This document shows, piece by piece, positions 1-56,184 of a stretch of DNA of 56,184 bases. The DNA lies in assembly GCA_039029335.1 (NCBI GenBank), contig JBCCGJ010000003.1, forward strand, positions 1 through 56,184, in the 5' to 3' direction. The notes under the pieces are model-generated. The model was not told the DNA's origin and did not search any database. It saw only the letters and a program-made list of their open reading frames with translations. How positions within the stretch are numbered: the first letter of the stretch is position 1; each line of letters begins with the position of its first letter. Source of the stretch: Actinomycetota bacterium (lineage in GTDB: Bacteria > Actinomycetota > Acidimicrobiia > Acidimicrobiales > SZUA-35). The position numbers and the translations under genes were made by a program.

Positions 1-276
1 CGCCATGACCAGGTCGGCGACGTCGGTGATGAACCGGGCGCCCATGAGGCCGAACACGGCCATGCGGCTCCGGAGGAGCAGGGCGACAAGCAGCCCGAGG
101 CCGACGCCGATGTTGCGATTGGCGTAGAGCCCGACCGCGAAGTTCGAATCGTCGTTGACCACCAGGTCGGGGAATTGGTTGGACGAGTCGATATGGGCGA
201 GCGCACCGAACAGCAGGGCCGCAAGCAGGTGGAGGCCGGCGATGACGATCACGGAGCGTGGGAGGTTCTGGTTCAC
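1..276 (-). CDS. Membrane protein, partial (runs off the window start); DUF4267-like
   Basis: Manual translation from GTG at 276: MNQNLPRSVIVIAGLHLLAALLFGALAHIDSSNQFPDLVVNDDSNFAVGLYANRNIGVGLGLLVALLLRSRMAVFGLMGARFITDVADLVMA. Hydrophobic helices, GGAAGG upstream, divergent from the TetR gene. Not in the ORF track because it has no stop inside the window. Confidence 0.7.
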   Translation of the reverse strand, partial: MNQNLPRSVIVIAGLHLLAALLFGALAHIDSSNQFPDLVVNDDSNFAVGLYANRNIGVGLGLLVALLLRSRMAVFGLMGARFITDVADLVMA

Positions 277-333
277 GAAGCGGTTCTGCCTTCCGGTCGG
301 CACCGACACCATCGGGTCGGGTGATGGTATTTC

Positions 334-401
334 CGATACAACGTGTAGCTCTTCGGGGGACACTATCTCCGTCTGCACGTTAAACGCAACAACTTGTAGC
401 G
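334..401. promoter_or_regulatory. Two imperfect palindromes, putative TetR operators
   Basis: CGATACAACGTGTAGCT (334-350) and CGCAACAACTTGTAGCG (385-401) share ACAACnTGTAGC and lie between the divergent membrane-protein and TetR genes. Confidence 0.5.
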
Positions 402-426
402 CTTTTGTCTCGGATACGGTGGGTGG

Positions 427-999
427 GTGAGTTCTCGTCCCGGTCGCCGAGCCGGCCCGACCGCCGAAACCCAGGAGCAGGTGTTGCAGGCCGCGTTCCG
501 CCTGCTGTGCGACGAAGGGCCCGCCGCGCTCACGCCGGTTCGTATCCACCAGGAGACCGGCGTTGCCCGGACCACGATCTACCGGCACTGGCCGAGCGCC
601 GAGCACATCGTCGACGACATCATGATCAGGGCCATCGCCCGGGTTGAGCTCGACGAGCTGACCGGTGACCTCGCAGAGGATCTGGCAACAGCGGTCGGGA
701 CCCTCACGTTCCGGTTCGAGAATCGACCGGTCGCCGCGTTCTACCGGGCCACCCTGGCGTTGGACGACCCGGCCATCTCACCGACAAAAAGCCAGACGTA
801 CATCGGCGGTCTCATTGAACCGGTGCGCGATGTGATTACGAGCGGGGTTGCCGCAGGCCAACTTCGGGGTGACGTCGATCAACTGACCGCCTCCCTGTGC
901 GGCCCGCTGCTACTCGATCATCTGTTGCTCGGCCGTCCGGTTGATGCGCAGGCGGTCTCGGATGGGATCGACCGGTTCCTGGCCAACCACGGCCACTAG
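427..999 (+). CDS. TetR/AcrR family transcriptional regulator
   Basis: N-terminal HTH (ALTPVRIHQETGVARTTIYRHW) and TetR-type C-terminus. TACGGT -10 box 6 nt before the GTG (leaderless). Confidence 0.9.
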   Translation: MSSRPGRRAGPTAETQEQVLQAAFRLLCDEGPAALTPVRIHQETGVARTTIYRHWPSAEHIVDDIMIRAIARVELDELTGDLAEDLATAVGTLTFRFENRPVAAFYRATLALDDPAISPTKSQTYIGGLIEPVRDVITSGVAAGQLRGDVDQLTASLCGPLLLDHLLLGRPVDAQAVSDGIDRFLANHGH

Positions 1000-1024
1000 C
1001 CCGGGCGTCGCCAAGGTCGATCGG

Positions 1025-2224
1025 TCAGCCCCGGGGCACGTCGATCCAGGGAATGTCCTTGTCGACCCGGGGTTCGCCGGGCAGGCCGAGGACCTGCTCA
1101 CCAAGGATGTTCTTCATGACCTCGGTTGTGCCACCCTCGATGGTGTTGGCCCTGGCCCGAAGGAACGCATAGCCGATGCCACCGCCGGTCATGTCGGTGG
1201 AGCTGGGGCGACGGAACGTGTAGTCGTAGTCGATCAGCCCGGCCATGCCCTGTAGATCCACGGCCGCTTCGAAGATGTCCTGGTTGAGGATCGCGCCGAC
1301 CGCCTTGCCGACCGAACCCTCCGGCCCGGGGTTGCCGGCCCTGGCCGCCTGGGCCGCCCGGCGATTGGTGAGCCGCAGCACCTCGGCCCGGACCCACAGA
1401 TCCATGATCCGCTCCCGGGTGGCGGCATCGCGGTCGGTGGCGCCCTTCTTGTAGAGCTCAACGAGGTGGGCGATCGGGCCGCTGCCCCGCTTGGGGCCAC
1501 CGCCCCCACCACCGCCACCGCCGATGGCGGTTCGCTCGTTCATGAGGGTGGTCAGGGCGGCTCGCCAGCCCTCACCTTCCGCGCCGATCCGATGGGCGTC
1601 CGGAACCCGGACGTCGGTCATGTAGACCTCGTTGAACTCGGCCTCGCCGGTGATCTGACGGAGCGGACGGACGTCGACCCCGTCCGCCTTCATGTCGAGG
1701 GCGAAGTAGGTCATACCCCGATGCTTCGGGGCCTGCGGGTCGGTCCGGGTGACCAGCATGCCCCAGTCGGCGGTGTGGGCCAGGGTGTTCCACACCTTCT
1801 GGCCGTTCACAAGCCACTCGTCACCGTCCCGGACCGCCTTGGTACCCAGACCGGCGAAGTCGGAGCCGGCGCCTGGCTCGGAGAACAGCTGGCACCACTT
1901 CTCCTCACCGGTGAACATCGGCCGCAGGAAGCGGGCCTTCACCGCATCGTCTCCGTGGGTCACGATGGTGGGACCGGCCAGCATCATGAAGAACTGCGAC
2001 ATCTCCATGGGGGCTGCGCCCGCCTCGGCCAGCCGGGCCGCCACCGCCTTTTGGAGCTGGGGTGCAACGCCGAGACCGCCGGACCCCTCGGGAAACTGGA
2101 CCCAGGCAAGACCGGCGTCGAATTGGTGCCCCCGGAATTCGGCGTAGCTTTCGGCCTTCGGGTCGTGGGCGGCGAGCAGGGCGTCGAGCGCGGACTCGAC
2201 CTTCTGGGGATCGGTGTCGGTCAT
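1025..2224 (-). CDS. Acyl-CoA dehydrogenase
   Basis: WCQLFSEPGAGSD, NGQKVW, FNEVYMTDVRVP and TIEGGTTEVMKN motifs. Confidence 0.93.
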   Translation of the reverse strand: MTDTDPQKVESALDALLAAHDPKAESYAEFRGHQFDAGLAWVQFPEGSGGLGVAPQLQKAVAARLAEAGAAPMEMSQFFMMLAGPTIVTHGDDAVKARFLRPMFTGEEKWCQLFSEPGAGSDFAGLGTKAVRDGDEWLVNGQKVWNTLAHTADWGMLVTRTDPQAPKHRGMTYFALDMKADGVDVRPLRQITGEAEFNEVYMTDVRVPDAHRIGAEGEGWRAALTTLMNERTAIGGGGGGGGGPKRGSGPIAHLVELYKKGATDRDAATRERIMDLWVRAEVLRLTNRRAAQAARAGNPGPEGSVGKAVGAILNQDIFEAAVDLQGMAGLIDYDYTFRRPSSTDMTGGGIGYAFLRARANTIEGGTTEVMKNILGEQVLGLPGEPRVDKDIPWIDVPRG

Positions 2225-2269
2225 GGGCCGAGTATGTCAGCGGACGGGACCGCGTGGCCACCCCGGTCG

Positions 2270-2297
2270 TGTTGCGATTTCGGCCTAAATCGCAACA
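2270..2297. repeat. Perfect 11-bp inverted repeat (REP-like element, terminator or operator)
   Basis: TGTTGCGATTT-CGGCCT-AAATCGCAACA in the intergenic region. Confidence 0.55.
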
Positions 2298-2356
2298 ATC
2301 GCCAGCCGAAGCGGCACTACTTCGGTCGGGTGGTGTCCGCCGATCGGGCCGACCGC

Positions 2357-3046
2357 TCAGCGGAGTCCGGACCAGGCCAGGAAGTTGGTGATCATCATCC
2401 GGCCGTCCGGGTGTTCGTCCGTCCAGTACTCCGGGTGGAACTGTGTGCCGCAGACCTTTCGCGTGTGGTGGGCGGCCATCTGGACCGGCGTCGACCGGGT
2501 GCTGGCCAGGACCGAAAAACCGGCGGGCGGGTCCGGAACGTGCAGAGCGTGGGCGTGGCGGACGACCGGTGGGTGGTCGAACCCGGCCAGGAGTGGATGC
2601 GACGCCGCACCGGGGGAGAGCTCTATCGGGTGGTAGCCGAACTCGAACGGTTGGCCGGAACCGATCTCGGTCATCATCGGATCTTCGACTCCCTCCGCGG
2701 GCGGGTCGAGCGGAACAAGCGTTGCGCCGAGGGCCTCGGCCAGGAGCTGGAACCCGCCGCAGAACCCGAATATCGGCAGATCGGTATCCCGGACGATGCG
2801 GTGGATCGGTGCCAAGTCGTCCGGCGAGTACATCTCCGGCGCACTGGAGTTTCCGCTGATGAAGACGGCCTCGGCTCCGATGCGGTCCAGCAGCTCCTCG
2901 TCGATCCGGTCGTACCGAACCAGGTGACAGTGCCTGCCGGACAGGTCCTCCAGCCGGTAGGTGAGTGTCGTTCTGGCGGCCAGCAGCTGTTGGGCATGCG
3001 GCTCACCTCGGCTGTCGGCGTGTTCGAAGTCGACAAAGACCAGCAT
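2357..3046 (-). CDS. Class I glutamine amidotransferase (GMP-synthase GATase-like)
   Basis: PIFGFCGGFQLL nucleophile elbow and GTQFHPE catalytic His/Glu motif. Confidence 0.88.
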   Translation of the reverse strand: MLVFVDFEHADSRGEPHAQQLLAARTTLTYRLEDLSGRHCHLVRYDRIDEELLDRIGAEAVFISGNSSAPEMYSPDDLAPIHRIVRDTDLPIFGFCGGFQLLAEALGATLVPLDPPAEGVEDPMMTEIGSGQPFEFGYHPIELSPGAASHPLLAGFDHPPVVRHAHALHVPDPPAGFSVLASTRSTPVQMAAHHTRKVCGTQFHPEYWTDEHPDGRMMITNFLAWSGLR

Positions 3047-3128
3047 GGGGCCAGCCTAAGGAGGCCGCACGTGGTCCGGTCCCGGCAACCCGGGGTCGAG
3101 GTGGTGAGCGGGACGGGCGGCGATCCGA

Positions 3129-4178
3129 TCAGAACGCCGGACCGGTGGGGATGTTGTAGGGCGTGATCACCTGGAGCGGGGCCGGCTCGGTCGACGGGAC
3201 GCCGGGTACCGCACCGTGGGCCTGCATGACCAGTTGGCAGGTGCGGTGCGCATCGATCGTCAGGTCATGATGCAGCACCGCTGACAGTTGGCCGGAGGAA
3301 AGCAGCCGCCGATTCTCGCCGTCGAGGTCGTGGGCGATGTACACCGGCGGTCCATGGGCCCGCCGCTTGAGCGTTTCGAGGGTGGCGAGGTTGCCGCCGC
3401 CGATCGAGTAGACCGCATCGATCTTGTGTTCGCCGAGGAGGTGGTCGAGATCCCGACTGATCGTGTCGGCCAGTCCTTCGGTCTCGGTGAGATCGAGGAT
3501 CTGCCAGTCGGCCGCCAGCCTGCGGGCCGTGGTCCGGAAGCCGATCTCGCGCTCCTCCTCGCCTCGGAAGCTCAGGCTGCTCATGGTCACGAGCACGGTG
3601 CGCCGCCCGCCGGTGCTGTCGACGTTCGGCCCAAGCCACCGGTCGATCAGGTATGCGGCGGTGGCTCCCGACGCCCGATTGTCGACGCCGACGTAGGCAA
3701 GCCGTCGGCTGGTGGGGAGATCGGTCACGATCGTGATGACCGGGATGCCGGCGTTGTGGAGTCGGCCGACGGCGGCCGTGACCTCCGGGGCATCCGGCGC
3801 CTTTAGTACGACTGCGTGGCTTCCGCGGCGGGCGATGTCGTCCAGGCCGTCGGCGATCGCGGACGGGTCGATGCGCTCGAACGTCTGTGGTCGGATGGTG
3901 AAGGCGGCCGGTCGCAGCGTCGGAATCACCCGTTCGAAGGCGTCCCAGACGGCTGCGGAGAACCGGCGCGGGCTGTGCATCACCAGGTCGACGGCGAAGG
4001 TTCGACCTCCGAGCTCGAACGCCTCCCGATCCCGTTCAAGCTCGGCGATGGCCCGCCGGACGCGAGCCGCCGTGTCGGCCCGCACCCCGGGACGCTGGTG
4101 AAGGACGCGGTCAACCGTTGCGACACTCACGCCGGCATGGCGGGCGACGTCACGGATCGGAAACGGGTGGCGACCCAC
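3129..4178 (-). CDS. LacI family transcriptional regulator
   Basis: IRDVARHAGVSVATVDRVL HTH plus periplasmic-binding-protein fold (YVGVDNRASGATAA). Confidence 0.92.
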   Translation of the reverse strand: MGRHPFPIRDVARHAGVSVATVDRVLHQRPGVRADTAARVRRAIAELERDREAFELGGRTFAVDLVMHSPRRFSAAVWDAFERVIPTLRPAAFTIRPQTFERIDPSAIADGLDDIARRGSHAVVLKAPDAPEVTAAVGRLHNAGIPVITIVTDLPTSRRLAYVGVDNRASGATAAYLIDRWLGPNVDSTGGRRTVLVTMSSLSFRGEEEREIGFRTTARRLAADWQILDLTETEGLADTISRDLDHLLGEHKIDAVYSIGGGNLATLETLKRRAHGPPVYIAHDLDGENRRLLSSGQLSAVLHHDLTIDAHRTCQLVMQAHGAVPGVPSTEPAPLQVITPYNIPTGPAF

Positions 4179-4207
4179 ACACCGAGCCTACGATCTCGAC
4201 TGGTTAT

Positions 4208-4234
4208 TGATGCAAAAATGATGGGTTTCTGATC
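4208..4234. promoter_or_regulatory. TGAT(G/C) direct repeats with 11-bp period, candidate operator
   Basis: TGATG at 4208, TGATG at 4219 and TGATC at 4230 in the AT-rich spacer between the divergent lacI-like and phyH-like genes. Confidence 0.45.
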
Positions 4235-4281
4235 GATTTGCCGTCTGGCCGGCCACGCACCGGCCGATTTACGGTCGAACC

Positions 4282-5457
4282 ATGGCCCACTCCGCACTCC
4301 GACGTTCCCCCTACTGGTCGGCCGACGACGTCGACCTCGACGAGCTGGTTGCGCTGATCGATCGCCCGACCGCCACCGCCGACTACCCGAATGCGCGGAC
4401 GATCGTTGATGGCATCGTCGTCTACGACGCCACCGCAATCGACCGGGATCCGGAGTCCGACGCCAGACGCGACGTGCTGGGCGAGATTGCGTTCGCCCTC
4501 TCGGACGGCCCGGGAATCGTGGTGATCCGAAACGGGGTGGCGCCGGATGTGCTGGATCGAGCGACGGCCGCGTTCCACACCCTCATCGAGTCGGAACGGG
4601 ATTCGAACCACGGTGGGGGTGACCACTTCGCAAAGGCCGGAGCGAACGATCGGGTCTGGAACGCCCTCGAAAAGCTTGCCGTGGCCGACCCGGCGACTTT
4701 CGTCGACTACTACGAGAGCGAAGCGGTGGCGCTTGCGTCGCTGGCGTGGCTCGGGCCGGGCTATCAGATCACCTCGCAGGTCAACGTGGTGAATCCGGGA
4801 GGGGACGCACAGTCGCCGCACCGCGACTACCACCTGGGTTTCATGAGCGAGGCGCAGGTTGCGAGATACCCCGGTCACGTGCACGAGATGTCGAGTCGGC
4901 TCACCCTCCAGGGAGCGGTCGCCCACGTCGACATGCCCGTCGAGACCGGCCCGACGAAGCTACTGCCCCACAGCCAGAAGTACCCGCTCGGTTTCCTGGC
5001 CTACCGGCACCCCGAGGTGATCGAGCTCTTTGAGACGCGCTTCCGCCAGCCCGGCCTCACCGCGGGCGACACGCTCTTCTTCAATCCGGCGGTCTTTCAC
5101 GCAGCGGGTTCGAACCGAACCACCGACGTCCGGCGGATGGCCAACCTCCTCCAGGTCAGCAGTCCGTTCGGCATTGCGATGGAGTCGATCGACCGGGCGC
5201 GAATCAGCCGGGCGGTCCACCCCGAACTGCTGGAACGACGGGCGGCCGGGTGGTCCTCGGCGGCGATCGGCCGAGTGATCGCTGCAGCGGCCCAGGGCTA
5301 CGCGTTCCCGACCAACCTCGACTTCGATCCACCGATCGATGGTTTGGCGCCCACGTCACAGGCCGACCTGCTGCACGAGGCGGTCTTCGACGGTTGGTCT
5401 GCCGACCGGCTCGACGCCGCGTTGGACGCCCACGCCCATCGTCGGCACAGCCACTGA
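4282..5457 (+). CDS. Phytanoyl-CoA dioxygenase (PhyH) family Fe(II)/2OG oxygenase
   Basis: HRD facial-triad motif (QSPHRDYH), GPTKLLPHS, and distal His/Arg (FHAAGSNRTTDVRR). Confidence 0.9.
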   Translation: MAHSALRRSPYWSADDVDLDELVALIDRPTATADYPNARTIVDGIVVYDATAIDRDPESDARRDVLGEIAFALSDGPGIVVIRNGVAPDVLDRATAAFHTLIESERDSNHGGGDHFAKAGANDRVWNALEKLAVADPATFVDYYESEAVALASLAWLGPGYQITSQVNVVNPGGDAQSPHRDYHLGFMSEAQVARYPGHVHEMSSRLTLQGAVAHVDMPVETGPTKLLPHSQKYPLGFLAYRHPEVIELFETRFRQPGLTAGDTLFFNPAVFHAAGSNRTTDVRRMANLLQVSSPFGIAMESIDRARISRAVHPELLERRAAGWSSAAIGRVIAAAAQGYAFPTNLDFDPPIDGLAPTSQADLLHEAVFDGWSADRLDAALDAHAHRRHSH

Positions 5458-5587
5458 GGCCGCACCACACGGTGGACGCCGGGCCGGCGGCAATCGGCTC
5501 CGCCGGCTTCAACCGCTGCGGGCGGTCCTTGCCGTCGCCTGTCAAAAGCCCCTGCGCTCCCGGTCGACGTTGGCTACGGTTGCTGAC

Positions 5588-6247
5588 GTGAGCGGTTCTC
5601 CGCGGTCCGAGCTCGACGAGGTCCTGGCCGACTATCCGAGCGGTCCCGACGCCCCGCTTGCCGCCATCGCAACCGCTGCGGAAGCAGCGCAGACCGCCGA
5701 GCGGCTGATCCTGGTCGAAGGCATCAGCGATCAGATCGCCGTTACCGCCCTGGCCGAGCGTCAGGGCCGGGACCTGGTGGCCGAGGGGATCGTCGTCTTC
5801 CCCATCGGCGGTGCGCAGGCCGTCGGTCGGTACCTCGTTGCGCTCACGGCCGAGCGGCCCGGCCGACCGATCGGCGGTCTGTTCGACGCAGCCGAAGAGC
5901 CGTTTGTCATCCGGGCGGTGGCAGACGCCGGGCTTGCCTCGCCCGCCGACCGGGTCGAGCTTGGCCGCCTCGGGTTCTTTACCTGTGTGGAGGATCTGGA
6001 GGACGAGTTGATCGATGCGTGCGGTTACCAGCTCGTCGAGGAGATCATCGAGCAGCAGGGCGAGCTTCGTTCGTTGCGGACCATGCAGAAGCAGGCCGCC
6101 TGGCGCGATCGCAGTCTCCGATCACAGCTGCGGCGGTTCGTCAGCGTACGGTCCGGCAGAAAGCACCGGTACGCCCGACTACTGACCATGGCCGTTGACG
6201 ACAACCGGGTGCCGGCACCGCTGCGTGCGGTGCTTCAGACCGCGTAA
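5588..6247 (+). CDS. Stand-alone OLD-family TOPRIM domain protein
   Basis: LILVEGISD, GGLFDAAEE and FFTCVEDLEDEL motifs. Start re-assigned to GTG 5588 because TACGGT lies 7 nt upstream. Confidence 0.75.
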   Translation: MSGSPRSELDEVLADYPSGPDAPLAAIATAAEAAQTAERLILVEGISDQIAVTALAERQGRDLVAEGIVVFPIGGAQAVGRYLVALTAERPGRPIGGLFDAAEEPFVIRAVADAGLASPADRVELGRLGFFTCVEDLEDELIDACGYQLVEEIIEQQGELRSLRTMQKQAAWRDRSLRSQLRRFVSVRSGRKHRYARLLTMAVDDNRVPAPLRAVLQTA

Positions 6248-6930
6248 CGAGGATCGGCGGTCTGCTCGGCCAGGTCCTCGAACCGGAACGTGTGGCGACC
6301 AAACCGCCAGGATTCGATCCGTCGCTGGAAGGGTAGGAAGCCGGCCTGCCGACAGCCGATGTCCGCCCCGCGGTTGCCGATCTCCACGTAGGCGTCGGCG
6401 AATCGCACCGCACCGGCGCTGTTTCGCCTTGCCTCCTCGGCCATGAGATACAGCGCACGGGCCATCACCCGTTGGCCTCGAAAGTCGGGGGGCGTCCACG
6501 CACCCTCAACCAGGAGGGTGTCCGGGCCGAACGGCGGGAACAGATTGCCCCAGTGCCGTCCGACCAGGTCCGCCTGTTCGTGGGGAATGAAGAACTGGAG
6601 GTAGGCGGGTCTGCCGTCGGGGGCGACCGCCACGTAGCCACCCTTGAATCCCAACTGCCACATCGCTCGTCGACGATCGAGGTACAACCGGTTGTTGGCA
6701 TCCAGACCGGGGACGTTGAAGAGGGCGTCCGCCAGCCGATCATCGAGCGGTTCGATCCGAAGCTCGAGCACCGGATCCGGCGGGTCGGCGACCGGCTCGG
6801 CGTAGTCCCGGCGATAGCCCAGAGACTGCGTGTCGGAGCGGAACCACCGCCGCACGTTCGAACCGAGCAGCCCAACATCCCCACGTCTGGTGAGGTTGAT
6901 CATCTTCTTCGTTCGCCGAACCACCGGCAT
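6235..6930 (-). CDS. GNAT-like protein
   Basis: LLVEGAWTPPDFRGQRVMARA resembles acetyl-CoA binding motif A. ATG at 6930 preceded by GGGGAG. Confidence 0.65.
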   Translation of the reverse strand: MPVVRRTKKMINLTRRGDVGLLGSNVRRWFRSDTQSLGYRRDYAEPVADPPDPVLELRIEPLDDRLADALFNVPGLDANNRLYLDRRRAMWQLGFKGGYVAVAPDGRPAYLQFFIPHEQADLVGRHWGNLFPPFGPDTLLVEGAWTPPDFRGQRVMARALYLMAEEARRNSAGAVRFADAYVEIGNRGADIGCRQAGFLPFQRRIESWRFGRHTFRFEDLAEQTADPRYAV

Positions 6931-7028
6931 GGTGTCTCCCCGCAGCCGTGTTTGGCCAGGCAGGATAGCTCGGCGATGCAACCTCGAAACCTCTGGACCT
7001 TTCCCGGTGCAGCTGCGTGCTCGATGTT

Positions 7029-8288
7029 CTACAGGTCCAGGTCCCAAAACTCCGAGTCATCATCGTCGGAGTTCTCCTGGTCCCCGTCGTCGCCGTTTGA
7101 GTCCCCGTCCTCGGTGTCATCGTCGTCTGAGTCGTCTTCCGAGGAGGCGTCGTCGGTGTCCGCCTCTTCGGCGTTTTCGTCGGTCGAGTCCTCGGCGTCG
7201 GGATCTTCGAACGCCGTCTCCGGGTACGCCGGGTACCCGGGCCCTGAATTGATGGGCTCCGGGTCCTCGCCCCCTGGATCTGCAGACTGCGACCCGTCCG
7301 AGCGGTCGGCGGGACCATCGGGTGTGACCGATCCGTCGACTGGGATTGGATCCGTTGGCCAGGTCCATTCCGCCGCGGCCGCGGGACGCTGACGGTTTCG
7401 GGTTGCCGCCGATGTCTTGCCGGTCGCCGGACGGGCGATCGCCTCGGTCGGCACGTTCGCTTCCGCATCGGCGGCCGAGGGAGCGTCGCCGTCCACCGCA
7501 CGGTCGTCCGTCGGCTCCGGGGTTCCGTCCGGCGGTACGGCCGTGTCTTCGAAAGTGCGGTCGCCCTGCACGCCCGGAGCGGGCGTCACCGTTGACGGTG
7601 TTGTCGGACCATCCGGCTGGATGACCCCCTCCGGCCCGGACCTGTCGCCGTCCGCGGGAGCGGTGGGCACACCCGACGTACGGGTTGCCAGGACGGTGGT
7701 CACCGCTGCCAATGCGACGACCACCACAGCCGTCACGGTCAGGACGAATCGCAGTCGCAGCATTGCGGATCGGTGCAGCTGGCGGACCGCCTCCGGGGTT
7801 TTGTCCAACGACCGAGCGATCTCGATGGAGTCCTTGTCTTCGAAGTAGCGGCTGACCACAACCCGTCGTTCGGAGTCGGTCAGGTGGTCGAGCAGCTCCA
7901 ATACCCAGGCGGACTGGACCACATCGTCCTCGAACAATCCGTCCGGCCGGTCGGCGGAACAGCTCCGGCCGTGTTTCTCCTCGTCGTAGGCGATCGGGGT
8001 GGCGGCCCGTTTCCGGTGCTCGGATATGACGCCGTTCTTGATTGCCCGGGTCAGATAGGCCGCGAACGTGTCGTCGTCGGCGCTGGCAATGAGACCTGGC
8101 CGGTTCACCACGTCGACAAAGACCTGATCAAAGAGGCTCTCCGGGTCCTCCGCTCCCCGGCGTCCGGCGAACCGTACGCCCGGCAGTCGATGTTTTTGGT
8201 AGAGGCACTCGATCCGCTGCGAGTCCGGCCGCTCACCGTCGCCGTTGAGCCGACGCTCCTGCAGTGTGGTGAGTGGCGGTTGGCTCAT
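7029..8288 (-). CDS. ECF sigma-70 factor with C-terminal transmembrane helix and acidic low-complexity extension
   Basis: Sigma2-like region (LYQKH...EDPESLFDQVF...FAAYLTRAIKN...EHRKR), sigma4 HTH (LTDSERRVVVSRYFEDKDSIEIARSLDKTPEAVRQLHRSAMLRLR), then FVLTVTAVVVVALAAVTTVLA and a Pro/Thr/Asp-rich tail. Confidence 0.85.
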   Translation of the reverse strand: MSQPPLTTLQERRLNGDGERPDSQRIECLYQKHRLPGVRFAGRRGAEDPESLFDQVFVDVVNRPGLIASADDDTFAAYLTRAIKNGVISEHRKRAATPIAYDEEKHGRSCSADRPDGLFEDDVVQSAWVLELLDHLTDSERRVVVSRYFEDKDSIEIARSLDKTPEAVRQLHRSAMLRLRFVLTVTAVVVVALAAVTTVLATRTSGVPTAPADGDRSGPEGVIQPDGPTTPSTVTPAPGVQGDRTFEDTAVPPDGTPEPTDDRAVDGDAPSAADAEANVPTEAIARPATGKTSAATRNRQRPAAAAEWTWPTDPIPVDGSVTPDGPADRSDGSQSADPGGEDPEPINSGPGYPAYPETAFEDPDAEDSTDENAEEADTDDASSEDDSDDDDTEDGDSNGDDGDQENSDDDDSEFWDLDL

Positions 8289-8471
8289 GAGCCCAAACGT
8301 ATGCCGTTGATCCCGTGCGGACCAGGTCTGTCGGACCTAATTCCGGCGGCCGCGGACCTTCCTCACGCTCGATTTTGGGTCTTTTTGCTCAATAACCAAT
8401 GCGCGTCCGCACTCGTTCGAGACCGGGTAAGCGCAGTTGCGTCCCCTCGTCCCCCTGGAGTGTCCGTCGCC

Positions 8472-8699
8472 ATGTTGACATCGGTACAGATCGCGGGTCT
8501 GGTTGCCTTCAACCTCCTGTTACTGATTCTCCTTTTTGTTGCGTTCCGGCTGATCGGGTTCGGCGAGGACCGCCGGGAACGTTCCCGACGGAACATCACC
8601 TCCCCGGAGGAGCTGTTCAGCTTCGACAGCTGGTCGGAAACCGAGCAGCCGCGGCGGCCGATGGGCGGCCCCGGTCGGTCCGGCGGCAACGGCCGGTAG
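8472..8699 (+). CDS. Small single-pass membrane protein (75 aa)
   Basis: MLTSVQIAGLVAFNLLLLILLFVAFRLIG hydrophobic N-terminus, GGAG upstream, stop 6 nt before asnB. Confidence 0.6.
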   Translation: MLTSVQIAGLVAFNLLLLILLFVAFRLIGFGEDRRERSRRNITSPEELFSFDSWSETEQPRRPMGGPGRSGGNGR

Positions 8700-8705
8700 C
8701 AGTCA

Positions 8706-10595
8706 ATGTGCGGTATCGCCGGCGAACATCGCCGGGACGGTGGCGCGGTCGACGCCGACCTCCTGTCGGCCATGGCCGACTCGATGATCCACCGCGGGCC
8801 GGATTCTGCGGGGTATCTCCTGCGACCCGGGGTCGGCTTCGGGTTCCGTCGCCTGTCGATCATCGACCTCGACGGCGGTGACCAACCGCTCTGGAACGAG
8901 GCCGAGACCGTGTTCGTCCAGGGCAACGGTGAGATCTACAACTACCGGGAGCTCCGGGCGGAGCTGATCGGGCTCGGCTGCCGGTTCAAAACCAACTCGG
9001 ACATCGAAGTGGTCGTACACGGATTCGACCGCTGGGGCCTCGACATCCTCGACCGGCTGAACGGCATCTTCGCCCTGGCCATCTGGGACGAGACGGAAAG
9101 ACGGTTGATCCTGGTCCGGGACCACCACGGGGTGAAGCCGCTCTACTACCGGGATGCCGGCCGTCGTTTGACGTTCGGATCCGAGATGCGGGCCATTCAC
9201 GTCGACCGGTCGGCCCCGATGGACATCGACCAGGACGGCCTTCGGCTCCTCCTTCACTTCGGCTACATCCCGTCGCCCCACACCCTGGTCGACGGGGTCA
9301 AGAAGCTGGCGCCCGGGCATCTGCTGATCTCCGACGCCGACGGCAGCACGGTGCGGCGCTACTGGAACCCCGTTCCCGTCACCGACACCGACATCTCGGC
9401 AGGCGACGCCGCCGACCGATACGCCGAGCTGGTGAGCGCCGCGGTCGAGCGGCAGCTGGTCAGCGACGTCCCGGTCGGGTTGCTGCTCTCCGGAGGGGTC
9501 GACTCCTCCATGGTGTTGGCCAAGGTCCGGGAGGCGTCCGCCGAGCCGCTGCAGACCTTCACCGTCGGGTTCGGATCGGACTTCGAACACGACGAGGCCG
9601 AGCATGCGGCCGAGACCGCTCGGCTGTTCGGCACCGATCACCATCAGATCGATCTGGACCTCGGCTCGTTCGAGGACATTCTGGCCAAGACGCTGTGGCA
9701 CCTTGAGGAGCCGGTTCTGTCCCAGAGCACGTTTGCGTACCAGCTGCTCACCGAGGAGGTCGGCAAGCACGTCAAGGTTGTCCTGGCCGGACAGGGGGCG
9801 GACGAACTGTGGGCCGGCTACCGGCGCTACGTCGGCGAGTTGTACGGCGGTGGCGCCCGCCGGCTGCTCGGTTCGTCTGCGGTACGGAGTCTCGGCGAAC
9901 GGGTGCCGGCGCTCGGCTCGGTGCGGCGGGCCAGCGCGTCGCTCGGGCTTGCCGATCCCGTCGACCGGTTCGCCGCAATCCACCAGGTGTTCGACCCCGC
10001 AGACATCGCCGCTGCGGCCCGGGGTGGGCTGACCGAGGCGACCGCAACCGCCCAGGACGTGATCCGCTACTGGCAGGAACCGGTCAACCACCTCGACCCG
10101 CTGAATCAGCTTCTTTATGTCGACACCCGGGTCTCGCTGGCCGACGATCTCCTGCTCTACGGCGACAAGCTCTCCATGTCCAACTCGGTCGAGGCCCGGG
10201 TACCTCTGCTGGACATCGAGCTGTCCTCGTTCGTTGAGAGCCTTCCCACCCGGCTGAAGCTCAACCCCAGAGGGTCGAAGTACCTCCACAAGAAGGTGGC
10301 GGCCCGCATGCTGCCGAAGCAGGTGATGAAGCGGCCGAAGAAGGGTTTTGCCACCCCGGTGGACGCCTGGTTCGCCACCGAGTTCGCATCCACCATCCAG
10401 CGGTCGGTGCTGCGGGATGACTCCTGGAGTTCCCGCCACCTCGACCGCCGGTTCCTCCAGACCTACCTGGACGACCACGTGTCCGGCAGGCGGAACAACC
10501 GCCGGCAACTCACAACCCTTCTCTCGCTGGAGATCGTCTGCGACCAGATCTTCTCCGGCGTCAGCCCCTCGGAAACCATGGAGTTCGCATCATGA
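8706..10595 (+). CDS. asnB: Asparagine synthase (glutamine-hydrolysing) family amidotransferase, polysaccharide-associated
   Basis: N-terminal MCGIAG, HRGPD, NGEIYN, LLSGGVDSS, GQGADE and EARVPLLD motifs. Confidence 0.93.
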   Translation: MCGIAGEHRRDGGAVDADLLSAMADSMIHRGPDSAGYLLRPGVGFGFRRLSIIDLDGGDQPLWNEAETVFVQGNGEIYNYRELRAELIGLGCRFKTNSDIEVVVHGFDRWGLDILDRLNGIFALAIWDETERRLILVRDHHGVKPLYYRDAGRRLTFGSEMRAIHVDRSAPMDIDQDGLRLLLHFGYIPSPHTLVDGVKKLAPGHLLISDADGSTVRRYWNPVPVTDTDISAGDAADRYAELVSAAVERQLVSDVPVGLLLSGGVDSSMVLAKVREASAEPLQTFTVGFGSDFEHDEAEHAAETARLFGTDHHQIDLDLGSFEDILAKTLWHLEEPVLSQSTFAYQLLTEEVGKHVKVVLAGQGADELWAGYRRYVGELYGGGARRLLGSSAVRSLGERVPALGSVRRASASLGLADPVDRFAAIHQVFDPADIAAAARGGLTEATATAQDVIRYWQEPVNHLDPLNQLLYVDTRVSLADDLLLYGDKLSMSNSVEARVPLLDIELSSFVESLPTRLKLNPRGSKYLHKKVAARMLPKQVMKRPKKGFATPVDAWFATEFASTIQRSVLRDDSWSSRHLDRRFLQTYLDDHVSGRRNNRRQLTTLLSLEIVCDQIFSGVSPSETMEFAS

Positions 10596-11910
10596 ACGTT
10601 GCTGTGTTCGGCCTCGGGTATGTCGGATCGGTCACCGCGGCCTGTCTGGCATCGCTCGGGCACCGGGTCATCGGCGTTGACACCAACGGAACGAAGGTCG
10701 ATCTGATCAACCAGGGTCGAAGCCCGGTTGCGGAGCCCGGCATCGGGGAGATGATCATCGCGGCGACTGACGACGGACTGCTGACGGCAACCCTTGATCC
10801 GACTGAAGCGGTTGCCGGCTCTGACCTTGCGCTGGTGTGCGTCGGCACACCAAGCAGGCCGAACGGGGACATCGACCTGGCGTATTTGGAGAACGTGAGC
10901 CGCAACATCGGCGCGGCGTTGGCCGAGTTGGACAAGCGGGACTACGTGGTGGTCGTCCGGAGCACGGTGGTTCCCGGCACCGCGGACCGTATGTCCGAGG
11001 TCATGGCCGAGGTCCTGGCCGCGAGCGGCGCCGGTGCGCTGAACCCGTCGGTCGCCGTCAACCCGGAGTTCCTCCGCGAGGGGCAGGCCGTTGAGGATTT
11101 CATGGCTCCGCCCCTGGTCATGGTGGGGGCCGACGACGGGGACGTTGCGGCCAAGATCCTGGCGCTCTACGACGGCATCGAGGCCGAGCGGCAGGTCGAG
11201 CCGACCCGGCTGACCGAGATGGTCAAGTACGCCAACAACAGCTGGCACGCGGCCAAGGTCACCTTCGCCAACGAGGTGGGCATCGTCTCCCAGGCCATGG
11301 GGGTCGATGGGGCCAAGGTGATGGAGCTGCTGTGTCGGGACACCAAGCTCAACATCTCACCGGCGTACCTCCGGCCGGGGTTTGCGTTCGGCGGCTCGTG
11401 TCTGCCGAAGGACGTCCGGGCGCTGAACTTCATGGCCAAGGACAACGACATCGCTGTGCCGATGCTGTCCAGCCTCCTCACCAGCAACGAGATTCAGGTG
11501 CAGCGGGTCATCGATCAGCTTGTGGCTCACCCCGGCAAGACCATCGGTGTCATCGGTCTGGCGTTCAAGGCGAACACCTCGACCTCCGGGAGAGCCCGCT
11601 GGTCGAGGTGGTTGAACGGATGATCGGCAAGGGCTTCACCTGTCTGGTCCATGACCGCGACATCACCCATTCGGAGCTGATCGGCGGCAACCGGGACTAC
11701 ATCGAGCGGGAGATCCCCCACCTCGACCGGCACCTGGTCGACGACGTCGAGCAGCTTGTCGCCAAAGCCGATGTGGTGGTCGTCTCCAAGGCTCCGGCCG
11801 AGGTCAGGGCGGCGTTGGCCGACCGGCCGGACGACCAGCTGCTGATCGACCTCGTCGGTCTGGAACCGGAACTCCGGACGGTCGGCCCGTACACGGGGGT
11901 GGCGTGGTGA
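10592..11910 (+). pseudogene. algD: GDP-mannose 6-dehydrogenase (AlgD-like), split by a 1-nt deletion at about 11580 (real or sequencing error)
   Basis: GLGYVG, NPEFLREG and FGGSCLPKD motifs. The conserved GLAFKANT-x-DLRESP is broken as AAC ACC TC GAC CTC CGG GAG; the C-terminal half continues in the 11332-11910 frame and ends GVAW, similar to AlgD GICW. Confidence 0.85.
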
Positions 11911-13157
11911 GCGAACAGGACACAAAACCCCACGCGCTGCTGGTGGTTGAGAACTGCTCGGTCCCGGCCGACCGCCGGGTGTGGAACCAGGCCAGGGCGG
12001 CCCGTGACGGCGGATACGACGTCACGGTCATCTCGCCCGTCGGGATCAAAGCCGGTGATGTTCAACGGCGAGAAACCAGGGACGGGATCAACATCTGTCG
12101 GTTCCCGATGCCGTTCGGCGGCCCCAGGAAGATCGACTTCCTGTTCGAATACGGATGGGCCGTCCTCGTCTGTCACTGGCTGGCCTGGCGGGTGTGGCGC
12201 CGGGAGCGCTTCGACGTGATTCACGTGGCCAATCCGCCTGACATGTTCTTCGGCCTGAAGTGGCTCTTCGGCAGGCGGGGTGCCCGCTTTGTCTTCGATC
12301 AGCACGACCTCGGGCCGGAGACGTACCAGAGCAAGTTCGAGGAGGAGCGGGAGGACGCCTTCTCCAAGCTGCTCGGCTGGCTCGAGCAACGGAGTTACCG
12401 CGCCGCCGATGCGGTGATTGTCACCAACGAGTCCTACCGGGAGCGGGCGATCGGCCGGGGCGGCATGGCCGACGAAGACGTGTTCACCGTTCGCAACAGC
12501 CCGGACCTCGACCTGTTCGCCCCCCGGCCTCCGGTGCCGGAACTCAAAGCGGGTTACTCCCACATGGTGCTGTTCGTCGGCACGATGGGCCACCAGGACG
12601 GCGTCCACATTCTTCTCGACGCTGCGGACCACGTGCGGAACACCGCAGGCCGGGATGACGTGCTGTTTGTGATGGTCGGCACCGGCGACGCGTGGGACCG
12701 GCTGCAGGAACAGCATCGGAAGCTCGATCTCGGTGACGGAGTGCGCTTCACCGGCTTCATCTCGGACGACGACATGTTGGACTACATGGCAACCGCCGAC
12801 GTCGGTGCCGCCCCGGACGTCGAGAGTCCGCTGAACAACATCTCGACGATGATCAAGACGATGGACTACATGGCCATGGGGCTGCCCGTGGTCAGCTTCG
12901 ACCTGACCGAGTCCCGGGTGTCGGCCGGTGACGCCGCACGGTACGCCCCCGAGCACTCCGGTGAGTCCTTCGGCGAGACGATCCTGGCCCTGATCGACGA
13001 CCCCGAGCTCCGGCACAGGATGGGGGAGATCGGTCAGGAGCGGATCGCCGGTCCGCTGTCGTGGAAGAACAGCGCAACCCAGCTGCTGGCGGCCTACCGT
13101 CGAGCGCGGCGCATGACGACCGCGGTGGTCCGTCCGCTGTCGGAGCAGGTCGGTTGA
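11907..13157 (+). CDS. Glycosyltransferase family 4 (WbuB-like)
   Basis: DVIHVANPPD, FDQHDLGPE and KTMDYMAMGLPVV motifs. GTGA overlap with the upstream stop. Confidence 0.9.
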   Translation: MSEQDTKPHALLVVENCSVPADRRVWNQARAARDGGYDVTVISPVGIKAGDVQRRETRDGINICRFPMPFGGPRKIDFLFEYGWAVLVCHWLAWRVWRRERFDVIHVANPPDMFFGLKWLFGRRGARFVFDQHDLGPETYQSKFEEEREDAFSKLLGWLEQRSYRAADAVIVTNESYRERAIGRGGMADEDVFTVRNSPDLDLFAPRPPVPELKAGYSHMVLFVGTMGHQDGVHILLDAADHVRNTAGRDDVLFVMVGTGDAWDRLQEQHRKLDLGDGVRFTGFISDDDMLDYMATADVGAAPDVESPLNNISTMIKTMDYMAMGLPVVSFDLTESRVSAGDAARYAPEHSGESFGETILALIDDPELRHRMGEIGQERIAGPLSWKNSATQLLAAYRRARRMTTAVVRPLSEQVG

Positions 13158-14815
13158 GAGCGATGTGCGCCGTGGCCCTCACCCTGGGAGTGCTGACCGC
13201 CGGTTGCGCCGCCGACCAGGTTGACGCGGTCGACGCGGCACCGGTTGTGACCTCGGTTGTCGAGGAGGCGTCATCGACGGGTATCGGCTCCGACGTCGGG
13301 AGCGGCCAGGCGGTCGATGGGTCGACCAAACCGGACGCCTCGGGGTCCGAGCCCGTCGAGGGTGAAGCCGACGCTGAGGTGCTGACCGAGTTCGTCGCCG
13401 ATGCACACCTCCTTGACGGCTGGTCCAGGGCGGGGACAACTGCGACCGCTGGCGAAACCCGTCTGTCGGTTGCGGTGTACGGTGCGGTGGCCGACGATGA
13501 CACCTCGGACTCCGCTGCGTTCGCCGCTGCGGTCCGCGAGGCGGCGGGAATTGACGGTGCGGTGACGATCAGCGTCGGCGAGGGGACCTACCTGCTGACC
13601 CGGACGCTGGAGTTGACCGACGGCATCACGATCAAGGGGCAGGGCCCGGACACCCGAATCGTGCTGGACCTTGGCGGGCGCGACGCCCCCGGCATACGGG
13701 CGGAGGGCCGGATCGGTGGGAGCTGGATCGCACTGGCCGACGCACCGCGCCGGGGAGACACTACGATCACGGTCGATTCCGGGCTGCAGGTCACTCCCGG
13801 TGATGTCGTTGAGCTCGAGCAGCAGAACGACGAATCGTTCTACCTCCGGGAGGATTGGCGGGTCGACTGGGGCCGGGCGGCGACCGGCGAGATGAACCGC
13901 GTCGTGTCGGTCGACGGCAGGACCGTGACCTTCGAAGCGCCGATCCTCGCCGACTACAACGCGGCGTTGACACCACGCGTCCGGATCATCGACCCCGTGC
14001 GGGAGGTCGGCCTCGAAGACCTCTCGATCTTCCGGGCGGACGACGGATACGGGTCGACCGTGCGGTTCGAGCTGGCCGCGGACGTGTGGCTCGATCGGGT
14101 GACCAGCGAACGCACCACCCGAGCCCACGTCGGGCTGAATCAGACCTACCGGTGTCGGATCTCCGGCTCGACCATCCACGACGCAAACGACTTCGGGGAC
14201 GGCGGACGGGCGTACGGGGTCAGCCTCGCCCGGCACACCACGGGCTGCCTGGTCACCAACAACACCCTCTACGACCTTCGCCACGCGATCATCCTGCAGT
14301 TGGGCGCCAGCGGCAACGTGGTCGCCTTCAACCATGCCCGCGGCTCGGCCGGCTACGAGGACCGCCAACCGAGGGCCGATCTCTCGCTCCACGGGCACCT
14401 CGCCCAGGCCAACCTGTTTGAGGGCAACATCGTCGACCGGGCGGTCTCGTCCGACTGGTGGGGCCCGTCCGGTCCGACAAACACCCTGCACCGGAACTGC
14501 GTGCGGGACCACGTCATCCTGACCAACCGGTCCGACGGTCAGGTTGTCGTCGGCAACGTCATCGGGGACGGCGGACTCCGCATCGACGATGACATCACCG
14601 ACACGGTCGCCGTCGGCAACCACCTGCTGACCGCGGCCGCCGCCAGGGACGGCGGGTTGGAACCGCCACCACCGCTGAGCGGCCCGCCGTCGCTCTGGAG
14701 CGAGAGCGCCCCGGACTTTCTGGACGGGTATGCATGGCCACCAATCGATCCCGCCCGGGATGGATCGGCCTGCAACCTCCCGGCGTCCGGCCGGTCACCA
14801 CTGGGGAACAACTGA
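13154..14815 (+). CDS. Lipoprotein with right-handed beta-helix (pectate lyase/GH28-like) domain
   Basis: Lipobox VLTAG-C, pectate-lyase-3-type motif (VAVYGAVADDDTSDSAAFAAAV...GTYLL), Asn-rich beta-helix repeats. Start at TTG 13154 (overlapping the upstream TGA) or ATG 13163. Confidence 0.75.
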   Translation: MRAMCAVALTLGVLTAGCAADQVDAVDAAPVVTSVVEEASSTGIGSDVGSGQAVDGSTKPDASGSEPVEGEADAEVLTEFVADAHLLDGWSRAGTTATAGETRLSVAVYGAVADDDTSDSAAFAAAVREAAGIDGAVTISVGEGTYLLTRTLELTDGITIKGQGPDTRIVLDLGGRDAPGIRAEGRIGGSWIALADAPRRGDTTITVDSGLQVTPGDVVELEQQNDESFYLREDWRVDWGRAATGEMNRVVSVDGRTVTFEAPILADYNAALTPRVRIIDPVREVGLEDLSIFRADDGYGSTVRFELAADVWLDRVTSERTTRAHVGLNQTYRCRISGSTIHDANDFGDGGRAYGVSLARHTTGCLVTNNTLYDLRHAIILQLGASGNVVAFNHARGSAGYEDRQPRADLSLHGHLAQANLFEGNIVDRAVSSDWWGPSGPTNTLHRNCVRDHVILTNRSDGQVVVGNVIGDGGLRIDDDITDTVAVGNHLLTAAAARDGGLEPPPPLSGPPSLWSESAPDFLDGYAWPPIDPARDGSACNLPASGRSPLGNN

Positions 14816-15912
14816 TGGCGACCGGATCAGACAACTCATCGATCAACGGAGATTCAGGAGAAACAGTGAGCAGTCTTGAGGTAGGTGTTGTCGGAACCGG
14901 CTACTGGGGTATCCGACACGTGCGGGTCCTATCGTCAGTCCCCGGTGTGTCGGTGTCGGTCGTCGATCGTGACGATGGCCGACGGCAGGCGGCGGTTGAC
15001 GCATATCCGGTGAAGCGGGCGGTGTCCGATCTCGGCGAAATCATCGACGACCTCGATGCGCTGATCATCGCAACCCCGCCGACAACCCACTACAGCCTGG
15101 CGAAGGCCGCACTGGAACGTGACATCCACGTCCTGGTCGAGAAACCGATGACCACCGACCTTGACGAGGCGGATGATCTGCTTGCCGAGGCCGCTCGTCG
15201 CAACCTGTGCCTGATGGTCGGCCACACGTTCGAGTTCAACGGGGCGGTCTGGGGCCTGTCCGAGGCCATTCGGGATCCGGCGTTCGGTCGGGTCCGGTAC
15301 ATCAACTCGGCACGGCTGAACCTTGGCCTCTATCAGCCGGACACCGACGTGCTGTGGGACCTCGCACCGCACGACATCTCGATCATCAACTACATCCTGG
15401 ATGCCCAGCCCACGTCGGTGTCCGCCTGGGGTCTGCAGCTCATGGGTGACAAGGCCGACGTTGCCTACCTGTCCATGCGCTACGACCAGCTGGACGTGAG
15501 CGCCAGCATTCACGTCAGCTGGCTCGACCCGATGAAGGTCCGCCGAACCACGGTTGTCGGTGAGAAGTCGATGGTGGTGTACGACGATGTCGCCTCGGAG
15601 GAGCGACTGCGTATTTACGACAAGGGCATCAAACAGGACGGCGGTAGCGACGACCGGGGTTCCGGCCCGCCCCTGTCCTATCGCTATGGCGACATCGTCT
15701 CCCCCTACATCGACTTCCGGGAGCCCCTGCAGGTCGAGATGAACGCCTTCATCAACTCGATCCGCTCCGAGGGCCCGGCGTCCACGAACGGCAGGCGGGG
15801 CCGGGACGTTGTTGCCGTGCTGTGCGCCGCCGAAGAGTCCCAGCGGACCGGGCAGTGGGTGGACGTTCCGCAGTTCGACGATCACCTGGCCGGCGGGGTG
15901 TCCGCAGCATGA
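14815..15912 (+). CDS. Gfo/Idh/MocA family oxidoreductase (WbpB/GnnA-like sugar 3-dehydrogenase)
   Basis: VGVVGTGYWG, HVLVEKP and LWDLAPHDIS motifs. Alternative GTG start at 14866 after AGGAG. Confidence 0.88.
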   Translation: MATGSDNSSINGDSGETVSSLEVGVVGTGYWGIRHVRVLSSVPGVSVSVVDRDDGRRQAAVDAYPVKRAVSDLGEIIDDLDALIIATPPTTHYSLAKAALERDIHVLVEKPMTTDLDEADDLLAEAARRNLCLMVGHTFEFNGAVWGLSEAIRDPAFGRVRYINSARLNLGLYQPDTDVLWDLAPHDISIINYILDAQPTSVSAWGLQLMGDKADVAYLSMRYDQLDVSASIHVSWLDPMKVRRTTVVGEKSMVVYDDVASEERLRIYDKGIKQDGGSDDRGSGPPLSYRYGDIVSPYIDFREPLQVEMNAFINSIRSEGPASTNGRRGRDVVAVLCAAEESQRTGQWVDVPQFDDHLAGGVSAA

Positions 15913-17021
15913 GCAGCCCGGTTGCCTTCCTCGATCTCGGTACCGCGCATGCCGCAATTCGGCCGGAACTCGACGCGGTGTGGCACAACGCAGTCGACCG
16001 GAATGGTTTTGTCGGCGGAGAACCGGTGGTGAAGTTCGAGGAGGACTTCGCCCGCTACACCGGTTCCCGCTTTTGCATCGGCGTCAGCAACGGCACGGAC
16101 GCCCTCGAGCTGATCCTGGCCGGGTTGGACATCGGCCCCGGCGACGAGGTGATCGTTCCGACCAACACGTTCATCGCAACGGCGGAGGCGGTGGTTCGGG
16201 CCGGTGCCACACCGGTCTTTGTCGACGTCGACCCCGTGACCGCGTTGATCACCGGCGATCATGTCCGGGCCGCGCTGACCGAGCGGACCGCAGCGGTCAT
16301 GGCCGTCCATCTGTACGGCCAGATGGTCAACATGACGGACCTGCTGGCGGTCACCGAACCCGCCGGGGTCGCCGTCATCGAGGACGCCGCGCAGGCCCAC
16401 GGCGCCACGTGGGAAGGCGCACCCGCCGGATCGCTTGGTGTCGCCGCCGGCTTCAGCTTCTACCCGGGCAAGAACCTCGGGGCGTTCGGCGACGGGGGAG
16501 CGGTGACCACCGGCGACGAGCGGCTGGCGGAACGCATCCGCTCCACGGCCAACCACGGTCGATCCAGCACGTCCAAGTACGAGCACGATCTGCTCGGTCG
16601 CAATGCTCGGCTCGACAGCCTGCAGGCGGCGATCCTGCGAATCAAGCTTGGCGAGCTCGACTCGTGGAACAAGGCCCGGCGGGAGGTCGCCGGGCTCTAC
16701 GACGTGAAGCTCGGCGGACACGTTGTGCCGTTCGCCGAGGCCGACCGGGCAGCTTCGGTCTACCACCTCTACGTCATTCGCTGTGTCGGCGTGACCCGGG
16801 ACGCGGTTGGGGAGGCCCTTGATCGGAACGGTATCGGCTGGGGAATCCACTATCCGATTCCCTGCCACCTTCAGGCGCCGTTCCGCTCGGCGGCCACACC
16901 GGTGATCGACGTGGCGGAGCAACAGGCTCCGCAGCTGCTATCCCTACCGATGCACCCGCATCTGACCGCGGACGAGATCGACCGGGTCTGCGGGGTGATC
17001 AATGAGCTTGATGGTCGCTGA
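15909..17021 (+). CDS. DegT/DnrJ/EryC1/StrS aminotransferase (WbpE/GnnB-like)
   Basis: VHLYGQ, IEDAAQAHGA and FSFYPGKNLGAFGDGG PLP-lysine motif. ATGA overlap with the upstream gene. Confidence 0.92.
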   Translation: MSSPVAFLDLGTAHAAIRPELDAVWHNAVDRNGFVGGEPVVKFEEDFARYTGSRFCIGVSNGTDALELILAGLDIGPGDEVIVPTNTFIATAEAVVRAGATPVFVDVDPVTALITGDHVRAALTERTAAVMAVHLYGQMVNMTDLLAVTEPAGVAVIEDAAQAHGATWEGAPAGSLGVAAGFSFYPGKNLGAFGDGGAVTTGDERLAERIRSTANHGRSSTSKYEHDLLGRNARLDSLQAAILRIKLGELDSWNKARREVAGLYDVKLGGHVVPFAEADRAASVYHLYVIRCVGVTRDAVGEALDRNGIGWGIHYPIPCHLQAPFRSAATPVIDVAEQQAPQLLSLPMHPHLTADEIDRVCGVINELDGR

Positions 17022-18558
17022 GCCGGCACCGTGCGGCGAGCAGGGGGACGGGTCGGGCAGGCAGCCTGGCCCGGTCTCACTGTCGGCCGAGACCGCGGGC
17101 CGTCCTCCGTGGCGGGTGGTGTTCGGGACCCTGATCCTTGGTGTTGTTGCCGGCCTCTTCGGTGCGCAGGGTTCGGTTCTTGCCGAGATGGCAAAGGAGG
17201 AGGTCTGGGTGGCCTCCGGCAGCGTCCAGGTCCGCAACGATCGGATCCAACCGGAATCGGTGAAGGTGGTGCTGGAAAGCCCGGGCTTGTGGAATCCGAT
17301 CGCCGCCCGGGAAGGCATATCTGCCAGGGACTTCCAGGAGGACTACGCGGTTGACGTGTCCGGCGGAACGCAGATCGTCCAGGCCACGTTCGAAGACACG
17401 GACCAGGATCGGGCCCGGCGCATCATCGGCGACGTTCTCGACACGTACGTCGAGAACGCCAGTGCACCGCCGGAGATCCTCCAGACCGAGCTGCTGCAGT
17501 CCCATCTGGAGTCCCTCACCGAGCTGGAGTCGTCGATCGTCGTCAGTCTGAACAACAGCGACGATCTGCCGCGACTGCAGCAGATCGACCTGCAGAACGA
17601 GCTGGTGCGGACAAGGCAGCAGATCACGACGGTCATCTTCCGCCTGGACACCCGGGCGACCGAGCTGGCGGAACGTCGCAGGATCGATCCCGAGGTGGTG
17701 ACCGCACCGTTCATCCTGGAGGAGCCGGTGACCCCCGATCCGCTCAAAGCCGCGGTCTTCGGGTTCACCGTCGGTGGCCTTGTCGCACTGGCCGCCGCAT
17801 ACCTGGTGTTCCACCGGGAGGCCCAGGCTGCCGGGGATGTCAGCCGTTCGCCGGCCGCGGGCAACGGGTCGAGCGGGTTTGCCACAACCGGTGCGACCGG
17901 TGCCGATCGCGGCCGTTCGAGCAGCCGACCGCACAACCGGGGCAACCGACTGAAGCGGACCTTGGACGTGGTGATCGCCGGGCTTGTCCTGATCGTCATC
18001 TCCCCGCTGCTGCTGGTCATCGCTCTGCTGATCAAGTTGACAAGCCGGGGGCCGGTGCTGTTCAAGCAGGACCGGGTCGGGCTCGGCGATCGGCTGTTCA
18101 CGCTCTACAAGTTCCGAACGATGCACGTGGACAACGACGACTCCGAGCATCGGGCGTTTGTCGAGGGGCAGCTGGAGAACGGCGACGCGAACCACACGGA
18201 CGACGGCAGGTTCAAACTGCAGGACTCCCGGGTGACCAGGGTCGGTGGCCCGCTGCGACGGTTGTCCCTTGACGAGCTGCCGCAACTGTTGAACGTGCTC
18301 AGAGGCGACATGTCGCTTGTCGGGCCGCGTCCGGCGTTGCCCTGGGAGGCGTCGCTGTTCGAGGCTCGCTATCGGGGCCGAACGAAGGCCGTTCCCGGCT
18401 GCACCGGACTCTGGCAGGTCTCGGGGCGCAGCCAGGTGTCGGTCAGGCGGATGTTGGAGCTCGACATGGAATACGTCCAGACCAGAAGCACGGCCAAGGA
18501 CCTGGGGATTCTGGCCCGCACCCCCTTGGTCGTGCTCAGAGGAGACGGTGCGCGATGA
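17002..18558 (+). CDS. Fusion: Wzz-like co-polymerase domain plus bacterial (priming) sugar transferase
   Basis: TM-extracellular coiled coil-Pro-rich-TM module, followed by KRTLDV, FKQDRVG, YKFRTM, SLDELPQLLNVLRGDMSLVGPRP and PGCTGLWQVSGR. Confidence 0.85.
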   Translation: MSLMVAEPAPCGEQGDGSGRQPGPVSLSAETAGRPPWRVVFGTLILGVVAGLFGAQGSVLAEMAKEEVWVASGSVQVRNDRIQPESVKVVLESPGLWNPIAAREGISARDFQEDYAVDVSGGTQIVQATFEDTDQDRARRIIGDVLDTYVENASAPPEILQTELLQSHLESLTELESSIVVSLNNSDDLPRLQQIDLQNELVRTRQQITTVIFRLDTRATELAERRRIDPEVVTAPFILEEPVTPDPLKAAVFGFTVGGLVALAAAYLVFHREAQAAGDVSRSPAAGNGSSGFATTGATGADRGRSSSRPHNRGNRLKRTLDVVIAGLVLIVISPLLLVIALLIKLTSRGPVLFKQDRVGLGDRLFTLYKFRTMHVDNDDSEHRAFVEGQLENGDANHTDDGRFKLQDSRVTRVGGPLRRLSLDELPQLLNVLRGDMSLVGPRPALPWEASLFEARYRGRTKAVPGCTGLWQVSGRSQVSVRRMLELDMEYVQTRSTAKDLGILARTPLVVLRGDGAR

Positions 18559-19247
18559 CCGCAACTGGCGGAAAGACCGGTGTTCTTCGAGACGTCAACC
18601 CGATCGTCGACGGCGTCATCGATGTCGGGGTGATCGTGGGGTACCCGTCCGAGCGGGGCAGGCCTGCGCCGCTCAACCTCGGGCCAGGGCCTCGGCTGCG
18701 GACCAACTCCGTCCTCTACGGTGCGTCGACCATCGGCCGGGGTTTCACCACCGGCCACAATGTGGTCATCCGAGAGGAGTGCGAGATCGGCGACGACGTC
18801 TCGGTCTGGACCAACAGCGTCGTCGACTACGGCTGCCGCATCGGTGACCGGGTCAAGATCCACTCCAACTGCTACGTCGCCCAGTTCACCGAAATCGGCG
18901 ACGATGCGTTCCTGGCCCCCGGTGTGAGTATCGCAAACGACCTCTACCCCGGCTCGGAGCAGTCGGCCGCCGTCATGCGGGGTCCGGTAATCGGTGCCGG
19001 GGCGCAGATCGGTGTCGGGGTGACGATTCTGCCGTACGTGGTGATCGGCGAAGGAGCGATGATCGGTTCCGGCGCGGTCGTCACCAAGGACATCCCGGCC
19101 GGAATGGTTGCGGTCGGCAATCCGGCGATCGTGACCAAGGCGGTAAAGGAACTGACCCCCATCGAGGATCGCATCGGAGATCGGCATCGGCCGGGGGAGC
19201 GAGCGATGGATGAGACGGACGGCGCGACCAGCGAGCGAAGGGTGTAA
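18555..19247 (+). CDS. Hexapeptide-repeat N-acetyltransferase (WbpD-like)
   Basis: Left-handed beta-helix repeats (IGDDV, IGDRV, IGAGAQIG, IGEGAMIGSGAVVTKDIP) and VGNPA. Confidence 0.9.
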   Translation: MTATGGKTGVLRDVNPIVDGVIDVGVIVGYPSERGRPAPLNLGPGPRLRTNSVLYGASTIGRGFTTGHNVVIREECEIGDDVSVWTNSVVDYGCRIGDRVKIHSNCYVAQFTEIGDDAFLAPGVSIANDLYPGSEQSAAVMRGPVIGAGAQIGVGVTILPYVVIGEGAMIGSGAVVTKDIPAGMVAVGNPAIVTKAVKELTPIEDRIGDRHRPGERAMDETDGATSERRV

Positions 19248-19249
19248 CT

Positions 19250-20122
19250 GTGGCTACAACAACCACCGGCCGACGGACGAGGCGGGATCGACGACACGGC
19301 AGACCGCCACACGTGGTCCGGCCGACCGGATTCACCCATTTGGACCAGGAACGGCGGGCGACCCCGAGCGGGCGCCAGCTCGTCGGGCTCTGCCTGGTCG
19401 GGCTGGTCCTGGCCGCCATCGGTGCCCAAGTCGGGGGCTTCGGTTCCTACCTCTTCGAGGAGCGCTGGCTGGCCAGAGCGGAGATCCAGTACCGGGGCAC
19501 CGCCTGGACGGAGACCCAGGATGTCGCCATCCGCAGCCGTTCGCTGCTCGGCCCGATCGCGGCGGACGTTGGCGAACCGATCAAGGAGTTCGAGGAGCGG
19601 CTCGAAGCCCGGCTGATCCCCGGAACCCAGATCCTCCGGGTCGACTACACCAGCACGGATCCGGATCTCGCCCGGACCGTCGTGTCCGAGTTGGCCAACC
19701 GGTACATCGACATAACCTCGGAGCTGACGCCGGCCGAGATCCGGGCGACCCTGCTGGACGAGATGGCCGAGATCGAGGCGGAGCTTGCGGTCGAACAGGA
19801 GAAGTTCGACCGGATCGCCACGTCGACGGACATCCGTGACCAACCGGAACAGCAGGCGACTCAGGCGGTGATCAACTCGCTCCGGGCGAGGCTGGATGAC
19901 GTCCAGTCACGGATCCTCGATCACGACATCCAGACCATCGACGAGTCGGAGAACGGCATCCCGATCGTGGTGACCGAACCCTTCGTCTTTGAGGAACAGG
20001 TCTTCCCCCGACCGAAGATCTTCGCCGCCGTCGGCGGGGCGGTCGGCCTTCTGCTGGCGGGCCTCTACGCGGGCTGGTTCTGGAACCGCCTGTCCTGGCG
20101 AGCGGAACGGCGGTCCTCCTAG
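19250..20122 (+). CDS. Wzz-like polysaccharide co-polymerase / chain-length determinant
   Basis: Two TMs flanking a coiled coil. Clearly paralogous to the N-terminal half of 17002-18558 (GTQIL vs GTQIV; VVTEPFVFEEQVFP vs VVTAPFILEEPVTP). Confidence 0.7.
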   Translation: MATTTTGRRTRRDRRHGRPPHVVRPTGFTHLDQERRATPSGRQLVGLCLVGLVLAAIGAQVGGFGSYLFEERWLARAEIQYRGTAWTETQDVAIRSRSLLGPIAADVGEPIKEFEERLEARLIPGTQILRVDYTSTDPDLARTVVSELANRYIDITSELTPAEIRATLLDEMAEIEAELAVEQEKFDRIATSTDIRDQPEQQATQAVINSLRARLDDVQSRILDHDIQTIDESENGIPIVVTEPFVFEEQVFPRPKIFAAVGGAVGLLLAGLYAGWFWNRLSWRAERRSS

Positions 20123-20123
20123 A

Positions 20124-21764
20124 TTGGCCACGGCAGCGCGTTCCGCTTCGACCGTCGTCGGTGATTCGACGACGGCCGCCACGTGGACGTTGTTGTCGCG
20201 CATCACCGGATTCGGTCGGGTACTCCTCATCGGCGCCGTTCTCGGCCCGTCGTACTTCGGCAACCTCTTTCAACTGGCCAACCAGCTGCCGTGGATCGTG
20301 TTCGAGCTGGCCATCGGCGCCCTGCTCGGTGCGCTCCTGGTCCCACCGCTCGTCCGCCACATCGGCGACGGTGACCTGGAGGCCGCCGAGCGCCTGGCCG
20401 GTCAGTTCCTCGGCTTTGTACTCGCCGTCTTCGGTGTCATCACCGTGGTAGTGATGGCCGGGTCGATCCTGATCATCCGCGGTCTTGCCGCACCGATCGC
20501 CGACGACGTGGTCCGGCAGGATTTCATCACGGCCGGCCTGCCGTTGCTGTTGCTGACCGGTCCCCAGCTGATCGGCTACGGCATTGCCGTCACCGGGCAG
20601 GCGGTCCAGCACGCCCTCGGCCACTTCGCGCTACCCGCTGCGGCGTCGATCGCCGAGAACGTCATCGTCATCCTGGCCCTGGCGGCCTTTTCCGTGCGGT
20701 TCGGTACGGGTGTCGAGGTTGGCGATGTGGGACTCGGACACATCCTCCTGCTGGGTGGCGGGTCGAGTCTCGGGGTTGCGGCCCATGCCCTCCTGCAATG
20801 GTGGGGGGTACGTCGGGCCGGACTCCGGTTGGTGCCTCGCCGAGGCTGGTCGACGCCCGAGATGCGGGCGATCATCGGCCAGGCTAGGACCTCGGCCGGT
20901 ACCGCGATCCTCAACGGGCTTCGGATCCTGATCCTGATCATCGCCTCCAACACGGTTGCCGGCGGGGTTGTCGCCTTCCAGCTGGCCATCAACCTGCTCA
21001 ACCTTCCGGTGGCGCTCGGATCGAAGCCGGTCTCCTTTGCGCTGCTGCCCCGGCTCTCGGCCGCAAAGCAGGCGGAGGACCTTCGCTCCTTCGTGGACAC
21101 CTACGCCCGGGGCGTTGGCATGGCGGCGTTCATCTCGGTGCCGGCCGCGGCCGCATCGATCGCGCTCGGCTGGTTCGCCGCCCGCGGTCTGGCGGTGGGG
21201 GAGATGGCCGGCCCGGAGGGTGAGCGCCTGGTGCTGTACGCCCTGGTCGGTATCGCCGGGGCCGTCGTCGGTGAAGGTCTTTTCCAGCTGGCCACCTCGG
21301 CCAGCTACGCCTGTTTCGATGCGGTCGCCCCGCTGCGCAGTCAGGCGCTGCGGGCCGGTCTGACCGCTGCCGGCGCGCTGTGCTGCCTCGCCCTGGTGAA
21401 CGGGCCGGTCATCGTCCTGTGGCTCGGTGTGACGATGAGTGTGGCCGACCTGATCGGCTCCGGTTACCTCCACCGGCGGATCATGACCTTGGCGACATCG
21501 GCCTACAACCTGAACCGCTCGCTCCTCCTGACAACCGCCGCGGCGATCGGAGGGTTTGTGCTCGGTGCGGGGGCGGCAGTGATCGTCCGTTCCGTCAGCG
21601 ATGGACCCCGCAACCAGCTGCTGGTGCTGGCGATGACCGGCGTGATCGCCGCAGGTTCGCTCGGCTGCTTCGCCTTTGTCCGATCCCGATTCGACGGCGA
21701 GCTGCGCGAACTGCTGGAAGAACTCCGCTCGAAGGAGTCGGCCGGCGGATCGGTGACGCCATGA
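20124..21764 (+). CDS. murJ: MurJ/MviN-like (MOP superfamily) flippase
   Basis: TLLSRITGFGR, FQLANQLP and FQLAINLLNLP motifs with about 13-14 hydrophobic helices. In-frame TTG at 20124. Confidence 0.8.
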   Translation: MATAARSASTVVGDSTTAATWTLLSRITGFGRVLLIGAVLGPSYFGNLFQLANQLPWIVFELAIGALLGALLVPPLVRHIGDGDLEAAERLAGQFLGFVLAVFGVITVVVMAGSILIIRGLAAPIADDVVRQDFITAGLPLLLLTGPQLIGYGIAVTGQAVQHALGHFALPAAASIAENVIVILALAAFSVRFGTGVEVGDVGLGHILLLGGGSSLGVAAHALLQWWGVRRAGLRLVPRRGWSTPEMRAIIGQARTSAGTAILNGLRILILIIASNTVAGGVVAFQLAINLLNLPVALGSKPVSFALLPRLSAAKQAEDLRSFVDTYARGVGMAAFISVPAAAASIALGWFAARGLAVGEMAGPEGERLVLYALVGIAGAVVGEGLFQLATSASYACFDAVAPLRSQALRAGLTAAGALCCLALVNGPVIVLWLGVTMSVADLIGSGYLHRRIMTLATSAYNLNRSLLLTTAAAIGGFVLGAGAAVIVRSVSDGPRNQLLVLAMTGVIAAGSLGCFAFVRSRFDGELRELLEELRSKESAGGSVTP

Positions 21765-23833
21765 CCACGATCGACACGCAAACGATCATCGGCGGCCGGA
21801 ACGGCAGGGACGATGCGGTCGTGACCGACATTCGCCAACACCCGGCCGCCCACCTCCGGGACCCGAGCGGCCTGGCCCCGGTTCCGGCGAGCACCATCCC
21901 GGAGTTCATCGATCACGTCCTTGGTTACTTCGTCGAGGTGCCGTCCGCCCGGCGGGTTCAGCTGCTGAAATACCTGCTGCCGGTGGCGGCGCTTGTGGCC
22001 GGTGCCCTGGTGGCCGTCATCGGGCCGGTCATCGGAACGGGATTCATCGGACTGACCATCCTGATCGGTTTGACGGCATTCCGGCCCCACTACTCCGGCT
22101 ACATCATGATCGCCGTGGCGCCTGCGATCGTCGGGTTCGGTCGGGGCCAGATCATCCCGTTGCTCCGCCCGAACGAAGCGCTGCTGTTCCTCCTGTGGGT
22201 TGTCCTCGGTGCCAGGTGGTTGCTGTACTCCCGCCGGGTCTCCGTCCGGTTGAACCGGATGGACCTTGTGGTCATCGGGCTGATCCTCACCGGCCTGGTC
22301 GTCCCGCTCCTGGTCCAGTTCGCCCGCCTCCGGCCGGTCTCGGCCGACGACATCTTTTACGCCTTTGTGCTGGTACGGCTCGGCCTGCTCTACGGCATCA
22401 TCCGCTACACGATCAGAACGCCCGGTGAGGTCCGGACCGCGATCGGACTGAGCCTGACCGTCGCAAGCGGACTCGGTGTGCTCGGTCTCATGGACTCCCT
22501 GAACCTGTTCGACACGGCGGAACGGCTCAATCCGTACTTCCCGAACGCCGGGCCCCTGACCGACGACGGTCGGGGCGCGGCGACGATCGGCAATCCCATC
22601 GGGTTCGGGGTGTACTGCGGGATGAACGCCGGTCTGGCCGTCGCGATGCTCCTCGGACGGGAGCGGCCACGCTCGCTGCTGGCCATCGCCGCGATCTGCT
22701 GCGCTGTTGGTGTGTTCGGGAGCGGCCAGATCGGTCCGTCACTGTCCTTCATCGTCGGGTTGGCCGCCCTCGCCATGTTGACCCGGTCGGTGAAGCAGAT
22801 GGTGCTGTGGTCGCTGCCGATCATCCTTGTCGGCTCGATCGTGATCGCCCCGCTCGCCCAGGAGCGGCTCGCCGGGTTCGAGGGGCCGCCGATCACCGGC
22901 GCTCAGCGGCAGGACATCGCCAACATCGAAGGCCAGGAGGAATCCCGAGCACTGTTCGATGCAAACCCGGGTTCGAGTTGGGACGTCCGCCTGTACAACC
23001 TACGCACCTTCTTCCTGCCGGAGTTCGACGACGACCTGAACCTCTGGCTCGGCGTCTCACCCCAGGCCAGGGTCACATCGCCGAACGAGGGTGAAGACTT
23101 CATCTGGATCGAATCCGGCCACCTCTGGTTGCTGTGGTCCGGCGGTGTTCCGCTGTTCATCATGTTCTTCCTTTTTGTCGGCGTCGGTCTGGTGACGTGT
23201 CGGACCGTGATGCGACGAACGCCGGGGCCGGTCGGCATCTGCGGCGCGGCGGCGTTTGCGTCGCTGATCATTCTGAGCGTGGCCACCACGTTCGACCCCC
23301 ACCTGACGTTGCGGGGGACGTCGGACATCCTGTTCCCGCTACTCGGTCTGGTCATGGTGGGGTTCAATCCGGATCGGATCCGTCCGGTTCGACCGCAGAA
23401 GCCGGTGCCGACGCTGGCGTACACCACCCCCGATCGAAACGTCTTGCGCGCGCCGACGAGCGTCAACGGGGACCGGTTGTTGCCGTCGGGCCTGAACGGA
23501 GGCGAGGCCGAAATCTACGTGGTGTCCGGTGCCTCCGGCCTCCAGCGGTTCACCGACTCTGACTCGCCGATCATGATCGGCAGGGGCAGGGACTGCCAGG
23601 TCAGGATCCCCGATGACTTCGTGTCCCGGGTGCACCTGGTCCTGGCCTGGGACGGCGAGGCGTGGCTGGTGAGCGACCACTCGAAACACGGGACCTTCAA
23701 CCGGGCGGGTGACCGCCTGGACGGAAGTGTCACCCTCGCCGACTACCTGGATCTGGTGGTCGGCGGGAAGAAGGGCAAGCAGGTTGAGGTCGGGCTGGTC
23801 TACGGGCCGAGCATCGAGGGAGAAGACGAATAA
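21761..23833 (+). CDS. Wzy/O-antigen-ligase-like polytopic membrane protein with C-terminal FHA domain
   Basis: About 11-12 TMs, RGAATIGNPIGFG loop, WIESGHLWLLWSGG ligase-like motif. C-terminal FHA signature IMIGRG...FVSRVH...DHSKHGT. ATGA overlap with the murJ-like gene. Confidence 0.78.
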   Translation: MTTIDTQTIIGGRNGRDDAVVTDIRQHPAAHLRDPSGLAPVPASTIPEFIDHVLGYFVEVPSARRVQLLKYLLPVAALVAGALVAVIGPVIGTGFIGLTILIGLTAFRPHYSGYIMIAVAPAIVGFGRGQIIPLLRPNEALLFLLWVVLGARWLLYSRRVSVRLNRMDLVVIGLILTGLVVPLLVQFARLRPVSADDIFYAFVLVRLGLLYGIIRYTIRTPGEVRTAIGLSLTVASGLGVLGLMDSLNLFDTAERLNPYFPNAGPLTDDGRGAATIGNPIGFGVYCGMNAGLAVAMLLGRERPRSLLAIAAICCAVGVFGSGQIGPSLSFIVGLAALAMLTRSVKQMVLWSLPIILVGSIVIAPLAQERLAGFEGPPITGAQRQDIANIEGQEESRALFDANPGSSWDVRLYNLRTFFLPEFDDDLNLWLGVSPQARVTSPNEGEDFIWIESGHLWLLWSGGVPLFIMFFLFVGVGLVTCRTVMRRTPGPVGICGAAAFASLIILSVATTFDPHLTLRGTSDILFPLLGLVMVGFNPDRIRPVRPQKPVPTLAYTTPDRNVLRAPTSVNGDRLLPSGLNGGEAEIYVVSGASGLQRFTDSDSPIMIGRGRDCQVRIPDDFVSRVHLVLAWDGEAWLVSDHSKHGTFNRAGDRLDGSVTLADYLDLVVGGKKGKQVEVGLVYGPSIEGEDE

Positions 23834-23875
23834 TGACAACTGCACGATGGCAACAACGGCCGGGAAGGGAACACG

Positions 23876-24820
23876 ATGGGTGAGTCCGATTTCGACGAGA
23901 CGGCGGCGTCTCGGCAGGAAATGGTCTCCGGGGAGACCGCTCGCGCCGGCCGACGGCTCGAGGAGGCACTGAACCGGGCCAGGACGGACGCCGGGCTCGG
24001 TGAGCTGCTCCAGGCCGTCGAGGGGGTGTACAACTCCCTGCGGATCGACACCGCCTACCTGGCCGAGGCGCTCACCGCCGAGCAGCGGCTCGTTGCGGAC
24101 CTCAAGCGGCGGAACCAGGCAAGCCAGGAGGCCCATGCCAAGGCCGTCACCGAGGCCACGCTGAAGGAACAGAAGGCCGACCGGCTGCACAGCCGGATCC
24201 TGGAACTTGAGTCCGCCCTTGAGGAGGCGTCCCTGCGGGCCGAGGCCGATCGGCTGATGGCACTCAGCGAGCGCGACACCGCAGTGGAGAACCTCAGCAG
24301 CAGGATCCGCTCCCTCGAGGCGGAGAACGGTCGCCTCGCCGACGAGCTGGCGGAGCTGAGACAGAAGGTGCGACCGATCGATGTGGCAACCGAACGCTAT
24401 GCCGACCCGGCCGTCACCCTGCTGGTCGACGGTGATGAGATGGTCATGCGTGGTTGGGCCGGTGTGCCGCTGGGGATCGGTCGGGCTCGGGCGATCTCCT
24501 CGCTCAGTCGGCTGGCCGAGACCAGGGATGCGCCGGTCGAGGTTGTTTTCGGAACCGAGGAAGGCCTGCAGCAGGAGGAGTTGGAGAAGGCCCCGATCCG
24601 GGTCAGGGTCATCTCGAACGGTGTCCCGATGGACACCGCACTCAACACGCTCCGGGACCAGTACGAGGAGCAGACCGAGGTGGCGGTCATCACCGACCAG
24701 CCGGACGTGTCCGGTGCGGTCGGGATGACAAGACTCATCGAGATGCTGGGGATGCCAACGTCAACCGGTGGCGCCGCTGGCGGCGATGGCCGGGTGACAT
24801 CGATCGCCATCAACGGCTGA
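23876..24820 (+). CDS. Coiled-coil protein with degenerate NYN (YacP/Rae1-like) domain
   Basis: Long heptad-rich region, then LLVDGDEM...RARAISSLSRLA...VEVVFG...IRVRVIS...VAVITD, which follows the actinobacterial NYN layout with altered catalytic motifs. Confidence 0.55.
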   Translation: MGESDFDETAASRQEMVSGETARAGRRLEEALNRARTDAGLGELLQAVEGVYNSLRIDTAYLAEALTAEQRLVADLKRRNQASQEAHAKAVTEATLKEQKADRLHSRILELESALEEASLRAEADRLMALSERDTAVENLSSRIRSLEAENGRLADELAELRQKVRPIDVATERYADPAVTLLVDGDEMVMRGWAGVPLGIGRARAISSLSRLAETRDAPVEVVFGTEEGLQQEELEKAPIRVRVISNGVPMDTALNTLRDQYEEQTEVAVITDQPDVSGAVGMTRLIEMLGMPTSTGGAAGGDGRVTSIAING

Positions 24821-24866
24821 GTTGTTGGTTGCCGGCGGTGAACGGTGGAAATTAGTGGTGGAGCGA

Positions 24867-25901
24867 ATGTCGCAGAGGATTGACGTCACGGCGTCGCACG
24901 AGTGGGATGAGGTGGTCGCCGGGTCGGACGGCGAGCTGTTCCTTTCCCGGCGGTGGATCGGCGTGCTCGAAGAGGTCTTTGATCTCAACATGGAGGCGAT
25001 CATCCAGCGGGATGCCGGTGGGCGGATCGTCGGCGCGCTGCCGTTCTGCTGTGTGGACGACGTCCGGAGCTCACGGGTGGCGGTGCTTCCGTTCTCCGAC
25101 TTCGTGACCCCGGTGCTGCATGCTGATGCGGACTGGGACCACGTGATCGATCCCATCCTGCAGCTCGGCAGACCACTGGTGTTCCAGACGACCGGCGGCT
25201 CCCCGGCCGCCACCGACGAACGGTTCGTCCAGGACGGTGAGTCGGTCAGGCACTCCGTCGCGCTCGACGCCGACCTGGACGAGCTCATGAGCCGCTTCTC
25301 CCAGCACCATCGCAGGCTTGTCCGCAAGTCGGCCAAGCACGGTCTCCGGTTCCGCCTTGCCGAGTCGACCGACGAACTGCGGGCGTTCTACGAACTCCAT
25401 CTCGGCGTCAGGAAACACAAGTACGGCATGCTGGCTCAGCCGTATCGTCTCTTCGAGGCACTGTGGGAGGAGTTCCTCACCAAGGGTGCCGGCGGCCTTG
25501 TGCTCGGGTTCGACGGTTCGATGGTGGTCGGCGGTTGCCTGCTCCTCGAGGCGGGGGACACGCTCTACTACAAGTACGCGGCGTCCCACCCGGACTACCG
25601 CGCCCTCGGGGTCAGCCACGGCGCAACGGTGCAGGCGATGGAGCTTGGCCTGCAGCGGGGCCTGGCCAAGCTGGACCTCGGCAGGAGCGACCTCGACCAA
25701 CCGGGTCTGGTGGACTTCAAACGCCGCTTCGGGGCGACGGCGACCGCGCTCCACCGGTACCGGTCGAAGGACCAGCTGTTCCAGGAGGTCTCGGAGATGG
25801 ACCGACTCCTCACCGACCTCACCGGGTTGATGACCCAGTCGACTGTGCCGGACCACATCACCGAACGGGCGGGCGACCGCCTCTACCGCCTCTTCGCGTG
25901 A
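24867..25901 (+). CDS. GNAT family acyltransferase (CelD/BcsL or FemAB-like)
   Basis: LPFSD, RRLVRKSAKHGL, YYKYAAS and LDLGRSDLDQPGLVDFKRRFG motifs. Confidence 0.82.
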   Translation: MSQRIDVTASHEWDEVVAGSDGELFLSRRWIGVLEEVFDLNMEAIIQRDAGGRIVGALPFCCVDDVRSSRVAVLPFSDFVTPVLHADADWDHVIDPILQLGRPLVFQTTGGSPAATDERFVQDGESVRHSVALDADLDELMSRFSQHHRRLVRKSAKHGLRFRLAESTDELRAFYELHLGVRKHKYGMLAQPYRLFEALWEEFLTKGAGGLVLGFDGSMVVGGCLLLEAGDTLYYKYAASHPDYRALGVSHGATVQAMELGLQRGLAKLDLGRSDLDQPGLVDFKRRFGATATALHRYRSKDQLFQEVSEMDRLLTDLTGLMTQSTVPDHITERAGDRLYRLFA

Positions 25902-25938
25902 GCTCCCGGTTGACGGGCCCACACCTCGGCGGGAGGCG

Positions 25939-27087
25939 CTAGGCCAGGTCCGGCCGCCGGGCGGCGACGATGGTCAACAGGATGAGGGCAGCCGTTGCGG
26001 CGATGGCAGACAGGCCGGCCGGTCCGGCGATGCCATACGCCTCATAGAGCAGGCCGGCGGAGGACACACCGATACCTCTGGCCAGGGTGTTGGTGCCGTT
26101 CCCGATCCCCAGGACCCGCCCTCGGGCAGCCGGCATGGCTTCGCTGACCAGGGAGAACGAGGTCACGATCGAATATTCGAAACCGAGGAAGAACACCAGT
26201 AGGCCGACCGTGCCGATGGCCAGGGACTCCCCGGCGGACGCGATGATCCCCAGACCGGCCAGCGTGGCTGTGACCGAGTACTGGATGGTCCGGCGCTTTC
26301 CCAGGCGATCGGCGAACGCCGACGAGCCGCTCGATGCGGTCAACTCCACTGCGCCAACCGCCATCGCCAGCAGGCCGACACCGCCGGTGGAGACCCCGAA
26401 CGCCCCGTCCAGCCAGGTACCGGCCACCACGATCGTGGTCAGCCCGGCCATGGCGATCGCAGCGGAGGCGGCGATGATCAGCCAGGCGTCGACGGTCAGC
26501 GGGGTGGTGTCCGCCGGGCCGTCCGACTGCCGGTTGGTCGCAACGCCGTCGTTGATCGTCCAGACCAGGAAGGCGGCCACGACCGCGGCGACCGCCGTTG
26601 CGATGAACGGAGCCCGCCAACCGAAGGCGGAGATCAGTACGGCGATCACCGGGACGCCGACCAGCAGCGCAGACGCCCAGGAGATCTCGTAGACCCCGAT
26701 GAACCGTGCCCGCCGGTGGAACGGAACCCGGGCCGATATCCAGGCGTGGCCGCCGACGGTCACGTGGCCGGACGCCGCGCCGAGGATCGCGACGGCGATT
26801 GCAAAGGTCCAGATGGTACCGGCGATCGCCAGCGCCGAGGACACGACGATGGCCAGCAGCGCAGCGATGATGACCAGTCGTTCCCGGCCGGCGTCCAGCA
26901 CCCGCCCGACCGCGATCGTGGTCAACCCTGCGCCCTCCGCAATGCCGAGGAGGAGCGCCAGCGCCGCCGTCGACGAGTCGAAGGCGACGGCCAGCGTCGG
27001 CAGGAAAAACGGCAACCATCGGATGGCGGTGTTGACCGTTCCCTTTCCAAAGGTCAGCCGAAGCAGCTCGGAGCGCCCAATCTCCAC
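25939..27087 (-). CDS. MFS transporter
   Basis: About 12 TMs, ADRLGKRR motif A, FGWRAPF. Confidence 0.88.
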   Translation of the reverse strand: MEIGRSELLRLTFGKGTVNTAIRWLPFFLPTLAVAFDSSTAALALLLGIAEGAGLTTIAVGRVLDAGRERLVIIAALLAIVVSSALAIAGTIWTFAIAVAILGAASGHVTVGGHAWISARVPFHRRARFIGVYEISWASALLVGVPVIAVLISAFGWRAPFIATAVAAVVAAFLVWTINDGVATNRQSDGPADTTPLTVDAWLIIAASAAIAMAGLTTIVVAGTWLDGAFGVSTGGVGLLAMAVGAVELTASSGSSAFADRLGKRRTIQYSVTATLAGLGIIASAGESLAIGTVGLLVFFLGFEYSIVTSFSLVSEAMPAARGRVLGIGNGTNTLARGIGVSSAGLLYEAYGIAGPAGLSAIAATAALILLTIVAARRPDLA

Positions 27088-27171
27088 CGCCGCAACGCTA
27101 TCGAGGTGTGGCGTCCCATGGACCGGCGGCAGAGACCGGCCGATCCGGGCGTGTCAGTCGGCTTCGACGGG

Positions 27172-29742
27172 TCAGTCGATTCTGGCGGTCGGCGGCAGCC
27201 GGTCCACGGCGGAGCCGACCCAGAGTTTGGGGTCCAGCTTCTCGTTTGTTGCCGTCGGGTCCAGCTCTCTGGCGATCCGCCACGCCTCCTCGGCCCTCGC
27301 CCTGGCGTCTATGTAGGTCCGCTGGGCGTCGCTTGCCTCCTGCTCGATCCTGGCCAGGACGCGGTGGGCGTTCCCGCCGTTGCCCTGATGCATCTTCAGG
27401 ATCTCCGCCTCGACCAGCAGCTGGCCGGCCCGGATGCTGAGGGCATGGGCCCGCTCGGTCAGCTCCATCGCCCGGTCCTGGGCATCGGCCAGGATTGCGG
27501 TGCCGCCCTCGTCCGGTTGCAGATCCAGCTCGATGGCGGTCGAGGCGTGAGCGAACACCGTGATGCCGAGGTCGTTGATGAGCTCGCTGATCGGCACGTC
27601 ACCGGGACCGAGTGACTGGCTCTGCCTGACCCGGACCGGTGCAAGGACCAGGTCGGCGCTCGACACCTTCTTGCAGAAGTTCTCCGGTGCGGCGGTCCCT
27701 CGCACGATCGCGGGGATCCGGGCGTCGTCCAGCAGGCCGGCGACCGTCCCCGGCCCGTCCTCCCCACCTGCGGCCACCCAGACCTCGATGGTGGCCCGCT
27801 TCCAGCTCGGGGTTCTGGTGCACATCCAGGCCAGGATCGTCAGCAGCTGCCCGGTCTGGCGGTCCGGCCACCACACCGAGATCTTCCGTTCCTTCCGCCT
27901 GGCCAGGGACTCCCACGCCGCAGCTGGTGCATGGACCACACCGACGTTGCAGTTGAACCGAATACCGGTCTGGACCATGGTCGCGGTGGTCGACTTGTCC
28001 GACCGGGCGGGATCGTTCAGGTCGTACCAGCTGAAGAGGGCGAGGTTGGCCCGCAGCGCACCGATGCCGTGGCTCTGCAGCATGGCCGCCACACCGGACT
28101 CGATGGTTTCGGCAACCAGCACCCGGCCGTACGCCTCGTGTTCTCCGGAGTCCAACTCCCGCTGCAACTCCAGGTCGACCCTGGCGGCCTGCTTGCGGAC
28201 AAACGCTCCTCGGCCCAGGACGATCCGGGCCACCGTGGTGAACCCGGCTCCGCCTTCGAACCAACCGGCCACGGTTGTCAGATGGGCCCGCCGGGTCGGA
28301 TCGCGGGGGACAAAGGCCACGGTGCAGGGACGCCAATCCCGGCTTGCGTCGTTTGTTGCGGTCATCTGTTTGAGATGGCTCCGTACGCCGGCGGCGTGGT
28401 AGCCCCGGGTCCCGTCCGCCCAGCGAACGTGCTGAACCGATCGCTGGAGGTAGCGGTAGAGGGCGAACACCCCGGCCCCGGCGATCGCCCCGGCCAGCGG
28501 ATCGATGGCCAGCACAACACCCAGGCAGGCGAATGTGCCGAGCAGGCTGAGGCGCCAGTCGAAGTAGCGGAATCGGGGCCGGAACGAGGTGCTGGCCGCC
28601 CTCGCCTCGTTGTAGGTCGCGAAGTTGATCATGCCGTAGCTGGCCAGGAAGAACATGGAGATGATCGGGGCGACGATGTTCAGATCACCGATGGCCACGG
28701 TGACCAGGGCGATCAGGGCGGTCAGCGCCACCCCCCGCCGCGGGTTGTTGTTGGCGCCGGACCCCTTGGCGAACGGCTCAAGCGGTTCGATCAGCCGATC
28801 TGCGGCCAGGCGTTGCAGCGTCCGGGGTGCACCCATCATCGAGGCGATGGCCGACGAAAGCGTGGCGGCGATGACCCCGAGGTCGATCAGCCACGGGGCG
28901 GGGGCCAACCGCCGCATGATGGCGGTGTCGTCCCGTAGTTCGTCCAGCGGAACGGCCATGACCAGGGTCACGACCACCAGCAGGTAGATCACCGTCGACA
29001 CGCCGATGGCGCCGAACGTGCCGAGGCTGATGCTGCGGGACGGGGTGCGGAGATCCCCCGACATCGCAACCCCCTGAGTGAACCCGGTGATCGCCGGGAA
29101 GAAGATGGCAAAGCTGATCCAGAACCCGTCACCGCCCTCCGGGGCGCCGAACCCGTCCGCCAGCCTCCCCGGTTCCAGATTCCCGAACGCACCGAAGAAG
29201 TAGGCGCCGATGGCTATGGCCAGACAGGCCAGCACCGCGTACTGGAGCCTGGTGGCGAAGTCGGCGCCCAGCATGGCAAGGCCGAGCAGCGCAACGATCG
29301 TGACGGCGGCGATGATCCGGGGGAGCGACGGGTCGTCCGACTCCACCACGCTGGATACGGCCTCGCCGAGACCGATGGCGTAGAAGGCGACGGACACGGC
29401 GATCGCCAGGTAGAGGACAAGGCCGATGGCGCCGCCGAAGGCCGGTCCGAGGGTCCGGGAGATCAGGAAGTAGACACCGCCCCCGCCGACCTTCAGGTTG
29501 GTCGCGATGGCCGCCAGGGAAATGGTGGTCAGGAGCGAGACCGTGGTGGCGAGGGCCAGGATCAGCAGCATCCGACCGAGGCCGACGTTGCCCGTCACAA
29601 ACCCGAGCCGGAGGAACAGGATCAGGCCGAGAATCGTCAGGAGACTGGGCGTGAACACACCGCCGACGGTGCCAAGCCTGCCCGTTTCGATCCGGTCGAC
29701 GTTCTGGCTTTTCCTGGTGTTCAGCCCAGCGCGATTCTTCAC
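27172..29742 (-). CDS. Cation-chloride cotransporter (SLC12/CCC)-like amino acid permease
   Basis: GVFTPSLLTILGLILFLRLG, GGGVYFLISRTLGPAFGGAIG, FAIFFPAITG, MSGDL and SFRPRFRYF motifs with a large cytoplasmic C-terminus. Confidence 0.88.
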   Translation of the reverse strand: MKNRAGLNTRKSQNVDRIETGRLGTVGGVFTPSLLTILGLILFLRLGFVTGNVGLGRMLLILALATTVSLLTTISLAAIATNLKVGGGGVYFLISRTLGPAFGGAIGLVLYLAIAVSVAFYAIGLGEAVSSVVESDDPSLPRIIAAVTIVALLGLAMLGADFATRLQYAVLACLAIAIGAYFFGAFGNLEPGRLADGFGAPEGGDGFWISFAIFFPAITGFTQGVAMSGDLRTPSRSISLGTFGAIGVSTVIYLLVVVTLVMAVPLDELRDDTAIMRRLAPAPWLIDLGVIAATLSSAIASMMGAPRTLQRLAADRLIEPLEPFAKGSGANNNPRRGVALTALIALVTVAIGDLNIVAPIISMFFLASYGMINFATYNEARAASTSFRPRFRYFDWRLSLLGTFACLGVVLAIDPLAGAIAGAGVFALYRYLQRSVQHVRWADGTRGYHAAGVRSHLKQMTATNDASRDWRPCTVAFVPRDPTRRAHLTTVAGWFEGGAGFTTVARIVLGRGAFVRKQAARVDLELQRELDSGEHEAYGRVLVAETIESGVAAMLQSHGIGALRANLALFSWYDLNDPARSDKSTTATMVQTGIRFNCNVGVVHAPAAAWESLARRKERKISVWWPDRQTGQLLTILAWMCTRTPSWKRATIEVWVAAGGEDGPGTVAGLLDDARIPAIVRGTAAPENFCKKVSSADLVLAPVRVRQSQSLGPGDVPISELINDLGITVFAHASTAIELDLQPDEGGTAILADAQDRAMELTERAHALSIRAGQLLVEAEILKMHQGNGGNAHRVLARIEQEASDAQRTYIDARARAEEAWRIARELDPTATNEKLDPKLWVGSAVDRLPPTARID

Positions 29743-29936
29743 CTTTTATCCTGATCGTTGTGCCGGCGAGGTCGGGTCCACGATGCTCGAGGGAATTTGT
29801 AGCACCGTTCCGGAACGAGGGATCGTGATGGCGCCAGGTTGTCAACAACCTGCAGTAGGAAGGCCCAGGACGTGAACCAGTTTCGAACCACATCGAGCCG
29901 GACGGGCACGCGCCCCACGTGGTTCGGTGGCCGCTG

Positions 29937-31532
29937 ATGGCGGGCGACGACCAGACCTTCCACGATGCGATCGAAGGCTACTGCGGCCGGCTGAGTTACT
30001 TCGCCGGCGACACCGTTGAGTTGCACGTCTCCACCACCGCCGACCACTACGGCGTCACCGTAACGCGGTGGGGGGCCGAGCGGGAGGTCGCCTGGACCGC
30101 CGACGGGCTCTCGGGAGTGTCCGTGGCGGTGCCGCCGGACGCCGACAGCGAAGGTTGTGGGTGGCCGGTCAGCGTGTCGTTCGAAGTTGATCCGGCATGG
30201 CGTTCCGGGTTCTACCTGGTCACCCTGACCGCAGCGGGGGCCGAACCGGGCCGGGACGTCAACCACGCCTGCTTTGTGGTCCGTGGTCCCCGGGCCGCGG
30301 ACGAGCGACAGGGCGTGCTCTACGTCATCGCCACCAACACCTGGAACGCCTACAACACCTGGGGAGGAAAGAGCCTTTACACCGGCGGGCACAAGGTTTC
30401 GTTCTCCCGTCCGTTCGGCCGGGGCCTTCTCGACCGGCCAGAGGTGGATCGGGATGACCGCAAGGCCAGACCCACTCGCTATGGCGAGACGCCGGATGCC
30501 GACGGCCGGATTTTTCAGGAGTACCGGACGACAAACGCCTACCCGTCGGCCATCGGTTCGACCGGTTGGTTCACCCACGATCGCCGGTTCGTGACGTGGG
30601 CCGAGGCCAACGGTCATCACTTCGATTACGCGATCTCCGCCGACCTCGAGCAGGATCCGACGGCGCTCGACGGGTATCGGGGGGTGGTGCTGGTCGGCCA
30701 CGACGAGTACTGGAGCGGTCCCCAGCGGGCGGCGATCGAACGGCACGTCGCAGCTGGTGGGCACCTGGCGTCGTTCTCCGGCAACACGATCTTCTGGCAG
30801 GTACGTCTGGAACCGGGAGTCGGCGGTGACTCGATGGTCTGCCACAAGTATCGGGCCCATCTGGACGATCCTGTGGTGGCCGACGGTCGGCCGGAGACGA
30901 TGACCGGCATGTGGGCCGATCCGCTGGTCGGCGAACCGGAGTGGCGGTTGCTCGGCGCCGGGTCGGCCTTCGGGCTGTACCACCGCTTCGGCACGGCCAC
31001 CGCCAGAGGGGTCGGCGGGTTTGTGGTCTACCGGGATGACCACTGGCTGGTCGAGGGAACCGGGCTCCGATACGGCGACGTTCTCGGCGGGCCGGACGGC
31101 GTTGTCGGCTATGAGACGGTCGGCTGCCCGCTCACCCTCGACGAGCTGCAGCTGCCGGTGCCCAGCGCCGCGGCCATCGCCGCCGGGGTGCCGGAGGACT
31201 CCGTCATCGTCGGCTGGGTCCCTTCCAGCAATCTGGGCGTCGGGGAGTATCCGGCGTCGATCGCCGCGCTCAACGATCAGGGGGACCTTGAGTTCATCGC
31301 CGAGCGGGTGTTCGCGGACGGCGGCCCCGACGGTGCCACCGAAACCGGTCCGGAGCGGGCACTGGCCCGGGCCCGGCTGGGCAATGCGGTCATGATGACC
31401 ACCAGACCGAACGGTGATGCAGGCGGCGAGGTGATCACCATCGGTACCACCGACTGGGTGTTCGGGCTGCCGACGGATGACGCCGTCGCCGCCGTGACCG
31501 GGAACGTGCTGCGTCGGTTGGCCGGATGGTGA
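29937..31532 (+). CDS. N,N-dimethylformamidase large/beta subunit family protein
   Basis: TNTWNAYNTWGGKSLY, VSFSRP, VGHDEYWS and FSGNTIFWQVR motifs. Exact start uncertain. Confidence 0.82.
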   Translation: MAGDDQTFHDAIEGYCGRLSYFAGDTVELHVSTTADHYGVTVTRWGAEREVAWTADGLSGVSVAVPPDADSEGCGWPVSVSFEVDPAWRSGFYLVTLTAAGAEPGRDVNHACFVVRGPRAADERQGVLYVIATNTWNAYNTWGGKSLYTGGHKVSFSRPFGRGLLDRPEVDRDDRKARPTRYGETPDADGRIFQEYRTTNAYPSAIGSTGWFTHDRRFVTWAEANGHHFDYAISADLEQDPTALDGYRGVVLVGHDEYWSGPQRAAIERHVAAGGHLASFSGNTIFWQVRLEPGVGGDSMVCHKYRAHLDDPVVADGRPETMTGMWADPLVGEPEWRLLGAGSAFGLYHRFGTATARGVGGFVVYRDDHWLVEGTGLRYGDVLGGPDGVVGYETVGCPLTLDELQLPVPSAAAIAAGVPEDSVIVGWVPSSNLGVGEYPASIAALNDQGDLEFIAERVFADGGPDGATETGPERALARARLGNAVMMTTRPNGDAGGEVITIGTTDWVFGLPTDDAVAAVTGNVLRRLAGW

Positions 31533-31610
31533 CCCCGCGGTCCACGGCCGTCCGCCGCCGGCCACGGACACCCGGGCGCGGGCAGCCGGTGCGGTGAGTC
31601 CGAGGAGCGC

Positions 31611-32411
31611 TTAGAGGTGCTGGCCGCCGTTGATGTGGATCTCCGTGCCGTTCACGTAGGAGGCCTTTTCGCTGCACAGGAACAGGACGACCTCGGCGAC
31701 CTCCTCCGGGTTGCCCAACCGGTCCATCGGTACCTCCCGGTGGACCAGGTCCTCGGTGCCGGGGGAGAGGATGGAGGTGTTGATCTCTCCGGGGGCCACC
31801 GCGTTGACCCGGACGCCGGTGGAGCCGTACTCCGACGCGAGCTCCCTGGTCAGCGCCGACAGCCCGGCCTTCGACATCGCATACGCGGCGCCGGCGAACG
31901 GGTGAATCTTGAAACCGGCGATCGAGGTGACGTTGACCACCGAACCCTGGGCGTCTTTGAGCGGACCCATCAGCTCGTTGCAGAGCATCGTCGGGGCGAC
32001 GAGGTTGACCATTTGCACCCTGGTCAGGGTGTCCACGTCGGTGGCGGTGGCACTGAGCCGGCTACCGTCCGGCGCCTTCGGTGAGATTCCCGCATTGTTG
32101 ACCAGCGCGGCGAGACCGTTTTCGCCGATCCGCTCCTTCAGAGTTGCCGCCGCCTCCAATACGGAGTCCGGGTCGGCGAGATCGACCTCGATGTGCTGGA
32201 CGATGCCATCGGCCCAGGGGCACACCTCGGAGAACGGCGTGCGAGCCAGCGTGAACACCTCCCATCCCGCGGCGTGGAACTCCTTCACGATGGCGTGACC
32301 GATACCCCGGCTGGCGCCGGTGACCGCAACGACCGGTTTTGGTGACGGTGCAACCCCCGACGCGATCACGTCGCCGTTCGGGACGTCGCCGGTTGTGTTC
32401 GGTTCAGACAT
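31611..32411 (-). CDS. Short-chain dehydrogenase/reductase (FixR-like)
   Basis: TGASRGIG, NNAG and YAMSK motifs, with the CPW and HPFAG features of FixR-type SDRs. Confidence 0.9.
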   Translation of the reverse strand: MSEPNTTGDVPNGDVIASGVAPSPKPVVAVTGASRGIGHAIVKEFHAAGWEVFTLARTPFSEVCPWADGIVQHIEVDLADPDSVLEAAATLKERIGENGLAALVNNAGISPKAPDGSRLSATATDVDTLTRVQMVNLVAPTMLCNELMGPLKDAQGSVVNVTSIAGFKIHPFAGAAYAMSKAGLSALTRELASEYGSTGVRVNAVAPGEINTSILSPGTEDLVHREVPMDRLGNPEEVAEVVLFLCSEKASYVNGTEIHINGGQHL

Positions 32412-32463
32412 GTGGTGGCCCCCTGCCTACTCTGCCGTCTGCCTCTGTGCCCTATTGGCCTGG

Positions 32464-32504
32464 TCTGTCGGCCTGTTTCTGTCGGCCGCTTCCGTCGGCC
32501 TGTT
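32464..32504. repeat. Three tandem 13-14 bp imperfect repeats in the SDR 5' region
   Basis: TCTGTCGGCCTGTT / TCTGTCGGCCGCT / TCCGTCGGCCTGTT. Confidence 0.55.
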
Positions 32505-32556
32505 CGGTCGCTCGCCCGAAGATGTTAAGTGTACCTAATTCGCGTCCGGTGCCAAT

Positions 32557-33114
32557 CTAGGGCGCCGGACGGGCGGCGTCCATGAGTTCTTCGATACCCG
32601 GTCGGTCATCCGGCCCGGCCCCCCAGTACCCGTACTCGAGTACACCGTCCGGTCCGATGACAAAGTCCCCGCCCAACTGCAGGGGGTCCTCCGTCGGTCG
32701 TGATGGTTTCAGTCTGCCACCTGGCCGGACCAGTTGCAGGTACCGCCGCAGGGCTCGAAGGCCCCAGACCCGTGCCACCGAACCGCGGCCGAGGCCATAT
32801 GCCCAGTACCCCCGGCGATCCGGATCACGAACCACCCGATAGGGGAGCGAGGTTCGCTCCACGTAACGGGTCAGGTTTGTGTCGTCGGTGAAGGTGACGA
32901 GGACCGCGTCGGTTTCGGGACCAAGTTCGTCGAGACGATCGCCGACCGCAATCGCATGTGCCGCACACGGCACTCAATGGATGTGCCGGTGAAAGATCAG
33001 GACAACCCTCCGTCCGAGATGGTCGGCCAGTTGCCACGGCGTGCCGTCCCGGTTGATCAGCTCCAGCGCCGGCGCCGTCCGACCGATGATGGGGCGGACC
33101 CCGGGAGCAGTCAC
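32557..33114 (-). CDS. Peroxiredoxin-like (AhpC/TSA, SelL-related) selenoprotein with UxxC motif
   Basis: GTG 33114 opens MTAPGVRPIIGRTAPALELINRDGTPWQLADHLGRRVVLIFHRHIH-TGA(32976-32974)-VPCAAH, in frame with the 32557-32973 ORF (DPDRRGY, QLGGDFVIGPDG). TACCGT -10 box 6 nt upstream. SECIS-like hairpin downstream of the TGA. Confidence 0.85.
32935..32955 (-). promoter_or_regulatory. Putative bacterial SECIS hairpin
   Basis: mRNA GCGAUUGC-GGUCG-GCGAUCGU: 8-bp stem including 2 GU pairs, G-initiated loop starting at nt 27 after the UGA. Confidence 0.6.
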
Positions 33115-33137
33115 AGCCAGACGGTAGTGCAAAAGCA

Positions 33138-33192
33138 GGCCGACCCGGTCAACCGCTCGGCGGTGGCCGAAGCGATTGACCGGGTCTGGCCG
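33138..33192 (-). terminator. Long inverted repeat / terminator after the small ORF
   Basis: GGCC-GACCCGGTCAACCGCTCGGC-GGTG-GCCGAAGCGATTGACCGGGTC-TGGCC, followed on the minus strand by TGCTTTT. Confidence 0.6.
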
Positions 33193-33229
33193 GGGCCCGT
33201 CGACGGGGTGGTCGACGGAGGGGAATTGA

Positions 33230-33382
33230 TCAGAGGAGGCCGCGGACGTTGGTCCGCATCTCCTCGAGTCGGACCGCCGACTCGTTCAGCTCCGCAACGG
33301 ATGCGCCCTGCTGGCGTAGTTCCTGATGGGCCCACCAGCCGGTGAGCAACGAGTTGATGGCGGACTGCATTTTGTGTGACAT
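33230..33382 (-). CDS. Small hypothetical protein (50 aa)
   Basis: GGAGG RBS 6 nt before ATG; MSHKMQSAINSLLTGWWAHQELRQQGASVAELNESAVRLEEMRTNVRGLL; followed by a terminator; divergent from the Lrp gene. Below the ORF-track length cut-off. Confidence 0.65.
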   Translation of the reverse strand: MSHKMQSAINSLLTGWWAHQELRQQGASVAELNESAVRLEEMRTNVRGLL

Positions 33383-33513
33383 GTTGACCTCCGATTGGTT
33401 TGATTTCGGGCGTTATCGGCGTCTGCCGATCACTTCTGTAATCCTCCTCCGAAACGCTCCGAGGGTGTCACTGAACGGATCGTTAACTCCAGGCTGCTAC
33501 AGTGCTTGTCACT

Positions 33514-33975
33514 GTGATCGATGAAATTGACAGAGAAATTATCGGTGCTTTGCAACGTGACGCCCGTCTCACCCAGCGAGAGCTCGGTCGGGCAGTCGGT
33601 TTGAGCCCCAACGCCGCCGGGGCCCGGGTCCAACGGCTGATCGAACGCGGGGTGATCGCCGGATTCCATGCGGCGATCGATCATGCGGCGTTCGGTCGCG
33701 GGATCGAGGCGTCGATTGACGTCTGGCAGAAGGACGACCACGATCGTGAGGCGTTCCATCAGCTGGCGAAGGACGACGATCGCATCACCGAGTGCATCCA
33801 CCTCACCGGGCCCCTGGACTTTCGGGTCCGGGCCAGGGTCGCCTCGCCCGAGGATCTGAACGATCTGCTGATCCGCATGAAGGAGGAGGGGGGTGTCCGC
33901 AGCACCGACAGCCGTCTGGTGCTGGAGCGGCTACCGGTTCAGGCGGAAGAGCGGGGGCGGAGACGAAGGACGTAG
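33514..33975 (+). CDS. Lrp/AsnC family transcriptional regulator
   Basis: IDEIDREIIGALQRDARLTQRELGRAVGLS...RVQRLIERGVIAGFHA and a RAM domain (HLTGPLDF). Confidence 0.92.
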   Translation: MIDEIDREIIGALQRDARLTQRELGRAVGLSPNAAGARVQRLIERGVIAGFHAAIDHAAFGRGIEASIDVWQKDDHDREAFHQLAKDDDRITECIHLTGPLDFRVRARVASPEDLNDLLIRMKEEGGVRSTDSRLVLERLPVQAEERGRRRRT

Positions 33976-34074
33976 ACGGAGGGCGAAGATAACGGGCGGA
34001 GACGCAGCGCGCCTCGTTGAACGTGTGCTGACCGGTGGCGTCAACCGGCATCGGCTCGTCAGCCGTTCCAGTTG

Positions 34075-34548
34075 TCAGTCCTTGTTGGCCACGTAGCTGC
34101 GGTAGACGGTCAGCAACGCCAGCTTCTCCTCGTCGGAGAGATTCGGGTCGACCATGATGGCGTCCTCAGTCGACGGCCGGGAGCCGGCCTCCTCGCCATC
34201 GTCCTCATCGTCGGGCAGCAGCCCGGCCCGGGAGAGCAGCGTCTCCGGGGCGATGCCGAGCGCATTGCCCACCCGCTTGATCACGCGAAGTGACGGTTCG
34301 TGGAGGTCCCGTTCGATCTGGCTGAGGTAGGCATTGGAGATCTCGGCCATCGTCGACAGTTGGCGGAGCGACAGGTTGGCCATCTCCCGCTGGGCTCGGA
34401 TGAACGCACCGAGCGAGCCGCTCTGGAATGGGCTGTCCTCTGCGTCGGAGTCCGTGTCGGTGTTGCCGTTCTTGTCGGCGGGATCGCCGGCCGTGTCGCC
34501 GTCGTCTGCTGCCGATTTCCCGGCTTTTTGTCTGGACTGTCGTGCCAT
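34075..34548 (-). CDS. XRE-family HTH regulator (Rv0474-like)
   Basis: LGAFIRAQREMANLSLRQLS...ISNAYLSQIERDLHEPS and AIMVDPNLSDEEKLALLTVYRSY. Confidence 0.85.
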   Translation of the reverse strand: MARQSRQKAGKSAADDGDTAGDPADKNGNTDTDSDAEDSPFQSGSLGAFIRAQREMANLSLRQLSTMAEISNAYLSQIERDLHEPSLRVIKRVGNALGIAPETLLSRAGLLPDDEDDGEEAGSRPSTEDAIMVDPNLSDEEKLALLTVYRSYVANKD

Positions 34549-34568
34549 GGTGCGTCTCGTCAAAAACT

Positions 34569-34602
34569 AACATGCCGCAGGCCGTCAGGCCTGCGGCATG
34601 TT
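34569..34602 (-). terminator. Perfect 15-bp stem terminator
   Basis: AACATGCCGCAGGCC-GTCA-GGCCTGCGGCATGTT, followed on the minus strand by AGTTTTT. Confidence 0.7.
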
Positions 34603-34649
34603 CGGTTCCGTTTGGTTGCTCCCGGAACCAGGACCGAGGGGGACGGGTC

Positions 34650-35033
34650 CTACTTGGAGCTGGCGGTGAGAACCTTCTTGGCAAACGCCTTCTGGTTCTC
34701 GACAACCTTGATGACAAAGTCGTGGGCGGAATCGGAGAAGCTGACCATGGAGTCGGTCGGCAGCTCGATGTTCGAGAAGTCCGGCACGATGTTCTCCAGA
34801 ACCGGAACGGACGGGAACTCGATCCGGGCGAGGTTCTCGCGGGCGACGTTGTAGCCGCGGAGAGCGGCTTCCTGGCCCTGCTCGACGACGGAGAGGTACT
34901 GCTCCTGGGCCCGCTCGGCGAGCTCCTCGGCCCGCTCGATGGCGGTGGAAGCGAACTCGGTTGCCTCTGCGGCGGGGGCCTCGGTCTTCTCGGCGGCCTT
35001 CTTGGTGGTGCTCTTTGCGGTCTTGGTAGCCAT
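34650..35033 (-). CDS. Phasin-like / HbhA-like amphipathic helical protein
   Basis: K/A/T-rich N-terminus, amphipathic helices (DSAHDFVIKVVENQKAFAKKVL), AAGGA RBS, strongly biased codon use, adjacent to the Rv0474-like regulator. Confidence 0.6.
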   Translation of the reverse strand: MATKTAKSTTKKAAEKTEAPAAEATEFASTAIERAEELAERAQEQYLSVVEQGQEAALRGYNVARENLARIEFPSVPVLENIVPDFSNIELPTDSMVSFSDSAHDFVIKVVENQKAFAKKVLTASSK

Positions 35034-35180
35034 GTTGGGGGGTCCTTATCCTTCTTGCGCCGCGTTGTGGCGCCCTCTTTGCGTGTGTCGTGTGCGGATC
35101 CAATACGGCCGGGTGGTCGGATTGGGCGGCAACCGCATCCCGTCCGGACTGCCCGGTGGCTGCTTGGTGTACCGATCCGC

Positions 35181-35249
35181 TGTTAACTATTTCTAACACT
35201 ACACCCCACTGCGTGGGATGTCTACCAAAAGCGTTAGATATTTCAAGCG
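35181..35249. promoter_or_regulatory. Two related 18-bp sites, candidate XRE operators
   Basis: TGTTAACTATTTCTAACA (35181-35198) and CGTTAGATATTTCAAGCG (35232-35249) upstream of the phasin-like gene. Confidence 0.45.
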
Positions 35250-35275
35250 ACACACGTCACAGGACGTGAGACCCC

Positions 35276-37732
35276 CTATTCCAGAACACCGGCGACGACC
35301 AACTCCGACAGCTTCTCGTCGTCATAGCCGAGCACACCGAGCAACACGTCAAACGTGTGTTCGCCGATGGTCGGCCCGGCCTTTGTCACGTTCGCAGGCG
35401 TGCGGGAGAGGTGGAACCGCGGCCCCTCGACCGGGATCTCGCCGTGCTCCGCGTGCTCGCCGTTCACGAAGTGCTCCCGATGGGCGAGCTGAGGATCCGA
35501 AGCCAGATCGACACTGTCCTGTACCTGGTGGCAGGCGACACCGGCGTCCTGCAGGGCCTGCTGTATGTCCGCCCGCTCCCGGGATCCCGTCCAGCCACCG
35601 ATCAGCTCCTCGATCTCGACCTCTCGGTCCTTGCGACCCTGCCGATCGAGCCCGGCCAGCTCATCGTCGAGGTCCATCACCGAGCAGAGGGCTCGCCACT
35701 GGTCGTCCGTCTCGCAGGCGATCGCCACCCACCGGTCGTCCCCGGCGGCCGGGGCGACCACGTGGGGGGCGAACATCGGGTGCCGGTTACCCGGCCGGTC
35801 CGCCTCCCGGCCGTTCACCGTGTAGTCCAGGAGGGCCGGGGCCAGGAAACTGATTGACGCCTCGGCCTGGGACAGGTCGATGTACTGCCCCTCGCCGGTT
35901 CTGTCCCGATGATCAACCGCGGCCAGGATGGCCGCCGATAGGAACCGTGGTGAGATGTAGTCGGTGTAGGCGCCGAAGCAGCCCGCCGGGTCCCGATCCG
36001 GCCAGCCGGTGACGTCATAGAAACCGGACAGGGATGCCCCCATCGTGCCGAAGCCGGCCAGGCTGGACAGCGGTCCGCTCTGCCCGAAGAGACAGCTGCT
36101 GGTCATGATGATGTCGGGCTTGATCGCCTTCAGCTCCTCGTAGCCGATCCCCCAACCCTTCATCGCCTTCGGGGAGAACGACTCGCACACGACGTCCGCC
36201 CACTTCACCAGATCGTGGACAACCTGGATGCTCTCCGGCTTTGACATGTCAAGGCTGATCGAGTTCTTGCCGGCGTTCATGTTCTGGAACAGACCGCTGT
36301 TCTCCGCCCCGCCCTCGTTCTGCCAGAAGGGCTGAATGGTCCTGGCCGCCTCGATCTTGTTCGCCGACTCGATCCGGATGACGTGAGCGCCGTTGTCGGC
36401 CAGGACCCGGGTGGCCGCCGGCCCGGCCATGACCCACATGAAGTCCAGGATCTTCAGCCCGGCCAGCGCACCCTCACCGTCCGACTCTCCCGCCGCAGTC
36501 GCGGCTGCGGTTGCGGCGGGTGGCGTCGGGGCTGCCTCCGAGTCGGCCAGAACCGCCTCGTGGTGTTGGCCGAGACTCGGTGCCGGTTCGTCGATCACGA
36601 TCGGCGACCTGGTGAACCGGGCAAACGGTCCGGGGAACCGGACCGCCGTGCCGAGGGCCGGCTGGTCGATGTCACGCCAGAACTCCCGATCGGCGTACTG
36701 AGCGGACTCGGCGACGTCCTGGACGGTTGAGACCGGAACCATGAGCAGGCGTTTGTCCAGCGCGCTCGTCAGCAGGTCCGCCTTGGTCCGTTTCGACGTG
36801 AACTCGGCGGCCACGTCCTGGATCCTGGCGTACTCGCCGGGCGGGATGCGGCCGGTCATGACCCCGTCGACAAAGTTCTCCCAGTCGATCTCCAGGTCGG
36901 AGTCCTCGCACTCACCCTCGGCGTGGATCCACTCGAAGAGTCGGGCGCCGAACGGGCCGATCGCGCTGCCGAACAGGATGGTGGTGGAGACGTACCCGTC
37001 TGCGGCCGGGGACCGTAGCCGGATCTCGAACGGGCCGAGCCTCGCTCCACCGCTCATTCTGGTTCCCTCCGGCGATCCGTAGAGGTGGTTGAGCGCGGTT
37101 GACTGGGTGGCCTGGAGTATCGCCTGCTGGGCGGAGACGTCGACCTGTTGGCCCAGCCCGGACCGGTTCCGCTCGTACAGCGCAATCAGCGTTGCCGATG
37201 CGGCCTCGGCCGACGCGTGGAGGTACGCCTGGTCCAACGGGATCCGCAATGGTGGGCGGTCGGCGTCACCGGTCACATTGAGCTGCATGCCGGCGCCAAC
37301 CAGCGTCAGGTCGGTGGCCGCCCAATCCGCCTTCGGCCCCGTCTGGCCGAACGGGCTGATGGAGGTGTAGACAAGGCCGGGATTCGCGGCGGCAAGATCC
37401 CCAGCTCCGAGACCCCGGGCCGCCATGGCCCCGGGGCGGTCCGATTCGATCACCACGTCGGCGGTGGCGGCCAGCGTCCGCAGCCGAGCCTGATCCTCCG
37501 GATCGTCCAGGTCCAGCGTGACACTTCGTTTGCCACGGTTGTACGACCAGAACCACAGCGAGTACTCCGGATCGTCCTCGTGCCCGTTGACAAAGGGCGC
37601 CATACGTCGTGACCGTGATCCGTCCGGCGGTTCAACCAGGATCACTTCCGACCCGAGGTCCGACAGGATCTGACCGGCAAGCTGGCCGCGCTCGTCGGAA
37701 AGATCGAGCACGCGATACGGCAACGACGTCAT
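35276..37732 (-). CDS. CoA-transferase family III (CaiB/BaiF), tandem two-domain
   Basis: Two repeats of the xxLD...G..VI..E...N.GK.S..LD...ADVV.E module. Confidence 0.92.
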   Translation of the reverse strand: MTSLPYRVLDLSDERGQLAGQILSDLGSEVILVEPPDGSRSRRMAPFVNGHEDDPEYSLWFWSYNRGKRSVTLDLDDPEDQARLRTLAATADVVIESDRPGAMAARGLGAGDLAAANPGLVYTSISPFGQTGPKADWAATDLTLVGAGMQLNVTGDADRPPLRIPLDQAYLHASAEAASATLIALYERNRSGLGQQVDVSAQQAILQATQSTALNHLYGSPEGTRMSGGARLGPFEIRLRSPAADGYVSTTILFGSAIGPFGARLFEWIHAEGECEDSDLEIDWENFVDGVMTGRIPPGEYARIQDVAAEFTSKRTKADLLTSALDKRLLMVPVSTVQDVAESAQYADREFWRDIDQPALGTAVRFPGPFARFTRSPIVIDEPAPSLGQHHEAVLADSEAAPTPPAATAAATAAGESDGEGALAGLKILDFMWVMAGPAATRVLADNGAHVIRIESANKIEAARTIQPFWQNEGGAENSGLFQNMNAGKNSISLDMSKPESIQVVHDLVKWADVVCESFSPKAMKGWGIGYEELKAIKPDIIMTSSCLFGQSGPLSSLAGFGTMGASLSGFYDVTGWPDRDPAGCFGAYTDYISPRFLSAAILAAVDHRDRTGEGQYIDLSQAEASISFLAPALLDYTVNGREADRPGNRHPMFAPHVVAPAAGDDRWVAIACETDDQWRALCSVMDLDDELAGLDRQGRKDREVEIEELIGGWTGSRERADIQQALQDAGVACHQVQDSVDLASDPQLAHREHFVNGEHAEHGEIPVEGPRFHLSRTPANVTKAGPTIGEHTFDVLLGVLGYDDEKLSELVVAGVLE

Positions 37733-37851
37733 GGCTTATCCCCCTTGAAGTTGAATGAGTATCGCCCGAAAACGTCGGACGATTCCAGCCGCCGTCGGCG
37801 GGCCGGTCCCGGCGATGGATTCCCCGGTCCGCCCGGGCCTATGGTCTGGCA

Positions 37852-38907
37852 ATGCAGGCGGAACGCGCGTCGATCGAGAATGCATGGAAGGGTCGGATCT
37901 CCGGTTGTCAGCTCGGCAAACCGGTTGAGATGCTGTCGATGCGGCGCGGGCTCGACGAGCTTCAGGCGTACCTGTCCGAGGTCGATGCGTTGCCGCTGCG
38001 GGACTACGTCCCGTTCACCGACGGCCGTTCGCTCTTCCAGCCGTCGTGTCGTGGTTTCATCGTGCGGTCGGAACCGGACGACGACATCAACTACTCCGTC
38101 CTGGCCCTGACGTTGCTGGAGCGGCACGGCGACGACCTTGCCACCGTCGACGTGGCCCGGGCCTGGCTCGAGCTGCTGCCACTCGGCACGGTGTTCACCG
38201 CCGAGCGGTCCGCCTACGTGACCTTGGCCAACCGGTCTAAAACGTTCTTCGCCCAGGGTCAGGAAGCGGGATTCGATCTGTCCGAGTGCTCGGACAACCC
38301 GTACAACGACTGGATCGGGGCCCAGATCCGGACCGATGTGTACGGTTGGGTCCTCCCCGGTGATCCGGCCGGGGCCGCACGGCTGGCCGGTGTTGACGCC
38401 GCGCTGTCCCACCGGGAAGCCGGGGTCCACGGCGCCCAGTTCGTGGCCGCATGCGGCGCCGCCATCCCGGCGGCTGACTCGCTGGACGATGCGGTCCTGC
38501 GGGCGACCGCCGAACTGCCAGACGACTCCGCCGCGGTGGCCGCCATTACGTTTGGCCGGTCCATCGTCGGCCGCGAGGATGCGGTGGCGTTGCTCCACGC
38601 CCGGTACCCGGACCTGTCCCCGGTTCACACGCTCAACAACCTGGCGCTCGTGGTCTGGGCACTACTTTCCAACCCCGATGATTTCGGGGCGGCCGTCGGT
38701 GATGCGGTTGCCGCCGGGTGGGACACCGACTGCAACGGCGCCACCGTCGGCGGGCTCTGGGGGATCACCGGACGGGAGGTCCCGGCCCGGTGGACGGCCC
38801 CGTGGCGGTCGCGGGTTGCGGTATCACTGGCCGGCCACGATGAGCTGTCGCTTGCGTCGCTGGTCGATCGGACGGTCGCGGTCAGCGGGTTGCTTGGGGG
38901 AACCTGA
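37852..38907 (+). CDS. ADP-ribosylglycohydrolase family protein
   Basis: EPDDDINY, WIGAQIRTD and GWDTDCNGATVG motifs. Confidence 0.88.
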   Translation: MQAERASIENAWKGRISGCQLGKPVEMLSMRRGLDELQAYLSEVDALPLRDYVPFTDGRSLFQPSCRGFIVRSEPDDDINYSVLALTLLERHGDDLATVDVARAWLELLPLGTVFTAERSAYVTLANRSKTFFAQGQEAGFDLSECSDNPYNDWIGAQIRTDVYGWVLPGDPAGAARLAGVDAALSHREAGVHGAQFVAACGAAIPAADSLDDAVLRATAELPDDSAAVAAITFGRSIVGREDAVALLHARYPDLSPVHTLNNLALVVWALLSNPDDFGAAVGDAVAAGWDTDCNGATVGGLWGITGREVPARWTAPWRSRVAVSLAGHDELSLASLVDRTVAVSGLLGGT

Positions 38908-38931
38908 GCAGGGTGGCGTCCGGCCGAACCG

Positions 38932-40566
38932 TCAGCCGGGGGCGAGGTGGTCGTGGATCGAACGGATTGCGCTCGAGCCTTCACCAACCGCGGCGGCAAC
39001 CCGTTTCATCGATCCGGCCCGGGCATCGCCGGCGGCGAAGACCCCGGGCTGTGAGGTCTCGTAGGCCAACGGCTGGTAGTCGATCGCGTCGGTGACAGCG
39101 GTGTCGGTGAGGATGAACCCGTGCTCGTCCAACTGGATGAGCTCGCCGACCCAGTCCGTGTAGGGGACCGCGCCGATGAAGAGGAACAGGCCGCGGCAGT
39201 CCTGCTTCACCTCCTGATCGTTGCGCCGATCGGCCAGGGTGACCGCGGTGAGATTGGTGTCACCGTGGAGCCTGGTGACTTCTGTCCTGCTGGCGACCTT
39301 GATGTCGGCCGACGCTTCGATTCGGTCGATCAGGTAGGTCGACATCGAGGCGGTGAGCGATTCGCCCCGGATCGCCACCGTGACGTCGCAACCCTGCTGG
39401 GCGAGGAAGATCGCAGCCTGACCGGCCGAGTTCCCACCGCCGACCACCGTCACCGGGCTCCCGCCGCAGACCCGGGCCTCCAACTCGGTCGCGGCGTAGT
39501 AGATGCCCGCCCCTTCGAACTCCTCGAGTCGGTCGAGGGGGAGTTTGCGATACTGCACACCGACGGCCAGGACGACGGTTCGGGTCATCAGGGTGGAGTC
39601 GTCGTCCATGGTGAGTCGATAGCCGTCGCACACCGCGTCGATGGACCGACAGGTCGCGGGCGTGGTGATTCGGGCACCGAGGCGCTGAGCCTGAAGCGAT
39701 GCTCGCTCGGCGAGTTCGTCGCCGGAGATACCGGTGGGGAAGCCGACGTAGTTCTCGATCCGGCTGCTGGTGCCGGCCTGTCCGCCGACGCTGCGGGAAT
39801 CGAGGACGACGGTGTCGAGCCCTTCCGAGGCGCCGTAGACCCCTGCGGCCAGCCCGGCCGGTCCGGCGCCGATCACCACCACGTCGTGGATGTGCAGGCT
39901 GGTCGGCCGGTACAGCAGACCGAGGAGCTCGGCGAGTTCCGCCACCGTCGGCTGCTTCAGCAGGGCGGTCGGGGTGGCCGCCAGCGGTAGCTCGGTGCGC
40001 GAGATCCCCGCGGACACGAGCCGGTCGTAGACGGCCGGGTCGTCCTCGGGGTCGATCCAGCGGTGGGCGACCCGCATGCGCCTGGCATAGCCGACCAGTT
40101 CCAGCGTTCTGCTGGTGTGGCGTGACCCGATGATCGTCAGCGCCGTTGCCAGCTCGCCCCGCAGCAGCATGTCCCGGCGGGCAACGAGCACGGCGAAGAG
40201 GAGGTCGCCCAGGTCGTTGTCGGCGGCCATGAACTCCCGCAGGGCAGGCTCGGCAATGGCCAGCACCGTCGAGTCGACAACGGCGGTCGAGTGGAGGTAG
40301 GCGGCTTCGCCGGTGAGGACGTTGTACTCCGACATGATGTTGCCGGCGACTGCGGTACCAAGGTCGACCTGTTCGCCGGTCGCCATGCCGGTCCGCCGGA
40401 GGACGAACTCGCCGTCGAGCAGGACAAAGAAGTCCAGGTTGGTCTCACCCTCCTGGAACAACCGGACCCCGCCCGCCACTTCCAGGACCCTGCCATAGGG
40501 CCGCAGCCGGTCGATCTGGTCGGCGTCGAGGCTCGTGTATGCGAGTTCCTGGGTGGGGTCTGACAT
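38932..40566 (-). CDS. cNMP-binding-domain thioredoxin reductase-like FAD oxidoreductase
   Basis: N-terminal cNMP fold (LFQEGE...DFFVLLDG), IGAGPAG, SSRIENYVGFPTGISG, GGGNSAG and GVFAAGD motifs. ATG 40566 after TAGATT. Confidence 0.9.
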   Translation of the reverse strand: MSDPTQELAYTSLDADQIDRLRPYGRVLEVAGGVRLFQEGETNLDFFVLLDGEFVLRRTGMATGEQVDLGTAVAGNIMSEYNVLTGEAAYLHSTAVVDSTVLAIAEPALREFMAADNDLGDLLFAVLVARRDMLLRGELATALTIIGSRHTSRTLELVGYARRMRVAHRWIDPEDDPAVYDRLVSAGISRTELPLAATPTALLKQPTVAELAELLGLLYRPTSLHIHDVVVIGAGPAGLAAGVYGASEGLDTVVLDSRSVGGQAGTSSRIENYVGFPTGISGDELAERASLQAQRLGARITTPATCRSIDAVCDGYRLTMDDDSTLMTRTVVLAVGVQYRKLPLDRLEEFEGAGIYYAATELEARVCGGSPVTVVGGGNSAGQAAIFLAQQGCDVTVAIRGESLTASMSTYLIDRIEASADIKVASRTEVTRLHGDTNLTAVTLADRRNDQEVKQDCRGLFLFIGAVPYTDWVGELIQLDEHGFILTDTAVTDAIDYQPLAYETSQPGVFAAGDARAGSMKRVAAAVGEGSSAIRSIHDHLAPG

Positions 40567-40601
40567 GCCTGTCAATCTAGGCAGGCGGTCCGCCGCTGCG
40601 G

Positions 40602-41543
40602 TTACCGAGGTGGGTCCGATGCCCCGCCGCGGATCGCCGGCATCCAGCGTGGGCCTGCGGTGGCGTCGATCCTGGCCAAAAACGCATCGTGGTGGGCGTC
40701 GACGGCGTCGCAGAAGGCAACCGTTGTCGACCGGCCGACGGCCCGCCAGGCCGGTGCGGTCAGTTCGTCCGTTCGTTCCTCCAGCCGGCGCCGGAATCGA
40801 CGGCCCTCGTCGTTCAGTGCGGTGCCGTCCGCCAGGCCCTTGGTCGTCAGTCGCGCCCAGCCCCTGGCCACCGCGTCGTCATCGGCACCGCGACTTCGGG
40901 CGATCCATTCCTCCCCGCCGTACTCCTCGACGTCGATCATGGCCGAGTGCAGCAGTCCGGACTCAACGTCATCGAGGTCTGCGGCGGCACACAGCGCCCA
41001 GTGGTTGTCCCCCCGAAACTCCCGGAGACAATTCGCCGCAAGCCATGCCGACAGCACACCGCTGTCCGGTCCGGGTCTGGCCTGGGCCCGGTTGGCCGCA
41101 AAGAGCGGGCGAGCCCCGTGATGGACGGCGTCAACCCCCCGCCAGAGATCATCGGCCAGGGGCGCAAGTGTGGCGCCAAGGCCGGGGGCGATCGCCTCGA
41201 GGCCCGGCTCGATCGCCGCGTCCCGGACCTGACAGATCGCTTCGGCGGTTGTGACGCCCCGCCACAGGCCGAGCACCATCTCGATGATGTCGGGATGGAT
41301 GGAGAAGGTCATTGCCGCCACCGCGGCGGGTGGGGTGTCGCCGAGCGGGGCGAGCCGCCACGCCTGGATCCAGCCGACGCCGTTCGCCACCCCGAGCTTC
41401 TCGTAGCCGGCAATCGCCGTCGGTTCCCACATCAGCCAGCCGACGAGATCGTGGCCGGCCCGGCCGGCCCGTGCCGTCAGCGCCTGCCAGTCCACCTCGT
41501 CAGGATTCGGGTTCTTATCAGCGCCTGTGGTCCCATCCGTCAT
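40602..41543 (-). CDS. SCO6745-family protein
   Basis: RLAPLG...AAVAA..F, RPLFAAN and LREFRGDNH motifs. Confidence 0.7.
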   Translation of the reverse strand: MTDGTTGADKNPNPDEVDWQALTARAGRAGHDLVGWLMWEPTAIAGYEKLGVANGVGWIQAWRLAPLGDTPPAAVAAMTFSIHPDIIEMVLGLWRGVTTAEAICQVRDAAIEPGLEAIAPGLGATLAPLADDLWRGVDAVHHGARPLFAANRAQARPGPDSGVLSAWLAANCLREFRGDNHWALCAAADLDDVESGLLHSAMIDVEEYGGEEWIARSRGADDDAVARGWARLTTKGLADGTALNDEGRRFRRRLEERTDELTAPAWRAVGRSTTVAFCDAVDAHHDAFLARIDATAGPRWMPAIRGGASDPPR

Positions 41544-42670
41544 GGCCGTGAGTCCGGTCCTTTTTGTTGTCTCGAGCGGTCGGGGTCGGTGACCGGCTCT
41601 CCGCCGACCTCGCCGTCCGGGGCGGTGTTGGGGGCGACCAGGCCGGCAGCCGTGAGCAGCGAGTCCGTTGACACGCCGAGCACCGCTGCGGCACCGGCCC
41701 CGAGCGTGATCTCGGTGGAGTTCGGGATGCCGACGTCGGTCCTGGTGACCCGGAAGTTGTCGACCGTGGCCACCGAGACCAGGGCATCGACCGACGGGTT
41801 GGCGCCGATGACCGCCCGACCGTGTGTCCGTGTCCGTCCGGTCACCGTGTCGCTCAGTTCCGCGACGACGGTCGGGCCGCCGTCGATCGGGTCGTACATG
41901 CCGTTCGGCGCCATACCCTCCGCACTCAACAGGTGGTAGGCGGGAAGCGATGCGGCGTTGACGGGACCGAGCGACTCGAGCACGGTTGCGGTAACCGGCG
42001 AGCGGTGGCCCGCCAGACCGTCGAGGCGGGTCGGGTCCTCAAGCAGGGCGAGTTCCGCGTCGGTCGACGTGGCCCACTGGGGGGCGAACCGAGCCCCGAA
42101 GCACCGCCAGAACGGTGCGGACCCGTCACCGTCGAAGCGCCCGCGGAGGTGTGAGGCGACGGTCTGAGGGATCTGGCTGCGGACAAGGTGCAGCAGCATG
42201 AACCGACCGCGGGACAGCAGCGTGCCGAGGCGCTTCCCCCTCGCCGAGGGGCCGATGAAGCTTGAGTCGAGTTCGGTCCTGGTCCACCGTGCGGACGAGC
42301 TGCTCATGATCAGACCCTGCCCGTCCTTGCTGGTGGTGACCGTGACCGCCAGGTTCGGCACCGCCTGCTTGAAGGTCACACCCGTGATTCCGAGGATCTC
42401 CTCCGACCGTTCGGTGCCGTCGTCGGAAACGGTCCGCTCGACCGCAACAAACACGACCCGCCGGGACCGACCGTCCACCGGGGAGAACGAACCCGTCGCC
42501 AGGTCGGCGATGGTCGACGAGGTCTCCTCACAGAGCAGACGGGCCGCGTCGAGGTTGCCGGGGAGGGACGACATGCCGATGACCTCGGCCTGTGACGGCT
42601 CGAGCAGCGCCCAGAGCCCTGGCCCGTCGCCCGTCGTCACCGGTCGCAGCAGGGTGCCGGTGACGCTCAC
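41540..42670 (-). CDS. astA: Arginine N-succinyltransferase (AstA) family
   Basis: LLRPV...GMSSLP, LLSRGRFML, LRGRFDGDGSAPFW and YDPIDGGPTV motifs. Confidence 0.8.
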   Translation of the reverse strand: MSVTGTLLRPVTTGDGPGLWALLEPSQAEVIGMSSLPGNLDAARLLCEETSSTIADLATGSFSPVDGRSRRVVFVAVERTVSDDGTERSEEILGITGVTFKQAVPNLAVTVTTSKDGQGLIMSSSSARWTRTELDSSFIGPSARGKRLGTLLSRGRFMLLHLVRSQIPQTVASHLRGRFDGDGSAPFWRCFGARFAPQWATSTDAELALLEDPTRLDGLAGHRSPVTATVLESLGPVNAASLPAYHLLSAEGMAPNGMYDPIDGGPTVVAELSDTVTGRTRTHGRAVIGANPSVDALVSVATVDNFRVTRTDVGIPNSTEITLGAGAAAVLGVSTDSLLTAAGLVAPNTAPDGEVGGEPVTDPDRSRQQKGPDSRP

Positions 42671-43899
42671 CGTTTGTCCGTTTCCCGAGCGTCCGCCGAC
42701 GGTGAAGCCGTCGCCCGTTCGGCCGCCCGGCGGAGCACCTCGGCAACCGTTGCGGCCCGCGGCGGGATACTGGCGACGTCGGCGAACTCGTGCGGGCTGT
42801 GGATGCCGCCACCCAGGATCCCGAGACTGTCCACGTTCGCCAGGCCGAAGCCGGCCAGGTCGTTCCCGTCACAGCAGCCACCGGTGTTCTCCGGTGTGAT
42901 CTCGATCCCCAGGCCGCGGGCGGCGTCCGACGTGTCGGCCAACAGTCGGTCGATCGCCGGGGTGAGCGACTTGGGTGGTCTGGTCGAGGCCCAGACGACC
43001 TCGGTGTCCAGCGGCGAGGCGTCGGCCGCTTCGGCGAACCGGTCCTGGATCCAGCGTTGATCGCCGTCGGTCTCCACCCGCATGTTGAAGCTGCCGATGG
43101 CCAGATCCGGCACCACGTTGAGGGCCCCGCCACCCTGGATCTTCCCGCAGTTGACGGTCACCCCGTCCCGGCTGTTGTGGGCCTCCAGCGTGGTGATCAG
43201 ATTCGCCAGGCCGAGGATGGCGGATCGTCCCTGATCGTGGGCCCGACCGACGTGGGAGGCCACGCCGCGGACGACAACGTGGCCGGTCAGCGCGCCCTTC
43301 CTTGCCGCGGCCACCCCGCCGGATGGCAGCGCCGGTTCAAACCCGAGCCCGATGTCAGCCTTCTGGGCGGCCTCGGCCAGCAGGCCTTTTGAGCCGAGGG
43401 AACCGATCTCCTCGTCCGGGACCACCAGGAACTCCCAACCGATGTCGGCTCCCCACGGCACCGTCTCGAGGTACCGGAGTACCTCAAGGGCGATGATCAA
43501 CCCGCCCTTGCAGTCGGCCACCCCCGGCCCGGCCAATCTTGCGCCGTCCGCAGTCACCTCCTGGAACGGGTCATCCGGGCCGAACACCGTGTCCAGGTGA
43601 CCAAAGAGACAGACACGGAACGGGGCTTCCGGTCGTTTCACCGCCCGCAGTGCATCACCGACCGGCCGTTTGACGATGGATGCCCCGGCGTCGATGGTCG
43701 CCGCGGGGTCGACGGGGATTGTCTCGATCGAGGTGGGGGAGAGGTCGTCGACGTACTGGGCCAGCCGGTGGCCGACGCGGTTGACCCCCTCCGGATTGAA
43801 CGAGCCGGAGTTGATCTCGGCCAAGGCGGTGACCGCAGCCGACAGCCGGTCCAACTCCCCGCCAAGATCGGCGGCCAGCTCCTGTGTCTCGACGGTCAT
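42667..43899 (-). CDS. M20 metallohydrolase (carboxypeptidase G2-like)
   Basis: INSGSFN, GHLDTVF, GPGVADCKGG, DEEIGS, GGCCDGN and GGIHSPHE motifs. Confidence 0.88.
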   Translation of the reverse strand: MTVETQELAADLGGELDRLSAAVTALAEINSGSFNPEGVNRVGHRLAQYVDDLSPTSIETIPVDPAATIDAGASIVKRPVGDALRAVKRPEAPFRVCLFGHLDTVFGPDDPFQEVTADGARLAGPGVADCKGGLIIALEVLRYLETVPWGADIGWEFLVVPDEEIGSLGSKGLLAEAAQKADIGLGFEPALPSGGVAAARKGALTGHVVVRGVASHVGRAHDQGRSAILGLANLITTLEAHNSRDGVTVNCGKIQGGGALNVVPDLAIGSFNMRVETDGDQRWIQDRFAEAADASPLDTEVVWASTRPPKSLTPAIDRLLADTSDAARGLGIEITPENTGGCCDGNDLAGFGLANVDSLGILGGGIHSPHEFADVASIPPRAATVAEVLRRAAERATASPSADARETDKR

Positions 43900-43906
43900 C
43901 GGTCGG

Positions 43907-44899
43907 TCACTTGCCGTCCGGCTTGGCGACGTCGAGCATGCGCTTTATCGCCGCAGCCGAGGCGTTGGCCCCGCAGCTGATCACGGCCATCGTGGCGCCC
44001 GGATTCTCCCGCCCGTAGTGGGCCGCCGCCGCGAGCGCCATGCCGGCCGATCCCTCGACCAGCTGATGGTGATCATCGATCATCCTCGCCACCGCGGTGG
44101 CGATCGCCTGCTCCTCGACGTCCAGCCAGCGGTCCACCAGTGACCGACACAGTTCGAACGTGATCGACCCGGTCTCCACCGCGCCGGCTGTGCCGTCGGA
44201 GAAGGTGGGTTTGGCCGGCGGCTCGATGAGGTGACCGGCGTCAACGGAAGCCGCCATCGCCCGGTCGTTCAACGCGGAGGCGGCGACGATCACGGCATCC
44301 GGATGATGCTGTTTTACCGCGGTGGCCACCCCGGAGATCAGACCACCACCCCCGACCGAGACAACAACTGCGTCGAGTCGACCGAGGCCGGCGCCCCCGG
44401 CGTCCTCAACGATCTCAACGCCGATCGTTCCCTGGCCTGCGATGACCTCCGGGTCGTTGTACGGGGATATGTAGGTGACGCCCGATGTGTTCGCAGCGTC
44501 CCTGGCGGCGTGCTCGGCCACCAGCGCGTCGGTGTCGTCGACGGTGTTGATGACGGCGCCGAGTCGAGCGATGGCCGCCACCTTCGCCGAGGACGCACCC
44601 GTTGGCAGATACACCGTGCACGGGATTCCCCGGGCGGCCGCCGCCGTGGCAACGCCGATGCCGTGGTTGCCGGAGGATGCGGTGACAACGCCGGTCGCCG
44701 CGGCCTCATCCGCCAGGCTGAAGACCTTGTTGACCGCACCGCGCAGCTTGAAGCTGCCGGTGCGCTGCAGGTGCTCGGCCTTGATGGCGATGGTGGCCCC
44801 GATTCGCTCGGACATCGGTTCGCTGACGATCAGCGGCGTCCGGACCACATGGCCGTCGATGCGGTCTACCGCGGTGATGATGTCCTGGTAGTTGGTCAT
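43907..44899 (-). CDS. PLP-dependent threonine/serine dehydratase
   Basis: KAEHLQRTGSFKLRGA, ASSGNHG and VGGGGL motifs. No regulatory ACT domain. Confidence 0.9.
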   Translation of the reverse strand: MTNYQDIITAVDRIDGHVVRTPLIVSEPMSERIGATIAIKAEHLQRTGSFKLRGAVNKVFSLADEAAATGVVTASSGNHGIGVATAAAARGIPCTVYLPTGASSAKVAAIARLGAVINTVDDTDALVAEHAARDAANTSGVTYISPYNDPEVIAGQGTIGVEIVEDAGGAGLGRLDAVVVSVGGGGLISGVATAVKQHHPDAVIVAASALNDRAMAASVDAGHLIEPPAKPTFSDGTAGAVETGSITFELCRSLVDRWLDVEEQAIATAVARMIDDHHQLVEGSAGMALAAAAHYGRENPGATMAVISCGANASAAAIKRMLDVAKPDGK

Positions 44900-45106
44900 G
44901 TGAACGTCCGATCGGCCACGGTGGCGACGGGCCGATCCCGATGGGAACGGCGGCTCCTGGGAGCAGGGTAGCCGGGTGCGTGAAATCGGTCGCACCACGT
45001 TTCGGTCCGCCCGACCGCCTCTACCCTGGTGGAGACATTAGGCGGTAAATGTCTGCTTGTACGAACTTTGCAGCCGTACCGCACATCCACGAAGGGCAGG
45101 AAGAAC

Positions 45107-45739
45107 ATGTCATTGCGTTTGGGAGATGCCGCACCGAACTTCACCGCGACCACCACCGATGGAGACATCGATTTCCATCAGTGGAAGACGGACTCCTGGG
45201 CGGTGCTGTTCAGCCACCCGGCGGACTTCACCCCCGTCTGCACCACCGAGCTCGGTCGGACCGCCGCGCTGAAGGACGGGTTCGCCGCCCGGAACACCAA
45301 ACCCATCGCCGTCTCCGTCGACCCGATCGAGGATCACCACGGCTGGACCCCCGACATTGCCGAGGTCACCGGATCCGAGGTCAACTTCCCGATCATCGCC
45401 GACCCGGATCGAACCGTTGCCGAGCTCTACGACATGATCCACCCCGGTGAGGGTGACACGTCGACGGTCCGGTCCGTGTTTGTCGTCGACCCGGCCAACG
45501 TCATCAAGCTGATCCTGACCTACCCGAAGTCGACCGGCCGCAACTTCGACGAGATCCTCCGGGTCATCGACAGCCTGCAGCTCACCGCCAACCATGACGT
45601 GGCAACCCCCGCGGACTGGGTGAAGGGGGAGCGGGTCATCGCATCGCCGGCGATGGCCACCGATGTCGCCCGCGATCGGTTCCAGAACCTCGAGGAGGTC
45701 AAGCCCTACCTCCGCTACGTGGACGACCCGACGGGCTGA
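45107..45739 (+). CDS. 1-Cys peroxiredoxin (Prx6)
   Basis: FSHPADFTPVCTTE, YPKSTGRNFDEILRVIDSLQ and ATPADW motifs. Confidence 0.93.
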   Translation: MSLRLGDAAPNFTATTTDGDIDFHQWKTDSWAVLFSHPADFTPVCTTELGRTAALKDGFAARNTKPIAVSVDPIEDHHGWTPDIAEVTGSEVNFPIIADPDRTVAELYDMIHPGEGDTSTVRSVFVVDPANVIKLILTYPKSTGRNFDEILRVIDSLQLTANHDVATPADWVKGERVIASPAMATDVARDRFQNLEEVKPYLRYVDDPTG

Positions 45740-45851
45740 GGTGGGTCGCGTCGCGGCGCGGCACCCGGCGCGGGTGGCGGCCCCGTAGACTGCCGTCAGC
45801 GGCGGCACACACCGCTGACAGCGGCCGATGGCCAACGAGGAGCGCAGCACC

Positions 45852-46142
45852 ATGTACGAACGGCACCCGGTCAAGGAATACGCCACCGCGGTCGGTCCGG
45901 ACGGTCAGCTGATCGACGTTCGTGAGCCCCACGAGGTTGCGGAAGGAACGCTGCCGGGAGCGATCAACATCCCGCTCGGTGACCTGCCGTCCCGTCTGGC
46001 GGAGATCGATCAGGGCCGGCGGGTTGTCCTGCTGTGTCGCAGCGGCGGCCGGAGTGGTCAGGCCGCCGAGTTCCTCATGCAGTCCGGCTACGCCGATGTG
46101 GTCAACCTCGTCGGTGGCATGCTGGGCATGGCCGAAGACTGA
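45852..46142 (+). CDS. Rhodanese-like sulfurtransferase domain protein
   Basis: LIDVREPHE, GAINIP, CRSGGRS and LVGGM motifs; GAGGAG RBS. Confidence 0.88.
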   Translation: MYERHPVKEYATAVGPDGQLIDVREPHEVAEGTLPGAINIPLGDLPSRLAEIDQGRRVVLLCRSGGRSGQAAEFLMQSGYADVVNLVGGMLGMAED

Positions 46143-46164
46143 CCGATCGGCCGGTTCGGTTCGA

Positions 46165-46482
46165 CTATTTCCGTTCGACCTCGACGAACGACATCGGTTC
46201 CTGTCCGTCGTTCACCACGTTGTGGTGGGCCCCGGCCACGCGGTGATAGGCCTCTCCGGCTCTGATCGATGCGTGCTGGGTGGTGCCGTCGGGTGACTCG
46301 ACGAGCATGTGGCAGTCGGTGACGGGTGTGACCACGTAGTCGTACGCATGGGTGTGCCAGCCGGTTTCCTCGCCGGGGGCGAAATCAAACCGGGTGACCC
46401 GCAGGTCGGTGTTGTCGTGGAGTGTGGTGGCCGTTGCCGGCGGCCGCTCCTCGCCGCCGGTGTGATCGGTTTGTTCGCACAT
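46165..46482 (-). CDS. Cupin domain protein
   Basis: PGEETGWHTHAYDYVV and AGAHHNVVN motifs. Confidence 0.85.
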   Translation of the reverse strand: MCEQTDHTGGEERPPATATTLHDNTDLRVTRFDFAPGEETGWHTHAYDYVVTPVTDCHMLVESPDGTTQHASIRAGEAYHRVAGAHHNVVNDGQEPMSFVEVERK

Positions 46483-46781
46483 GGGTATCAGTCTGCTCGT
46501 TCCGGGATGGGGTGGGCGAGTTTTGTCAGCTGGTCCGTGCAGCCTTGCCGGTGATGGGTACTTCTGCCTGGTAGTGGGCAGATTTACTGTTTGTGAAGAG
46601 AATGCCGGCGCTTTGGGCGCGAAGAAGTGCTCTTTTTCCGTTTGGGCACATAATCTCCCTACTTCGGGTCATGGTGCCCTGGTTTGTACGCTCGAAAACC
46701 GTCAGGTTGCATACAAGTCGCCGAGTGATGGGCTTCGGCGTGGCACCCGGTCGACGATGACCGGTTGGAACGGAGGTTCGC

Positions 46782-48374
46782 ATGACCAGCTATATGTCCG
46801 ACATCGAGTCCCTGCAGTCCCTGGTGGAGAGCAACGGGCGCCCGTGGGCGGCGATCAACCCCGAGTATGCAACTCGGATGAAGCTCCAGAACCGGTTCAA
46901 GACCGGCTTGGACATCGCCAAGTACACCGCAGCCATCATGCGGCGGGACATGGCCGAGTACGACGCAGACTCCGCCTCCTACACCCAGAGCCTCGGTTGC
47001 TGGCACGGTTTCATCGGCCAGCAGAAGATGATCTCGATCAAGAAGCATCACGGCTCAACGGCAAAACGCTACCTCTACCTCTCCGGCTGGATGGTGGCCG
47101 CCCTCCGTTCCGAGCTCGGTCCGCTGCCCGATCAGTCGATGCACGAAAAGACCACCGTTCCGGAACTGGTCGAGGAGCTGTACACCTTCCTCAAGCAGGC
47201 CGACGCCCGGGAGCTCAACCACATCTTCCGTGAACTCGACGAGGCCAGGGCCGCCGGCGACGCCGAGGCCGAACAGACCGCGTTGAACGCCATCGACAAC
47301 TTCGAGACCCATGTGGTCCCGATCATCGCCGACATCGACGCCGGGTTCGGTAACGAGGAGGCCACCTACCTGCTGGCCAAGCAGATGATCGAGGCAGGCG
47401 CCTGCGCCATCCAGATCGAGAACCAGGTCTCCGACGCCAAGCAGTGTGGCCACCAGGACGGCAAGGTCACCGTTCCCCACGAGGACTTCCTGGCCAAGAT
47501 CAACGCCGTCCGGTACGCGTTCCTCGAGCTGGGCGTCGATGACGGCATCATCGTCGCCCGCACCGACTCCCTCGGCGCCGGTCTGACCCAGAAGATCCCG
47601 GTCTCCACCGAGGCCGGTGACCTGGCCAGCCAATACCTGGCGTTCCTCGACACCCAGCCGGTGACCCTCGACGAGGTCAACGACGGCGAGGTCGTGCTCA
47701 AGCGTGACGGCCAGCTGGTTCGGCCCATCCGGATGCCGAACGGCCTCTACAAGTTCAAGGACGGCAGCGGTTTCGACCGGGTCGTGCTTGACTGCATCAC
47801 GTCCCTGCAGAACGGCGCGGACCTGCTGTGGATCGAGACCGAGAAGCCCCACGTCGGGCAGATCAAGGGCATGGTCGACGCGGTTCGTGAGGCGGTGCCG
47901 AACGCCAAGCTGGTCTACAACAACTCGCCGTCGTTCAACTGGACCCTCAACTTCCGCCAGCAGGTGTTCGACGCCTGGGGCGACGAGGGCAAGGACCTGT
48001 CGGAGTACGTCCGAGACGACCTGATGAGCGCCGCCTACGACGGGACGCCCCTGGCGGTCGAGGCCGATGCCCGCATCCAGTCGTTCCAGGCGGACGCCGC
48101 CCGTGACGCCGGCATCTTCCATCACTTGATCACCCTGCCGACCTACCACACCGCGGCGCTCTCCACCGATGCGCTGGCCCGTGGCTACTTCGGCAAGGAA
48201 GGCATGCTGGCCTACGTCGCCGGTGTCCAGCGTCGGGAGATCCGCGAGGGCATCGCCACCGTCAAGCACCAGGACATGGCCGGCTCCAACATCGGAGACG
48301 ATCACAAGGAGTACTTCTCCGGCGACCAGGCCCTCCTTGCCGGCGGTAAAGACAACACGATGAACCAGTTCTAA
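46782..48374 (+). CDS. aceA: Isocitrate lyase (long, Pseudomonas-type)
   Basis: YLSGW, IIADIDAGFG, ENQVSDAKQCGHQDGK, ARTDS, WIETEKP and YNNSPSFNW motifs; GGAGG RBS. Confidence 0.95.
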   Translation: MTSYMSDIESLQSLVESNGRPWAAINPEYATRMKLQNRFKTGLDIAKYTAAIMRRDMAEYDADSASYTQSLGCWHGFIGQQKMISIKKHHGSTAKRYLYLSGWMVAALRSELGPLPDQSMHEKTTVPELVEELYTFLKQADARELNHIFRELDEARAAGDAEAEQTALNAIDNFETHVVPIIADIDAGFGNEEATYLLAKQMIEAGACAIQIENQVSDAKQCGHQDGKVTVPHEDFLAKINAVRYAFLELGVDDGIIVARTDSLGAGLTQKIPVSTEAGDLASQYLAFLDTQPVTLDEVNDGEVVLKRDGQLVRPIRMPNGLYKFKDGSGFDRVVLDCITSLQNGADLLWIETEKPHVGQIKGMVDAVREAVPNAKLVYNNSPSFNWTLNFRQQVFDAWGDEGKDLSEYVRDDLMSAAYDGTPLAVEADARIQSFQADAARDAGIFHHLITLPTYHTAALSTDALARGYFGKEGMLAYVAGVQRREIREGIATVKHQDMAGSNIGDDHKEYFSGDQALLAGGKDNTMNQF

Positions 48375-48572
48375 GGACTTATCTCCAGGTGAGCGTTGTC
48401 GGCCGGGGAGTTGCGAAGCAACTCCGTTAGGGGCTGCTCCGCAGCCCCGGCATGAACCAGTTCTAAGGACTGATCTCCAGGTGAGCGTTGTCGGCCGGGG
48501 AGTTGCGAAGCAACTCCGTTAGGGGCTGCTCCGCAGCTCCGGCATGAACCAGTTCTAAGGACTGAGTTCCAG
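48360..48572. repeat. 92-bp tandem repeat (2.3 copies) duplicating the aceA 3' end around a double-hairpin core
   Basis: ATGAACCAGTTCTAAGGACT at 48360, 48452 and 48544. The units differ at only 2 nt. Core hairpins GGAGTTGC-GAA-GCAACTCC and GGGGCTGC-TCC-GCAGCCCC. Confidence 0.9.
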
Positions 48573-48586
48573 AGTTCTACGCAAGC

Positions 48587-48629
48587 AAGCGGGTTGGGGG
48601 CTTTCGGGCCCCGGCCCGCTTCGCGTTTT
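48587..48629 (+). terminator. Rho-independent terminator of aceA
   Basis: AAGCGGGTTGGGG...CCCCGGCCCGCTT stem followed by CGCGTTTT. Confidence 0.7.
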
Positions 48630-48945
48630 GGCGCGGGGGGAACGATAAGCGATTCGGGCGCCCGTTCACTCAGGTCAAGTCGCTCGGGAAACCGTCGGGC
48701 CAGATGTCCACTACGTAGACGACAAGAGCGTCCGGTCGAGGATCCAGGTGATCTCTGGCGATGAATATCCTCGGCAGTCGGCGAAGCGGGCAACGCGTTG
48801 CCCGACCGGTCAGCGCCGGGGGAAGCAGCATTGGGTGGGGATGCCGAGCGTTCCATGGAGGCCACCCAAGTCGTCAATAGTGACAGCGTCTGTTGAGGCC
48901 CGGAGCCGCAGGCGAGCTGATCGCCTGGGTCGACAGCGTTCGGCC

Positions 48946-49671
48946 CTAGCCGGTCAGCTCCTGGGCGAACATTGTCTTGGCGTGCTCGTAGGAGCGGTCG
49001 GCCGCGGCCTCGTAGTAGCCGCCGCCGTACACACCGAAGCCGTGGTCCGCTCCGTCGTGGACCTCGGCTGCTCCCTTGTCGAGGGCGTTGGTGAAGTCGA
49101 TGAAGTCGGTGTTGGCCGAGGCAGGCTGCATCGTGTCCTCTGCGCCGAACCCGACGTACAGCGAGCCGGTGTAGGACGGCACACCGAGGTGGGGCGAGTC
49201 ATCGTCCTCGGTTGTGCAGAACGACGGGTGAAGGGCGACCCCGGCCCGGAACTGCTCACCCCGGTCCCGGATGGTGATCAGGACGGAACGGGCACCGATG
49301 CAGTAGCCGATACAGCCCATCGGTCCGGTCCCGGCCGCCGGGTCGGATGCCACCCAGTCGAGCAGCGCCCCAAGGTCCTCGGCCACCAGATCCTCACCGG
49401 TGGCGAGGATCATGCCGAACATCTTCTGGATCTCCGCATCCTCCCTGCCGGCCATCTGATACCACGGTTCGGCGCGGTGGTACCGGTCGTGAGAGACCAC
49501 GTAGTACCCCCACTCGGCGATGCGGGCCATGGTGTCCTTCGAGCCCTGGTCGAGGCCGGGGCCGTGGTGGAAGGACACCACGACGGGGAACGGGCCGTCG
49601 CCCTCCGGTCGGACGATGTGTACCCCCATGGGGCCGGTCGGGGTGTCGATGGTCTCGGTTTGGCTGTGCAT
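48946..49671 (-). CDS. Dienelactone hydrolase family
   Basis: GCIGYCIGA nucleophile and ADHGF motifs; ATG at 49671. Confidence 0.88.
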   Translation of the reverse strand: MHSQTETIDTPTGPMGVHIVRPEGDGPFPVVVSFHHGPGLDQGSKDTMARIAEWGYYVVSHDRYHRAEPWYQMAGREDAEIQKMFGMILATGEDLVAEDLGALLDWVASDPAAGTGPMGCIGYCIGARSVLITIRDRGEQFRAGVALHPSFCTTEDDDSPHLGVPSYTGSLYVGFGAEDTMQPASANTDFIDFTNALDKGAAEVHDGADHGFGVYGGGYYEAAADRSYEHAKTMFAQELTG

Positions 49672-49727
49672 GGGCCAACTATCGTCGTTCGAGCGCAGCC
49701 GAACAAGCCAAACCCGTGTGGGACCGG

Positions 49728-51122
49728 TCAGAACAGGCCGAGGGGTTCGGGGGCTCCTGCGAGGACCGAGGCCGCCTCCACCCCCAGCCACTCCTGGGCC
49801 AGCGACGCCAGGTACCGGTCGAAGCCGATCGTCGTCCGAAGGTTGTCGTCCTCGTCCAGCTCGCCGAGGGATGGTCGCTCACCCACCAGGCCGGTCACAC
49901 CGGTCTCCGTCGACGCACCGGCGATGAGCATCGTCGACGCCGAGCCGTGGTCCAGGCCGCTACCGTTTTCCGGCACCCGGCGGCCGAACTCGCTGACGGT
50001 GGCCACCACCACCCGGTCGGCGAACCCCAGCTCGTCGGCTCTGGTGAGAAAGCCGTCCACCGCGGCGTCGACCTGGGCGAGGTTGTCTGTGTGGCGCCAG
50101 AGGTGATCCACGTGGGTGTCGTAGTCTCCGGTGCCGGCGTAGACCACCCGGGTGCCGACGTCGGCGGCGATCAGCTCGGCGGCCAGGTACAGCTGATGGC
50201 CGAGGTCGCCGCCCTGGGCGATCATCGGCTGCTCCCAGTCCAGCTCCTCCCCGTCGGTGTCCAACCGCTCCGCCAGGTCGATCAGCCGGGCGTACCCGTC
50301 GGCGACCGGACCAGGGGCGAATGCAGCAAGCTGTTCCCGAAAGACCCGCATCTCGTCCCAGCCGTCCTCCCGCAGCATCCACAGGTCGTTCGAGTCCGAG
50401 AGGGAGAGTGTGGCCCCGGCGGCGTTCGCCAGATACGGCGACGAGCCCGTGGTGGACACCCCGACCAGCGGCGAACCGTCGTTGACGGCGTCCACCAGCC
50501 TGGCCAGGAATCCGGTACGGAGGTGGGCGTTCTCGCCGTCCACGTCACCCCGCTGCCATCGTGCGGCCATGTCGAAGTGCGACAGGTCACCGTTGATCGG
50601 ACCGACCCCCTCCACCGCCAACACACCCCGCCGGTGCAGACGGGCCAGCGACGGGTGAAGGCCGACCGTCTCGTCGACGGTCAACACACGGTCCTCGGGG
50701 ATCGCAAGGTCGGGACGAAGGTCGTAGTAGCGACCGGTTCCGTAGGGCACCAGCGTCGAGAGACCGTCGTTCCCGCCGAACAGGTCGACGATCACCAGCA
50801 CCCGCCCGTCGACGGCGTCCGACAGGAGCCGACCGGTCGACTCGGGCGCTGTGTCGAGGTTGACACCCCGGCGGGTCGAGCCGGAGGTGGCCGGTCCGGT
50901 TGCGGCTCCCGGTGACGAGGAGCCGAGACCACCCAGGCCGCAGCCCGCCACGGCTGCGCCGCCGGCGGTCACCAGACCTGCCGCCAACGCTCGATGGAGG
51001 AACGCCCGGCGGGACAGCGCCATACGCCGCCGGTTGGATTGCGCTGATGAGAAGGTCCGAGGGCCACAGCCGGAGCAGTGGGATCCGTGGGCGGGATCGG
51101 GGACGTGCGGTTTGTCGGTCAT
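49728..51122 (-). CDS. DUF1501 family protein with Tat (lipo)protein signal
   Basis: SRRAFL twin-arginine, VAGC, GGNDGLSTLVP, SHFD, YDTH and SEFGRRVPENGSGLDHG motifs. ATGA overlap with the DUF1800 gene. Confidence 0.85.
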   Translation of the reverse strand: MTDKPHVPDPAHGSHCSGCGPRTFSSAQSNRRRMALSRRAFLHRALAAGLVTAGGAAVAGCGLGGLGSSSPGAATGPATSGSTRRGVNLDTAPESTGRLLSDAVDGRVLVIVDLFGGNDGLSTLVPYGTGRYYDLRPDLAIPEDRVLTVDETVGLHPSLARLHRRGVLAVEGVGPINGDLSHFDMAARWQRGDVDGENAHLRTGFLARLVDAVNDGSPLVGVSTTGSSPYLANAAGATLSLSDSNDLWMLREDGWDEMRVFREQLAAFAPGPVADGYARLIDLAERLDTDGEELDWEQPMIAQGGDLGHQLYLAAELIAADVGTRVVYAGTGDYDTHVDHLWRHTDNLAQVDAAVDGFLTRADELGFADRVVVATVSEFGRRVPENGSGLDHGSASTMLIAGASTETGVTGLVGERPSLGELDEDDNLRTTIGFDRYLASLAQEWLGVEAASVLAGAPEPLGLF

Positions 51123-52348
51123 GCGAGCTGAAACTCCGGGCTGCTGAGGGCGAGCCGCCAGGTGGTAAGCCTGGCCGCTTCGGGGGACAGGGTCTCGTGG
51201 CCGGCGGCGGCGTCGATCACCGCTCTGGTCGCGGCACTGATCTCGTACAGGCCGCACCGGTCCAGGACTTCGGTGGCGGTGCCGGACCGCCCGTGCGCAA
51301 CGCGGTCCAGATCGATCTCGGCCAGCAGGGACAGCCGACCGAGCAGGGAGCCGGGCAGCAGCCAACGGTCATCGGCCGGCCACCCCCCGACGTTCGGCGG
51401 GCGGTACGGCACCTGGTCGAGCGGCTCGAGATGCCACGGGGACACCTGGGACGCACCGAGCGCGGAGTGAGCTGCGCAGTACCACTCCAGGCCGGTCCGA
51501 GGCCGGTTCAATCGGGCGTCCGCCGCCGCCGGGTCGGTGAGGATCCGTTCCACCAACGGCAGGATCTCCAACTCCTGGTCCTGCCACCATCGGCCCAGCT
51601 CGGCCGCGCCGTCTGGCGTGAGCTCGGTGCCGAGAAGGTGATGCCACAGCATGGCGGCGATGTTGGCTGCGGTCTCCGGCTGATCACAGAGGTGGTCGAC
51701 GATCTTTGTGGTGTCCCAGGTGTCCTGAACGCCGCGGAACAGCAGCGGTGCGACGAAGGCGTGCTCCCGTCGCCAGCTGACCTCACCGTCCTCGACAACC
51801 CAACCGGCCAGAGCCCGTGCCGCGGCCCGGACGTCGTCCTGGGTGTAGTTTCCGGGGCCGATCGTGAACAGTTCCATGAGCTCCCTGCCGAGGTTCTCGT
51901 TCGGGTTCGAGGCCATCGACCACGAGGCGTCGAGAAACTCGAGCAGCGCGCCGCTGGTGACAAACGCATGGAGCAGCTCCCGGTAGTTGCCGGTGGCGTT
52001 CGCCCGCAGCACGGTCAGCTGGTCGGCCACCAGTCGAGCATCACCGACCTTCCCGGCGTGTGTGGTGAGCAGGGTGTGCCAGAACCACGTCAGCCGTTCG
52101 GCGATCCCGCTGCCCGGTGCCACCATCTGCTCCAACCACCACTGGACCACCTGGCCCCAGTCGTCGTCCGGTGCGGGGACCTGGCCGGCGGCCCCGTTGC
52201 CGGCCTCCTGGAGCAGTTCGGTGACACCGTCGGTCCACGACAGCCCGGCGAAGCGATCGATCCGGTCCTGATCGACCCGCAACGTCGCTCGGCGGAGGAG
52301 GTGAGCGGCCCGGGCTCTGTCGGGATCTCTGGTCTGCAGTTCGGCCAT
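51119..52348 (-). CDS. DUF1800 family protein
   Basis: AAHLLRRA, ERLTWFWH, PNENLGRELMELFTIG, PPNVGGW and SPEFQL motifs; ATG 52348 after TACGGT. Confidence 0.88.
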   Translation of the reverse strand: MAELQTRDPDRARAAHLLRRATLRVDQDRIDRFAGLSWTDGVTELLQEAGNGAAGQVPAPDDDWGQVVQWWLEQMVAPGSGIAERLTWFWHTLLTTHAGKVGDARLVADQLTVLRANATGNYRELLHAFVTSGALLEFLDASWSMASNPNENLGRELMELFTIGPGNYTQDDVRAAARALAGWVVEDGEVSWRREHAFVAPLLFRGVQDTWDTTKIVDHLCDQPETAANIAAMLWHHLLGTELTPDGAAELGRWWQDQELEILPLVERILTDPAAADARLNRPRTGLEWYCAAHSALGASQVSPWHLEPLDQVPYRPPNVGGWPADDRWLLPGSLLGRLSLLAEIDLDRVAHGRSGTATEVLDRCGLYEISAATRAVIDAAAGHETLSPEAARLTTWRLALSSPEFQLA

Positions 52349-52433
52349 GTTTGCACCGTAGAAAACGGCCGATGATGACTTCGTGAGGGCCGCCTTCATG
52401 TGTTCTTCACCTCCGCCGTGCGACAATGAGCCG

Positions 52434-53126
52434 GTGAGACTGCTGGTGGTCGAAGACGACCAATCGCTGGCCAAGGTCCTGGTGCGAGGCCTGACGGAGG
52501 AGGGCCACGCAGTCGATCACGCGGCAACCTCGGCGGCCGCGCTGGAGGCGCACGGCGTCCACCGCTACGACCTGGTTGTGCTGGACCTCGGCCTGCCAGA
52601 CGGGGACGGTCTGTCCATCTGTCGGGCCATTCGCGACGGCGGGGACCCCACGCCCATCCTCATGTTGACCGCCCGGGACGGCCTGTCCGACAAGGTGGCG
52701 GGCCTTGACGCCGGTGCTGACGACTACCTGACAAAACCGTTCGCCTACCCGGAGCTCGCCGCCAGGGTCCGGGCGCTGCTGCGGAGACCGAAGGACGCCG
52801 TTGGTCCGGTGCTGGAATGGGGAGACCTGAAGCTTGACCCGGCGGCCCACACGGTGTGGCGGGGGGCGATCATGATCCCGCTGACCCCGCGGGAGTTCAG
52901 CCTGCTCGACTTCCTGCTTCGCCACCCGGATGCGGTGTGCACCAGGGAGGACCTGCTCGAGCACGTCTGGGACGCTCACTATGACGGGCTGTCGAACGTG
53001 GTCGACGTCCACATCGCCAACCTGCGTCGCAAGCTGAGCCTGCCGGACCGACCGGACCCCATCGAGACGGTGCGGGGCGTCGGCTATCGGTTGGCGGGTG
53101 AGCAACGCTCGGAGCAAACCGCATGA
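52434..53126 (+). CDS. OmpR-family response regulator
   Basis: LLVVEDD, LDLGLPDGDG, GADDYLTKPF and ETVRGVGY motifs. Confidence 0.93.
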   Translation: MRLLVVEDDQSLAKVLVRGLTEEGHAVDHAATSAAALEAHGVHRYDLVVLDLGLPDGDGLSICRAIRDGGDPTPILMLTARDGLSDKVAGLDAGADDYLTKPFAYPELAARVRALLRRPKDAVGPVLEWGDLKLDPAAHTVWRGAIMIPLTPREFSLLDFLLRHPDAVCTREDLLEHVWDAHYDGLSNVVDVHIANLRRKLSLPDRPDPIETVRGVGYRLAGEQRSEQTA

Positions 53127-54304
53127 CCGATCGTTGGCGGATCGGGTGGACCGCGGTGGCGGTTGGTGTGGCGCTGGTGATCATTGCTCCACTCGGCTAT
53201 CTCGGTTTTCGACAGGAGATGGCAGGCATAAAGGCCGAGACCGAGGCCTGGGCGGTCTACAAAGTGGAGACCGCCCTGCTGGATCGGATCGCCGATGTGG
53301 ACCGGGACCCTCCGGACAACACGTGGCTGGTCAACACGGAGGGCGGTTGGTCCGAGCCTGCGGGGGAGACCTGGACGGAGCCACCGCTGCTCAGCCTCGC
53401 CGACGCCGCCCTCGGTGGCACGGCCACCCGGGAGTACAACTTCGAGGGCGACTGGTTGGCCTATGCGGTCTGGGTCGGCGAGGACAACGTTGTGGTGGCC
53501 GTCGTCGATCGAGGCGGTGAGATCGAGGAGATCGGAGCGGCCCGGTTGCGATGGTCGGCCCTCATGCTCGGGGCGGCATTGGTTGCCGGTTTTGTCGCCT
53601 ACCTGGTGCTCGGCCGGATGCAGCGGCCGGTTCGGCAGGCCCACGTGGTGAATCGGGACTTCATCGCCGACGCGGCCCATGAGTTGCGTACCCCGCTGTC
53701 GATCATCCAGGCCTCGGCCGGATTTGCACTTGCCAGGGAGCGGGACCCGGTGGACTATCGGGAGTCGTTGACCGAGATCCTGGACGCCAGCGAGCGGGCG
53801 GGGGCCAGCGTCGGTGAACTGTTGGAATTCGCCAGGCTGGAGGCCGGTCAGGCATCGCTGCGGCTGGCTCCGCTGCGGTTGGATCTACTGGTCGAGGAGG
53901 TGGCCGCCTCGGTTCGGGTGGAGAACGTCACCGTGCAGGCCGCCCCCGGCGAGGCGGTGGTTGTCGAGGCCGACTACAACCTCCTCCGTCAGGTGATCGA
54001 CAACATCACCCGCAATGCCGCGGCCAGGGCCGACAAGGTCACGCTGGCCACCAAGCTGGACGCCAGGGAGGCGATCATCGAGGTGGTCGACGACGGGCCC
54101 GGATTCGATCCCGGCGTGATCGATCACGTCTTCGAGCGGTTCCGTCGCGGTGATCAGGCGGGGTCAGTCGGCCTCGGCATGGCGATCGCCCGGACCATCG
54201 TCGAACTGCACAACGGCTCCTGCGCCGCGGCGAATCGGTCCGCGGACGAGGGCGGCGGCGCGGTGGTCACCATCCGCCTTCCCTACAAATCGTCGCTGGT
54301 CTAA
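53123..54304 (+). CDS. Sensor histidine kinase
   Basis: Two TMs, ADAAHELRTPL H-box, DDGPG and GLGMAIA motifs; ATGA overlap with the response regulator. Confidence 0.93.
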   Translation: MTDRWRIGWTAVAVGVALVIIAPLGYLGFRQEMAGIKAETEAWAVYKVETALLDRIADVDRDPPDNTWLVNTEGGWSEPAGETWTEPPLLSLADAALGGTATREYNFEGDWLAYAVWVGEDNVVVAVVDRGGEIEEIGAARLRWSALMLGAALVAGFVAYLVLGRMQRPVRQAHVVNRDFIADAAHELRTPLSIIQASAGFALARERDPVDYRESLTEILDASERAGASVGELLEFARLEAGQASLRLAPLRLDLLVEEVAASVRVENVTVQAAPGEAVVVEADYNLLRQVIDNITRNAAARADKVTLATKLDAREAIIEVVDDGPGFDPGVIDHVFERFRRGDQAGSVGLGMAIARTIVELHNGSCAAANRSADEGGGAVVTIRLPYKSSLV

Positions 54305-54350
54305 CTGCCGCCGTCTGGCTGGTCTCCACGTGTCGTACCCTGAAGGAACG

Positions 54351-54635
54351 ATGAGCTCCCCGGAGAAGAACAGCGACCGGATCGAACAGATCGACCTGTA
54401 CTGGCGGCCCGGCTGACCGTATTGCCTGGCTCTCAAGGCCGGTCTGCGGTTCGCAGGCATCTCAACCGTCAAACACAACATCTGGGACAACCCGGCGGAC
54501 GCGGCAAAGGTCCGCAGCGTGGCCAACGGCAACGAGACCGTGCCGACGGTTTTTATCGGCGGGCACGCCATGGTCAACCCGACCGCCCGCCAGGTGAAGA
54601 AGGCCGCCAGGGAACTGGCCCCGCATCTCCTCTAG
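54351..54635 (+). CDS. Mycoredoxin/glutaredoxin-like selenoprotein with UPYC active site
   Basis: MSSPEKNSDRIEQIDLYWRPG-TGA(54414-54416)-PYCLALKAGLRFAGISTVKHNIWDNPADAAKVRSVANGNETVPTVFIGGHAMVNPTARQV...LL-TAG. The TGA sits at the first Cys of YWRPGCxxC. GAAGGA RBS. Confidence 0.87.
54423..54459 (+). promoter_or_regulatory. Putative bacterial SECIS hairpin
   Basis: Either UGCCUG...CAGGCA enclosing GGCC-GGUCUGC-GGUU (GGUC at nt 25 after UGA), or GUCUGC-GGUUC-GCAGGC. Both give a G-initiated apical loop at SECIS-compatible distance. Confidence 0.55.
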
Positions 54636-54698
54636 CGGGAGCCCGAACGAACCGGCCAGGGTGGCGGCGCAACGAGGCGACGTCGGTAGGGTCGACGG

Positions 54699-55436
54699 GT
54701 GCACGAGATACACGAGCTATTGCGAGCCCACCGTTCGATCCGCCGGTTCGTCGATGAGCCGCTCGATCGGGACGTGGTGGCCGACATCGTCCGGAGCGGC
54801 CTGTCGGCGGCGACGTCCAGCAACCTGCAGGCCACGACCGTCATCCGGGTGACCGATCCGGACCACCGTCGGGCCATCTCCGAGGTGGCCGGCGGCCAGG
54901 AGCAGATCCGGACCGCAGGGGCGTTCCTGGTCTGGTGCGCCGACCTGAACCGCACCAGAGTGGCCTGTGAGCTCGCCGGTGGGTCGATGACGTCCGGTAT
55001 GACCGAACAGTTCATCATCGCCACGGTCGACGTGTCGCTCGCCGCCCAGAACGCCGTCGTGGCCGCGGAGGCTCAGGGCTACGGGATCTGCTACATCGGG
55101 GCCATCCGGAACGACCCGCAGGTGGTGGCCGACCTGTTGGAGCTGCCGGATCACGTCTATCCGGTGTTCGGGCTTTGCATCGGGGTGCCGGACCAGGACC
55201 CAGAGGTCAAACCTCGGCTGCCGATCGACGTGGTGTTCAAGGATGATGTCTACGACACCTCGGACGATGTCGAACGGATAAACGCCTACGATGCGACCAT
55301 CCGGGAGTACTACCGAACCCGGTCCGGCGGTACCAAGGACAGTTCGTGGACCGAGGAGATGGCTCGGCTGGTCGACGGGGAGCGGCGGCCGCACATGCGG
55401 TCCTTCCTGGCCGACCGGGGCTTTGAACTGCGATAG
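54699..55436 (+). CDS. nfsA: Oxygen-insensitive NADPH nitroreductase / flavin reductase (NfsA/Frp family)
   Basis: HRSIRRF, AATSSNLQ, CADLNR, GICYIGAIRN and KPRLP motifs. Confidence 0.9.
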   Translation: MHEIHELLRAHRSIRRFVDEPLDRDVVADIVRSGLSAATSSNLQATTVIRVTDPDHRRAISEVAGGQEQIRTAGAFLVWCADLNRTRVACELAGGSMTSGMTEQFIIATVDVSLAAQNAVVAAEAQGYGICYIGAIRNDPQVVADLLELPDHVYPVFGLCIGVPDQDPEVKPRLPIDVVFKDDVYDTSDDVERINAYDATIREYYRTRSGGTKDSSWTEEMARLVDGERRPHMRSFLADRGFELR

Positions 55437-55494
55437 GTCTCCGCGCCACGTCCGGCTTTGAGGGTCCGTGCACCCGGGCGGTACAGTCGCCCGC

Positions 55495-56184
55495 ATGCGA
55501 CTCAGACAGATTGCCCTCGTTGCCGCCGAACTTCGATCGGTCGAGGAGGCGATCTGCGACCAGCTCGGCCTTGAGGTCTGTTACCGCGATCCCGGTCTGG
55601 CCGCGTTCGGCCTCCGGCACGGTCTCTACGCCATCGGCGACCGGATCCTCGAGGTTGTGGTTCCCAAACAACCCGGAACGACGGCGGAACGGTTCATCGA
55701 ACGCCGGGGTGGCGATGGCGGGTACATGGTCATCCTGCAGACCGATGACGTAGCGGCTGAGCGGCAACGGGTGACCGACGCCGGTATTCGTATCGTCCAC
55801 GATGGGGGCACGACCCAGCCGACCGTTGCGGATGGCGAGCAGCCGGCCACGATCCACGGCATCCATCTCCATCCTCGGGACGTTGGCGGCGCCATCGTCT
55901 CCATCGACCAGTCAGATCCTCCGGAGAGTTGGGGCTGGGCCGGTTACGACTGGGAGTACCACAGCCGGTCGGACGTCGTGACCGACATGGTGGCGGTTGA
56001 GATGCAGGCCACAGACCCCGACGCGATGGCCGAGCGGTGGAGCGTGGCGCTCGGCCGGACCGCCGACAACCGGGTCATGGAGCTGGACGACGCAACAATC
56101 CGGTTCGTCGCCGCCGCCGACGGCCGAGGTGACGGTCTTGCGGCAGCCGATCTGGTGGCCACCGACCGGTCACGAGCGGGTGAG
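55495..56184 (+). CDS. VOC/glyoxalase-like protein, partial (runs off the window end)
   Basis: Manual translation MRLRQIALVAAEL...RDPGLAAFGLRH...LEVVVP...GGDGGYMVILQ...HLHPRDVGG, open to the window end. TACAGT 7 nt upstream. Confidence 0.8.
   Translation, partial: MRLRQIALVAAELRSVEEAICDQLGLEVCYRDPGLAAFGLRHGLYAIGDRILEVVVPKQPGTTAERFIERRGGDGGYMVILQTDDVAAERQRVTDAGIRIVHDGGTTQPTVADGEQPATIHGIHLHPRDVGGAIVSIDQSDPPESWGWAGYDWEYHSRSDVVTDMVAVEMQATDPDAMAERWSVALGRTADNRVMELDDATIRFVAAADGRGDGLAAADLVATDRSRAGE

Follow-up and report, generated by a model that had tools for sequence, protein, structure and literature searches.

The stretch analysed here (the window) comprises 56,184 nucleotides of an Acidimicrobiales metagenome-assembled genome (MAG). 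Between positions 8472 and 25901, it carries 13 solid genes and one small unconserved ORF on one strand (+), which form an operon-like cluster of the Wzx/Wzy type, dedicated to a heteropolysaccharide of the cell surface. It contains a C3-amination/N-acetylation sugar pathway with an AsnB-like amidotransferase, a frameshifted Ugd and one GT4; envelope machinery made up of a β-helix lipoprotein, a phosphoglycosyl transferase (PGT) with a Wzz-like N-terminus, a second, stand-alone Wzz-like protein and a MurJ-family flippase; and, in its 3′ part, a WaaL/Wzy-fold protein that ends in an FHA domain, a protein combining a coiled coil with an NYN domain, and a FemAB-like protein. Neighbouring genes overlap by 1–20 nt or are separated by 1–42 nt, a spacing that suggests co-transcription. 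A preliminary description of this DNA had proposed a Wzy-type system of fourteen mostly tightly coupled genes, and both the type and the packing hold. All the parts it listed are present, with the FemAB-like gene left unnamed. The small ORF (8472–8699, +), with which that description began the region, would encode 75 residues with one hydrophobic, putatively transmembrane (TM) helix. Its composition is coding-like (GC1/2/3 = 0.62/0.49/0.82), and tblastn against 95 related loci gave no match below E 0.01.

The asnB-like gene (8706–10595, +) encodes a glutamine-dependent AsnB-type amidotransferase (Pfam Asn_synthase 272 bits, GATase_7 143 bits; TIGR03108 446 bits, under its cut-off of 817), which may amidate a uronic-acid carboxyl. 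The Ugd-like UDP-sugar 6-dehydrogenase gene, ugd (10592–11910, +), is broken by a 1-nt frameshift near 11579–11581, with the N-terminal and central domains in 10592–11623 and the C-terminal UDP-binding domain in another frame at 11581–11907 (PF03720, 26.8 bits, E 7e-6). The frameshift may impair the pathway, or it may be an assembly error. The GT4 glycosyltransferase (11904–13157, +; Glyco_trans_1_4 85.8 bits, Glyco_trans_4_4 74.3 bits) is the only non-priming glycosyltransferase, as had been described. The surface lyase-like lipoprotein of that description corresponds to a right-handed β-helix (pectate-lyase-like) protein (13154–14815, +) that matches PF12708 at 29.1 bits (cut-off 27) and Beta_helix at 20 bits (under cut-off), and has an N-terminal signal with an LTAGC lipobox.

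Three enzymes would make the amino sugar. The Gfo/Idh/MocA nucleotide-sugar 3-dehydrogenase-like enzyme (14815–15912, +; GFO_IDH_MocA 91 bits) has UDP-GlcNAc 3-dehydrogenase as its best NCBIfam match (162 bits, under the cut-off of 450) and 7bvj as its top PDB match. The DegT-family C3 aminotransferase (15909–17021, +; PF01041 367 bits) is closest to the solved chain 7b0d (E 1.2e-92), annotated as glutamine--scyllo-inositol transaminase, with QdtB (E 6e-92) and WbpE (E 2e-76) among the closest named ones. For the hexapeptide-repeat sugar N-acetyltransferase (18555–19247, +; Hexapep 90.7 bits), QdtC is the nearest solved chain (E 1.5e-33), and the WlbB-type 3mqg also matches. At the 3′ end, a FemAB/GNAT-like transferase (24822–25901, +) matches Acetyltransf_6 at 55 bits, FemAB at 34 bits and TIGR03019 at 64 bits (under cut-off). 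Family resemblance suggests these sugar identities, all NCBIfam equivalog scores lying under their cut-offs.

The priming transferase named in the preliminary description is a small PglC-type PGT (17002–18558, +; Bac_transf 199 bits, residues 318–512). Its PGT part (residues 310–518) is fused to a two-TM polysaccharide co-polymerase (PCP, Wzz-like) part (residues 1–270), which is 29% identical (E 3e-24) to the stand-alone PCP (19250–20122, +; TM helices 44–62 and 257–275), a protein without a kinase domain. Two Wzz-like paralogues thus exist as had been described, one of them making up the first 270 residues of the PGT instead of having a gene of its own. The same fusion recurs in 10 related loci, and two adjacent genes replace it in 5. 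Pfam Wzz matches neither of the window PCPs. In a profile comparison (hhalign), the PCP aligns with the PCP domain of PCP-BY-kinases (probability 97.7%, E 1.6e-12), and both copies prove homologous to that domain. The flippase (20124–21764, +; 546 aa) belongs to the MurJ family of the MOP superfamily (PF03023, 106.5 bits), in agreement with the earlier call of MurJ-like and not Wzx-like. By its scores it is a paralogue, reaching 117 bits for TIGR01695 (cut-off 235.55), a cut-off passed by a separate MurJ copy on contig C55.

The Wzy-like protein (21761–23833, +) consists of a membrane part (residues ~60–545), a linker of roughly 55 aa and the FHA domain (residues ~595–680). In its AF2 model, the TM part has a pLDDT around 90 and matches WaaL (7tpg; Foldseek E 4e-5; VIA Z 20.7 over 366 residues) ahead of FtsW (Z 14.9) and RodA (Z 12.8). 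The predicted structure establishes the WaaL/Wzy fold, bearing out the earlier call.

Downstream lies the gene for a cytoplasmic protein (23876–24820, +) that, by AF2, Foldseek and VIA, has a long helix (residues 39–164) and a Rae1/YacP-like NYN domain (residues 181–291). Its model (pLDDT 79.9) matches the Bacillus subtilis Rae1/YacP NYN endoribonuclease 5mq8 (Foldseek E 3e-4; VIA Z 14.9, rmsd 1.9, 113 residues of the α/β fold aligned), with the second-ranked VIA match at Z 8.2. At the level of modelled fold, this identifies the protein as NYN-like, as the earlier term coiled-coil/pseudo-NYN implied. As in Rae1/YacP, a conserved acidic-Gly pair closes the first strand. Unlike Rae1/YacP, the window domain is fused to a 125-residue helix, its other acidic positions vary between subclades, sequence-level searches match it to no NYN family (Pfam and NCBIfam gave no match for the protein), and its context is polysaccharide synthesis rather than ribosome-linked mRNA decay. 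W194, R203, R242 and R244 are invariant. The gene occurs in 10 of 80 related loci by HMM, all within the 26 nearest, kinase-less loci (L016–L041).

The core cassette, gfo-degT-acetyltransferase-PGT-MurJ-Wzy, occurs widely across Actinomycetota, with 236 relatives among 185,579 species genomes. By tblastn, MurJ is conserved in 67 of the 80 loci, PGT in 63, the acetyltransferase in 62, DegT in 61, Gfo in 58 and GT4 in 49. Some neighbours are fused: MurJ to Wzy in 21 of 120 homologues among the matches listed and in 10 of 50 loci, as well as Wzy to PGT, PCP to PGT and, in Nocardioides, Wzy to PCP and a kinase-like part. These fusions of adjacent genes argue for one membrane machine.

The preliminary description had stressed the lack of a BY-kinase and a phosphatase. 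Indeed, the window has no BY-kinase domain, matches to the PCP-BY-kinase HMM being confined to the PCP parts, and Pfam finds no LMW-PTP or PHP phosphatase family among its 42 ORFs. This lack extends to the clade. The kinase-domain HMM hits 0 of the 26 nearest loci versus 42 of the 54 farther ones, and all eight sampled proteins from the latter match tyrosine-autokinase families best. In a Wzy tree of 66 rows, a branch with SH-aLRT 100 separates the window's side, where 0 of 22 rows have a PCP-BY-kinase, from the far side, where 36 of 44 have such a gene in the fetched locus, mostly right after Wzy; therefore, kinase loss is a clade trait. Judged by these comparisons, the cluster is a kinase-less Acidimicrobiales branch of an Actinomycetota-wide cassette, and we hold cluster identity and clade-level kinase loss, taken jointly, to be very probable. 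The nearest loci thus bear out the earlier emphasis, whereas the farther ones routinely carry a kinase beside Wzy, which is half of what the preliminary description had itself named as evidence against its proposal.

Tyrosine-kinase control could instead be kept in trans, the missing kinase being a matter of gene location only. Of the genome's 12 TIGR01007 matches, none lies on contig C3, in line with the preliminary description, but four on other contigs (C142, C174, C168 and C203) are above cut-off, each in a reading frame that Wzz matches as well, and one of these distant PCP-BY-kinases might partner the cluster. We consider this very improbable, since the cluster owns two PCPs without any kinase domain, the kinase-less state is inherited clade-wide and BY-kinases are usually located in their own clusters. 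Doubt of another kind concerns the Wzy-like protein. Its fold is compatible with either a polymerase or a ligase, the top match WaaL being a ligase, and Pfam Wzy_C does not match it. It might then be a ligase or O-oligosaccharyltransferase that moves a lipid-linked glycan to protein, lipid or wall, rather than a Wzy polymerase. However, a single fold is common to WaaL, Wzy and SEDS proteins, which is why WaaL as top match does not discriminate; nothing else in the cluster is a candidate polymerase; and a PCP, with or without kinase, accompanies the WaaL-fold protein wherever enough locus was fetched. PCPs are chain-length regulators and partners of polymerases. A ligase is thus improbable, and we retain the polymerase assignment.

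The FHA domain, whose presence on the polymerase had been reported, is clear (Pfam 39.1 bits versus a cut-off of 20.7), and its nearest solved relative is Mycobacterium tuberculosis FhaA (E 3.5e-8). As hardware of the system, it is far from universal: an FHA is missing from 80 of 80 related loci, the fusion turns up in 2 of the family's 88 genomes, and a search of 5.8 billion proteins found it in four other protein clusters. Hence, the system works without FHA in nearly all relatives, and these distributions do not support FHA as a defining part. Wzy/Wzz systems without a kinase are commonplace in Gram-negative bacteria, O-antigen and ECA assembly being examples, and the cluster could be one of this kind, with a recent lineage-specific FHA add-on that is degenerate or a scaffold and exerts no phospho-dependent control, any regulation being transcriptional through an ECF-like sigma. 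Beyond this distribution, all five close sequences and G051 have His at the position that aligns with FhaA's Asn in the 'NG' turn, a residue described in the FHA literature as near-universal, and three related loci also have sigma-like genes next to the cluster. In G051, identity is just 44% over the FHA against 77% over the TM domain, suggesting relaxed constraint on the FHA. On the other hand, the domain still passes the Pfam cut-off in both lineages and retains the GR and SxxH motifs; in proteins P0005–P0008 it is as conserved as the remainder, with identity among orthologues of 67–81% versus 73–78% for the whole protein. We regard such an add-on as rather unlikely, while the FHA as a working phospho-reader that regulates polymerisation is itself a tentative proposal, held with clearly less than even confidence. 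The window has no Ser/Thr kinase or phosphatase, including by Pfam scan of its ORFs, and no phosphothreonine partner was identified in it; at least 23 Hanks kinases are encoded on other contigs of the genome.

The sigma gene (7029–8288, −; 419 aa) is divergent from the cluster. Its product, ECF-like by TIGR02937 (47.3 bits, cut-off 42.9) and Sigma70_r4 (39.3 bits), has a sigma domain followed directly by one TM helix (residues 182–200, by hydropathy) and an acidic, Pro-rich tail of roughly 220 aa. Homologues adjoin the related clusters L019 and L024, in the same TM-anchored form, and L021, in a soluble form. The membrane-bound ECF of the preliminary description is therefore present and has counterparts beside two related clusters, but lies next to the region and not in it.

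Among known systems, O-antigen/ECA assembly with kinase-less PCP-1 (Wzz/WzzE) shares the priming PGT, a MOP-family flippase, a WaaL/Wzy-fold polymerase and a two-TM co-polymerase without a kinase domain. The window differs in its host, an actinobacterium without outer membrane or LPS, in its MurJ-family rather than Wzx-family flippase, in having two PCP paralogues, one fused to PGT, that are too divergent for Pfam Wzz, and in the FHA on its polymerase. BY-kinase capsule/EPS systems (Wzc; CpsC/CpsD; PCP-2) are represented by the sister cassette branch with its PCP-BY-kinase beside Wzy, and the window PCPs are homologous to their PCP domain. In contrast, the window lacks a P-loop kinase domain and a phosphatase, and the place after Wzy that a kinase gene takes in most far loci is occupied here by the FHA tail, followed by the coiled-coil/NYN-like gene.

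In M. tuberculosis, FhaA is reported to bind the phosphorylated MviN (MurJ) flippase (bioRxiv 10.1101/2024.08.13.607006), and the FHA-bearing transporter Rv1747 to be regulated by PknF (PMC3138270, PMC8339232). There too an FHA is attached to, or acts on, an actinobacterial machine for lipid-linked envelope precursors, with FhaA as the nearest solved FHA, and Rv1747, like the window protein, joins an FHA to a membrane machine and has an unstructured linker that bears Thr. The window FHA is unlike these in being fused to a Wzy-like protein, whereas theirs belong to an ABC transporter or a soluble adaptor. In addition, the MurJ paralogue next door (546 aa) has no pseudokinase domain, a linked kinase gene is lacking, and the conserved FHA Asn is His. 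The FhaA-MviN and Rv1747 precedents make control by Ser/Thr phosphorylation a plausible hypothesis.

As a whole, a kinase-less cluster with an FHA-bearing polymerase and a proposed Ser/Thr tie is the explanation we favour, with moderate confidence. The Gfo/DegT/hexapeptide trio would convert UDP-HexNAc to a 3-acetamido derivative (GlcNAc3NAc type), with oxidation by Ugd and amidation by the AsnB-like enzyme as possible further steps. PGT would prime undecaprenyl phosphate and the lone GT4 finish a disaccharide unit, which the MurJ-family paralogue would flip; the Wzy-like protein would polymerise the units, with the two kinase-less PCPs setting chain length, and the β-helix lipoprotein might trim or release the polymer. 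The likely transcriptional regulator is the divergent, membrane-anchored ECF-like sigma. In the narrow lineage of the window, the polymerase would have gained a cytoplasmic FHA, which most likely docks on a phosphothreonine that one of the genome's Hanks kinases places on itself, on the Thr-rich linker or on a partner. If the FHA docks so, polymerisation would be tied to Ser/Thr signalling.

The gene cluster at 8706–25901 on the + strand is best read as a Wzx/Wzy-type machine without a tyrosine kinase. Its source metagenome-assembled genome (MAG), of which the window is contig C3, measures 6.0 Mb in 520 contigs and is 89% complete. Genes were called by GC3-guided ORF picking and start-codon inspection, which gave 13 solid genes from 8706 to 25901. 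The junctions between them are overlaps of 1–20 nt or gaps of 1–42 nt, a spacing that suggests co-transcription of the cluster. Just 5′ of asnB, a 75-aa ORF with one hydrophobic (TM) helix at 8472–8699 has a coding-like composition (GC3 0.82), and no homologue of it was found across 95 related loci. This ORF accounts for the start coordinate and the count of fourteen genes in the preliminary description. A promoter and terminator scan of 8200–26100 was uninformative, with 0 promoter-like sites (1.2 in shuffles) and 11 terminator-like sites (7.1 ± 2.7 in shuffles).

Pfam and NCBIfam identify an AsnB-type amidotransferase, a UDP-sugar 6-dehydrogenase (Ugd), a GT4 glycosyltransferase, a Gfo/Idh/MocA dehydrogenase, a DegT aminotransferase, a Bac_transf priming enzyme, a hexapeptide acetyltransferase, a MurJ-family protein, a FemAB-like protein (24822–25901) and a 690-aa Wzy-like membrane protein with a C-terminal FHA domain (21761–23833). 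A beta-helix lipoprotein carries an LTAGC lipobox. A 1-nt frameshift near 11579–11581 (within 11560–11625) interrupts the ugd-like gene, whose UDP-binding domain resumes in another frame to 11910. This points either to an error in the MAG assembly or to a pseudogene. Outside the cluster, the gene at 5339–6247 (+), located two genes upstream of the sigma factor's, encodes 302 aa with an OLD-like TOPRIM domain (34 bits) and is possibly the relic of a defence-type nuclease. At 27172–29742 (−), an 856-aa protein has an amino-acid-permease domain and an SLC12-type C-terminal domain, an architecture resembling cation-chloride cotransporters.

The sugar-modifying enzymes were compared with solved chains and equivalog families. 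The DegT aminotransferase has as its top match 7b0d (E 1.2e-92), annotated as glutamine--scyllo-inositol transaminase, and its closest named chains include QdtB (E 6e-92) and WbpE (E 2e-76). The acetyltransferase is closest to QdtC among solved chains and also matches a WlbB-type entry, and the top NCBIfam family of the Gfo/Idh/MocA dehydrogenase is UDP-GlcNAc 3-dehydrogenase, at a score under the cut-off. Together the three would be consistent with oxidation, amination and N-acetylation at C3 of a nucleotide-HexNAc, and Ugd and AsnB may serve uronic-acid formation and amidation. One priming transferase and a single GT4 most simply suggest a repeat unit of two sugars, in which a 2,3-diacetamido-2,3-dideoxy-hexose or its uronamide would be expected. 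Membership in the XrtA/PEP-CTERM EPS systems, suggested by the best NCBIfam hits, was ruled out, as every score lies far under its cut-off: 446 bits for TIGR03108 (817), 64 for TIGR03019 (260), 22 for TIGR03017 (423) and 142 for TIGR03013 (393).

The membrane steps of a Wzx/Wzy pathway are represented within the cluster. The priming phosphoglycosyl transferase (PGT, 17002–18558) matches PF02397 with 199 bits at residues 318–512, so that the polyprenyl-phosphate transferase for such a pathway is present. A MOP-superfamily flippase is encoded by the MurJ-like gene (20124–21764; PF03023, 106.5 bits against a cut-off of 27.4), and it is a paralogue, because a separate MurJ copy above the family cut-off lies on contig C55. 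The Wzz-like co-polymerase (PCP, 19250–20122) has 290 aa, with two TM helices around a helical region that would be extracytoplasmic in PCP topology. A profile of this protein and 17 relatives, aligned with PCP-BY-kinase proteins (BY-kinase, bacterial tyrosine autokinase), matches the PCP domain only (hhalign probability 97.7%, E 1.6e-12). The stand-alone PCP has a paralogue in residues 1–270 of the PGT (29% identity, E 3e-24). Thus the two Wzz-like paralogues described earlier are both real, with the correction that one of them is built into the priming enzyme as a domain.

For the FHA-bearing Wzy-like protein, an AF2 model is confident across residues 40–540. Its closest fold match is the O-antigen ligase WaaL (Foldseek E 4e-5; VIA Z 20.7, rmsd 5.4, 366 aligned), followed by FtsW (14.9) and RodA (12.8). 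The modelled fold is thus of the WaaL/Wzy/SEDS type, which is compatible with a polymerase and with a ligase alike and does not discriminate between them. Pfam Wzy_C has no match in the window's protein; a relative, P0048, carries PF04932. A predicted complex of the Wzy TM domain (60–545) and the MurJ-like protein (15–525), both with alignments, yielded no verdict, at a score of 0.00 against a mark of 0.32.

Among relatives, the same proteins are repeatedly fused to each other. The PCP and the PGT are fused in 10 loci and in the window, and are encoded by adjacent genes in 5. The Wzy-like protein is fused to the PGT in loci L035–L038 and in the homologue P0049 (762–787 aa), and these loci gave no tblastn match to MurJ at all. 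Fusion of MurJ to Wzy was seen in 10 of the 50 loci with a near-full MurJ match; among the 120 listed Wzy-like homologues, 21 are fused to MurJ, 1 is fused to Bac_transf, 4 carry FHA (73–99% identical) and 1 has Pfam Wzy_C. The MurJ–Wzy proteins of loci L023, L047, L054, L063, L072–L074, L076, L081 and L091 and the homologues P0027 and P0065 have 990–1170 aa, and their public label is simply 'MurJ'. A second, paralogous cassette in the window's own genome, on contig C21 (L117, 20000–34048), contains FemAB-like and PGT genes and a fused MurJ–Wzy gene (open frame of 1041 aa) and runs to the contig end. In three Nocardioides loci (L059:9994–12705, L062:9670–12768 and L067), the Wzy frame reads through, with no stop, to a PCP and then to a P-loop domain weakly resembling BY-kinases, making proteins of roughly 900–1030 aa that score only 30–62 bits with TIGR01007.

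Because pairwise fusions recur in these combinations (PCP–PGT, Wzy–PGT, MurJ–Wzy and Wzy–PCP–kinase-like), the five proteins probably act together, and we argue that priming enzyme, flippase, polymerase, co-polymerase and kinase would work as one membrane machine. In addition, the fusions place the attachment site of the cytoplasmic regulatory module at the C-terminus of Wzy, a position held here by FHA.

The kinase of this machine is missing from the cluster, as the preliminary description had stated. TIGR01007 has no match on C3, and a PCP-BY-kinase HMM matches only PCP parts, so that no BY-kinase P-loop domain was found in or beside the cluster. Among 42 Pfam-scanned ORFs of the window there is no kinase or phosphatase, LMW-PTP and PHP included. 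The absence does not extend to the whole genome, where TIGR01007 has 12 matches, 4 of them above the cut-off (contigs C142, C174, C168 and C203) and each of these 4 also matching Wzz. At least 23 Hanks kinases exceed the Pfam cut-off in the genome, none of them on C3.

Relatives were sought widely. For the Wzy-like TM domain, 178 relatives were found at E ≤ 0.001 among 8000 candidates scored, of which 120 were listed. A scan of 185,579 species genomes yielded 236 relatives of the cassette, and the best 80 loci were retained; they come from Acidimicrobiales, Solirubrobacterales, Streptosporangiaceae, Nocardioides, Kribbella, Actinoplanes, Geodermatophilus, Chloroflexota, Dormibacterota and others. 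A metagenome scan with the whole protein returned 3 weak, irrelevant loci. When the window's proteins were searched by tblastn against the best 80 of the 236, matches were found for MurJ in 67 loci, the PGT in 63, the acetyltransferase in 62, DegT in 61, Gfo in 58 and GT4 in 49. The PCP (26), the PCP-like N-terminus of the PGT (25) and the FemAB-like protein (23) are less frequent. The lyase-like protein (10), the coiled-coil protein (9, or 10 with an HMM), asnB (4), ugd (4) and the sigma factor (3) matched in 10 loci or fewer, and FHA in 0/80.

The kinase domain, detected with the PCP-BY-kinase HMM, occurs in 0 of the 26 nearest loci versus 42 of the 54 farther ones, where it mostly follows Wzy at a distance of up to about 1.5 kb. 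Of the 12 farther loci that lack it, many are short (2.7–8.7 kb). All 8 sampled kinase-like proteins have tyrosine autokinase as their best family, and three exceed the TIGR01007 cut-off. A tree of the Wzy domain was built with 66 rows, leaving out 8 loci (matched stretch with a stop) and 7 (incomplete coverage), and its groups were not defined by the trait counted. A single branch, supported by SH-aLRT 100, divides the tree into 22 rows that include the window, 0 with the kinase, and 44 rows, 36 with it. Therefore, kinase loss has been inherited within one clade of Acidimicrobiales. Members of the order outside that clade (L042, L069 and L094) fall on the kinase side.

The FHA domain of the window's protein scores 39.1 bits with PF00498 (cut-off 20.7), and the orthologue in genome G051 scores 36. 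Its closest solved relative is FhaA of M. tuberculosis (E 3.5e-8). The phosphothreonine-contacting Gly-Arg and Ser-x-x-His motifs align with those of FhaA and are retained in homologues P0005–P0008 and in G051. The Asn of the Asn-Gly turn in FHA domains holds the peptide backbone; a His aligns to this conserved Asn of FhaA, with the same substitution in 6/6 sequences (P0001, P0005–P0008 and G051). The FHA part of the AF2 model has pLDDT below 50, too low for use in judging the His substitution. Of the 88 genomes of the GTDB family, 20 including the window's own have a close TM-domain orthologue (E < 1e-100), and the FHA tail follows in frame with the TM domain in G000 and G051 only. In G051 the tail is 44% identical versus 77% for the TM domain. 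A word-based search with residues 560–690 only retrieved the same four FHA-bearing homologues and no others.

On these results, the Wzy-FHA fusion is real, conserved within a small lineage and dispensable to the system at large. The FHA domain could couple the polymerase to a Hanks kinase, somewhat short of an even chance in our estimate, by analogy with FhaA-MviN (bioRxiv 10.1101/2024.08.13.607006) and Rv1747/PknF (PMC3138270, PMC8339232) of M. tuberculosis.

The 314-aa coiled-coil protein (23876–24820) was modelled as a 125-residue helix and an alpha/beta domain. The domain best matches Rae1/YacP 5mq8_A (Foldseek E 3e-4, probability 1.00; VIA Z 14.9, rmsd 1.9, 113 aligned; next match 8.2), and thus has the PIN-like alpha/beta fold of NYN proteins (YacP/Rae1 type). 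The family profile found only coiled-coil look-alikes among PDB sequences and no Rae1 alignment. Over 17 family sequences, little or no variation is seen at D/E185-G186, W194, R203, R242 and R244, and of the acidic positions only the first (D/E185) is kept while later candidates vary. The earlier label 'pseudo-NYN' may thus plausibly apply.

The divergent gene at 7029–8288 encodes an ECF-like sigma factor in which a TM helix comes immediately after region 4 and leads to an acidic Pro-rich tail. The two-domain model TIGR02937 matches residues 40–180 with 47.3 bits (cut-off 42.9); Pfam finds only region 4 in the window's protein and a weak region 2 in relatives. A search for a candidate ECF promoter motif found no 8–10-mers shared between the intergenic 8289–8705 and the regulatory regions of four relatives. 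In two related clusters (L019:14626–15960 and L024:14480–15805), a gene downstream of the FemAB-like one encodes an ECF-like sigma that is likewise anchored directly by a TM helix and has a long outer tail rich in Thr and Pro; the L021 version is soluble.

Kinase-less Wzy/Wzz systems are textbook in Gram-negative bacteria, and the pathway type is known. What is new in this variant is the clade-wide BY-kinase replacement, the PCP fused to the PGT, the coiled-coil NYN-like partner and the rare FHA-tagged polymerase. In the literature outside most subscription journals, we found no description of an FHA fusion to Wzy or O-antigen ligase, an actinobacterial MurJ/Wzy cassette or a PCP-PGT fusion; the one paper found to mention both 'FHA' and 'Wzy' concerns VanZ fusions. 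We consider it unlikely that one Acidimicrobiales clade swapped the tyrosine-autokinase clamp, the usual governor of Wzy-dependent polymerisation, for kinase-less PCPs (one PGT-fused), a degenerate-NYN coiled-coil scaffold and, in the window's lineage, FHA on the polymerase, putting chain synthesis under Hanks Ser/Thr control. If that replacement did take place, it would give Wzy pathways a kind of regulation that has so far gone undescribed for them.

To our knowledge, surface-polysaccharide assembly is poorly charted in Actinomycetota other than mycobacteria. The window and its relatives define a widespread cassette in which neighbouring genes are repeatedly fused in different pairs. The kinase-less branch and the rare FHA-tagged polymerase provide a natural experiment on the control of chain synthesis once the BY-kinase is gone. 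If FHA is not a working phospho-reader, the cluster would be an actinobacterial counterpart of kinase-less O-antigen-type assembly; if it is, Hanks-kinase signalling would be linked directly to a Wzy-type polymerase.

Follow-up and report, generated by a model that had tools for sequence, protein, structure and literature searches.

A Wzy/WaaL-like membrane protein with a cytoplasmic C-terminal FHA domain, confined to a few uncultured marine Acidimicrobiales-like genomes

Introduction

The window, that is, the whole stretch of 56,184 nucleotides analysed here, encodes a protein in which a Wzy/WaaL-like membrane body is joined to a C-terminal FHA domain. This fusion has a single origin and occurs in only a few uncultured marine genomes, all within a single sub-clade, at genus level, of marine Acidimicrobiales-like bacteria. 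The explanation that we favour as a whole, with a confidence modestly above even, is that of a Wzy-type polymerase whose once-gained cytoplasmic FHA domain would tie it to Hanks-kinase signalling.

Apart from the systems with tyrosine-kinase co-polymerases, little is understood of how Wzy-type polymerases are turned on, off or tuned. To our knowledge, where the Ser/Thr kinases and FHA domains of Actinomycetota control peptidoglycan and glycolipid export, the readers are always separate or transporter-fused. Both domains of the protein are of known kinds, and we have found no description of their fusion: the literature searched gave no FHA fusion to a Wzy, WaaL or O-antigen polymerase, and the excerpted text of the Lipocone preprint mentions VanZ-FHA fusions and no others with FHA.

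Architecture of the fusion protein

The gene is a single ORF of 690 aa, unbroken up to its stop at 23833. It starts at 21761, where its ATG and the stop of the MurJ-family gene upstream share bases (ATGA). Beyond its N-terminal tail, the product consists of three parts, namely a 14-helix membrane body, a disordered linker and the FHA domain. The corresponding features are:

21761-23833, forward strand: Wzy/WaaL-like and FHA fusion gene (single ORF, 690 aa)
21761..21946, forward strand: cytoplasmic N-terminal tail, aa 1-62 (AF2, alignment)
21947..23380, forward strand: 14-helix body of WaaL/Wzy fold (GT-C, SEDS-like), aa 63-540 (AF2, structure search)
23381..23509, forward strand: cytoplasmic linker, aa 541-583 (alignment of six fused forms, AF2)
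23510..23797, forward strand: FHA domain, aa 584-679 (PF00498, AF2, Foldseek)

A preliminary description of this DNA had proposed a Wzy/WaaL-like body and a C-terminal FHA domain in one protein, coupled directly to a MurJ-like flippase gene, and both points are borne out by the ORF, the PF00498 match, the WaaL fold and the overlap with a PF03023 gene. The fusion is also present in five further sequences, four on other contigs (P0003-P0006) and one from another species of the same genus (G051), with the same neighbour genes around it.

The glycan cluster around the gene

The surrounding genes most likely form a conserved actinobacterial Wzx/Wzy-type pathway, making a polymer with a 2,3-diacetamido sugar. 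The features flanking the fusion gene are:

8706..19247, forward strand: upstream part of the glycan cluster (Pfam, NCBIfam)
17002-18558, forward strand: Bac_transf initiating phosphoglycosyl transferase (Pfam, NCBIfam)
19250..20122, forward strand: Wzz/PCP-like co-polymerase candidate, 290 aa (translation, weak NCBIfam match)
20124..21764, forward strand: MurJ/MOP-family flippase paralogue, Wzx role (PF03023, E 1.7e-30)
23876..24820, forward strand: coiled-coil protein, 314 aa, with a C-terminal alpha/beta domain (weak coiled-coil Pfam/NCBIfam matches only)
24822..25901, forward strand: FemAB/GNAT-like acyl- or aminoacyl-transferase (PF13480, E 1.2e-14; PF02388, E 1.5e-8)

The upstream part encodes an AsnB-like amidotransferase, a nucleotide-sugar dehydrogenase, a GT4, a beta-helix protein, a GFO oxidoreductase, a DegT aminotransferase, the Bac_transf protein and a hexapeptide acetyltransferase, and the order GFO-DegT-PGT-Hexapep-flippase-body is kept in most of 80 related loci. 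The PCP-like protein has a basic, Thr-rich N-tail, a TM, a coiled-coil ectodomain and a C-terminal TM; its match to the NCBIfam chain-length determinant EpsF (E 5.9e-5) lies far below the cut-off, which makes the assignment a weak one. Its gene stands immediately 5' of the flippase in about 30 fetched loci, and the complex predicted for it with the body (aa 60-545) had a score of 0.30 (mark 0.32). An initiating transferase, a MOP flippase and a PCP/Wzz-like gene, the last weakly assigned, thus give the context of a Wzy-type gene.

The flippase probably starts with the TTG at 20124, one base past the PCP-like stop; the listed ORF opens at 19989, and the start was placed from the sequence and from the 545-aa orthologue of G051. 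Its TIGR01695 score of 117 bits is under the cut-off of 235. It is the weakest scorer among the three MurJ-family genes of the genome, and PF03023 (aa 83-526 of the 591-aa ORF) is the only domain found, with no extra intracellular one. Downstream, the coiled-coil gene is kept behind the body gene in G051 (60% identity) and in relatives lacking FHA (23-32% identity). The FemAB/GNAT-like gene, with a TIGR03019 match below cut-off (E 1e-17), is syntenic in relatives and is the last same-strand gene of the cluster.

The membrane body

The AF2 model of the body (aa ~63-540) has a pLDDT mostly above 85. Its closest structural counterpart is WaaL, an O-antigen ligase (7tpj_B, Z 21.6 by VIA), with 363 of 403 residues aligned, and Foldseek likewise returned WaaL (7tpg_B, E 1.3e-4). 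The model shows the WaaL-type GT-C fold of 12 helices, the last three of them preceded by a large outward loop; this loop is acidic (aa 374-452, 79 aa, 15 D/E vs 5 K/R). A Wzy_C scan, suggested in the preliminary description, gave no match to this family (PF04932) or to any Pfam family on aa 1-546 at E<=10, and the family profile had no match among PDB sequences at the same threshold, so that the term Wzy/WaaL-like rests on fold and gene context and denotes a likeness at the fold level only. One relative at 45% identity (P0045) does match Wzy_C (E 2.2e-5, 24.7 bits), below the cut-off of 31.7.

In this context, the body is a predicted lipid-linked-glycan transferase, most likely a Wzy-type polymerase that builds a cell-surface polymer from sugar units. 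It could instead be a WaaL/PglL-like ligase that moves a finished glycan to a protein, wall polymer or lipid, in which case the FHA domain would control attachment. WaaL is by far the best structural match, FtsW and RodA (SEDS polymerases) reaching only Z 12-14, the nearest clusters in the ESM Atlas bear the name 'O-antigen ligase family' (0.92), and the cluster has a single GT4 besides the initiating transferase. However, no second Wzy-like gene that could act as polymerase was seen in the cluster, a Wzz-like two-TM gene lies two genes upstream, and no Wzy polymerase structure is among the structural matches listed for the body, so the WaaL match may reflect what has been solved. We therefore regard a ligase as possible but rather unlikely.

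Tails, linker and membrane topology

The FHA domain faces the cytoplasm, contrary to the extracellular placement that had been named as fatal to the original proposal. Three lines of evidence agree on this. First, the superposition of model residues 103-537 takes in all 12 helices of the WaaL chain (residues 5-407 of 7tpj_B), and no hydrophobic segment was found afterwards, the linker included. Second, the 117 residues predicted as inside carry 21 K+R, vs 12 in the 186 outside. Third, three relatives (P0047, P0050, P0097) fuse a cytoplasmic Bac_transf domain directly behind the body, and another (P0101), with an exported GH5 domain, has one extra TM inserted ahead of it.

The N-terminal tail begins with a disordered MTTIDTQT... 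extension (aa 1-25, pLDDT <50) and further on contains a conserved amphipathic helix at aa 46-57. The MTTID start is common to the window protein and P0004-P0006, P0003 starting with M-IDTQ. Relatives lacking FHA have a shorter tail or none. In four of five FHA-bearing lineages it is disordered, Thr-rich and longer than in those relatives. As a universal ligand of the FHA domain, the MTTID tail is weakened as a candidate by the different start of G051 (MTAVGVTS) and by the Thr-rich N-termini also present in relatives lacking FHA.

The linker (pLDDT <50) is basic next to the membrane, where it has a (K/R)P(V/L)P(T/S)(L/M)(V/A)(Y/M) motif, and continues as a variable low-complexity segment. In the alignment of the six FHA-bearing forms the motif is conserved, and about 35 to 175 aa separate it from the FHA core. 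The Thr-bearing form of the motif occurs in FHA-bearing proteins only. Candidate acceptor sites are unevenly conserved, with MTTID absent from G051 and Ser in place of the juxtamembrane Thr in P0005.

These tails bear on a self-contained switch, in which the FHA domain would bind phosphothreonine (pThr) in its own cytoplasmic tails, in cis or between copies, leading to auto-inhibition or clustering. This would be a special case of the favoured explanation and does not contradict it. Precedents exist in GarA/OdhI, Bdellovibrio DgcB and Rv1747, and the putative phosphosites would lie in the N-terminal MTTIDTQT, in the juxtamembrane PVPT and at linker Thr residues. The longer Thr-rich tails, the restriction of the Thr-bearing motif to FHA-bearing forms, and structural neighbours such as 6hc1 (the DgcB FHA with its own phosphorylated N-terminal peptide) and 6ccd (Rv1747 FHA-1) are in line with such a switch, whereas the loss of MTTID in G051 and of the Thr in P0005 speaks against it. 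On balance, we consider it unlikely.

The FHA domain and phospho-signalling in the genome

The FHA domain is genuine. PF00498 matches aa 605-646 (E 8.1e-10, 39.4 bits vs a cut-off of 20.7), spanning only positions 2-45 of the 67 of the profile, and is also above cut-off in P0004-P0006 and G051. The AF2 model of the segment is a beta-sandwich (pLDDT 89.1) with nine strands of at least three residues, and Foldseek against the PDB found 91 matches at E<=0.001, all of those listed being FHA domains. The best is Rv1747 FHA-1 (6ccd, E 5.7e-8, TM 0.88, rmsd 1.8), with FhaA also among the top matches; by sequence, the M. tuberculosis FhaA domain is the closest in the PDB (E about 4e-8). Sequence searches gave 1200 library matches at E<=0.001. 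HMM and structure matches, whose absence had been named as fatal to the original proposal, are both present.

The pocket motifs named in the preliminary description are all present: G607-R608, S622-R623-x-H625 and S641-K642-H643-G644-T645. G607, R608, S622, H625 and S641-K642-H643 are invariant in the six FHA-bearing forms, also in G051, where FHA identity drops to about 40%, and Gly-Arg and Ser-x-x-His are the majority residues across 358 aligned FHA domains. The Asn of the canonical (S/T)-x-N-G loop is His643 here; in the alignment, this column holds N 186, H 60, K 23 and R 21 times, and His is typical of the nearest FHA relatives. We know of no test of pThr binding on any of these 60 domains with His. 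The Arg/Ser/His set that binds phosphate is retained, so that docking on a phosphothreonine is most likely and the domain is a candidate pThr reader.

Across the whole genome, Pkinase has 24 matches (23 over cut-off), FHA 15 and PP2C 3. None of the 24 Pkinase matches falls on the contig of the window, and no kinase, phosphatase or other FHA gene was found among the ORFs scanned in its 56 kb, so there is no operon-level partner. In the same genome, the nearest FHA domain (40% identity, His again replacing Asn) is encoded by an FHA-FHA-trypsin gene adjoining a kinase gene, and that kinase is a candidate for the one involved here. The first FHA of this FHA-FHA-protease family, encoded beside the Ser/Thr kinase, was probably the source of the domain.

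Some secretion-system FHA-like domains act as phospho-independent protein-protein modules, and the domain described here could in principle tether a partner in the same way, with no kinase input. His in place of Asn, a secondary Yop-YscD_cpl match below cut-off (E 8.6e-5) and the lack of a nearby kinase gene would fit. However, the Arg and Ser that contact the phosphate have stayed unchanged, as has the structural His, across a sequence divergence of about 60%, the closest solved relatives in both sequence and fold are pThr-binding mycobacterial FHAs, and the nearest paralogue is encoded beside a kinase gene, all of which renders this alternative improbable.

Distribution and origin of the fusion

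The preliminary description did not recognise this architecture, and it is indeed rare: only one other of 87 family genomes has the fusion, and none of the 80 kept related loci does. On the body tree (a quick IQ-TREE tree), the six fused rows form one clade (SH-aLRT 100) and require one change; the FHA domain was gained once, C-terminally, on a flexible linker. All orthologues at 52-66% identity are without FHA, which makes the domain an accessory and not a requirement. A split form, with a separate FHA gene near the orthologues lacking it, was not found in six-frame ORFs of the 80 loci scanned with a local FHA HMM. Searching with the FHA part at near lengths gave nothing beyond four known fused relatives. 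Metagenome contigs scanned with the FHA segment gave 598 pattern matches and no confirmed relative, and those scanned with the fused-form alignment gave three relatives at 55-56% identity, none extending into the FHA domain. Fusions of other kinds occur across the family, to MurJ in 17 of 106 members and to the initiating transferase in 11 of 106.

The locus was present in three DNA runs of one marine-metagenome study, with no RNA run listed, and in two of them single contigs bridge body, linker and FHA (23139-24100 and 23264-24100); the best run may be the source sample, so this bridging is not independent support. That an assembly or gene-calling artefact joined two genes or two organisms, the last of the refuting conditions set in the preliminary description, is hardly credible, even though the genome is a fragmented metagenome bin (520 contigs, 5% contamination) and one run shows a small variant bubble at 23230-23293, since the frame is uninterrupted, the linker has no stop or start context, the architecture recurs in independent assemblies (P0003-P0006 and G051), and the single contigs span the join.

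Comparison with known systems

In M. tuberculosis, the soluble protein FhaA (Rv0020c) binds the flippase MviN/MurJ (Rv3910) at the latter's phosphorylated intracellular domain, its ligand being a pThr on a pseudokinase-type extra domain; the related PDB entries are 3OUN, 3PO8 and 2LC1. Both there and here, a MurJ-family flippase of an actinobacterial envelope-glycan pathway is linked to a pThr reader with an FhaA-like FHA. The analogy, drawn in the preliminary description, is incomplete: the FHA domain is fused to a Wzy/WaaL-like enzyme instead of being a separate soluble protein, the MurJ-like gene is a cluster-specific paralogue lacking the extra domain, one of three and not the best-scoring, and the pathway is for a secondary polysaccharide and not for peptidoglycan.

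The M. tuberculosis ABC exporter Rv1747 has two cytoplasmic FHA domains and is regulated by the kinase PknF. As here, FHA and a polytopic membrane protein of the envelope are covalently joined by a flexible linker, and Rv1747 FHA-1 is the best structural match. Its two FHA domains are N-terminal to an ABC transporter, whereas a single C-terminal one is attached here to a GT-C-type transferase, and its kinase gene lies in the same operon, whereas no kinase lies on the contig here. According to excerpts of the published account (PMC3138270), Rv1747 is positively regulated by Ser/Thr phosphorylation.

The body shares with WaaL from Cupriavidus metallidurans (7TPG/7TPJ) the 12-helix core over 363 residues and the same large outward loop, and differs in its sequence (11-12% identity, no Wzy_C HMM match), its two extra N-terminal helices and its cytoplasmic FHA domain. 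A lipid A-core acceptor would not be expected, because the host is an actinomycetote. The cluster also resembles the Wzy capsule/EPS systems controlled by Wzc/CpsCD in its initiating transferase, flippase, Wzy-like enzyme and PCP-like protein, and in a phosphorylation-linked module attached to the assembly machine. Unlike in those systems, the module is a candidate pThr reader on the polymerase and not a Tyr kinase on the co-polymerase; Pfam and NCBIfam scans found no BY-kinase domain in the cluster.

Proposed mechanism and significance

In the favoured explanation, one of the genome's ~23 Hanks-type kinases would make the phosphothreonine on which the FHA domain docks. Through this docking, kinase signalling would act on the polymerase, be it on its activity, on its location or on how it assembles with flippase and co-polymerase. 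The direct Ser/Thr-kinase gating of polymerisation claimed in the preliminary description goes further than the architecture, which we confirm; from it, we infer that kinase control of polymerisation is plausible.

A more specific version, which we put forward as doubtful, is that the FHA domain swaps the Wzc/CpsD tyrosine-kinase logic of Wzy-dependent pathways for a Hanks-kinase logic by means of a phosphorylated-tail clamp. A Ser/Thr kinase, the candidate being the fn3-bearing kinase encoded beside the paralogous FHA-FHA-protease gene, would phosphorylate a Thr-rich tail on the cytoplasmic side, belonging to the co-polymerase, to the flippase or to the polymerase itself. The FHA domain of the polymerase would then clamp this tail, assembling or dissolving the flippase-polymerase-co-polymerase complex, and an extracellular signal could in this way switch polymer output or chain length. 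If true, polysaccharide assembly would have here its first example of a phospho-reader that resides in the polymerase.

A phospho-reader inside a polymerase is a minimal and testable case, as its ligand must be a cytoplasmic pThr near the machine, and orthologues of 52-66% identity that lack the FHA domain provide natural controls. The built-in phosphothreonine-binding domain suggests that, in these bacteria, protein kinases may directly control the making of the polymer.

The gene and its FHA domain

A single uninterrupted reading frame, ending at 23833, encodes a 690-aa protein composed of a membrane body, a linker and a C-terminal FHA domain. The frame opens with an ATG at 21761 that shares bases with the stop codon of the upstream MurJ-like flippase gene (ATGA), which bears out the direct coupling of the two genes claimed in the preliminary description, and the N-termini of its relatives agree with this start. 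The window, a whole contig (C3, 56 kb) with a GC content of 63-70% along its entire length, belongs to a 6.0-Mb metagenome bin of 520 contigs and 89% completeness.

Pfam recognizes one domain in this protein, the FHA domain PF00498 (aa 605-646; E 8.1e-10, 39.4 bits, cut-off 20.7), and the top NCBIfam match is the FhaB/FipA model, far under that model's cut-off. Among PDB sequences, the C-terminal 137 aa match the FHA domain of Mycobacterium tuberculosis FhaA (2LC1, 3PO8, 3OUN; E about 4e-8) and also Rv1747, and a HMMER search with the FHA part against 1.84 billion representative proteins gave 1200 matches at E<=0.001. In the AlphaFold2 model (54-row alignment), aa 575-690 form a beta-sandwich with a mean pLDDT of 89.1, for which Foldseek found 91 PDB matches at E<=0.001, headed by FHA-1 of Rv1747 (6CCD; TM 0.88, rmsd 1.8 Å) and followed by FhaA, EmbR, GarA, OdhI and DgcB. 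The FHA domain is genuine, with the Pfam match, the model and the structural matches agreeing on its presence.

The proposed phosphothreonine-binding residues were all found: G607-R608, S622-R623-x-H625 and S641-K642-H643-G644-T645. At the first four pocket positions, the protein has the residue that is most common among 358 aligned FHA domains drawn from the matches. In the column of the canonical Asn, these domains have N in 186 cases, H in 60, K in 23 and R in 21, the residue here being His643. Since the nearest FHA relatives also carry His, this is a subfamily trait and not decay.

A membrane body with the WaaL fold

The body had been described as Wzy/WaaL-like, which stands for the fold but not for the sequence. 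A Pfam search up to E<=10 returned nothing for it, and the profile of the body family found no match among PDB sequences. Only one relative, P0045, touches Wzy_C, under the cut-off (E 2.2e-5). Judged by sequence, the protein cannot be classified as a member of Pfam Wzy_C. The AlphaFold2 model of the body (78 homologues), in contrast, is confident over aa ~60-540, with pLDDT 85-98 in the majority of 10-residue blocks, and consists of 14 helices plus an acidic 79-residue loop (aa 374-452). At E<=0.001, Foldseek matched the O-antigen ligase WaaL alone (7TPG_B, E 1.3e-4). A structure search independent of Foldseek returned WaaL 7TPJ_B with Z 21.6, pairing model residues 103-537 with chain residues 5-407 over 363 positions; next came the SEDS polymerases FtsW and RodA (Z 12-14) and ArnT (Z 6.4). 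Its ESM Atlas neighbours (score 0.92) are clusters named 'O-antigen ligase family', with Wzy_C in 96-99% of members. The modelled fold suggests that the protein works like a lipid-linked glycan transferase of the WaaL/Wzy/SEDS fold.

Distribution and origin of the fusion

A word-indexed search of 5.8 billion proteins (E<=0.001) returned 106 relatives, four of which carry an FHA domain: P0003 (99%), a variant that is almost identical to the window's own protein and shares a cluster with it, P0004 (78%), P0005 (75%) and P0006 (73%). Other relatives have the body fused to an N-terminal MurJ domain (17/106; P0023, P0025, P0046 and others), to a C-terminal Bac_transf initiating transferase (11/106; P0047, P0050, P0097 and others) or to a GH5 glycoside hydrolase plus an extra transmembrane helix (P0101 alone); these three are natural joins of consecutive pathway steps.

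Across 88 genomes from the host's family, orthologues of 52-66% identity stop at about query residue 535-570, and body and FHA share one frame only in this genome and in G051, a genome of the same genus. The G051 copy lies split across two contig ends, its body is 76-78% identical to that of the target, and its acidic linker is about 140 aa longer; its FHA domain is about 40% identical, yet keeps GR, SRxH and SKH. The coiled-coil and FemAB-like genes found here lie downstream of it as well. In the best 80 loci from 185,579 species genomes, none matched past query residue 574, and a local FHA HMM, run in all frames over ±8 kb around those loci, found no FHA. Two scans of metagenome contigs gave no further fused form.

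The preliminary description had considered an assembly artefact, an explanation that does not survive: P0003-P0006 and G051 carry the fusion, and Logan contigs bridge the junction. The latter, from two runs of one marine-metagenome study that may include the source sample, cover 23139-24100 and 23264-24100, from the last helices of the body through linker and FHA domain into the beginning of the gene downstream. In one run, several contigs of 33-61 nt overlap between two long ones at 23230-23293; this is a strain-variant bubble within the last body helices and no break of the fusion. A quick maximum-likelihood tree of the body was built from 48 rows (the window, P0003-P0045, the N-terminal fragment of G051, and P0049, P0055 and P0056 as distant rows, the other relatives in P0046-P0108 being left out). 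In it, all six rows that carry an FHA domain group together in a single clade (SH-aLRT 100), and one change suffices. The fusion is thus real, rare and of single origin.

Cytoplasmic location of the FHA domain

An extracellular FHA domain had also been raised as an objection; three independent lines place it on the cytoplasmic side instead. The N- and C-termini of WaaL are both cytoplasmic. The body core superposes along the full 12-helix WaaL chain, with two additional N-terminal helices forming a hairpin, and no hydrophobic segment follows the last body helix. Secondly, the loops and flanks that this topology puts 'inside' hold 21 K/R among 117 residues, against 12 among 186, plus 25 D/E, for the 'outside' ones. 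Thirdly, P0047, P0050 and P0097 run straight from the body C-terminus into the Bac_transf phosphoglycosyl-transferase domain, an enzyme whose active site is cytoplasmic. In P0101, whose GH5 domain is exported, an added hydrophobic helix, after a basic stretch, precedes GH5.

The surrounding glycan cluster

The gene belongs to a glycan cluster on the + strand (8706-25901), whose genes are, in order:

8706-10595 (+), AsnB-like amidotransferase; best NCBIfam TIGR03108, below cut-off
(+), nucleotide-sugar dehydrogenase
(+), GT4
(+), beta-helix protein
(+), GFO oxidoreductase; best NCBIfam UDP-GlcNAc 3-dehydrogenase, E 1.9e-47, below cut-off
(+), DegT aminotransferase
17002-18558 (+), Bac_transf initiating transferase; best NCBIfam EPS sugar transferase TIGR03025, below cut-off
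(+), hexapeptide acetyltransferase
19250-20122 (+), two-TM coiled-coil protein (PCP-like); weak match to chain-length determinant EpsF TIGR03017, below cut-off
20124-21764 (+), MurJ-family gene, directly before the fusion gene
21761-23833 (+), body-FHA fusion
23876-24820 (+), coiled-coil protein, 314 aa
24822-25901 (+), FemAB/GNAT-like protein; best NCBIfam FemAB TIGR03019, below cut-off

The four TIGR families in this list were defined on XrtA/PEP-CTERM exopolysaccharide loci; the host here is an actinobacterium. By analogy with known pathways, the oxidoreductase, aminotransferase and acetyltransferase may together make a 2,3-diacetamido sugar for the polymer. The order GFO-DegT-PGT-Hexapep-(PCP)-flippase-body (14734-23400) is found again in most of the best 80 loci. 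Judged by record titles, these include Acidimicrobiales MAGs, Paractinoplanes, Nocardioides and Kribbella. The order thus extends over many Actinomycetota, with a few cases in other phyla, and looks like a widespread, uncharacterised surface-glycan pathway.

TTG 20124, 1 base past the PCP-like stop, is the probable start codon of the MurJ-like gene. This gene is the weakest scorer of the three MurJ-family genes in the genome, for which reason we regard it as a pathway-specific flippase and not a housekeeping one. A second pair of MurJ-family gene and WaaL-fold body paralogue (29-40% identity, without FHA) lies on another contig of the genome (C21, 30976-33857). The Wzz-like neighbour, together with the lack of a second Wzy-like gene among those seen in the cluster, favours a polymerase role for the fusion protein. 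The body may instead be a ligase, the role to which the modelled WaaL fold points.

Several further genes deserve mention. In the 314-aa protein (23876-24820), a long coiled coil is accompanied by an alpha/beta domain at the C-terminus, which fits no recognised family and, by eye, recalls NYN/PIN-like nuclease folds; in close relatives the gene for this protein always follows the body gene, FHA-bearing or not. Just before the cluster, the ORF at 5339-6247, which carries an OLD-like TOPRIM domain (E 4.4e-8), overlaps the end of a PhyH-family dioxygenase ORF. On the minus strand, a 547-aa ORF (38932-40575) encodes both a cyclic-nucleotide-binding domain and a pyridine-nucleotide-disulphide oxidoreductase.

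FHA relatives, kinases and a possible regulatory role

A Pfam scan of 41 among the 149 other listed FHA matches found FHA-FHA-Trypsin_2 in 21 and a glycan-transferase body in none of the 41. The genome has such an FHA-FHA-trypsin-like protease gene itself (contig C105, 652 aa), whose first FHA domain comes closer to the one studied here than any other in the genome (40% identity) and reads ...STHGTF, with His for Asn. Its immediate neighbour, at 2059-4206, encodes a Ser/Thr kinase of 715 aa that has an fn3 domain (the pair at 2059-6338, minus strand). A PknB-like kinase is encoded on contig C158. Genome-wide there are 24 Pkinase matches (23 above cut-off), 15 FHA and 3 PP2C, and none of the Pkinase, PP2C or other FHA matches lies on the window's contig.

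The FHA domain, cytoplasmic and structurally intact with conserved phosphate-binding residues, is joined in the fused forms by a flexible linker of 35 to ~175 aa to a WaaL/Wzy-fold enzyme, whose gene is here translationally linked to that of a flippase. It would bind phosphothreonine made by a Hanks-type kinase, which would bring polymer assembly under kinase signalling. Candidate ligands include the kinase itself, the enzyme's own MTTIDTQT start (common to four of five fused lineages), a juxtamembrane P-V-P-T motif confined to fused forms, the Thr-rich N-tail of the PCP-like protein and the C-tail of the flippase. The candidate tails are not conserved uniformly, most orthologues do without an FHA domain, and no kinase is co-encoded with the gene. 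A regulatory role of the FHA domain in polymer assembly is plausible.

In Actinomycetota, FhaA and MviN are a case of an FHA reader connecting Ser/Thr kinases to an envelope biosynthetic membrane protein. Rv1747, reported to be positively regulated by Ser/Thr phosphorylation (PMC3138270), is another such case. The protein analyzed here would resemble both in its principle, an FHA reader on envelope biosynthesis. Full-text literature searches found no description of FHA fused to a Wzy/WaaL-fold enzyme, in line with the earlier remark that the architecture was not a recognised one; independent FHA fusions may exist in other Wzy families. While FHA-kinase control of envelope proteins is already known, what is new is the architecture, an FHA domain on a Wzy/WaaL-fold enzyme.

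Follow-up and report, generated by a model that had tools for sequence, protein, structure and literature searches.

A minus-strand reading frame in the window (the whole stretch of DNA analysed, 56,184 nucleotides from a member of the Acidimicrobiales) is open from position 33114 to position 32557 apart from a single internal TGA, which raises the question of whether this codon is a nonsense mutation, a boundary between two products, or a codon for selenocysteine (Sec, U). Our answer is that the TGA is a conserved selenocysteine codon rather than a nonsense mutation; the frame is very probably a genuine selenoprotein gene, in which this codon is predicted to encode Sec. The parts of the gene are:

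32557..33114, minus strand: predicted selenoprotein gene, 185 sense codons and a TAG stop (translation with TGA as U)
33112..33114, minus strand: likely start codon GTG, placed by orthologue spacing
33130-33132, minus strand: alternative start, an in-frame TTG
32974..32976, minus strand: internal in-frame TGA, codon 47, first position of U-V-P-C
32965..32967, minus strand: TGT codon of Cys50, the partner of Sec47, an invariant column in a 29-sequence alignment (A3)
32557..32559, minus strand: TAG stop codon

An earlier, sequence-only reading had proposed a thioredoxin-fold frame with a UxxC motif continuing through one TGA, and this was confirmed on the minus strand, the motif being U-V-P-C: when TGA was translated as U, the product around the motif was ...APALELINRDGTPWQLADHLGRRVVLIFHRHIH-U-VPC-AAH..., or, in longer context, ...VVLIFHRHIH-U-VPC-AAHAIAV.... 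Under the standard code, the frame breaks up into ORFs of 52 and 138 codons, and the longer one starts with the GTG immediately 3' of the TGA. The GTG at 33114 puts Sec at residue 47, and is the likely start because the ATG or GTG starts of three orthologues (L019, L020, and L022) show the equal spacing of 46 codons before U; no clear Shine-Dalgarno sequence was seen upstream of it. The prediction that gene callers would truncate this gene was borne out, since 116 of the best 120 database homologues spanned just 57-72% of the query; the usual database form in the lineage, represented by these same 116 matches, was a fragment of 127-140 amino acids without the active-site selenocysteine. The 138-residue ORF had itself been called and stored in the database (P0002), and the four short homologues that were aligned (P0002, P0027, P0060, and P0071) all started after the U column. 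Redox inventories of Acidimicrobiales MAGs therefore undercount selenoproteins and complete peroxiredoxin (Prx)-like enzymes, because the gene is stored as fragments, and the direct value of the present result lies in annotation.

The translated product matched Pfam AhpC-TSA (PF00578) over residues 16-167 with 51.6 bits (gathering threshold, 26 bits), with further matches to Redoxin and AhpC-TSA_2 (34 bits). With C in place of U, it covered positions 2-172 of the 173 positions of NCBIfam NF040769, "SelL-related redox protein", with 118.2 bits, 1.8 bits below the naming cut-off of 120 and far from the next family (31 bits); all 29 sequences of alignment A3 matched the same model (best E, 4.5e-43). 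NF040769 is thus named here as the closest family, not as certified membership. The AlphaFold model, built on the 29 sequences, had a thioredoxin fold (pLDDT 91.5; pTM 0.89), in which helix 1 begins at residue 48, right after Sec47. Its best structural neighbours were BCP, AhpE, other peroxiredoxins, and ResA (TM up to 0.82; 14-21% identity). In a profile search of PDB sequences, "fhRHlmCLpCqeH" was aligned to "FYPAAFTQVCTKE" of BCP-type Prx, so that the Prx Pro, Thr, and Cys correspond to Arg43, Sec47, and Cys50, respectively; Cys50 was aligned with the conserved active-site Cys of the PDB chains 2ywn, 2cx3, and 5epf. The canonical peroxiredoxin motif PxxxTxxC is absent, and the protein is not a canonical peroxiredoxin because Sec replaces Thr and Arg replaces Pro of this motif. 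The designation "UxxC peroxiredoxin-like" given earlier therefore stands for the Prx-like fold and the UxxC motif, but does not extend to a canonical Prx active site; a better name is Prx-like / SelL-related UxxC redox protein, that is, a Prx fold with a thioredoxin/ResA-like U-x-x-C centre.

The translated product showed no apparent signal or anchor sequence, and the intact gene would yield a cytoplasmic protein of 185 residues with a thioredoxin fold, of the Prx-like / SelL-related kind. Its U47-V-P-C50 centre at the N-terminus of helix 1 would act as a thioredoxin-like selenol/thiol pair: Sec47 may attack a disulfide, a sulfenic acid, or a (hydro)peroxide as the nucleophile, Cys50 would resolve the adduct to give an intramolecular selenenylsulfide, and a thioredoxin-type or low-molecular-weight thiol reductant could recycle the enzyme.

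The same selenoprotein might use another chemistry, namely that of a peroxidase in which Cys50 attacks the peroxide and Sec47 resolves or tunes the reaction. The AhpC-TSA score, the BCP and AhpE peroxiredoxins as the nearest structures, and the alignment of Cys50 with the conserved Cys of BCP/PrxQ structures are all consistent with this. BCP/PrxQ and AhpE (PDB 3hjp, 2ywn, 2cx3, and 1xvw) share the fold and have their conserved Cys at Cys50; however, they carry Pro and Thr where Arg43 and Sec47 are found here, and their identity is 15-21%. On the other hand, CxxC oxidoreductases such as ResA (profile match with an E of 1.2e-08) have their N-terminal nucleophilic Cys where Sec is found here, and in UxxC selenoproteins it is normally Sec that attacks. 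We consider peroxidase chemistry at Cys50 unlikely and prefer Sec47 as the nucleophile. The likeness to ResA/TlpA (PDB 1st9 and 2h1b) consists of a CxxC-type motif at the helix N-terminus, the thioredoxin fold, and a Prx-like insertion. ResA and TlpA are membrane-anchored and extracytoplasmic; they form a different subfamily from the window protein, which has no apparent signal or anchor sequence.

Reading the TGA as Sec depends on the conservation of its column. When 40 related genomes were searched, 24 orthologues were found (in 22 of 24 genus relatives and 2 of 16 genomes from other families of the order), with protein identities from 61% down to 27%, and all 24 had exactly one in-frame TGA, in the same column, as the first position of U-x-x-C in the form FHRH[IL]x-U-LPC or LRHFG-U-LLC. 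Distant matches without stops were ordinary BCP/TlpA proteins with Cys. Eleven further Sec-forms that were fetched had the TGA at this column as well (11/11). In one of the orthologues (L039; G002:C56:133528-133902), the similarity ended after ...QLGGDFV and was followed by an Arg/Gly-rich tail, so that its C-terminal third probably reflects a frameshift or an assembly error.

A draw of 401 genomes across the phylum gave 67 genomes with a match at E<=1e-15; TGA was present in 71 of the 83 matches and absent from 12, two of which missed the motif column. Leaving aside ten genomes flagged as unpublished (G041, G159, G058, G127, G088, G265, G213, G381, G307, and G429), 57 of 391 genomes had a match and 58 of 69 matches had the TGA. 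Among the best 80 loci of named public genomes, whose hosts were mostly Acidimicrobiales, Ilumatobacteraceae, or Acidimicrobiia MAGs, 77 had TGA, two had TGC, and one was cut by a contig end (77 of 79 informative loci); this share was not favoured by retrieval, since the search pattern across the U column had been written with Cys. The possibility raised beforehand, that close homologues never have a TGA here, thus did not hold. The two close Cys-forms (TGC) among these 80 loci were L135 (CAZHKE010000002.1, 26227-27330) and L147. The record of L135 is labelled Bifidobacteriaceae and that of L071 Gammaproteobacteria, the other records being Acidimicrobiia, and these two labels look like binning or naming oddities.

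Cys at this column, which had been suggested as a check, was found in the full-length database homologues P0003, P0007, P0011, and P0046 (FHRHLA-C-LPC). In alignment A3, W27, H42, R43, and H44 upstream of U and C50 and H53 downstream of it were invariant or nearly so. The in-frame UGA is therefore aligned with Cys and has conserved coding sequence on both sides, the pattern by which selenoprotein genes are recognized.

These alignments also bear on whether the TGA might separate two real products, a 46-residue peptide and a 138-residue protein initiated at the GTG right after it. That this GTG directly follows the TGA, and that the 138-residue ORF has been called and stored, would fit such an arrangement. 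However, such a division would sever the thioredoxin fold at the junction of strand 1 and the active-site helix and deprive Cys50 of its redox partner; protein-level conservation extends to the upstream part, and all 24 orthologues have CTG (Leu), an uncommon start codon, right after the TGA. Two products are highly improbable, and a single protein read through the TGA remains the preferred reading.

Bacterial recoding of UGA to Sec uses a SECIS element, which in the bSECIS model is a stem-loop shortly 3' of the UGA whose apical loop contains a G. Two hairpins at SECIS distance had been pointed out in the sequence-only reading:

32935..32955, minus strand: distal hairpin, probable SECIS (MFE fold, conservation, compensatory changes, positional enrichment)
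32955-32948, minus strand: its 5' arm, GCGAUUGC
32947-32943, minus strand: its apical loop, GGUCG
32942-32935, minus strand: its 3' arm, GCGAUCGU
32958..32973, minus strand: proximal hairpin GUGCCG-UGUG-CGGCAC, directly after the UGA, in the MFE fold

Both were present in the MFE fold; the 8-bp distal hairpin was conserved, whereas the 6-bp proximal one was not. The proximal hairpin was paired in 50% of cells among the 25 orthologues, a level reached by 189 of 500 shuffles, and, its pairing being no better than in shuffles, it was rejected as part of the SECIS and is probably incidental.

The distal hairpin begins 18 nt, and its loop 26 nt, after the UGA, and the 8-bp stem and GGUCG loop correspond to the bSECIS description. 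In the 25 gap-free aligned sequences, 83.5% of cells were paired, and this fell to 27-43.5% when the 3' partner was slid by 1-3 columns. Double-change cells numbered 22, against 9.7 ± 3.7 in shuffles, a value reached by none of 500 shuffles; columns 34-48 showed the pair types CG/GC/AU, and columns 32-50 the types UA/CG/UG. The co-varying codon pairs were 54/60, 55/59, and 56/58, and some of the compensatory changes replaced residues encoded by both arms (Val/Asp, Leu/Glu, Leu/Gln, and Ile with Asp encoded by GAT). When uninterrupted hairpins of at least 6 bp were scanned by position in 36 Sec-forms (the 25 and 11 more distant ones), the best 6-nt windows (start +25 to +28) held the loop start in 20 of 36, compared with a median of 3 of 36 over 444 other windows and 11 in the runner-up; none of eight Cys-forms had a hairpin at that position. 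The loops nearly always contained GU (GGUCG, CGUGA, CGUGC, GUC, and AGUU). The SECIS of E. coli fdhF likewise has GGUC, with its G and U, as the loop that SelB contacts. Among the 14 candidate selenoprotein genes of the window's genome (see below), ten, including the window gene, had a stem of at least 6 bp with a GU loop 19-35 nt after the TGA, and seven had GGUC in the loop. These results suggested that the distal hairpin is the probable SECIS.

Other measures of structure gave less. The fold energy of the UGA-proximal 60 nt was not unusual (z = -1.04; 32 of 200 shuffles folded as well). RNAalifold on the 25-sequence alignment kept only the top three base pairs (-2.15 kcal/mol), and, since it recovered just these, the pair counts and the positional scan were relied on instead. 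By a crude measure of uninterrupted stems, 16 of the 77 public Sec-forms fell short of 5 uninterrupted bp where the hairpin is expected. A scan of 32500-33200 with Rfam at E<=10 gave no match to a SECIS model, only chance-level matches (miRNA precursor models and SAM-IV) far under their gathering scores; bacterial SECIS elements are described as poorly covered by Rfam in a preprint (10.64898/2026.04.03.716425).

The Cys-form L135 retains a perfect 8-bp hairpin, GCGGUCGC-CGUGA-GCGACCGC, where the SECIS lies in the Sec-forms, and this points to a recent Sec-to-Cys (TGA to TGC) change of which the hairpin is a relic; alternatively, the conserved peptide A-V-A-V-x-D-R with GC-rich codons may supply part of the complementarity. 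Because L135 keeps the hairpin despite its TGC, part of the complementarity in the family may be a relic or peptide-driven. More than 100 Sec-forms together with a few very recent Cys-forms, one of them still with the hairpin, make a clean natural series, usable to study how an in-frame SECIS constrains protein sequence.

Since the absence of Sec machinery had been named as grounds for giving up the selenoprotein reading, selA, selB, selC, and selD were sought in the window's genome, a 520-contig draft (89% complete, 5% contamination). All were found, above their cut-offs and on other contigs than the window:

C132:6244-6335: tRNA-Sec, 65.1 bits (cut-off 47); ARAGORN type SeC, anticodon tca
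C61:5883-8782: selA and selB, adjacent; 421.9 bits for selA and 293.8 bits summed for selB
C206:4435-5352 (L017): selD, 359.9 bits, with a TGA of its own (U in GAG-U-GCK)

Across genomes, selA was above the cut-off in 24 of the 25 that had the TGA form (in two pieces in G011), none of the eight genomes without selA had the TGA form, and eight genomes had selA and no TGA form. selA and the TGA-form gene lay on one contig in G003, G018, and G007 (a single contig), and the link between the two is thus independent of binning. From this anatomy and the known bacterial mechanism, SelB carrying Sec-tRNA(Sec) would bind the 8-bp hairpin with the GGUCG loop, which lies inside the reading frame 18 nt downstream of the UGA, and would deliver Sec at codon 47 before release factor 2 terminates translation.

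The UGA could in principle be read otherwise than as Sec, through a reassigned code or by near-cognate insertion of Trp, Cys, or Gly. Nothing specific was found in favour of this, an open frame under a changed code being no evidence by itself, and several observations oppose it: the column is Cys in homologues, the genome encodes the full Sec machinery, which is found together with the TGA form, a GU-loop hairpin is conserved downstream, and 20 of the 25 orthologous genes terminate in TGA, which is therefore an ordinary stop in these genomes. We regard such a reading as no more probable than two products, and Sec insertion is preferred. A pseudogene arising from a nonsense mutation, to which the end of standard translation at codon 47 and the storage of most relatives as fragments only might point, has a negligible probability: the TGA recurs at the identical column in all 24 orthologues and in 77 of the 80 public loci, flanked by conserved protein sequence, and independent nonsense mutations at one codon in more than 100 lineages are not credible.

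Gene context gave no hint of the substrate of this selenoprotein, since the neighbours are not conserved among orthologous loci: the SDR, the Lrp/AsnC regulator, the HTH protein, and the 50-residue ORF of the window had no counterparts within ±1.5 kb of the 24 orthologues. Conserved neighbourhood was therefore rejected as a clue to function, the sole recurring gene, DMFA2_C, being near 3 of the 24. In the window, this gene (29919-31532, plus strand) encodes a 537-residue protein similar to the beta-subunit of N,N-dimethylformamidase (DMFA2_C, 231.7 bits); homologues with 54-58% identity lie no more than 1.5 kb from the divergent orthologues L037, L038, and L040, and this proximity could be loose linkage or coincidence. 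The 50-residue ORF (33230-33382, minus strand), just upstream of the selenoprotein gene and on the same strand, matched no Pfam family and is perhaps not a gene.

Biologically, nothing here is unexpected: descriptions of UxxC Prx-like selenoproteins go back to the Sargasso/GOS analyses, and the earlier statement that Sec recoding is established in Prx-like families agrees with their being in print since 2008 (PMC2398784). Table 2 of that paper gives 225 selenoproteins for Prx-like 1 (pfam00578, UxxC) in the GOS data and lists Prx-like 2/3 and Trx-like families beside it, while the legend of its Figure 7 describes predicted bacterial SECIS elements with a conserved G in the apical loop. A table in PMC5029168 lists a "Prx-like thiol:disulfide oxidoreductase" and a "ULPU-containing selenoprotein". 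As described in these sources, the Prx-like UxxC selenoproteins of metagenomes (PMC2398784, PMC5029168) resemble the window protein in the AhpC/TSA domain and in Sec as the first residue of UxxC, and also (PMC2398784) in having Cys homologues and an apical-loop G in the bacterial SECIS; this is a likeness by description, not by sequence, and does not in itself establish the same subfamily. In contrast to the marine-metagenome Prx-like proteins as presented there, the window family has named hosts, mostly Acidimicrobiales/Ilumatobacteraceae MAGs. Sec use in another order of Acidimicrobiia is reported in a preprint (10.64898/2026.04.03.716425). The literature search found no paper using the names "SelL-related", "NF040769", or "SelL_rel_redox", and "ULPU-containing" was found in PMC5029168 only. 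The kind of protein is thus already known, and only this member and the lineage-wide picture are new.

The redox motif of the window protein lies at the same place of the Prx-like thioredoxin fold as that of SelL and the ULPU-containing selenoprotein, and the U-L-P-C of the orthologues (24/24) is one letter from U-L-P-U. SelL, which occurs in eukaryotes and bacteria, reportedly has a UxxU motif that forms a diselenide in such a fold. This UxxU is not found here, where each of the 36 Sec-forms examined has one TGA only and a Cys as the fourth residue of the motif; a selenenylsulfide is therefore expected rather than a diselenide.

A more interesting lead than the gene itself may lie beside it, since the genome appears to contain 14 or more candidate UGA-Sec genes: 10 of the 16 AhpC/TSA (PF00578) matches, including the window gene, 2 of 9 AhpD/CMD matches, 1 of 2 glutaredoxin matches, and selD. 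In addition to the window gene and selD, these are:

window 54120-54632, plus strand: glutaredoxin-like candidate, TGA at 54414-54416, motif YWRPG-U-PYC
C20:1663-2040, C23:29976-30344, C97:6262-6660, C74:1612-1986, and C175:1763-2107: first five of nine AhpC/TSA loci with TGA (L148-L156)
C459:3110-3409, C98:12792-13115, C27:9865-10116, and C219:7963-8274: last four of these nine loci
C138:6058-6246 and C89:13962-14213 (L157 and L158): AhpD/CMD candidates, TGA in C-x-x-U (C-HY-U and C-VH-U)

The genome therefore appears selenoprotein-rich, and we give about even chances that the window gene is one piece of an unusually large actinobacterial selenoproteome. If this were true of the whole genus, these Acidimicrobiales would belong with the selenoprotein-rich bacteria, and they could be a named source of the many "orphan" Prx-like/Trx-like selenoproteins of aquatic metagenomes.

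The TGA lay at the redox motif in all nine AhpC/TSA loci: two were Prx with T-x-x-U, six had U-x-x-C or U-G-C, and one was double, the latter being the TlpA-like C459 locus, in which two TGAs in W-U-P-H-U form a possible diselenide motif. The window also contains an ordinary AhpC/TSA-family gene (45122-45508, plus strand; 98.9 bits) with no in-frame stop. The Pfam Glutaredoxin match of the glutaredoxin-like candidate ran across the TGA (8.4e-12; 37.6 bits in the genome search), and a 7-bp hairpin with the loop GUU starts 35 nt after it. Both AhpD/CMD candidates had a strong GU-loop hairpin 22-23 nt downstream of the TGA.

Follow-up and report, generated by a model that had tools for sequence, protein, structure and literature searches.

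What is encoded where a glutaredoxin-like reading frame carries a stop codon at the very position of its catalytic cysteine? The question is raised by a locus in a stretch of 56,184 nucleotides from an Actinomycetota bacterium of the order Acidimicrobiales (assembly GCA_039029335.1, contig JBCCGJ010000003.1), the whole of which is referred to here as the window. Comparative sequence evidence points, as the most likely answer, to a real and intact selenoprotein gene of the glutaredoxin type, with selenocysteine (Sec) in its active site. The features at the locus and around it are the following:

52383-53126: response regulator, 5' of the redoxin gene.
53123-54304: HisKA/HATPase_c sensor kinase, 5' of the redoxin gene.
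54342..54348, + strand: purine-rich GAAGGAA just 5' of the ATG, read from the sequence.
54351..54635, + strand: complete coding sequence of a predicted Sec-containing, mycoredoxin-like glutaredoxin, 94 residues, ATG start and TAG stop, from sequence and translation.
54414..54416, + strand: TGA read as selenocysteine (U22), the putative attacking residue of UPYC, from alignment with the first Cys of CxxC.
54423..54425, + strand: TGC encoding Cys25, which is the second residue of UPYC, the resolving one, and is conserved to at least 90% in the alignment.
54442..54458, + strand: candidate bacterial SECIS element (bSECIS) with a 7-bp stem and a GUU triloop, the loop 32 nt past the TGA, -8.6 kcal/mol.
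54633-54635, + strand: TAG stop of the redoxin gene, read from the sequence.
54699-55436: NfsA-type nitroreductase, 3' of the redoxin gene (NF008033, 254.7 bits against a cut-off of 223).

Under genetic code table 11 the gene is split into two pieces, in the frames 54150..54416 and 54519..54635, and is therefore absent as one open reading frame. The preliminary description of this DNA had likewise reported the gene as missing from the list of open reading frames. The public gene call at the locus (P0002) is a 69-residue stump that starts after the TGA, without the fold's first strand or its active site. Other truncated public calls (P0004, P0006, P0007 and P0030; 67-76 residues, 78-83% identical) each begin 1-6 residues past the Sec position. 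The frame 54351-54635 contains a single in-frame TGA, at codon 22, and reading through it yields, as had been claimed, a complete redoxin of 94 residues in which every named motif is present: YWRPG-U-PYC at residues 17-25, NIW at 43-45, AAKVRSVANGNETVPTV at 51-67, with GNETVPTV at 60-67, and MVNP at 74-77. The GAAGGAA at 54342..54348 may serve as the ribosome-binding site; a scan for promoters and terminators between 54200 and 54800 found none.

The gene had also been placed between a sensor kinase and nfsA, and it does lie there, with the HisKA/HATPase_c kinase 5' and the NfsA-type nitroreductase 3', the latter followed by a glyoxalase-like frame. Around the orthologue in genome G006, an ABC ATPase and an isocitrate-lyase-family gene are found instead; since the window and G006 differ in neighbourhood, no functional partner can be inferred from it. 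At position 54680, between the redoxin gene and nfsA, one base is missing in the contig from one sequencing run and an A>G change is seen there in the contig from another, which looks like strain variation outside the coding sequence.

The family assignment begins with Pfam, where the read-through product matches Glutaredoxin (PF00462) at 47.5 bits against a cut-off of 22.9. The narrower identity proposed earlier, a Sec-containing mycoredoxin/glutaredoxin, holds as to the nearest family and the nearest structure but not as to the curated threshold: the best of the 11 NCBIfam families matched at E<=0.01 is mycoredoxin (TIGR02200), with 78.5 bits, under its cut-off of 89.5. Eight relatives scanned with the same model (three Cys, five Sec) score 54.5-77.6 bits, and since the Cys relatives also fall below the cut-off, the shortfall is not this gene's alone. 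Named Cys homologues reach 63% identity and include a 'mycoredoxin' of Streptomyces, others being glutaredoxin-family proteins of Acidimicrobiales and Microthrixaceae assemblies. The best sequence match in the PDB is Mrx1 of M. tuberculosis (2LQO, E 1.6e-8), with its CGYC aligned to UPYC. An AF2 model built from 46 sequences (pLDDT 89.4) has a thioredoxin-type fold with strands at 14-18, 40-43, 66-69 and 72-75 and helices at 23-34, 48-57 and 79-89, residue 22 standing directly before the first helix. The closest structure to this model is again 2LQO (TM 0.77/0.82, rmsd 1.3 A over 79 columns), with glutaredoxins and NrdH ranking below it at TM 0.66 or less.

Could mycothiol be the co-substrate of such a protein? 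As described in the introduction of PMC6912445, mycoredoxins strip mycothiol from S-mycothiolated proteins, becoming mycothiolated themselves, and are restored by mycothiol, after which the resulting disulfide is reduced by the NADPH-dependent reductase Mtr. A comparable cycle can be proposed here. The TGA at 54414-54416 would be decoded by SelA, SelB, SelD and tRNA-Sec, with probable help from the 54442-54458 hairpin. If the protein works like Mrx1, U22 would attack as a selenolate, opening the mixed disulfide between a protein and mycothiol (or another thiol); the protein thiol would be freed and a Se-S intermediate formed on U22. A second mycothiol, or C25, would resolve this intermediate, and the disulfide left by the second-mycothiol route would be recycled by an Mtr-like reductase and NADPH.

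Profile scores suggest that the mycothiol genes are probably present in the source genome. The proposed check for mshA-D and mtr gave a divided answer: MshD scores 190 bits, above its cut-off of 163.1, but the best matches to MshC (422 bits, cut-off 485), MshA (376, cut-off 462.5), MshB (203, cut-off 224) and Mtr (555, cut-off 636) all fall short, each of them well above the next paralogue, which for Mtr scores 281. With MshA, MshB, MshC and Mtr below their curated cut-offs, mycothiol use in the lineage is putative. The same genuine Sec redoxin might work outside mycothiol chemistry, as a selenol/thiol reductase that depends for its recycling on thioredoxin reductase or some other low-molecular-weight thiol. 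In favour of this are the full UxxC pair retained here, the score under the cut-off of the TIGR02200 mycoredoxin equivalog, four of the five mycothiol-pathway models under theirs, and the NrdH-type redoxins among the structure matches (TM 0.63-0.64). However, Mrx1 is the clear best match, 2LQO superposing at an rmsd of 1.3 A where the NrdH structures reach 2.2-2.7 A; no NrdH model is found among the 11 NCBIfam families at E<=0.01; and in addition to MshD the genome has an Mtr-like protein (G000:C429) scoring nearly twice its next paralogue. We consider a mycothiol-free role unlikely. As for the Mrx1-like cycle, the sum of these matches inclines us, modestly, towards mycothiol as the co-substrate.

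The case for Sec itself turns on the TGA. The read-through protein was searched in the 60 nearest genomes and the source genome, of which 43 of 61 gave a match at E<=1e-5, and 44 loci were compared, namely the 30 best together with all those marked as having an internal stop (some 26 stop-free rows of lower score lie outside this set). By tblastn, the residue-22 column holds TGA in 12 loci and TGC or TGT in 32, the alternation between relatives that had been suggested as a check. Together these account for all 44 aligned loci at the catalytic-Cys column, and on this alignment the placement of the TGA there is beyond chance. Thirteen rows are flagged with one TGA; in 12 it stands at codon 22, and the thirteenth (G002:C45) has Cys at that position. 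The 12 Sec loci come from 12 of the 25 genomes of a single genus, and 11 of them belong to sister species with TGA at the same codon, which disposes of the possibility, raised at the outset, that the TGA is unique to this strain. None of the 12 other genera sampled in the family, and none of the 24 other families sampled in the order, had the Sec form, and a class-wide sample of 400 genomes, 78 with a match, contained no TGA form, although TAA or TAG occurred in three rows. The metagenome loci were Cys in 80 of 80 cases with no TGA form, under a peptide pattern that had C at the site, and the loci fetched from genome contigs were CPYC in 80 of 80, under a search pattern that favoured CPY; with Cys in the pattern, both scans are biased against Sec forms.

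The closest orthologue, that of G006 (66% identity), also has TGA at this codon. Between the two genes, codons 15-21 (DLYWRPG) encode the same amino acids with three synonymous and no non-synonymous differences, and over codons 23-94 the counts are 30 identical, 21 synonymous and 21 non-synonymous, the frame being free of further stops and of frameshifts. This pattern indicates coding selection on both sides of the TGA and excludes a nonsense allele of recent origin. The gene is covered by contigs of two sequencing runs, at depths of 11.2 and 7.28, and these leave 54414-54416 unchanged, so the objection that the reads might carry TGC or TGT failed; both runs come from a single study, and since one may be the source of the window, they are not fully independent. 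One run's contig has a synonymous T>G at 54551, showing that a slightly different strain retains the TGA.

What might mark this TGA for decoding? Published constraints on bSECIS elements, as set out in a 2026 review (PMC13188914), are a loop of 3-9 nt, a stem of at least 4 bp, a G in the first two loop positions, a spacing of 16-37 nt between UGA and loop, and a free energy of -7.5 kcal/mol or lower. The hairpin at 54442-54458 is the sole one after the redoxin TGA that fits them, marginally at -8.6 against the limit of -7.5 kcal/mol, and its geometry is similar to that of the hairpin in the genome's own selD (8-bp stem, GUC triloop, spacing 33). It probably helps to decode the TGA. The same filter is passed by 9 of 12 Sec loci and 11 of 32 Cys loci, and a one-sided Mann-Whitney comparison of Sec and Cys hairpins gives p 0.014, a significance overstated by the kinship of the rows. 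The fitting hairpin of the G006 orthologue lies at spacing 19, not 32, and the 67 nt past the TGA fold no better than shuffled sequences (z -1.15; 27 of 200 shuffles as good). The sub-clade of the window and G006 comprises two sequences only, too few for covariation. Thus, of the conserved hairpin looked for from the start, a candidate within the published constraints was found, but it is weak and its position is not conserved in G006.

Could the gene instead be dead? A CPYC paralogue with a TGC-to-TGA mutation might go unmade or yield nothing more than the 69-residue downstream stump. The change is of a single base, a Cys paralogue is available to cover the function, automatic gene calls yield only the stump, and the SECIS evidence is weak. 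Yet the 66%-identical G006 gene keeps the TGA in a frame that is otherwise intact, with synonymous-only change just upstream; 10 further sister-species loci and the strain variants of the two runs have it too; and the stump would be deprived of both strand 1 and active site. We judge a pseudogene or nonsense allele very improbable.

The machinery for Sec insertion, the presence of which had been named as a check, is encoded in the source genome. SelA scores 421.9 bits (cut-off 267.9), SelB 266.3 bits, or 293.8 with its C-terminal piece (cut-off 242.25), and tRNA-Sec 65.1 bits (gathering score 47), and SelD is likewise over its cut-off with 359.9 bits, its gene carrying an in-frame TGA of its own in GAGUGCK. 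With 520 contigs, 89% completeness and 5% contamination, the assembly is fragmented, and the sel genes are on contigs other than that of the redoxin; because selA also occurs in 24 of 24 further genomes from the genus and in 35 of 36 from the family, the system is a trait of the lineage and not a binning accident. Of the window's 66 long open frames, 46 end in TGA, among them those of the response regulator and of a neighbouring DUF1800 gene: this codon has not been reassigned and is otherwise a normal stop, the commonest in the window. Two further genes with an in-frame TGA are relevant here:

G000:C206:4435-5352: selD, itself a selenoprotein gene (GAGUGCK), with a strong hairpin after the TGA.
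Window 32785-33087, - strand: peroxiredoxin-like (AhpC/TSA) gene with a UxxC site, HIHUVPC, and an in-frame TGA at 32974-32976; probably the other hidden selenoprotein of the preliminary description.

An in-frame TGA occurs in 10 of the 16 AhpC/TSA matches in the source genome (L264, L265, L267, L268 and others), and in five of five such genes examined it stands at the catalytic position (TPGUT, TSGUT, WUPPC, WUPYC and HIHUVPC). The organism seems to have a large selenoproteome, mostly invisible to standard gene calling. Also in the window, at 45122-45508 (+ strand), is an AhpC/TSA-family match free of internal stops, which puts peroxiredoxin-like genes of Cys and Sec type within about 12 kb of one another. 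A scan of the window for UxxC and CxxU patterns returned 126 matches that were mostly noise, two that were translated being non-coding frames, and a pairing of Sec-glutaredoxin with Sec-MsrA, as in Clostridium, received no support, MsrA (PF01625) not being found in the 89%-complete source genome.

Read-through without selenium (by near-cognate Trp or Cys) or an assembly or sequencing error is hardly credible, for although contigs drop rare variants, those of two runs agree on the TGA, the genome has a dedicated Sec system and places TGA at the catalytic Cys of many other redox genes, and TGA is the commonest normal stop here. Sec insertion at 54414-54416 is, on the comparative evidence, very probable.

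A tree of the 44 loci resolves two well-supported clades, one of 10 rows (9 Sec) and one of 34 rows (3 Sec). In the latter, the window and G006 form a pair (support 92/92) and the third Sec form, from G010, is separate. This third form (L048, G010:C5:3365-3622; FWRPG-U-PFC) sits inside the Cys-rich clade, apart from the window/G006 pair, which suggests a separate Cys-to-Sec switch. Parsimony counts four changes between Cys and Sec, and the starred branches of the tree force at least two. The source genome also has a Cys copy (G000:C11:27301-27570), which groups with the Cys copy of G006; the Sec gene is thus additional to a Cys paralogue and does not replace it.

The 10-row clade, a second and deeper mycoredoxin-like group with YWRPG-U-I/P/Q-x-C followed by VSWVNIW, has Sec in 9 of its loci (L050-L058, from nine sister genomes) and was not found in the window's own genome. 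Of the nine Sec loci, six show, about 21-22 nt (in one case 32 nt) past the TGA, a hairpin whose loop of 3-5 nt starts with G; four of these have a stem or stacked stem of 7-8 bp, and the stem sequences differ between two sub-groups. RNAalifold on eight loci of this clade returned -4.13 kcal/mol with a positive covariation term, a result not used as support because the hairpins of the two sub-groups are one column out of register.

Taken together, the reading we think probable as a whole is that of an intact gene for a Sec-containing oxidoreductase of glutaredoxin fold in the Mrx1 clade, its TGA decoded as Sec and its cycle resembling that of Mrx1. Sec/Cys swaps are common in thioredoxin-fold proteins. 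A wider model, which we offer tentatively and would place slightly short of an even chance, is that this genus has built a selenium-dependent branch of mycothiol chemistry: Cys and Sec would have switched at least twice, and Sec paralogues beside Cys copies would speed up de-mycothiolation or shield it from over-oxidation. The source genome holds both forms, Sec and Cys, a clean natural pair on which the catalytic advantage of Sec could be tested. Should Sec insertion and mycothiol coupling both prove true, selenoprotein biology would be extended to the mycothiol system of the Actinomycetota, and if the selenium-dependent branch is true, it would be the first link between selenium and mycothiol. 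Because gene callers cut this gene in half, the redox equipment of the organism is mis-annotated, as are many other genes in the genome.

How new is this? A link between selenium and mycothiol-type redox chemistry was not known to the preliminary description as experimentally described, and no paper on one, or on a Sec mycoredoxin, was found in a search that drew mostly on titles and the beginnings of abstracts; supplementary tables could list such genes. The 2026 review on prokaryotic selenoproteomes (PMC13188914) does not mention mycoredoxin, mycothiol or Actinobacteria; glutaredoxin and mycoredoxin are absent from the main text of the deep-Sep and BSepDB papers; and a Frankia paper has mycoredoxin and selenocysteine only in unrelated places. 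A 2026 preprint on Actinomarina, another actinobacterial lineage, reports about five selenoproteins per genome, glutaredoxin and mycothiol being unmentioned in it. Sec-glutaredoxins are known, however. The same review, citing Kim et al. 2011, treats Sec-glutaredoxin (UxxC) as an established, experimentally supported selenoprotein family; glutaredoxin selenoproteins are tabulated for Geobacter, Alkaliphilus and Moorella in PMC1794560, and glutaredoxin and glutaredoxin-like UxxC sequences in the GOS table of PMC2398784. With the class already known, the novelty is narrower than first implied, and what appears from sequence to be new is the Sec form within the mycoredoxin clade.

Three known systems lie closest to the protein. 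With the Sec-glutaredoxins (Grx1 of Clostridium oremlandii, Grx of Geobacter and Moorella) it has in common the PF00462 family, a UxxC site with Sec first and the in-frame TGA mechanism. Those proteins are glutathione users from Firmicutes, Deltaproteobacteria or unassigned marine reads, whereas the window protein falls in the actinobacterial mycoredoxin clade, in a genome with mycothiol-type genes. The UXX-star selenoproteins are also small and glutaredoxin-like, but their models match far below cut-off (NF041212, 42.2 bits against 66; NF041211, 25.0 against 100; NF047338, 24.6 against 97). Their name presumably denotes a Sec three residues from the C-terminus, whereas in the window protein Sec stands in the N-terminal active site. 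Mrx1 (M. tuberculosis Rv3198.1, PDB 2LQO/2LQQ, TIGR02200) has the same beta-alpha-beta-alpha-beta-beta-alpha fold and CxxC position, and the two proteins have in common the GN(E/R)TVPTV loop and the NP motif. They differ in that the window protein scores under the curated TIGR02200 cut-off and its mycothiol activity is putative, and above all in the attacking residue, which would be Sec (UPYC) in the window protein and is Cys in Mrx1, in CGYC in M. tuberculosis and CPYC in the Streptomyces type.
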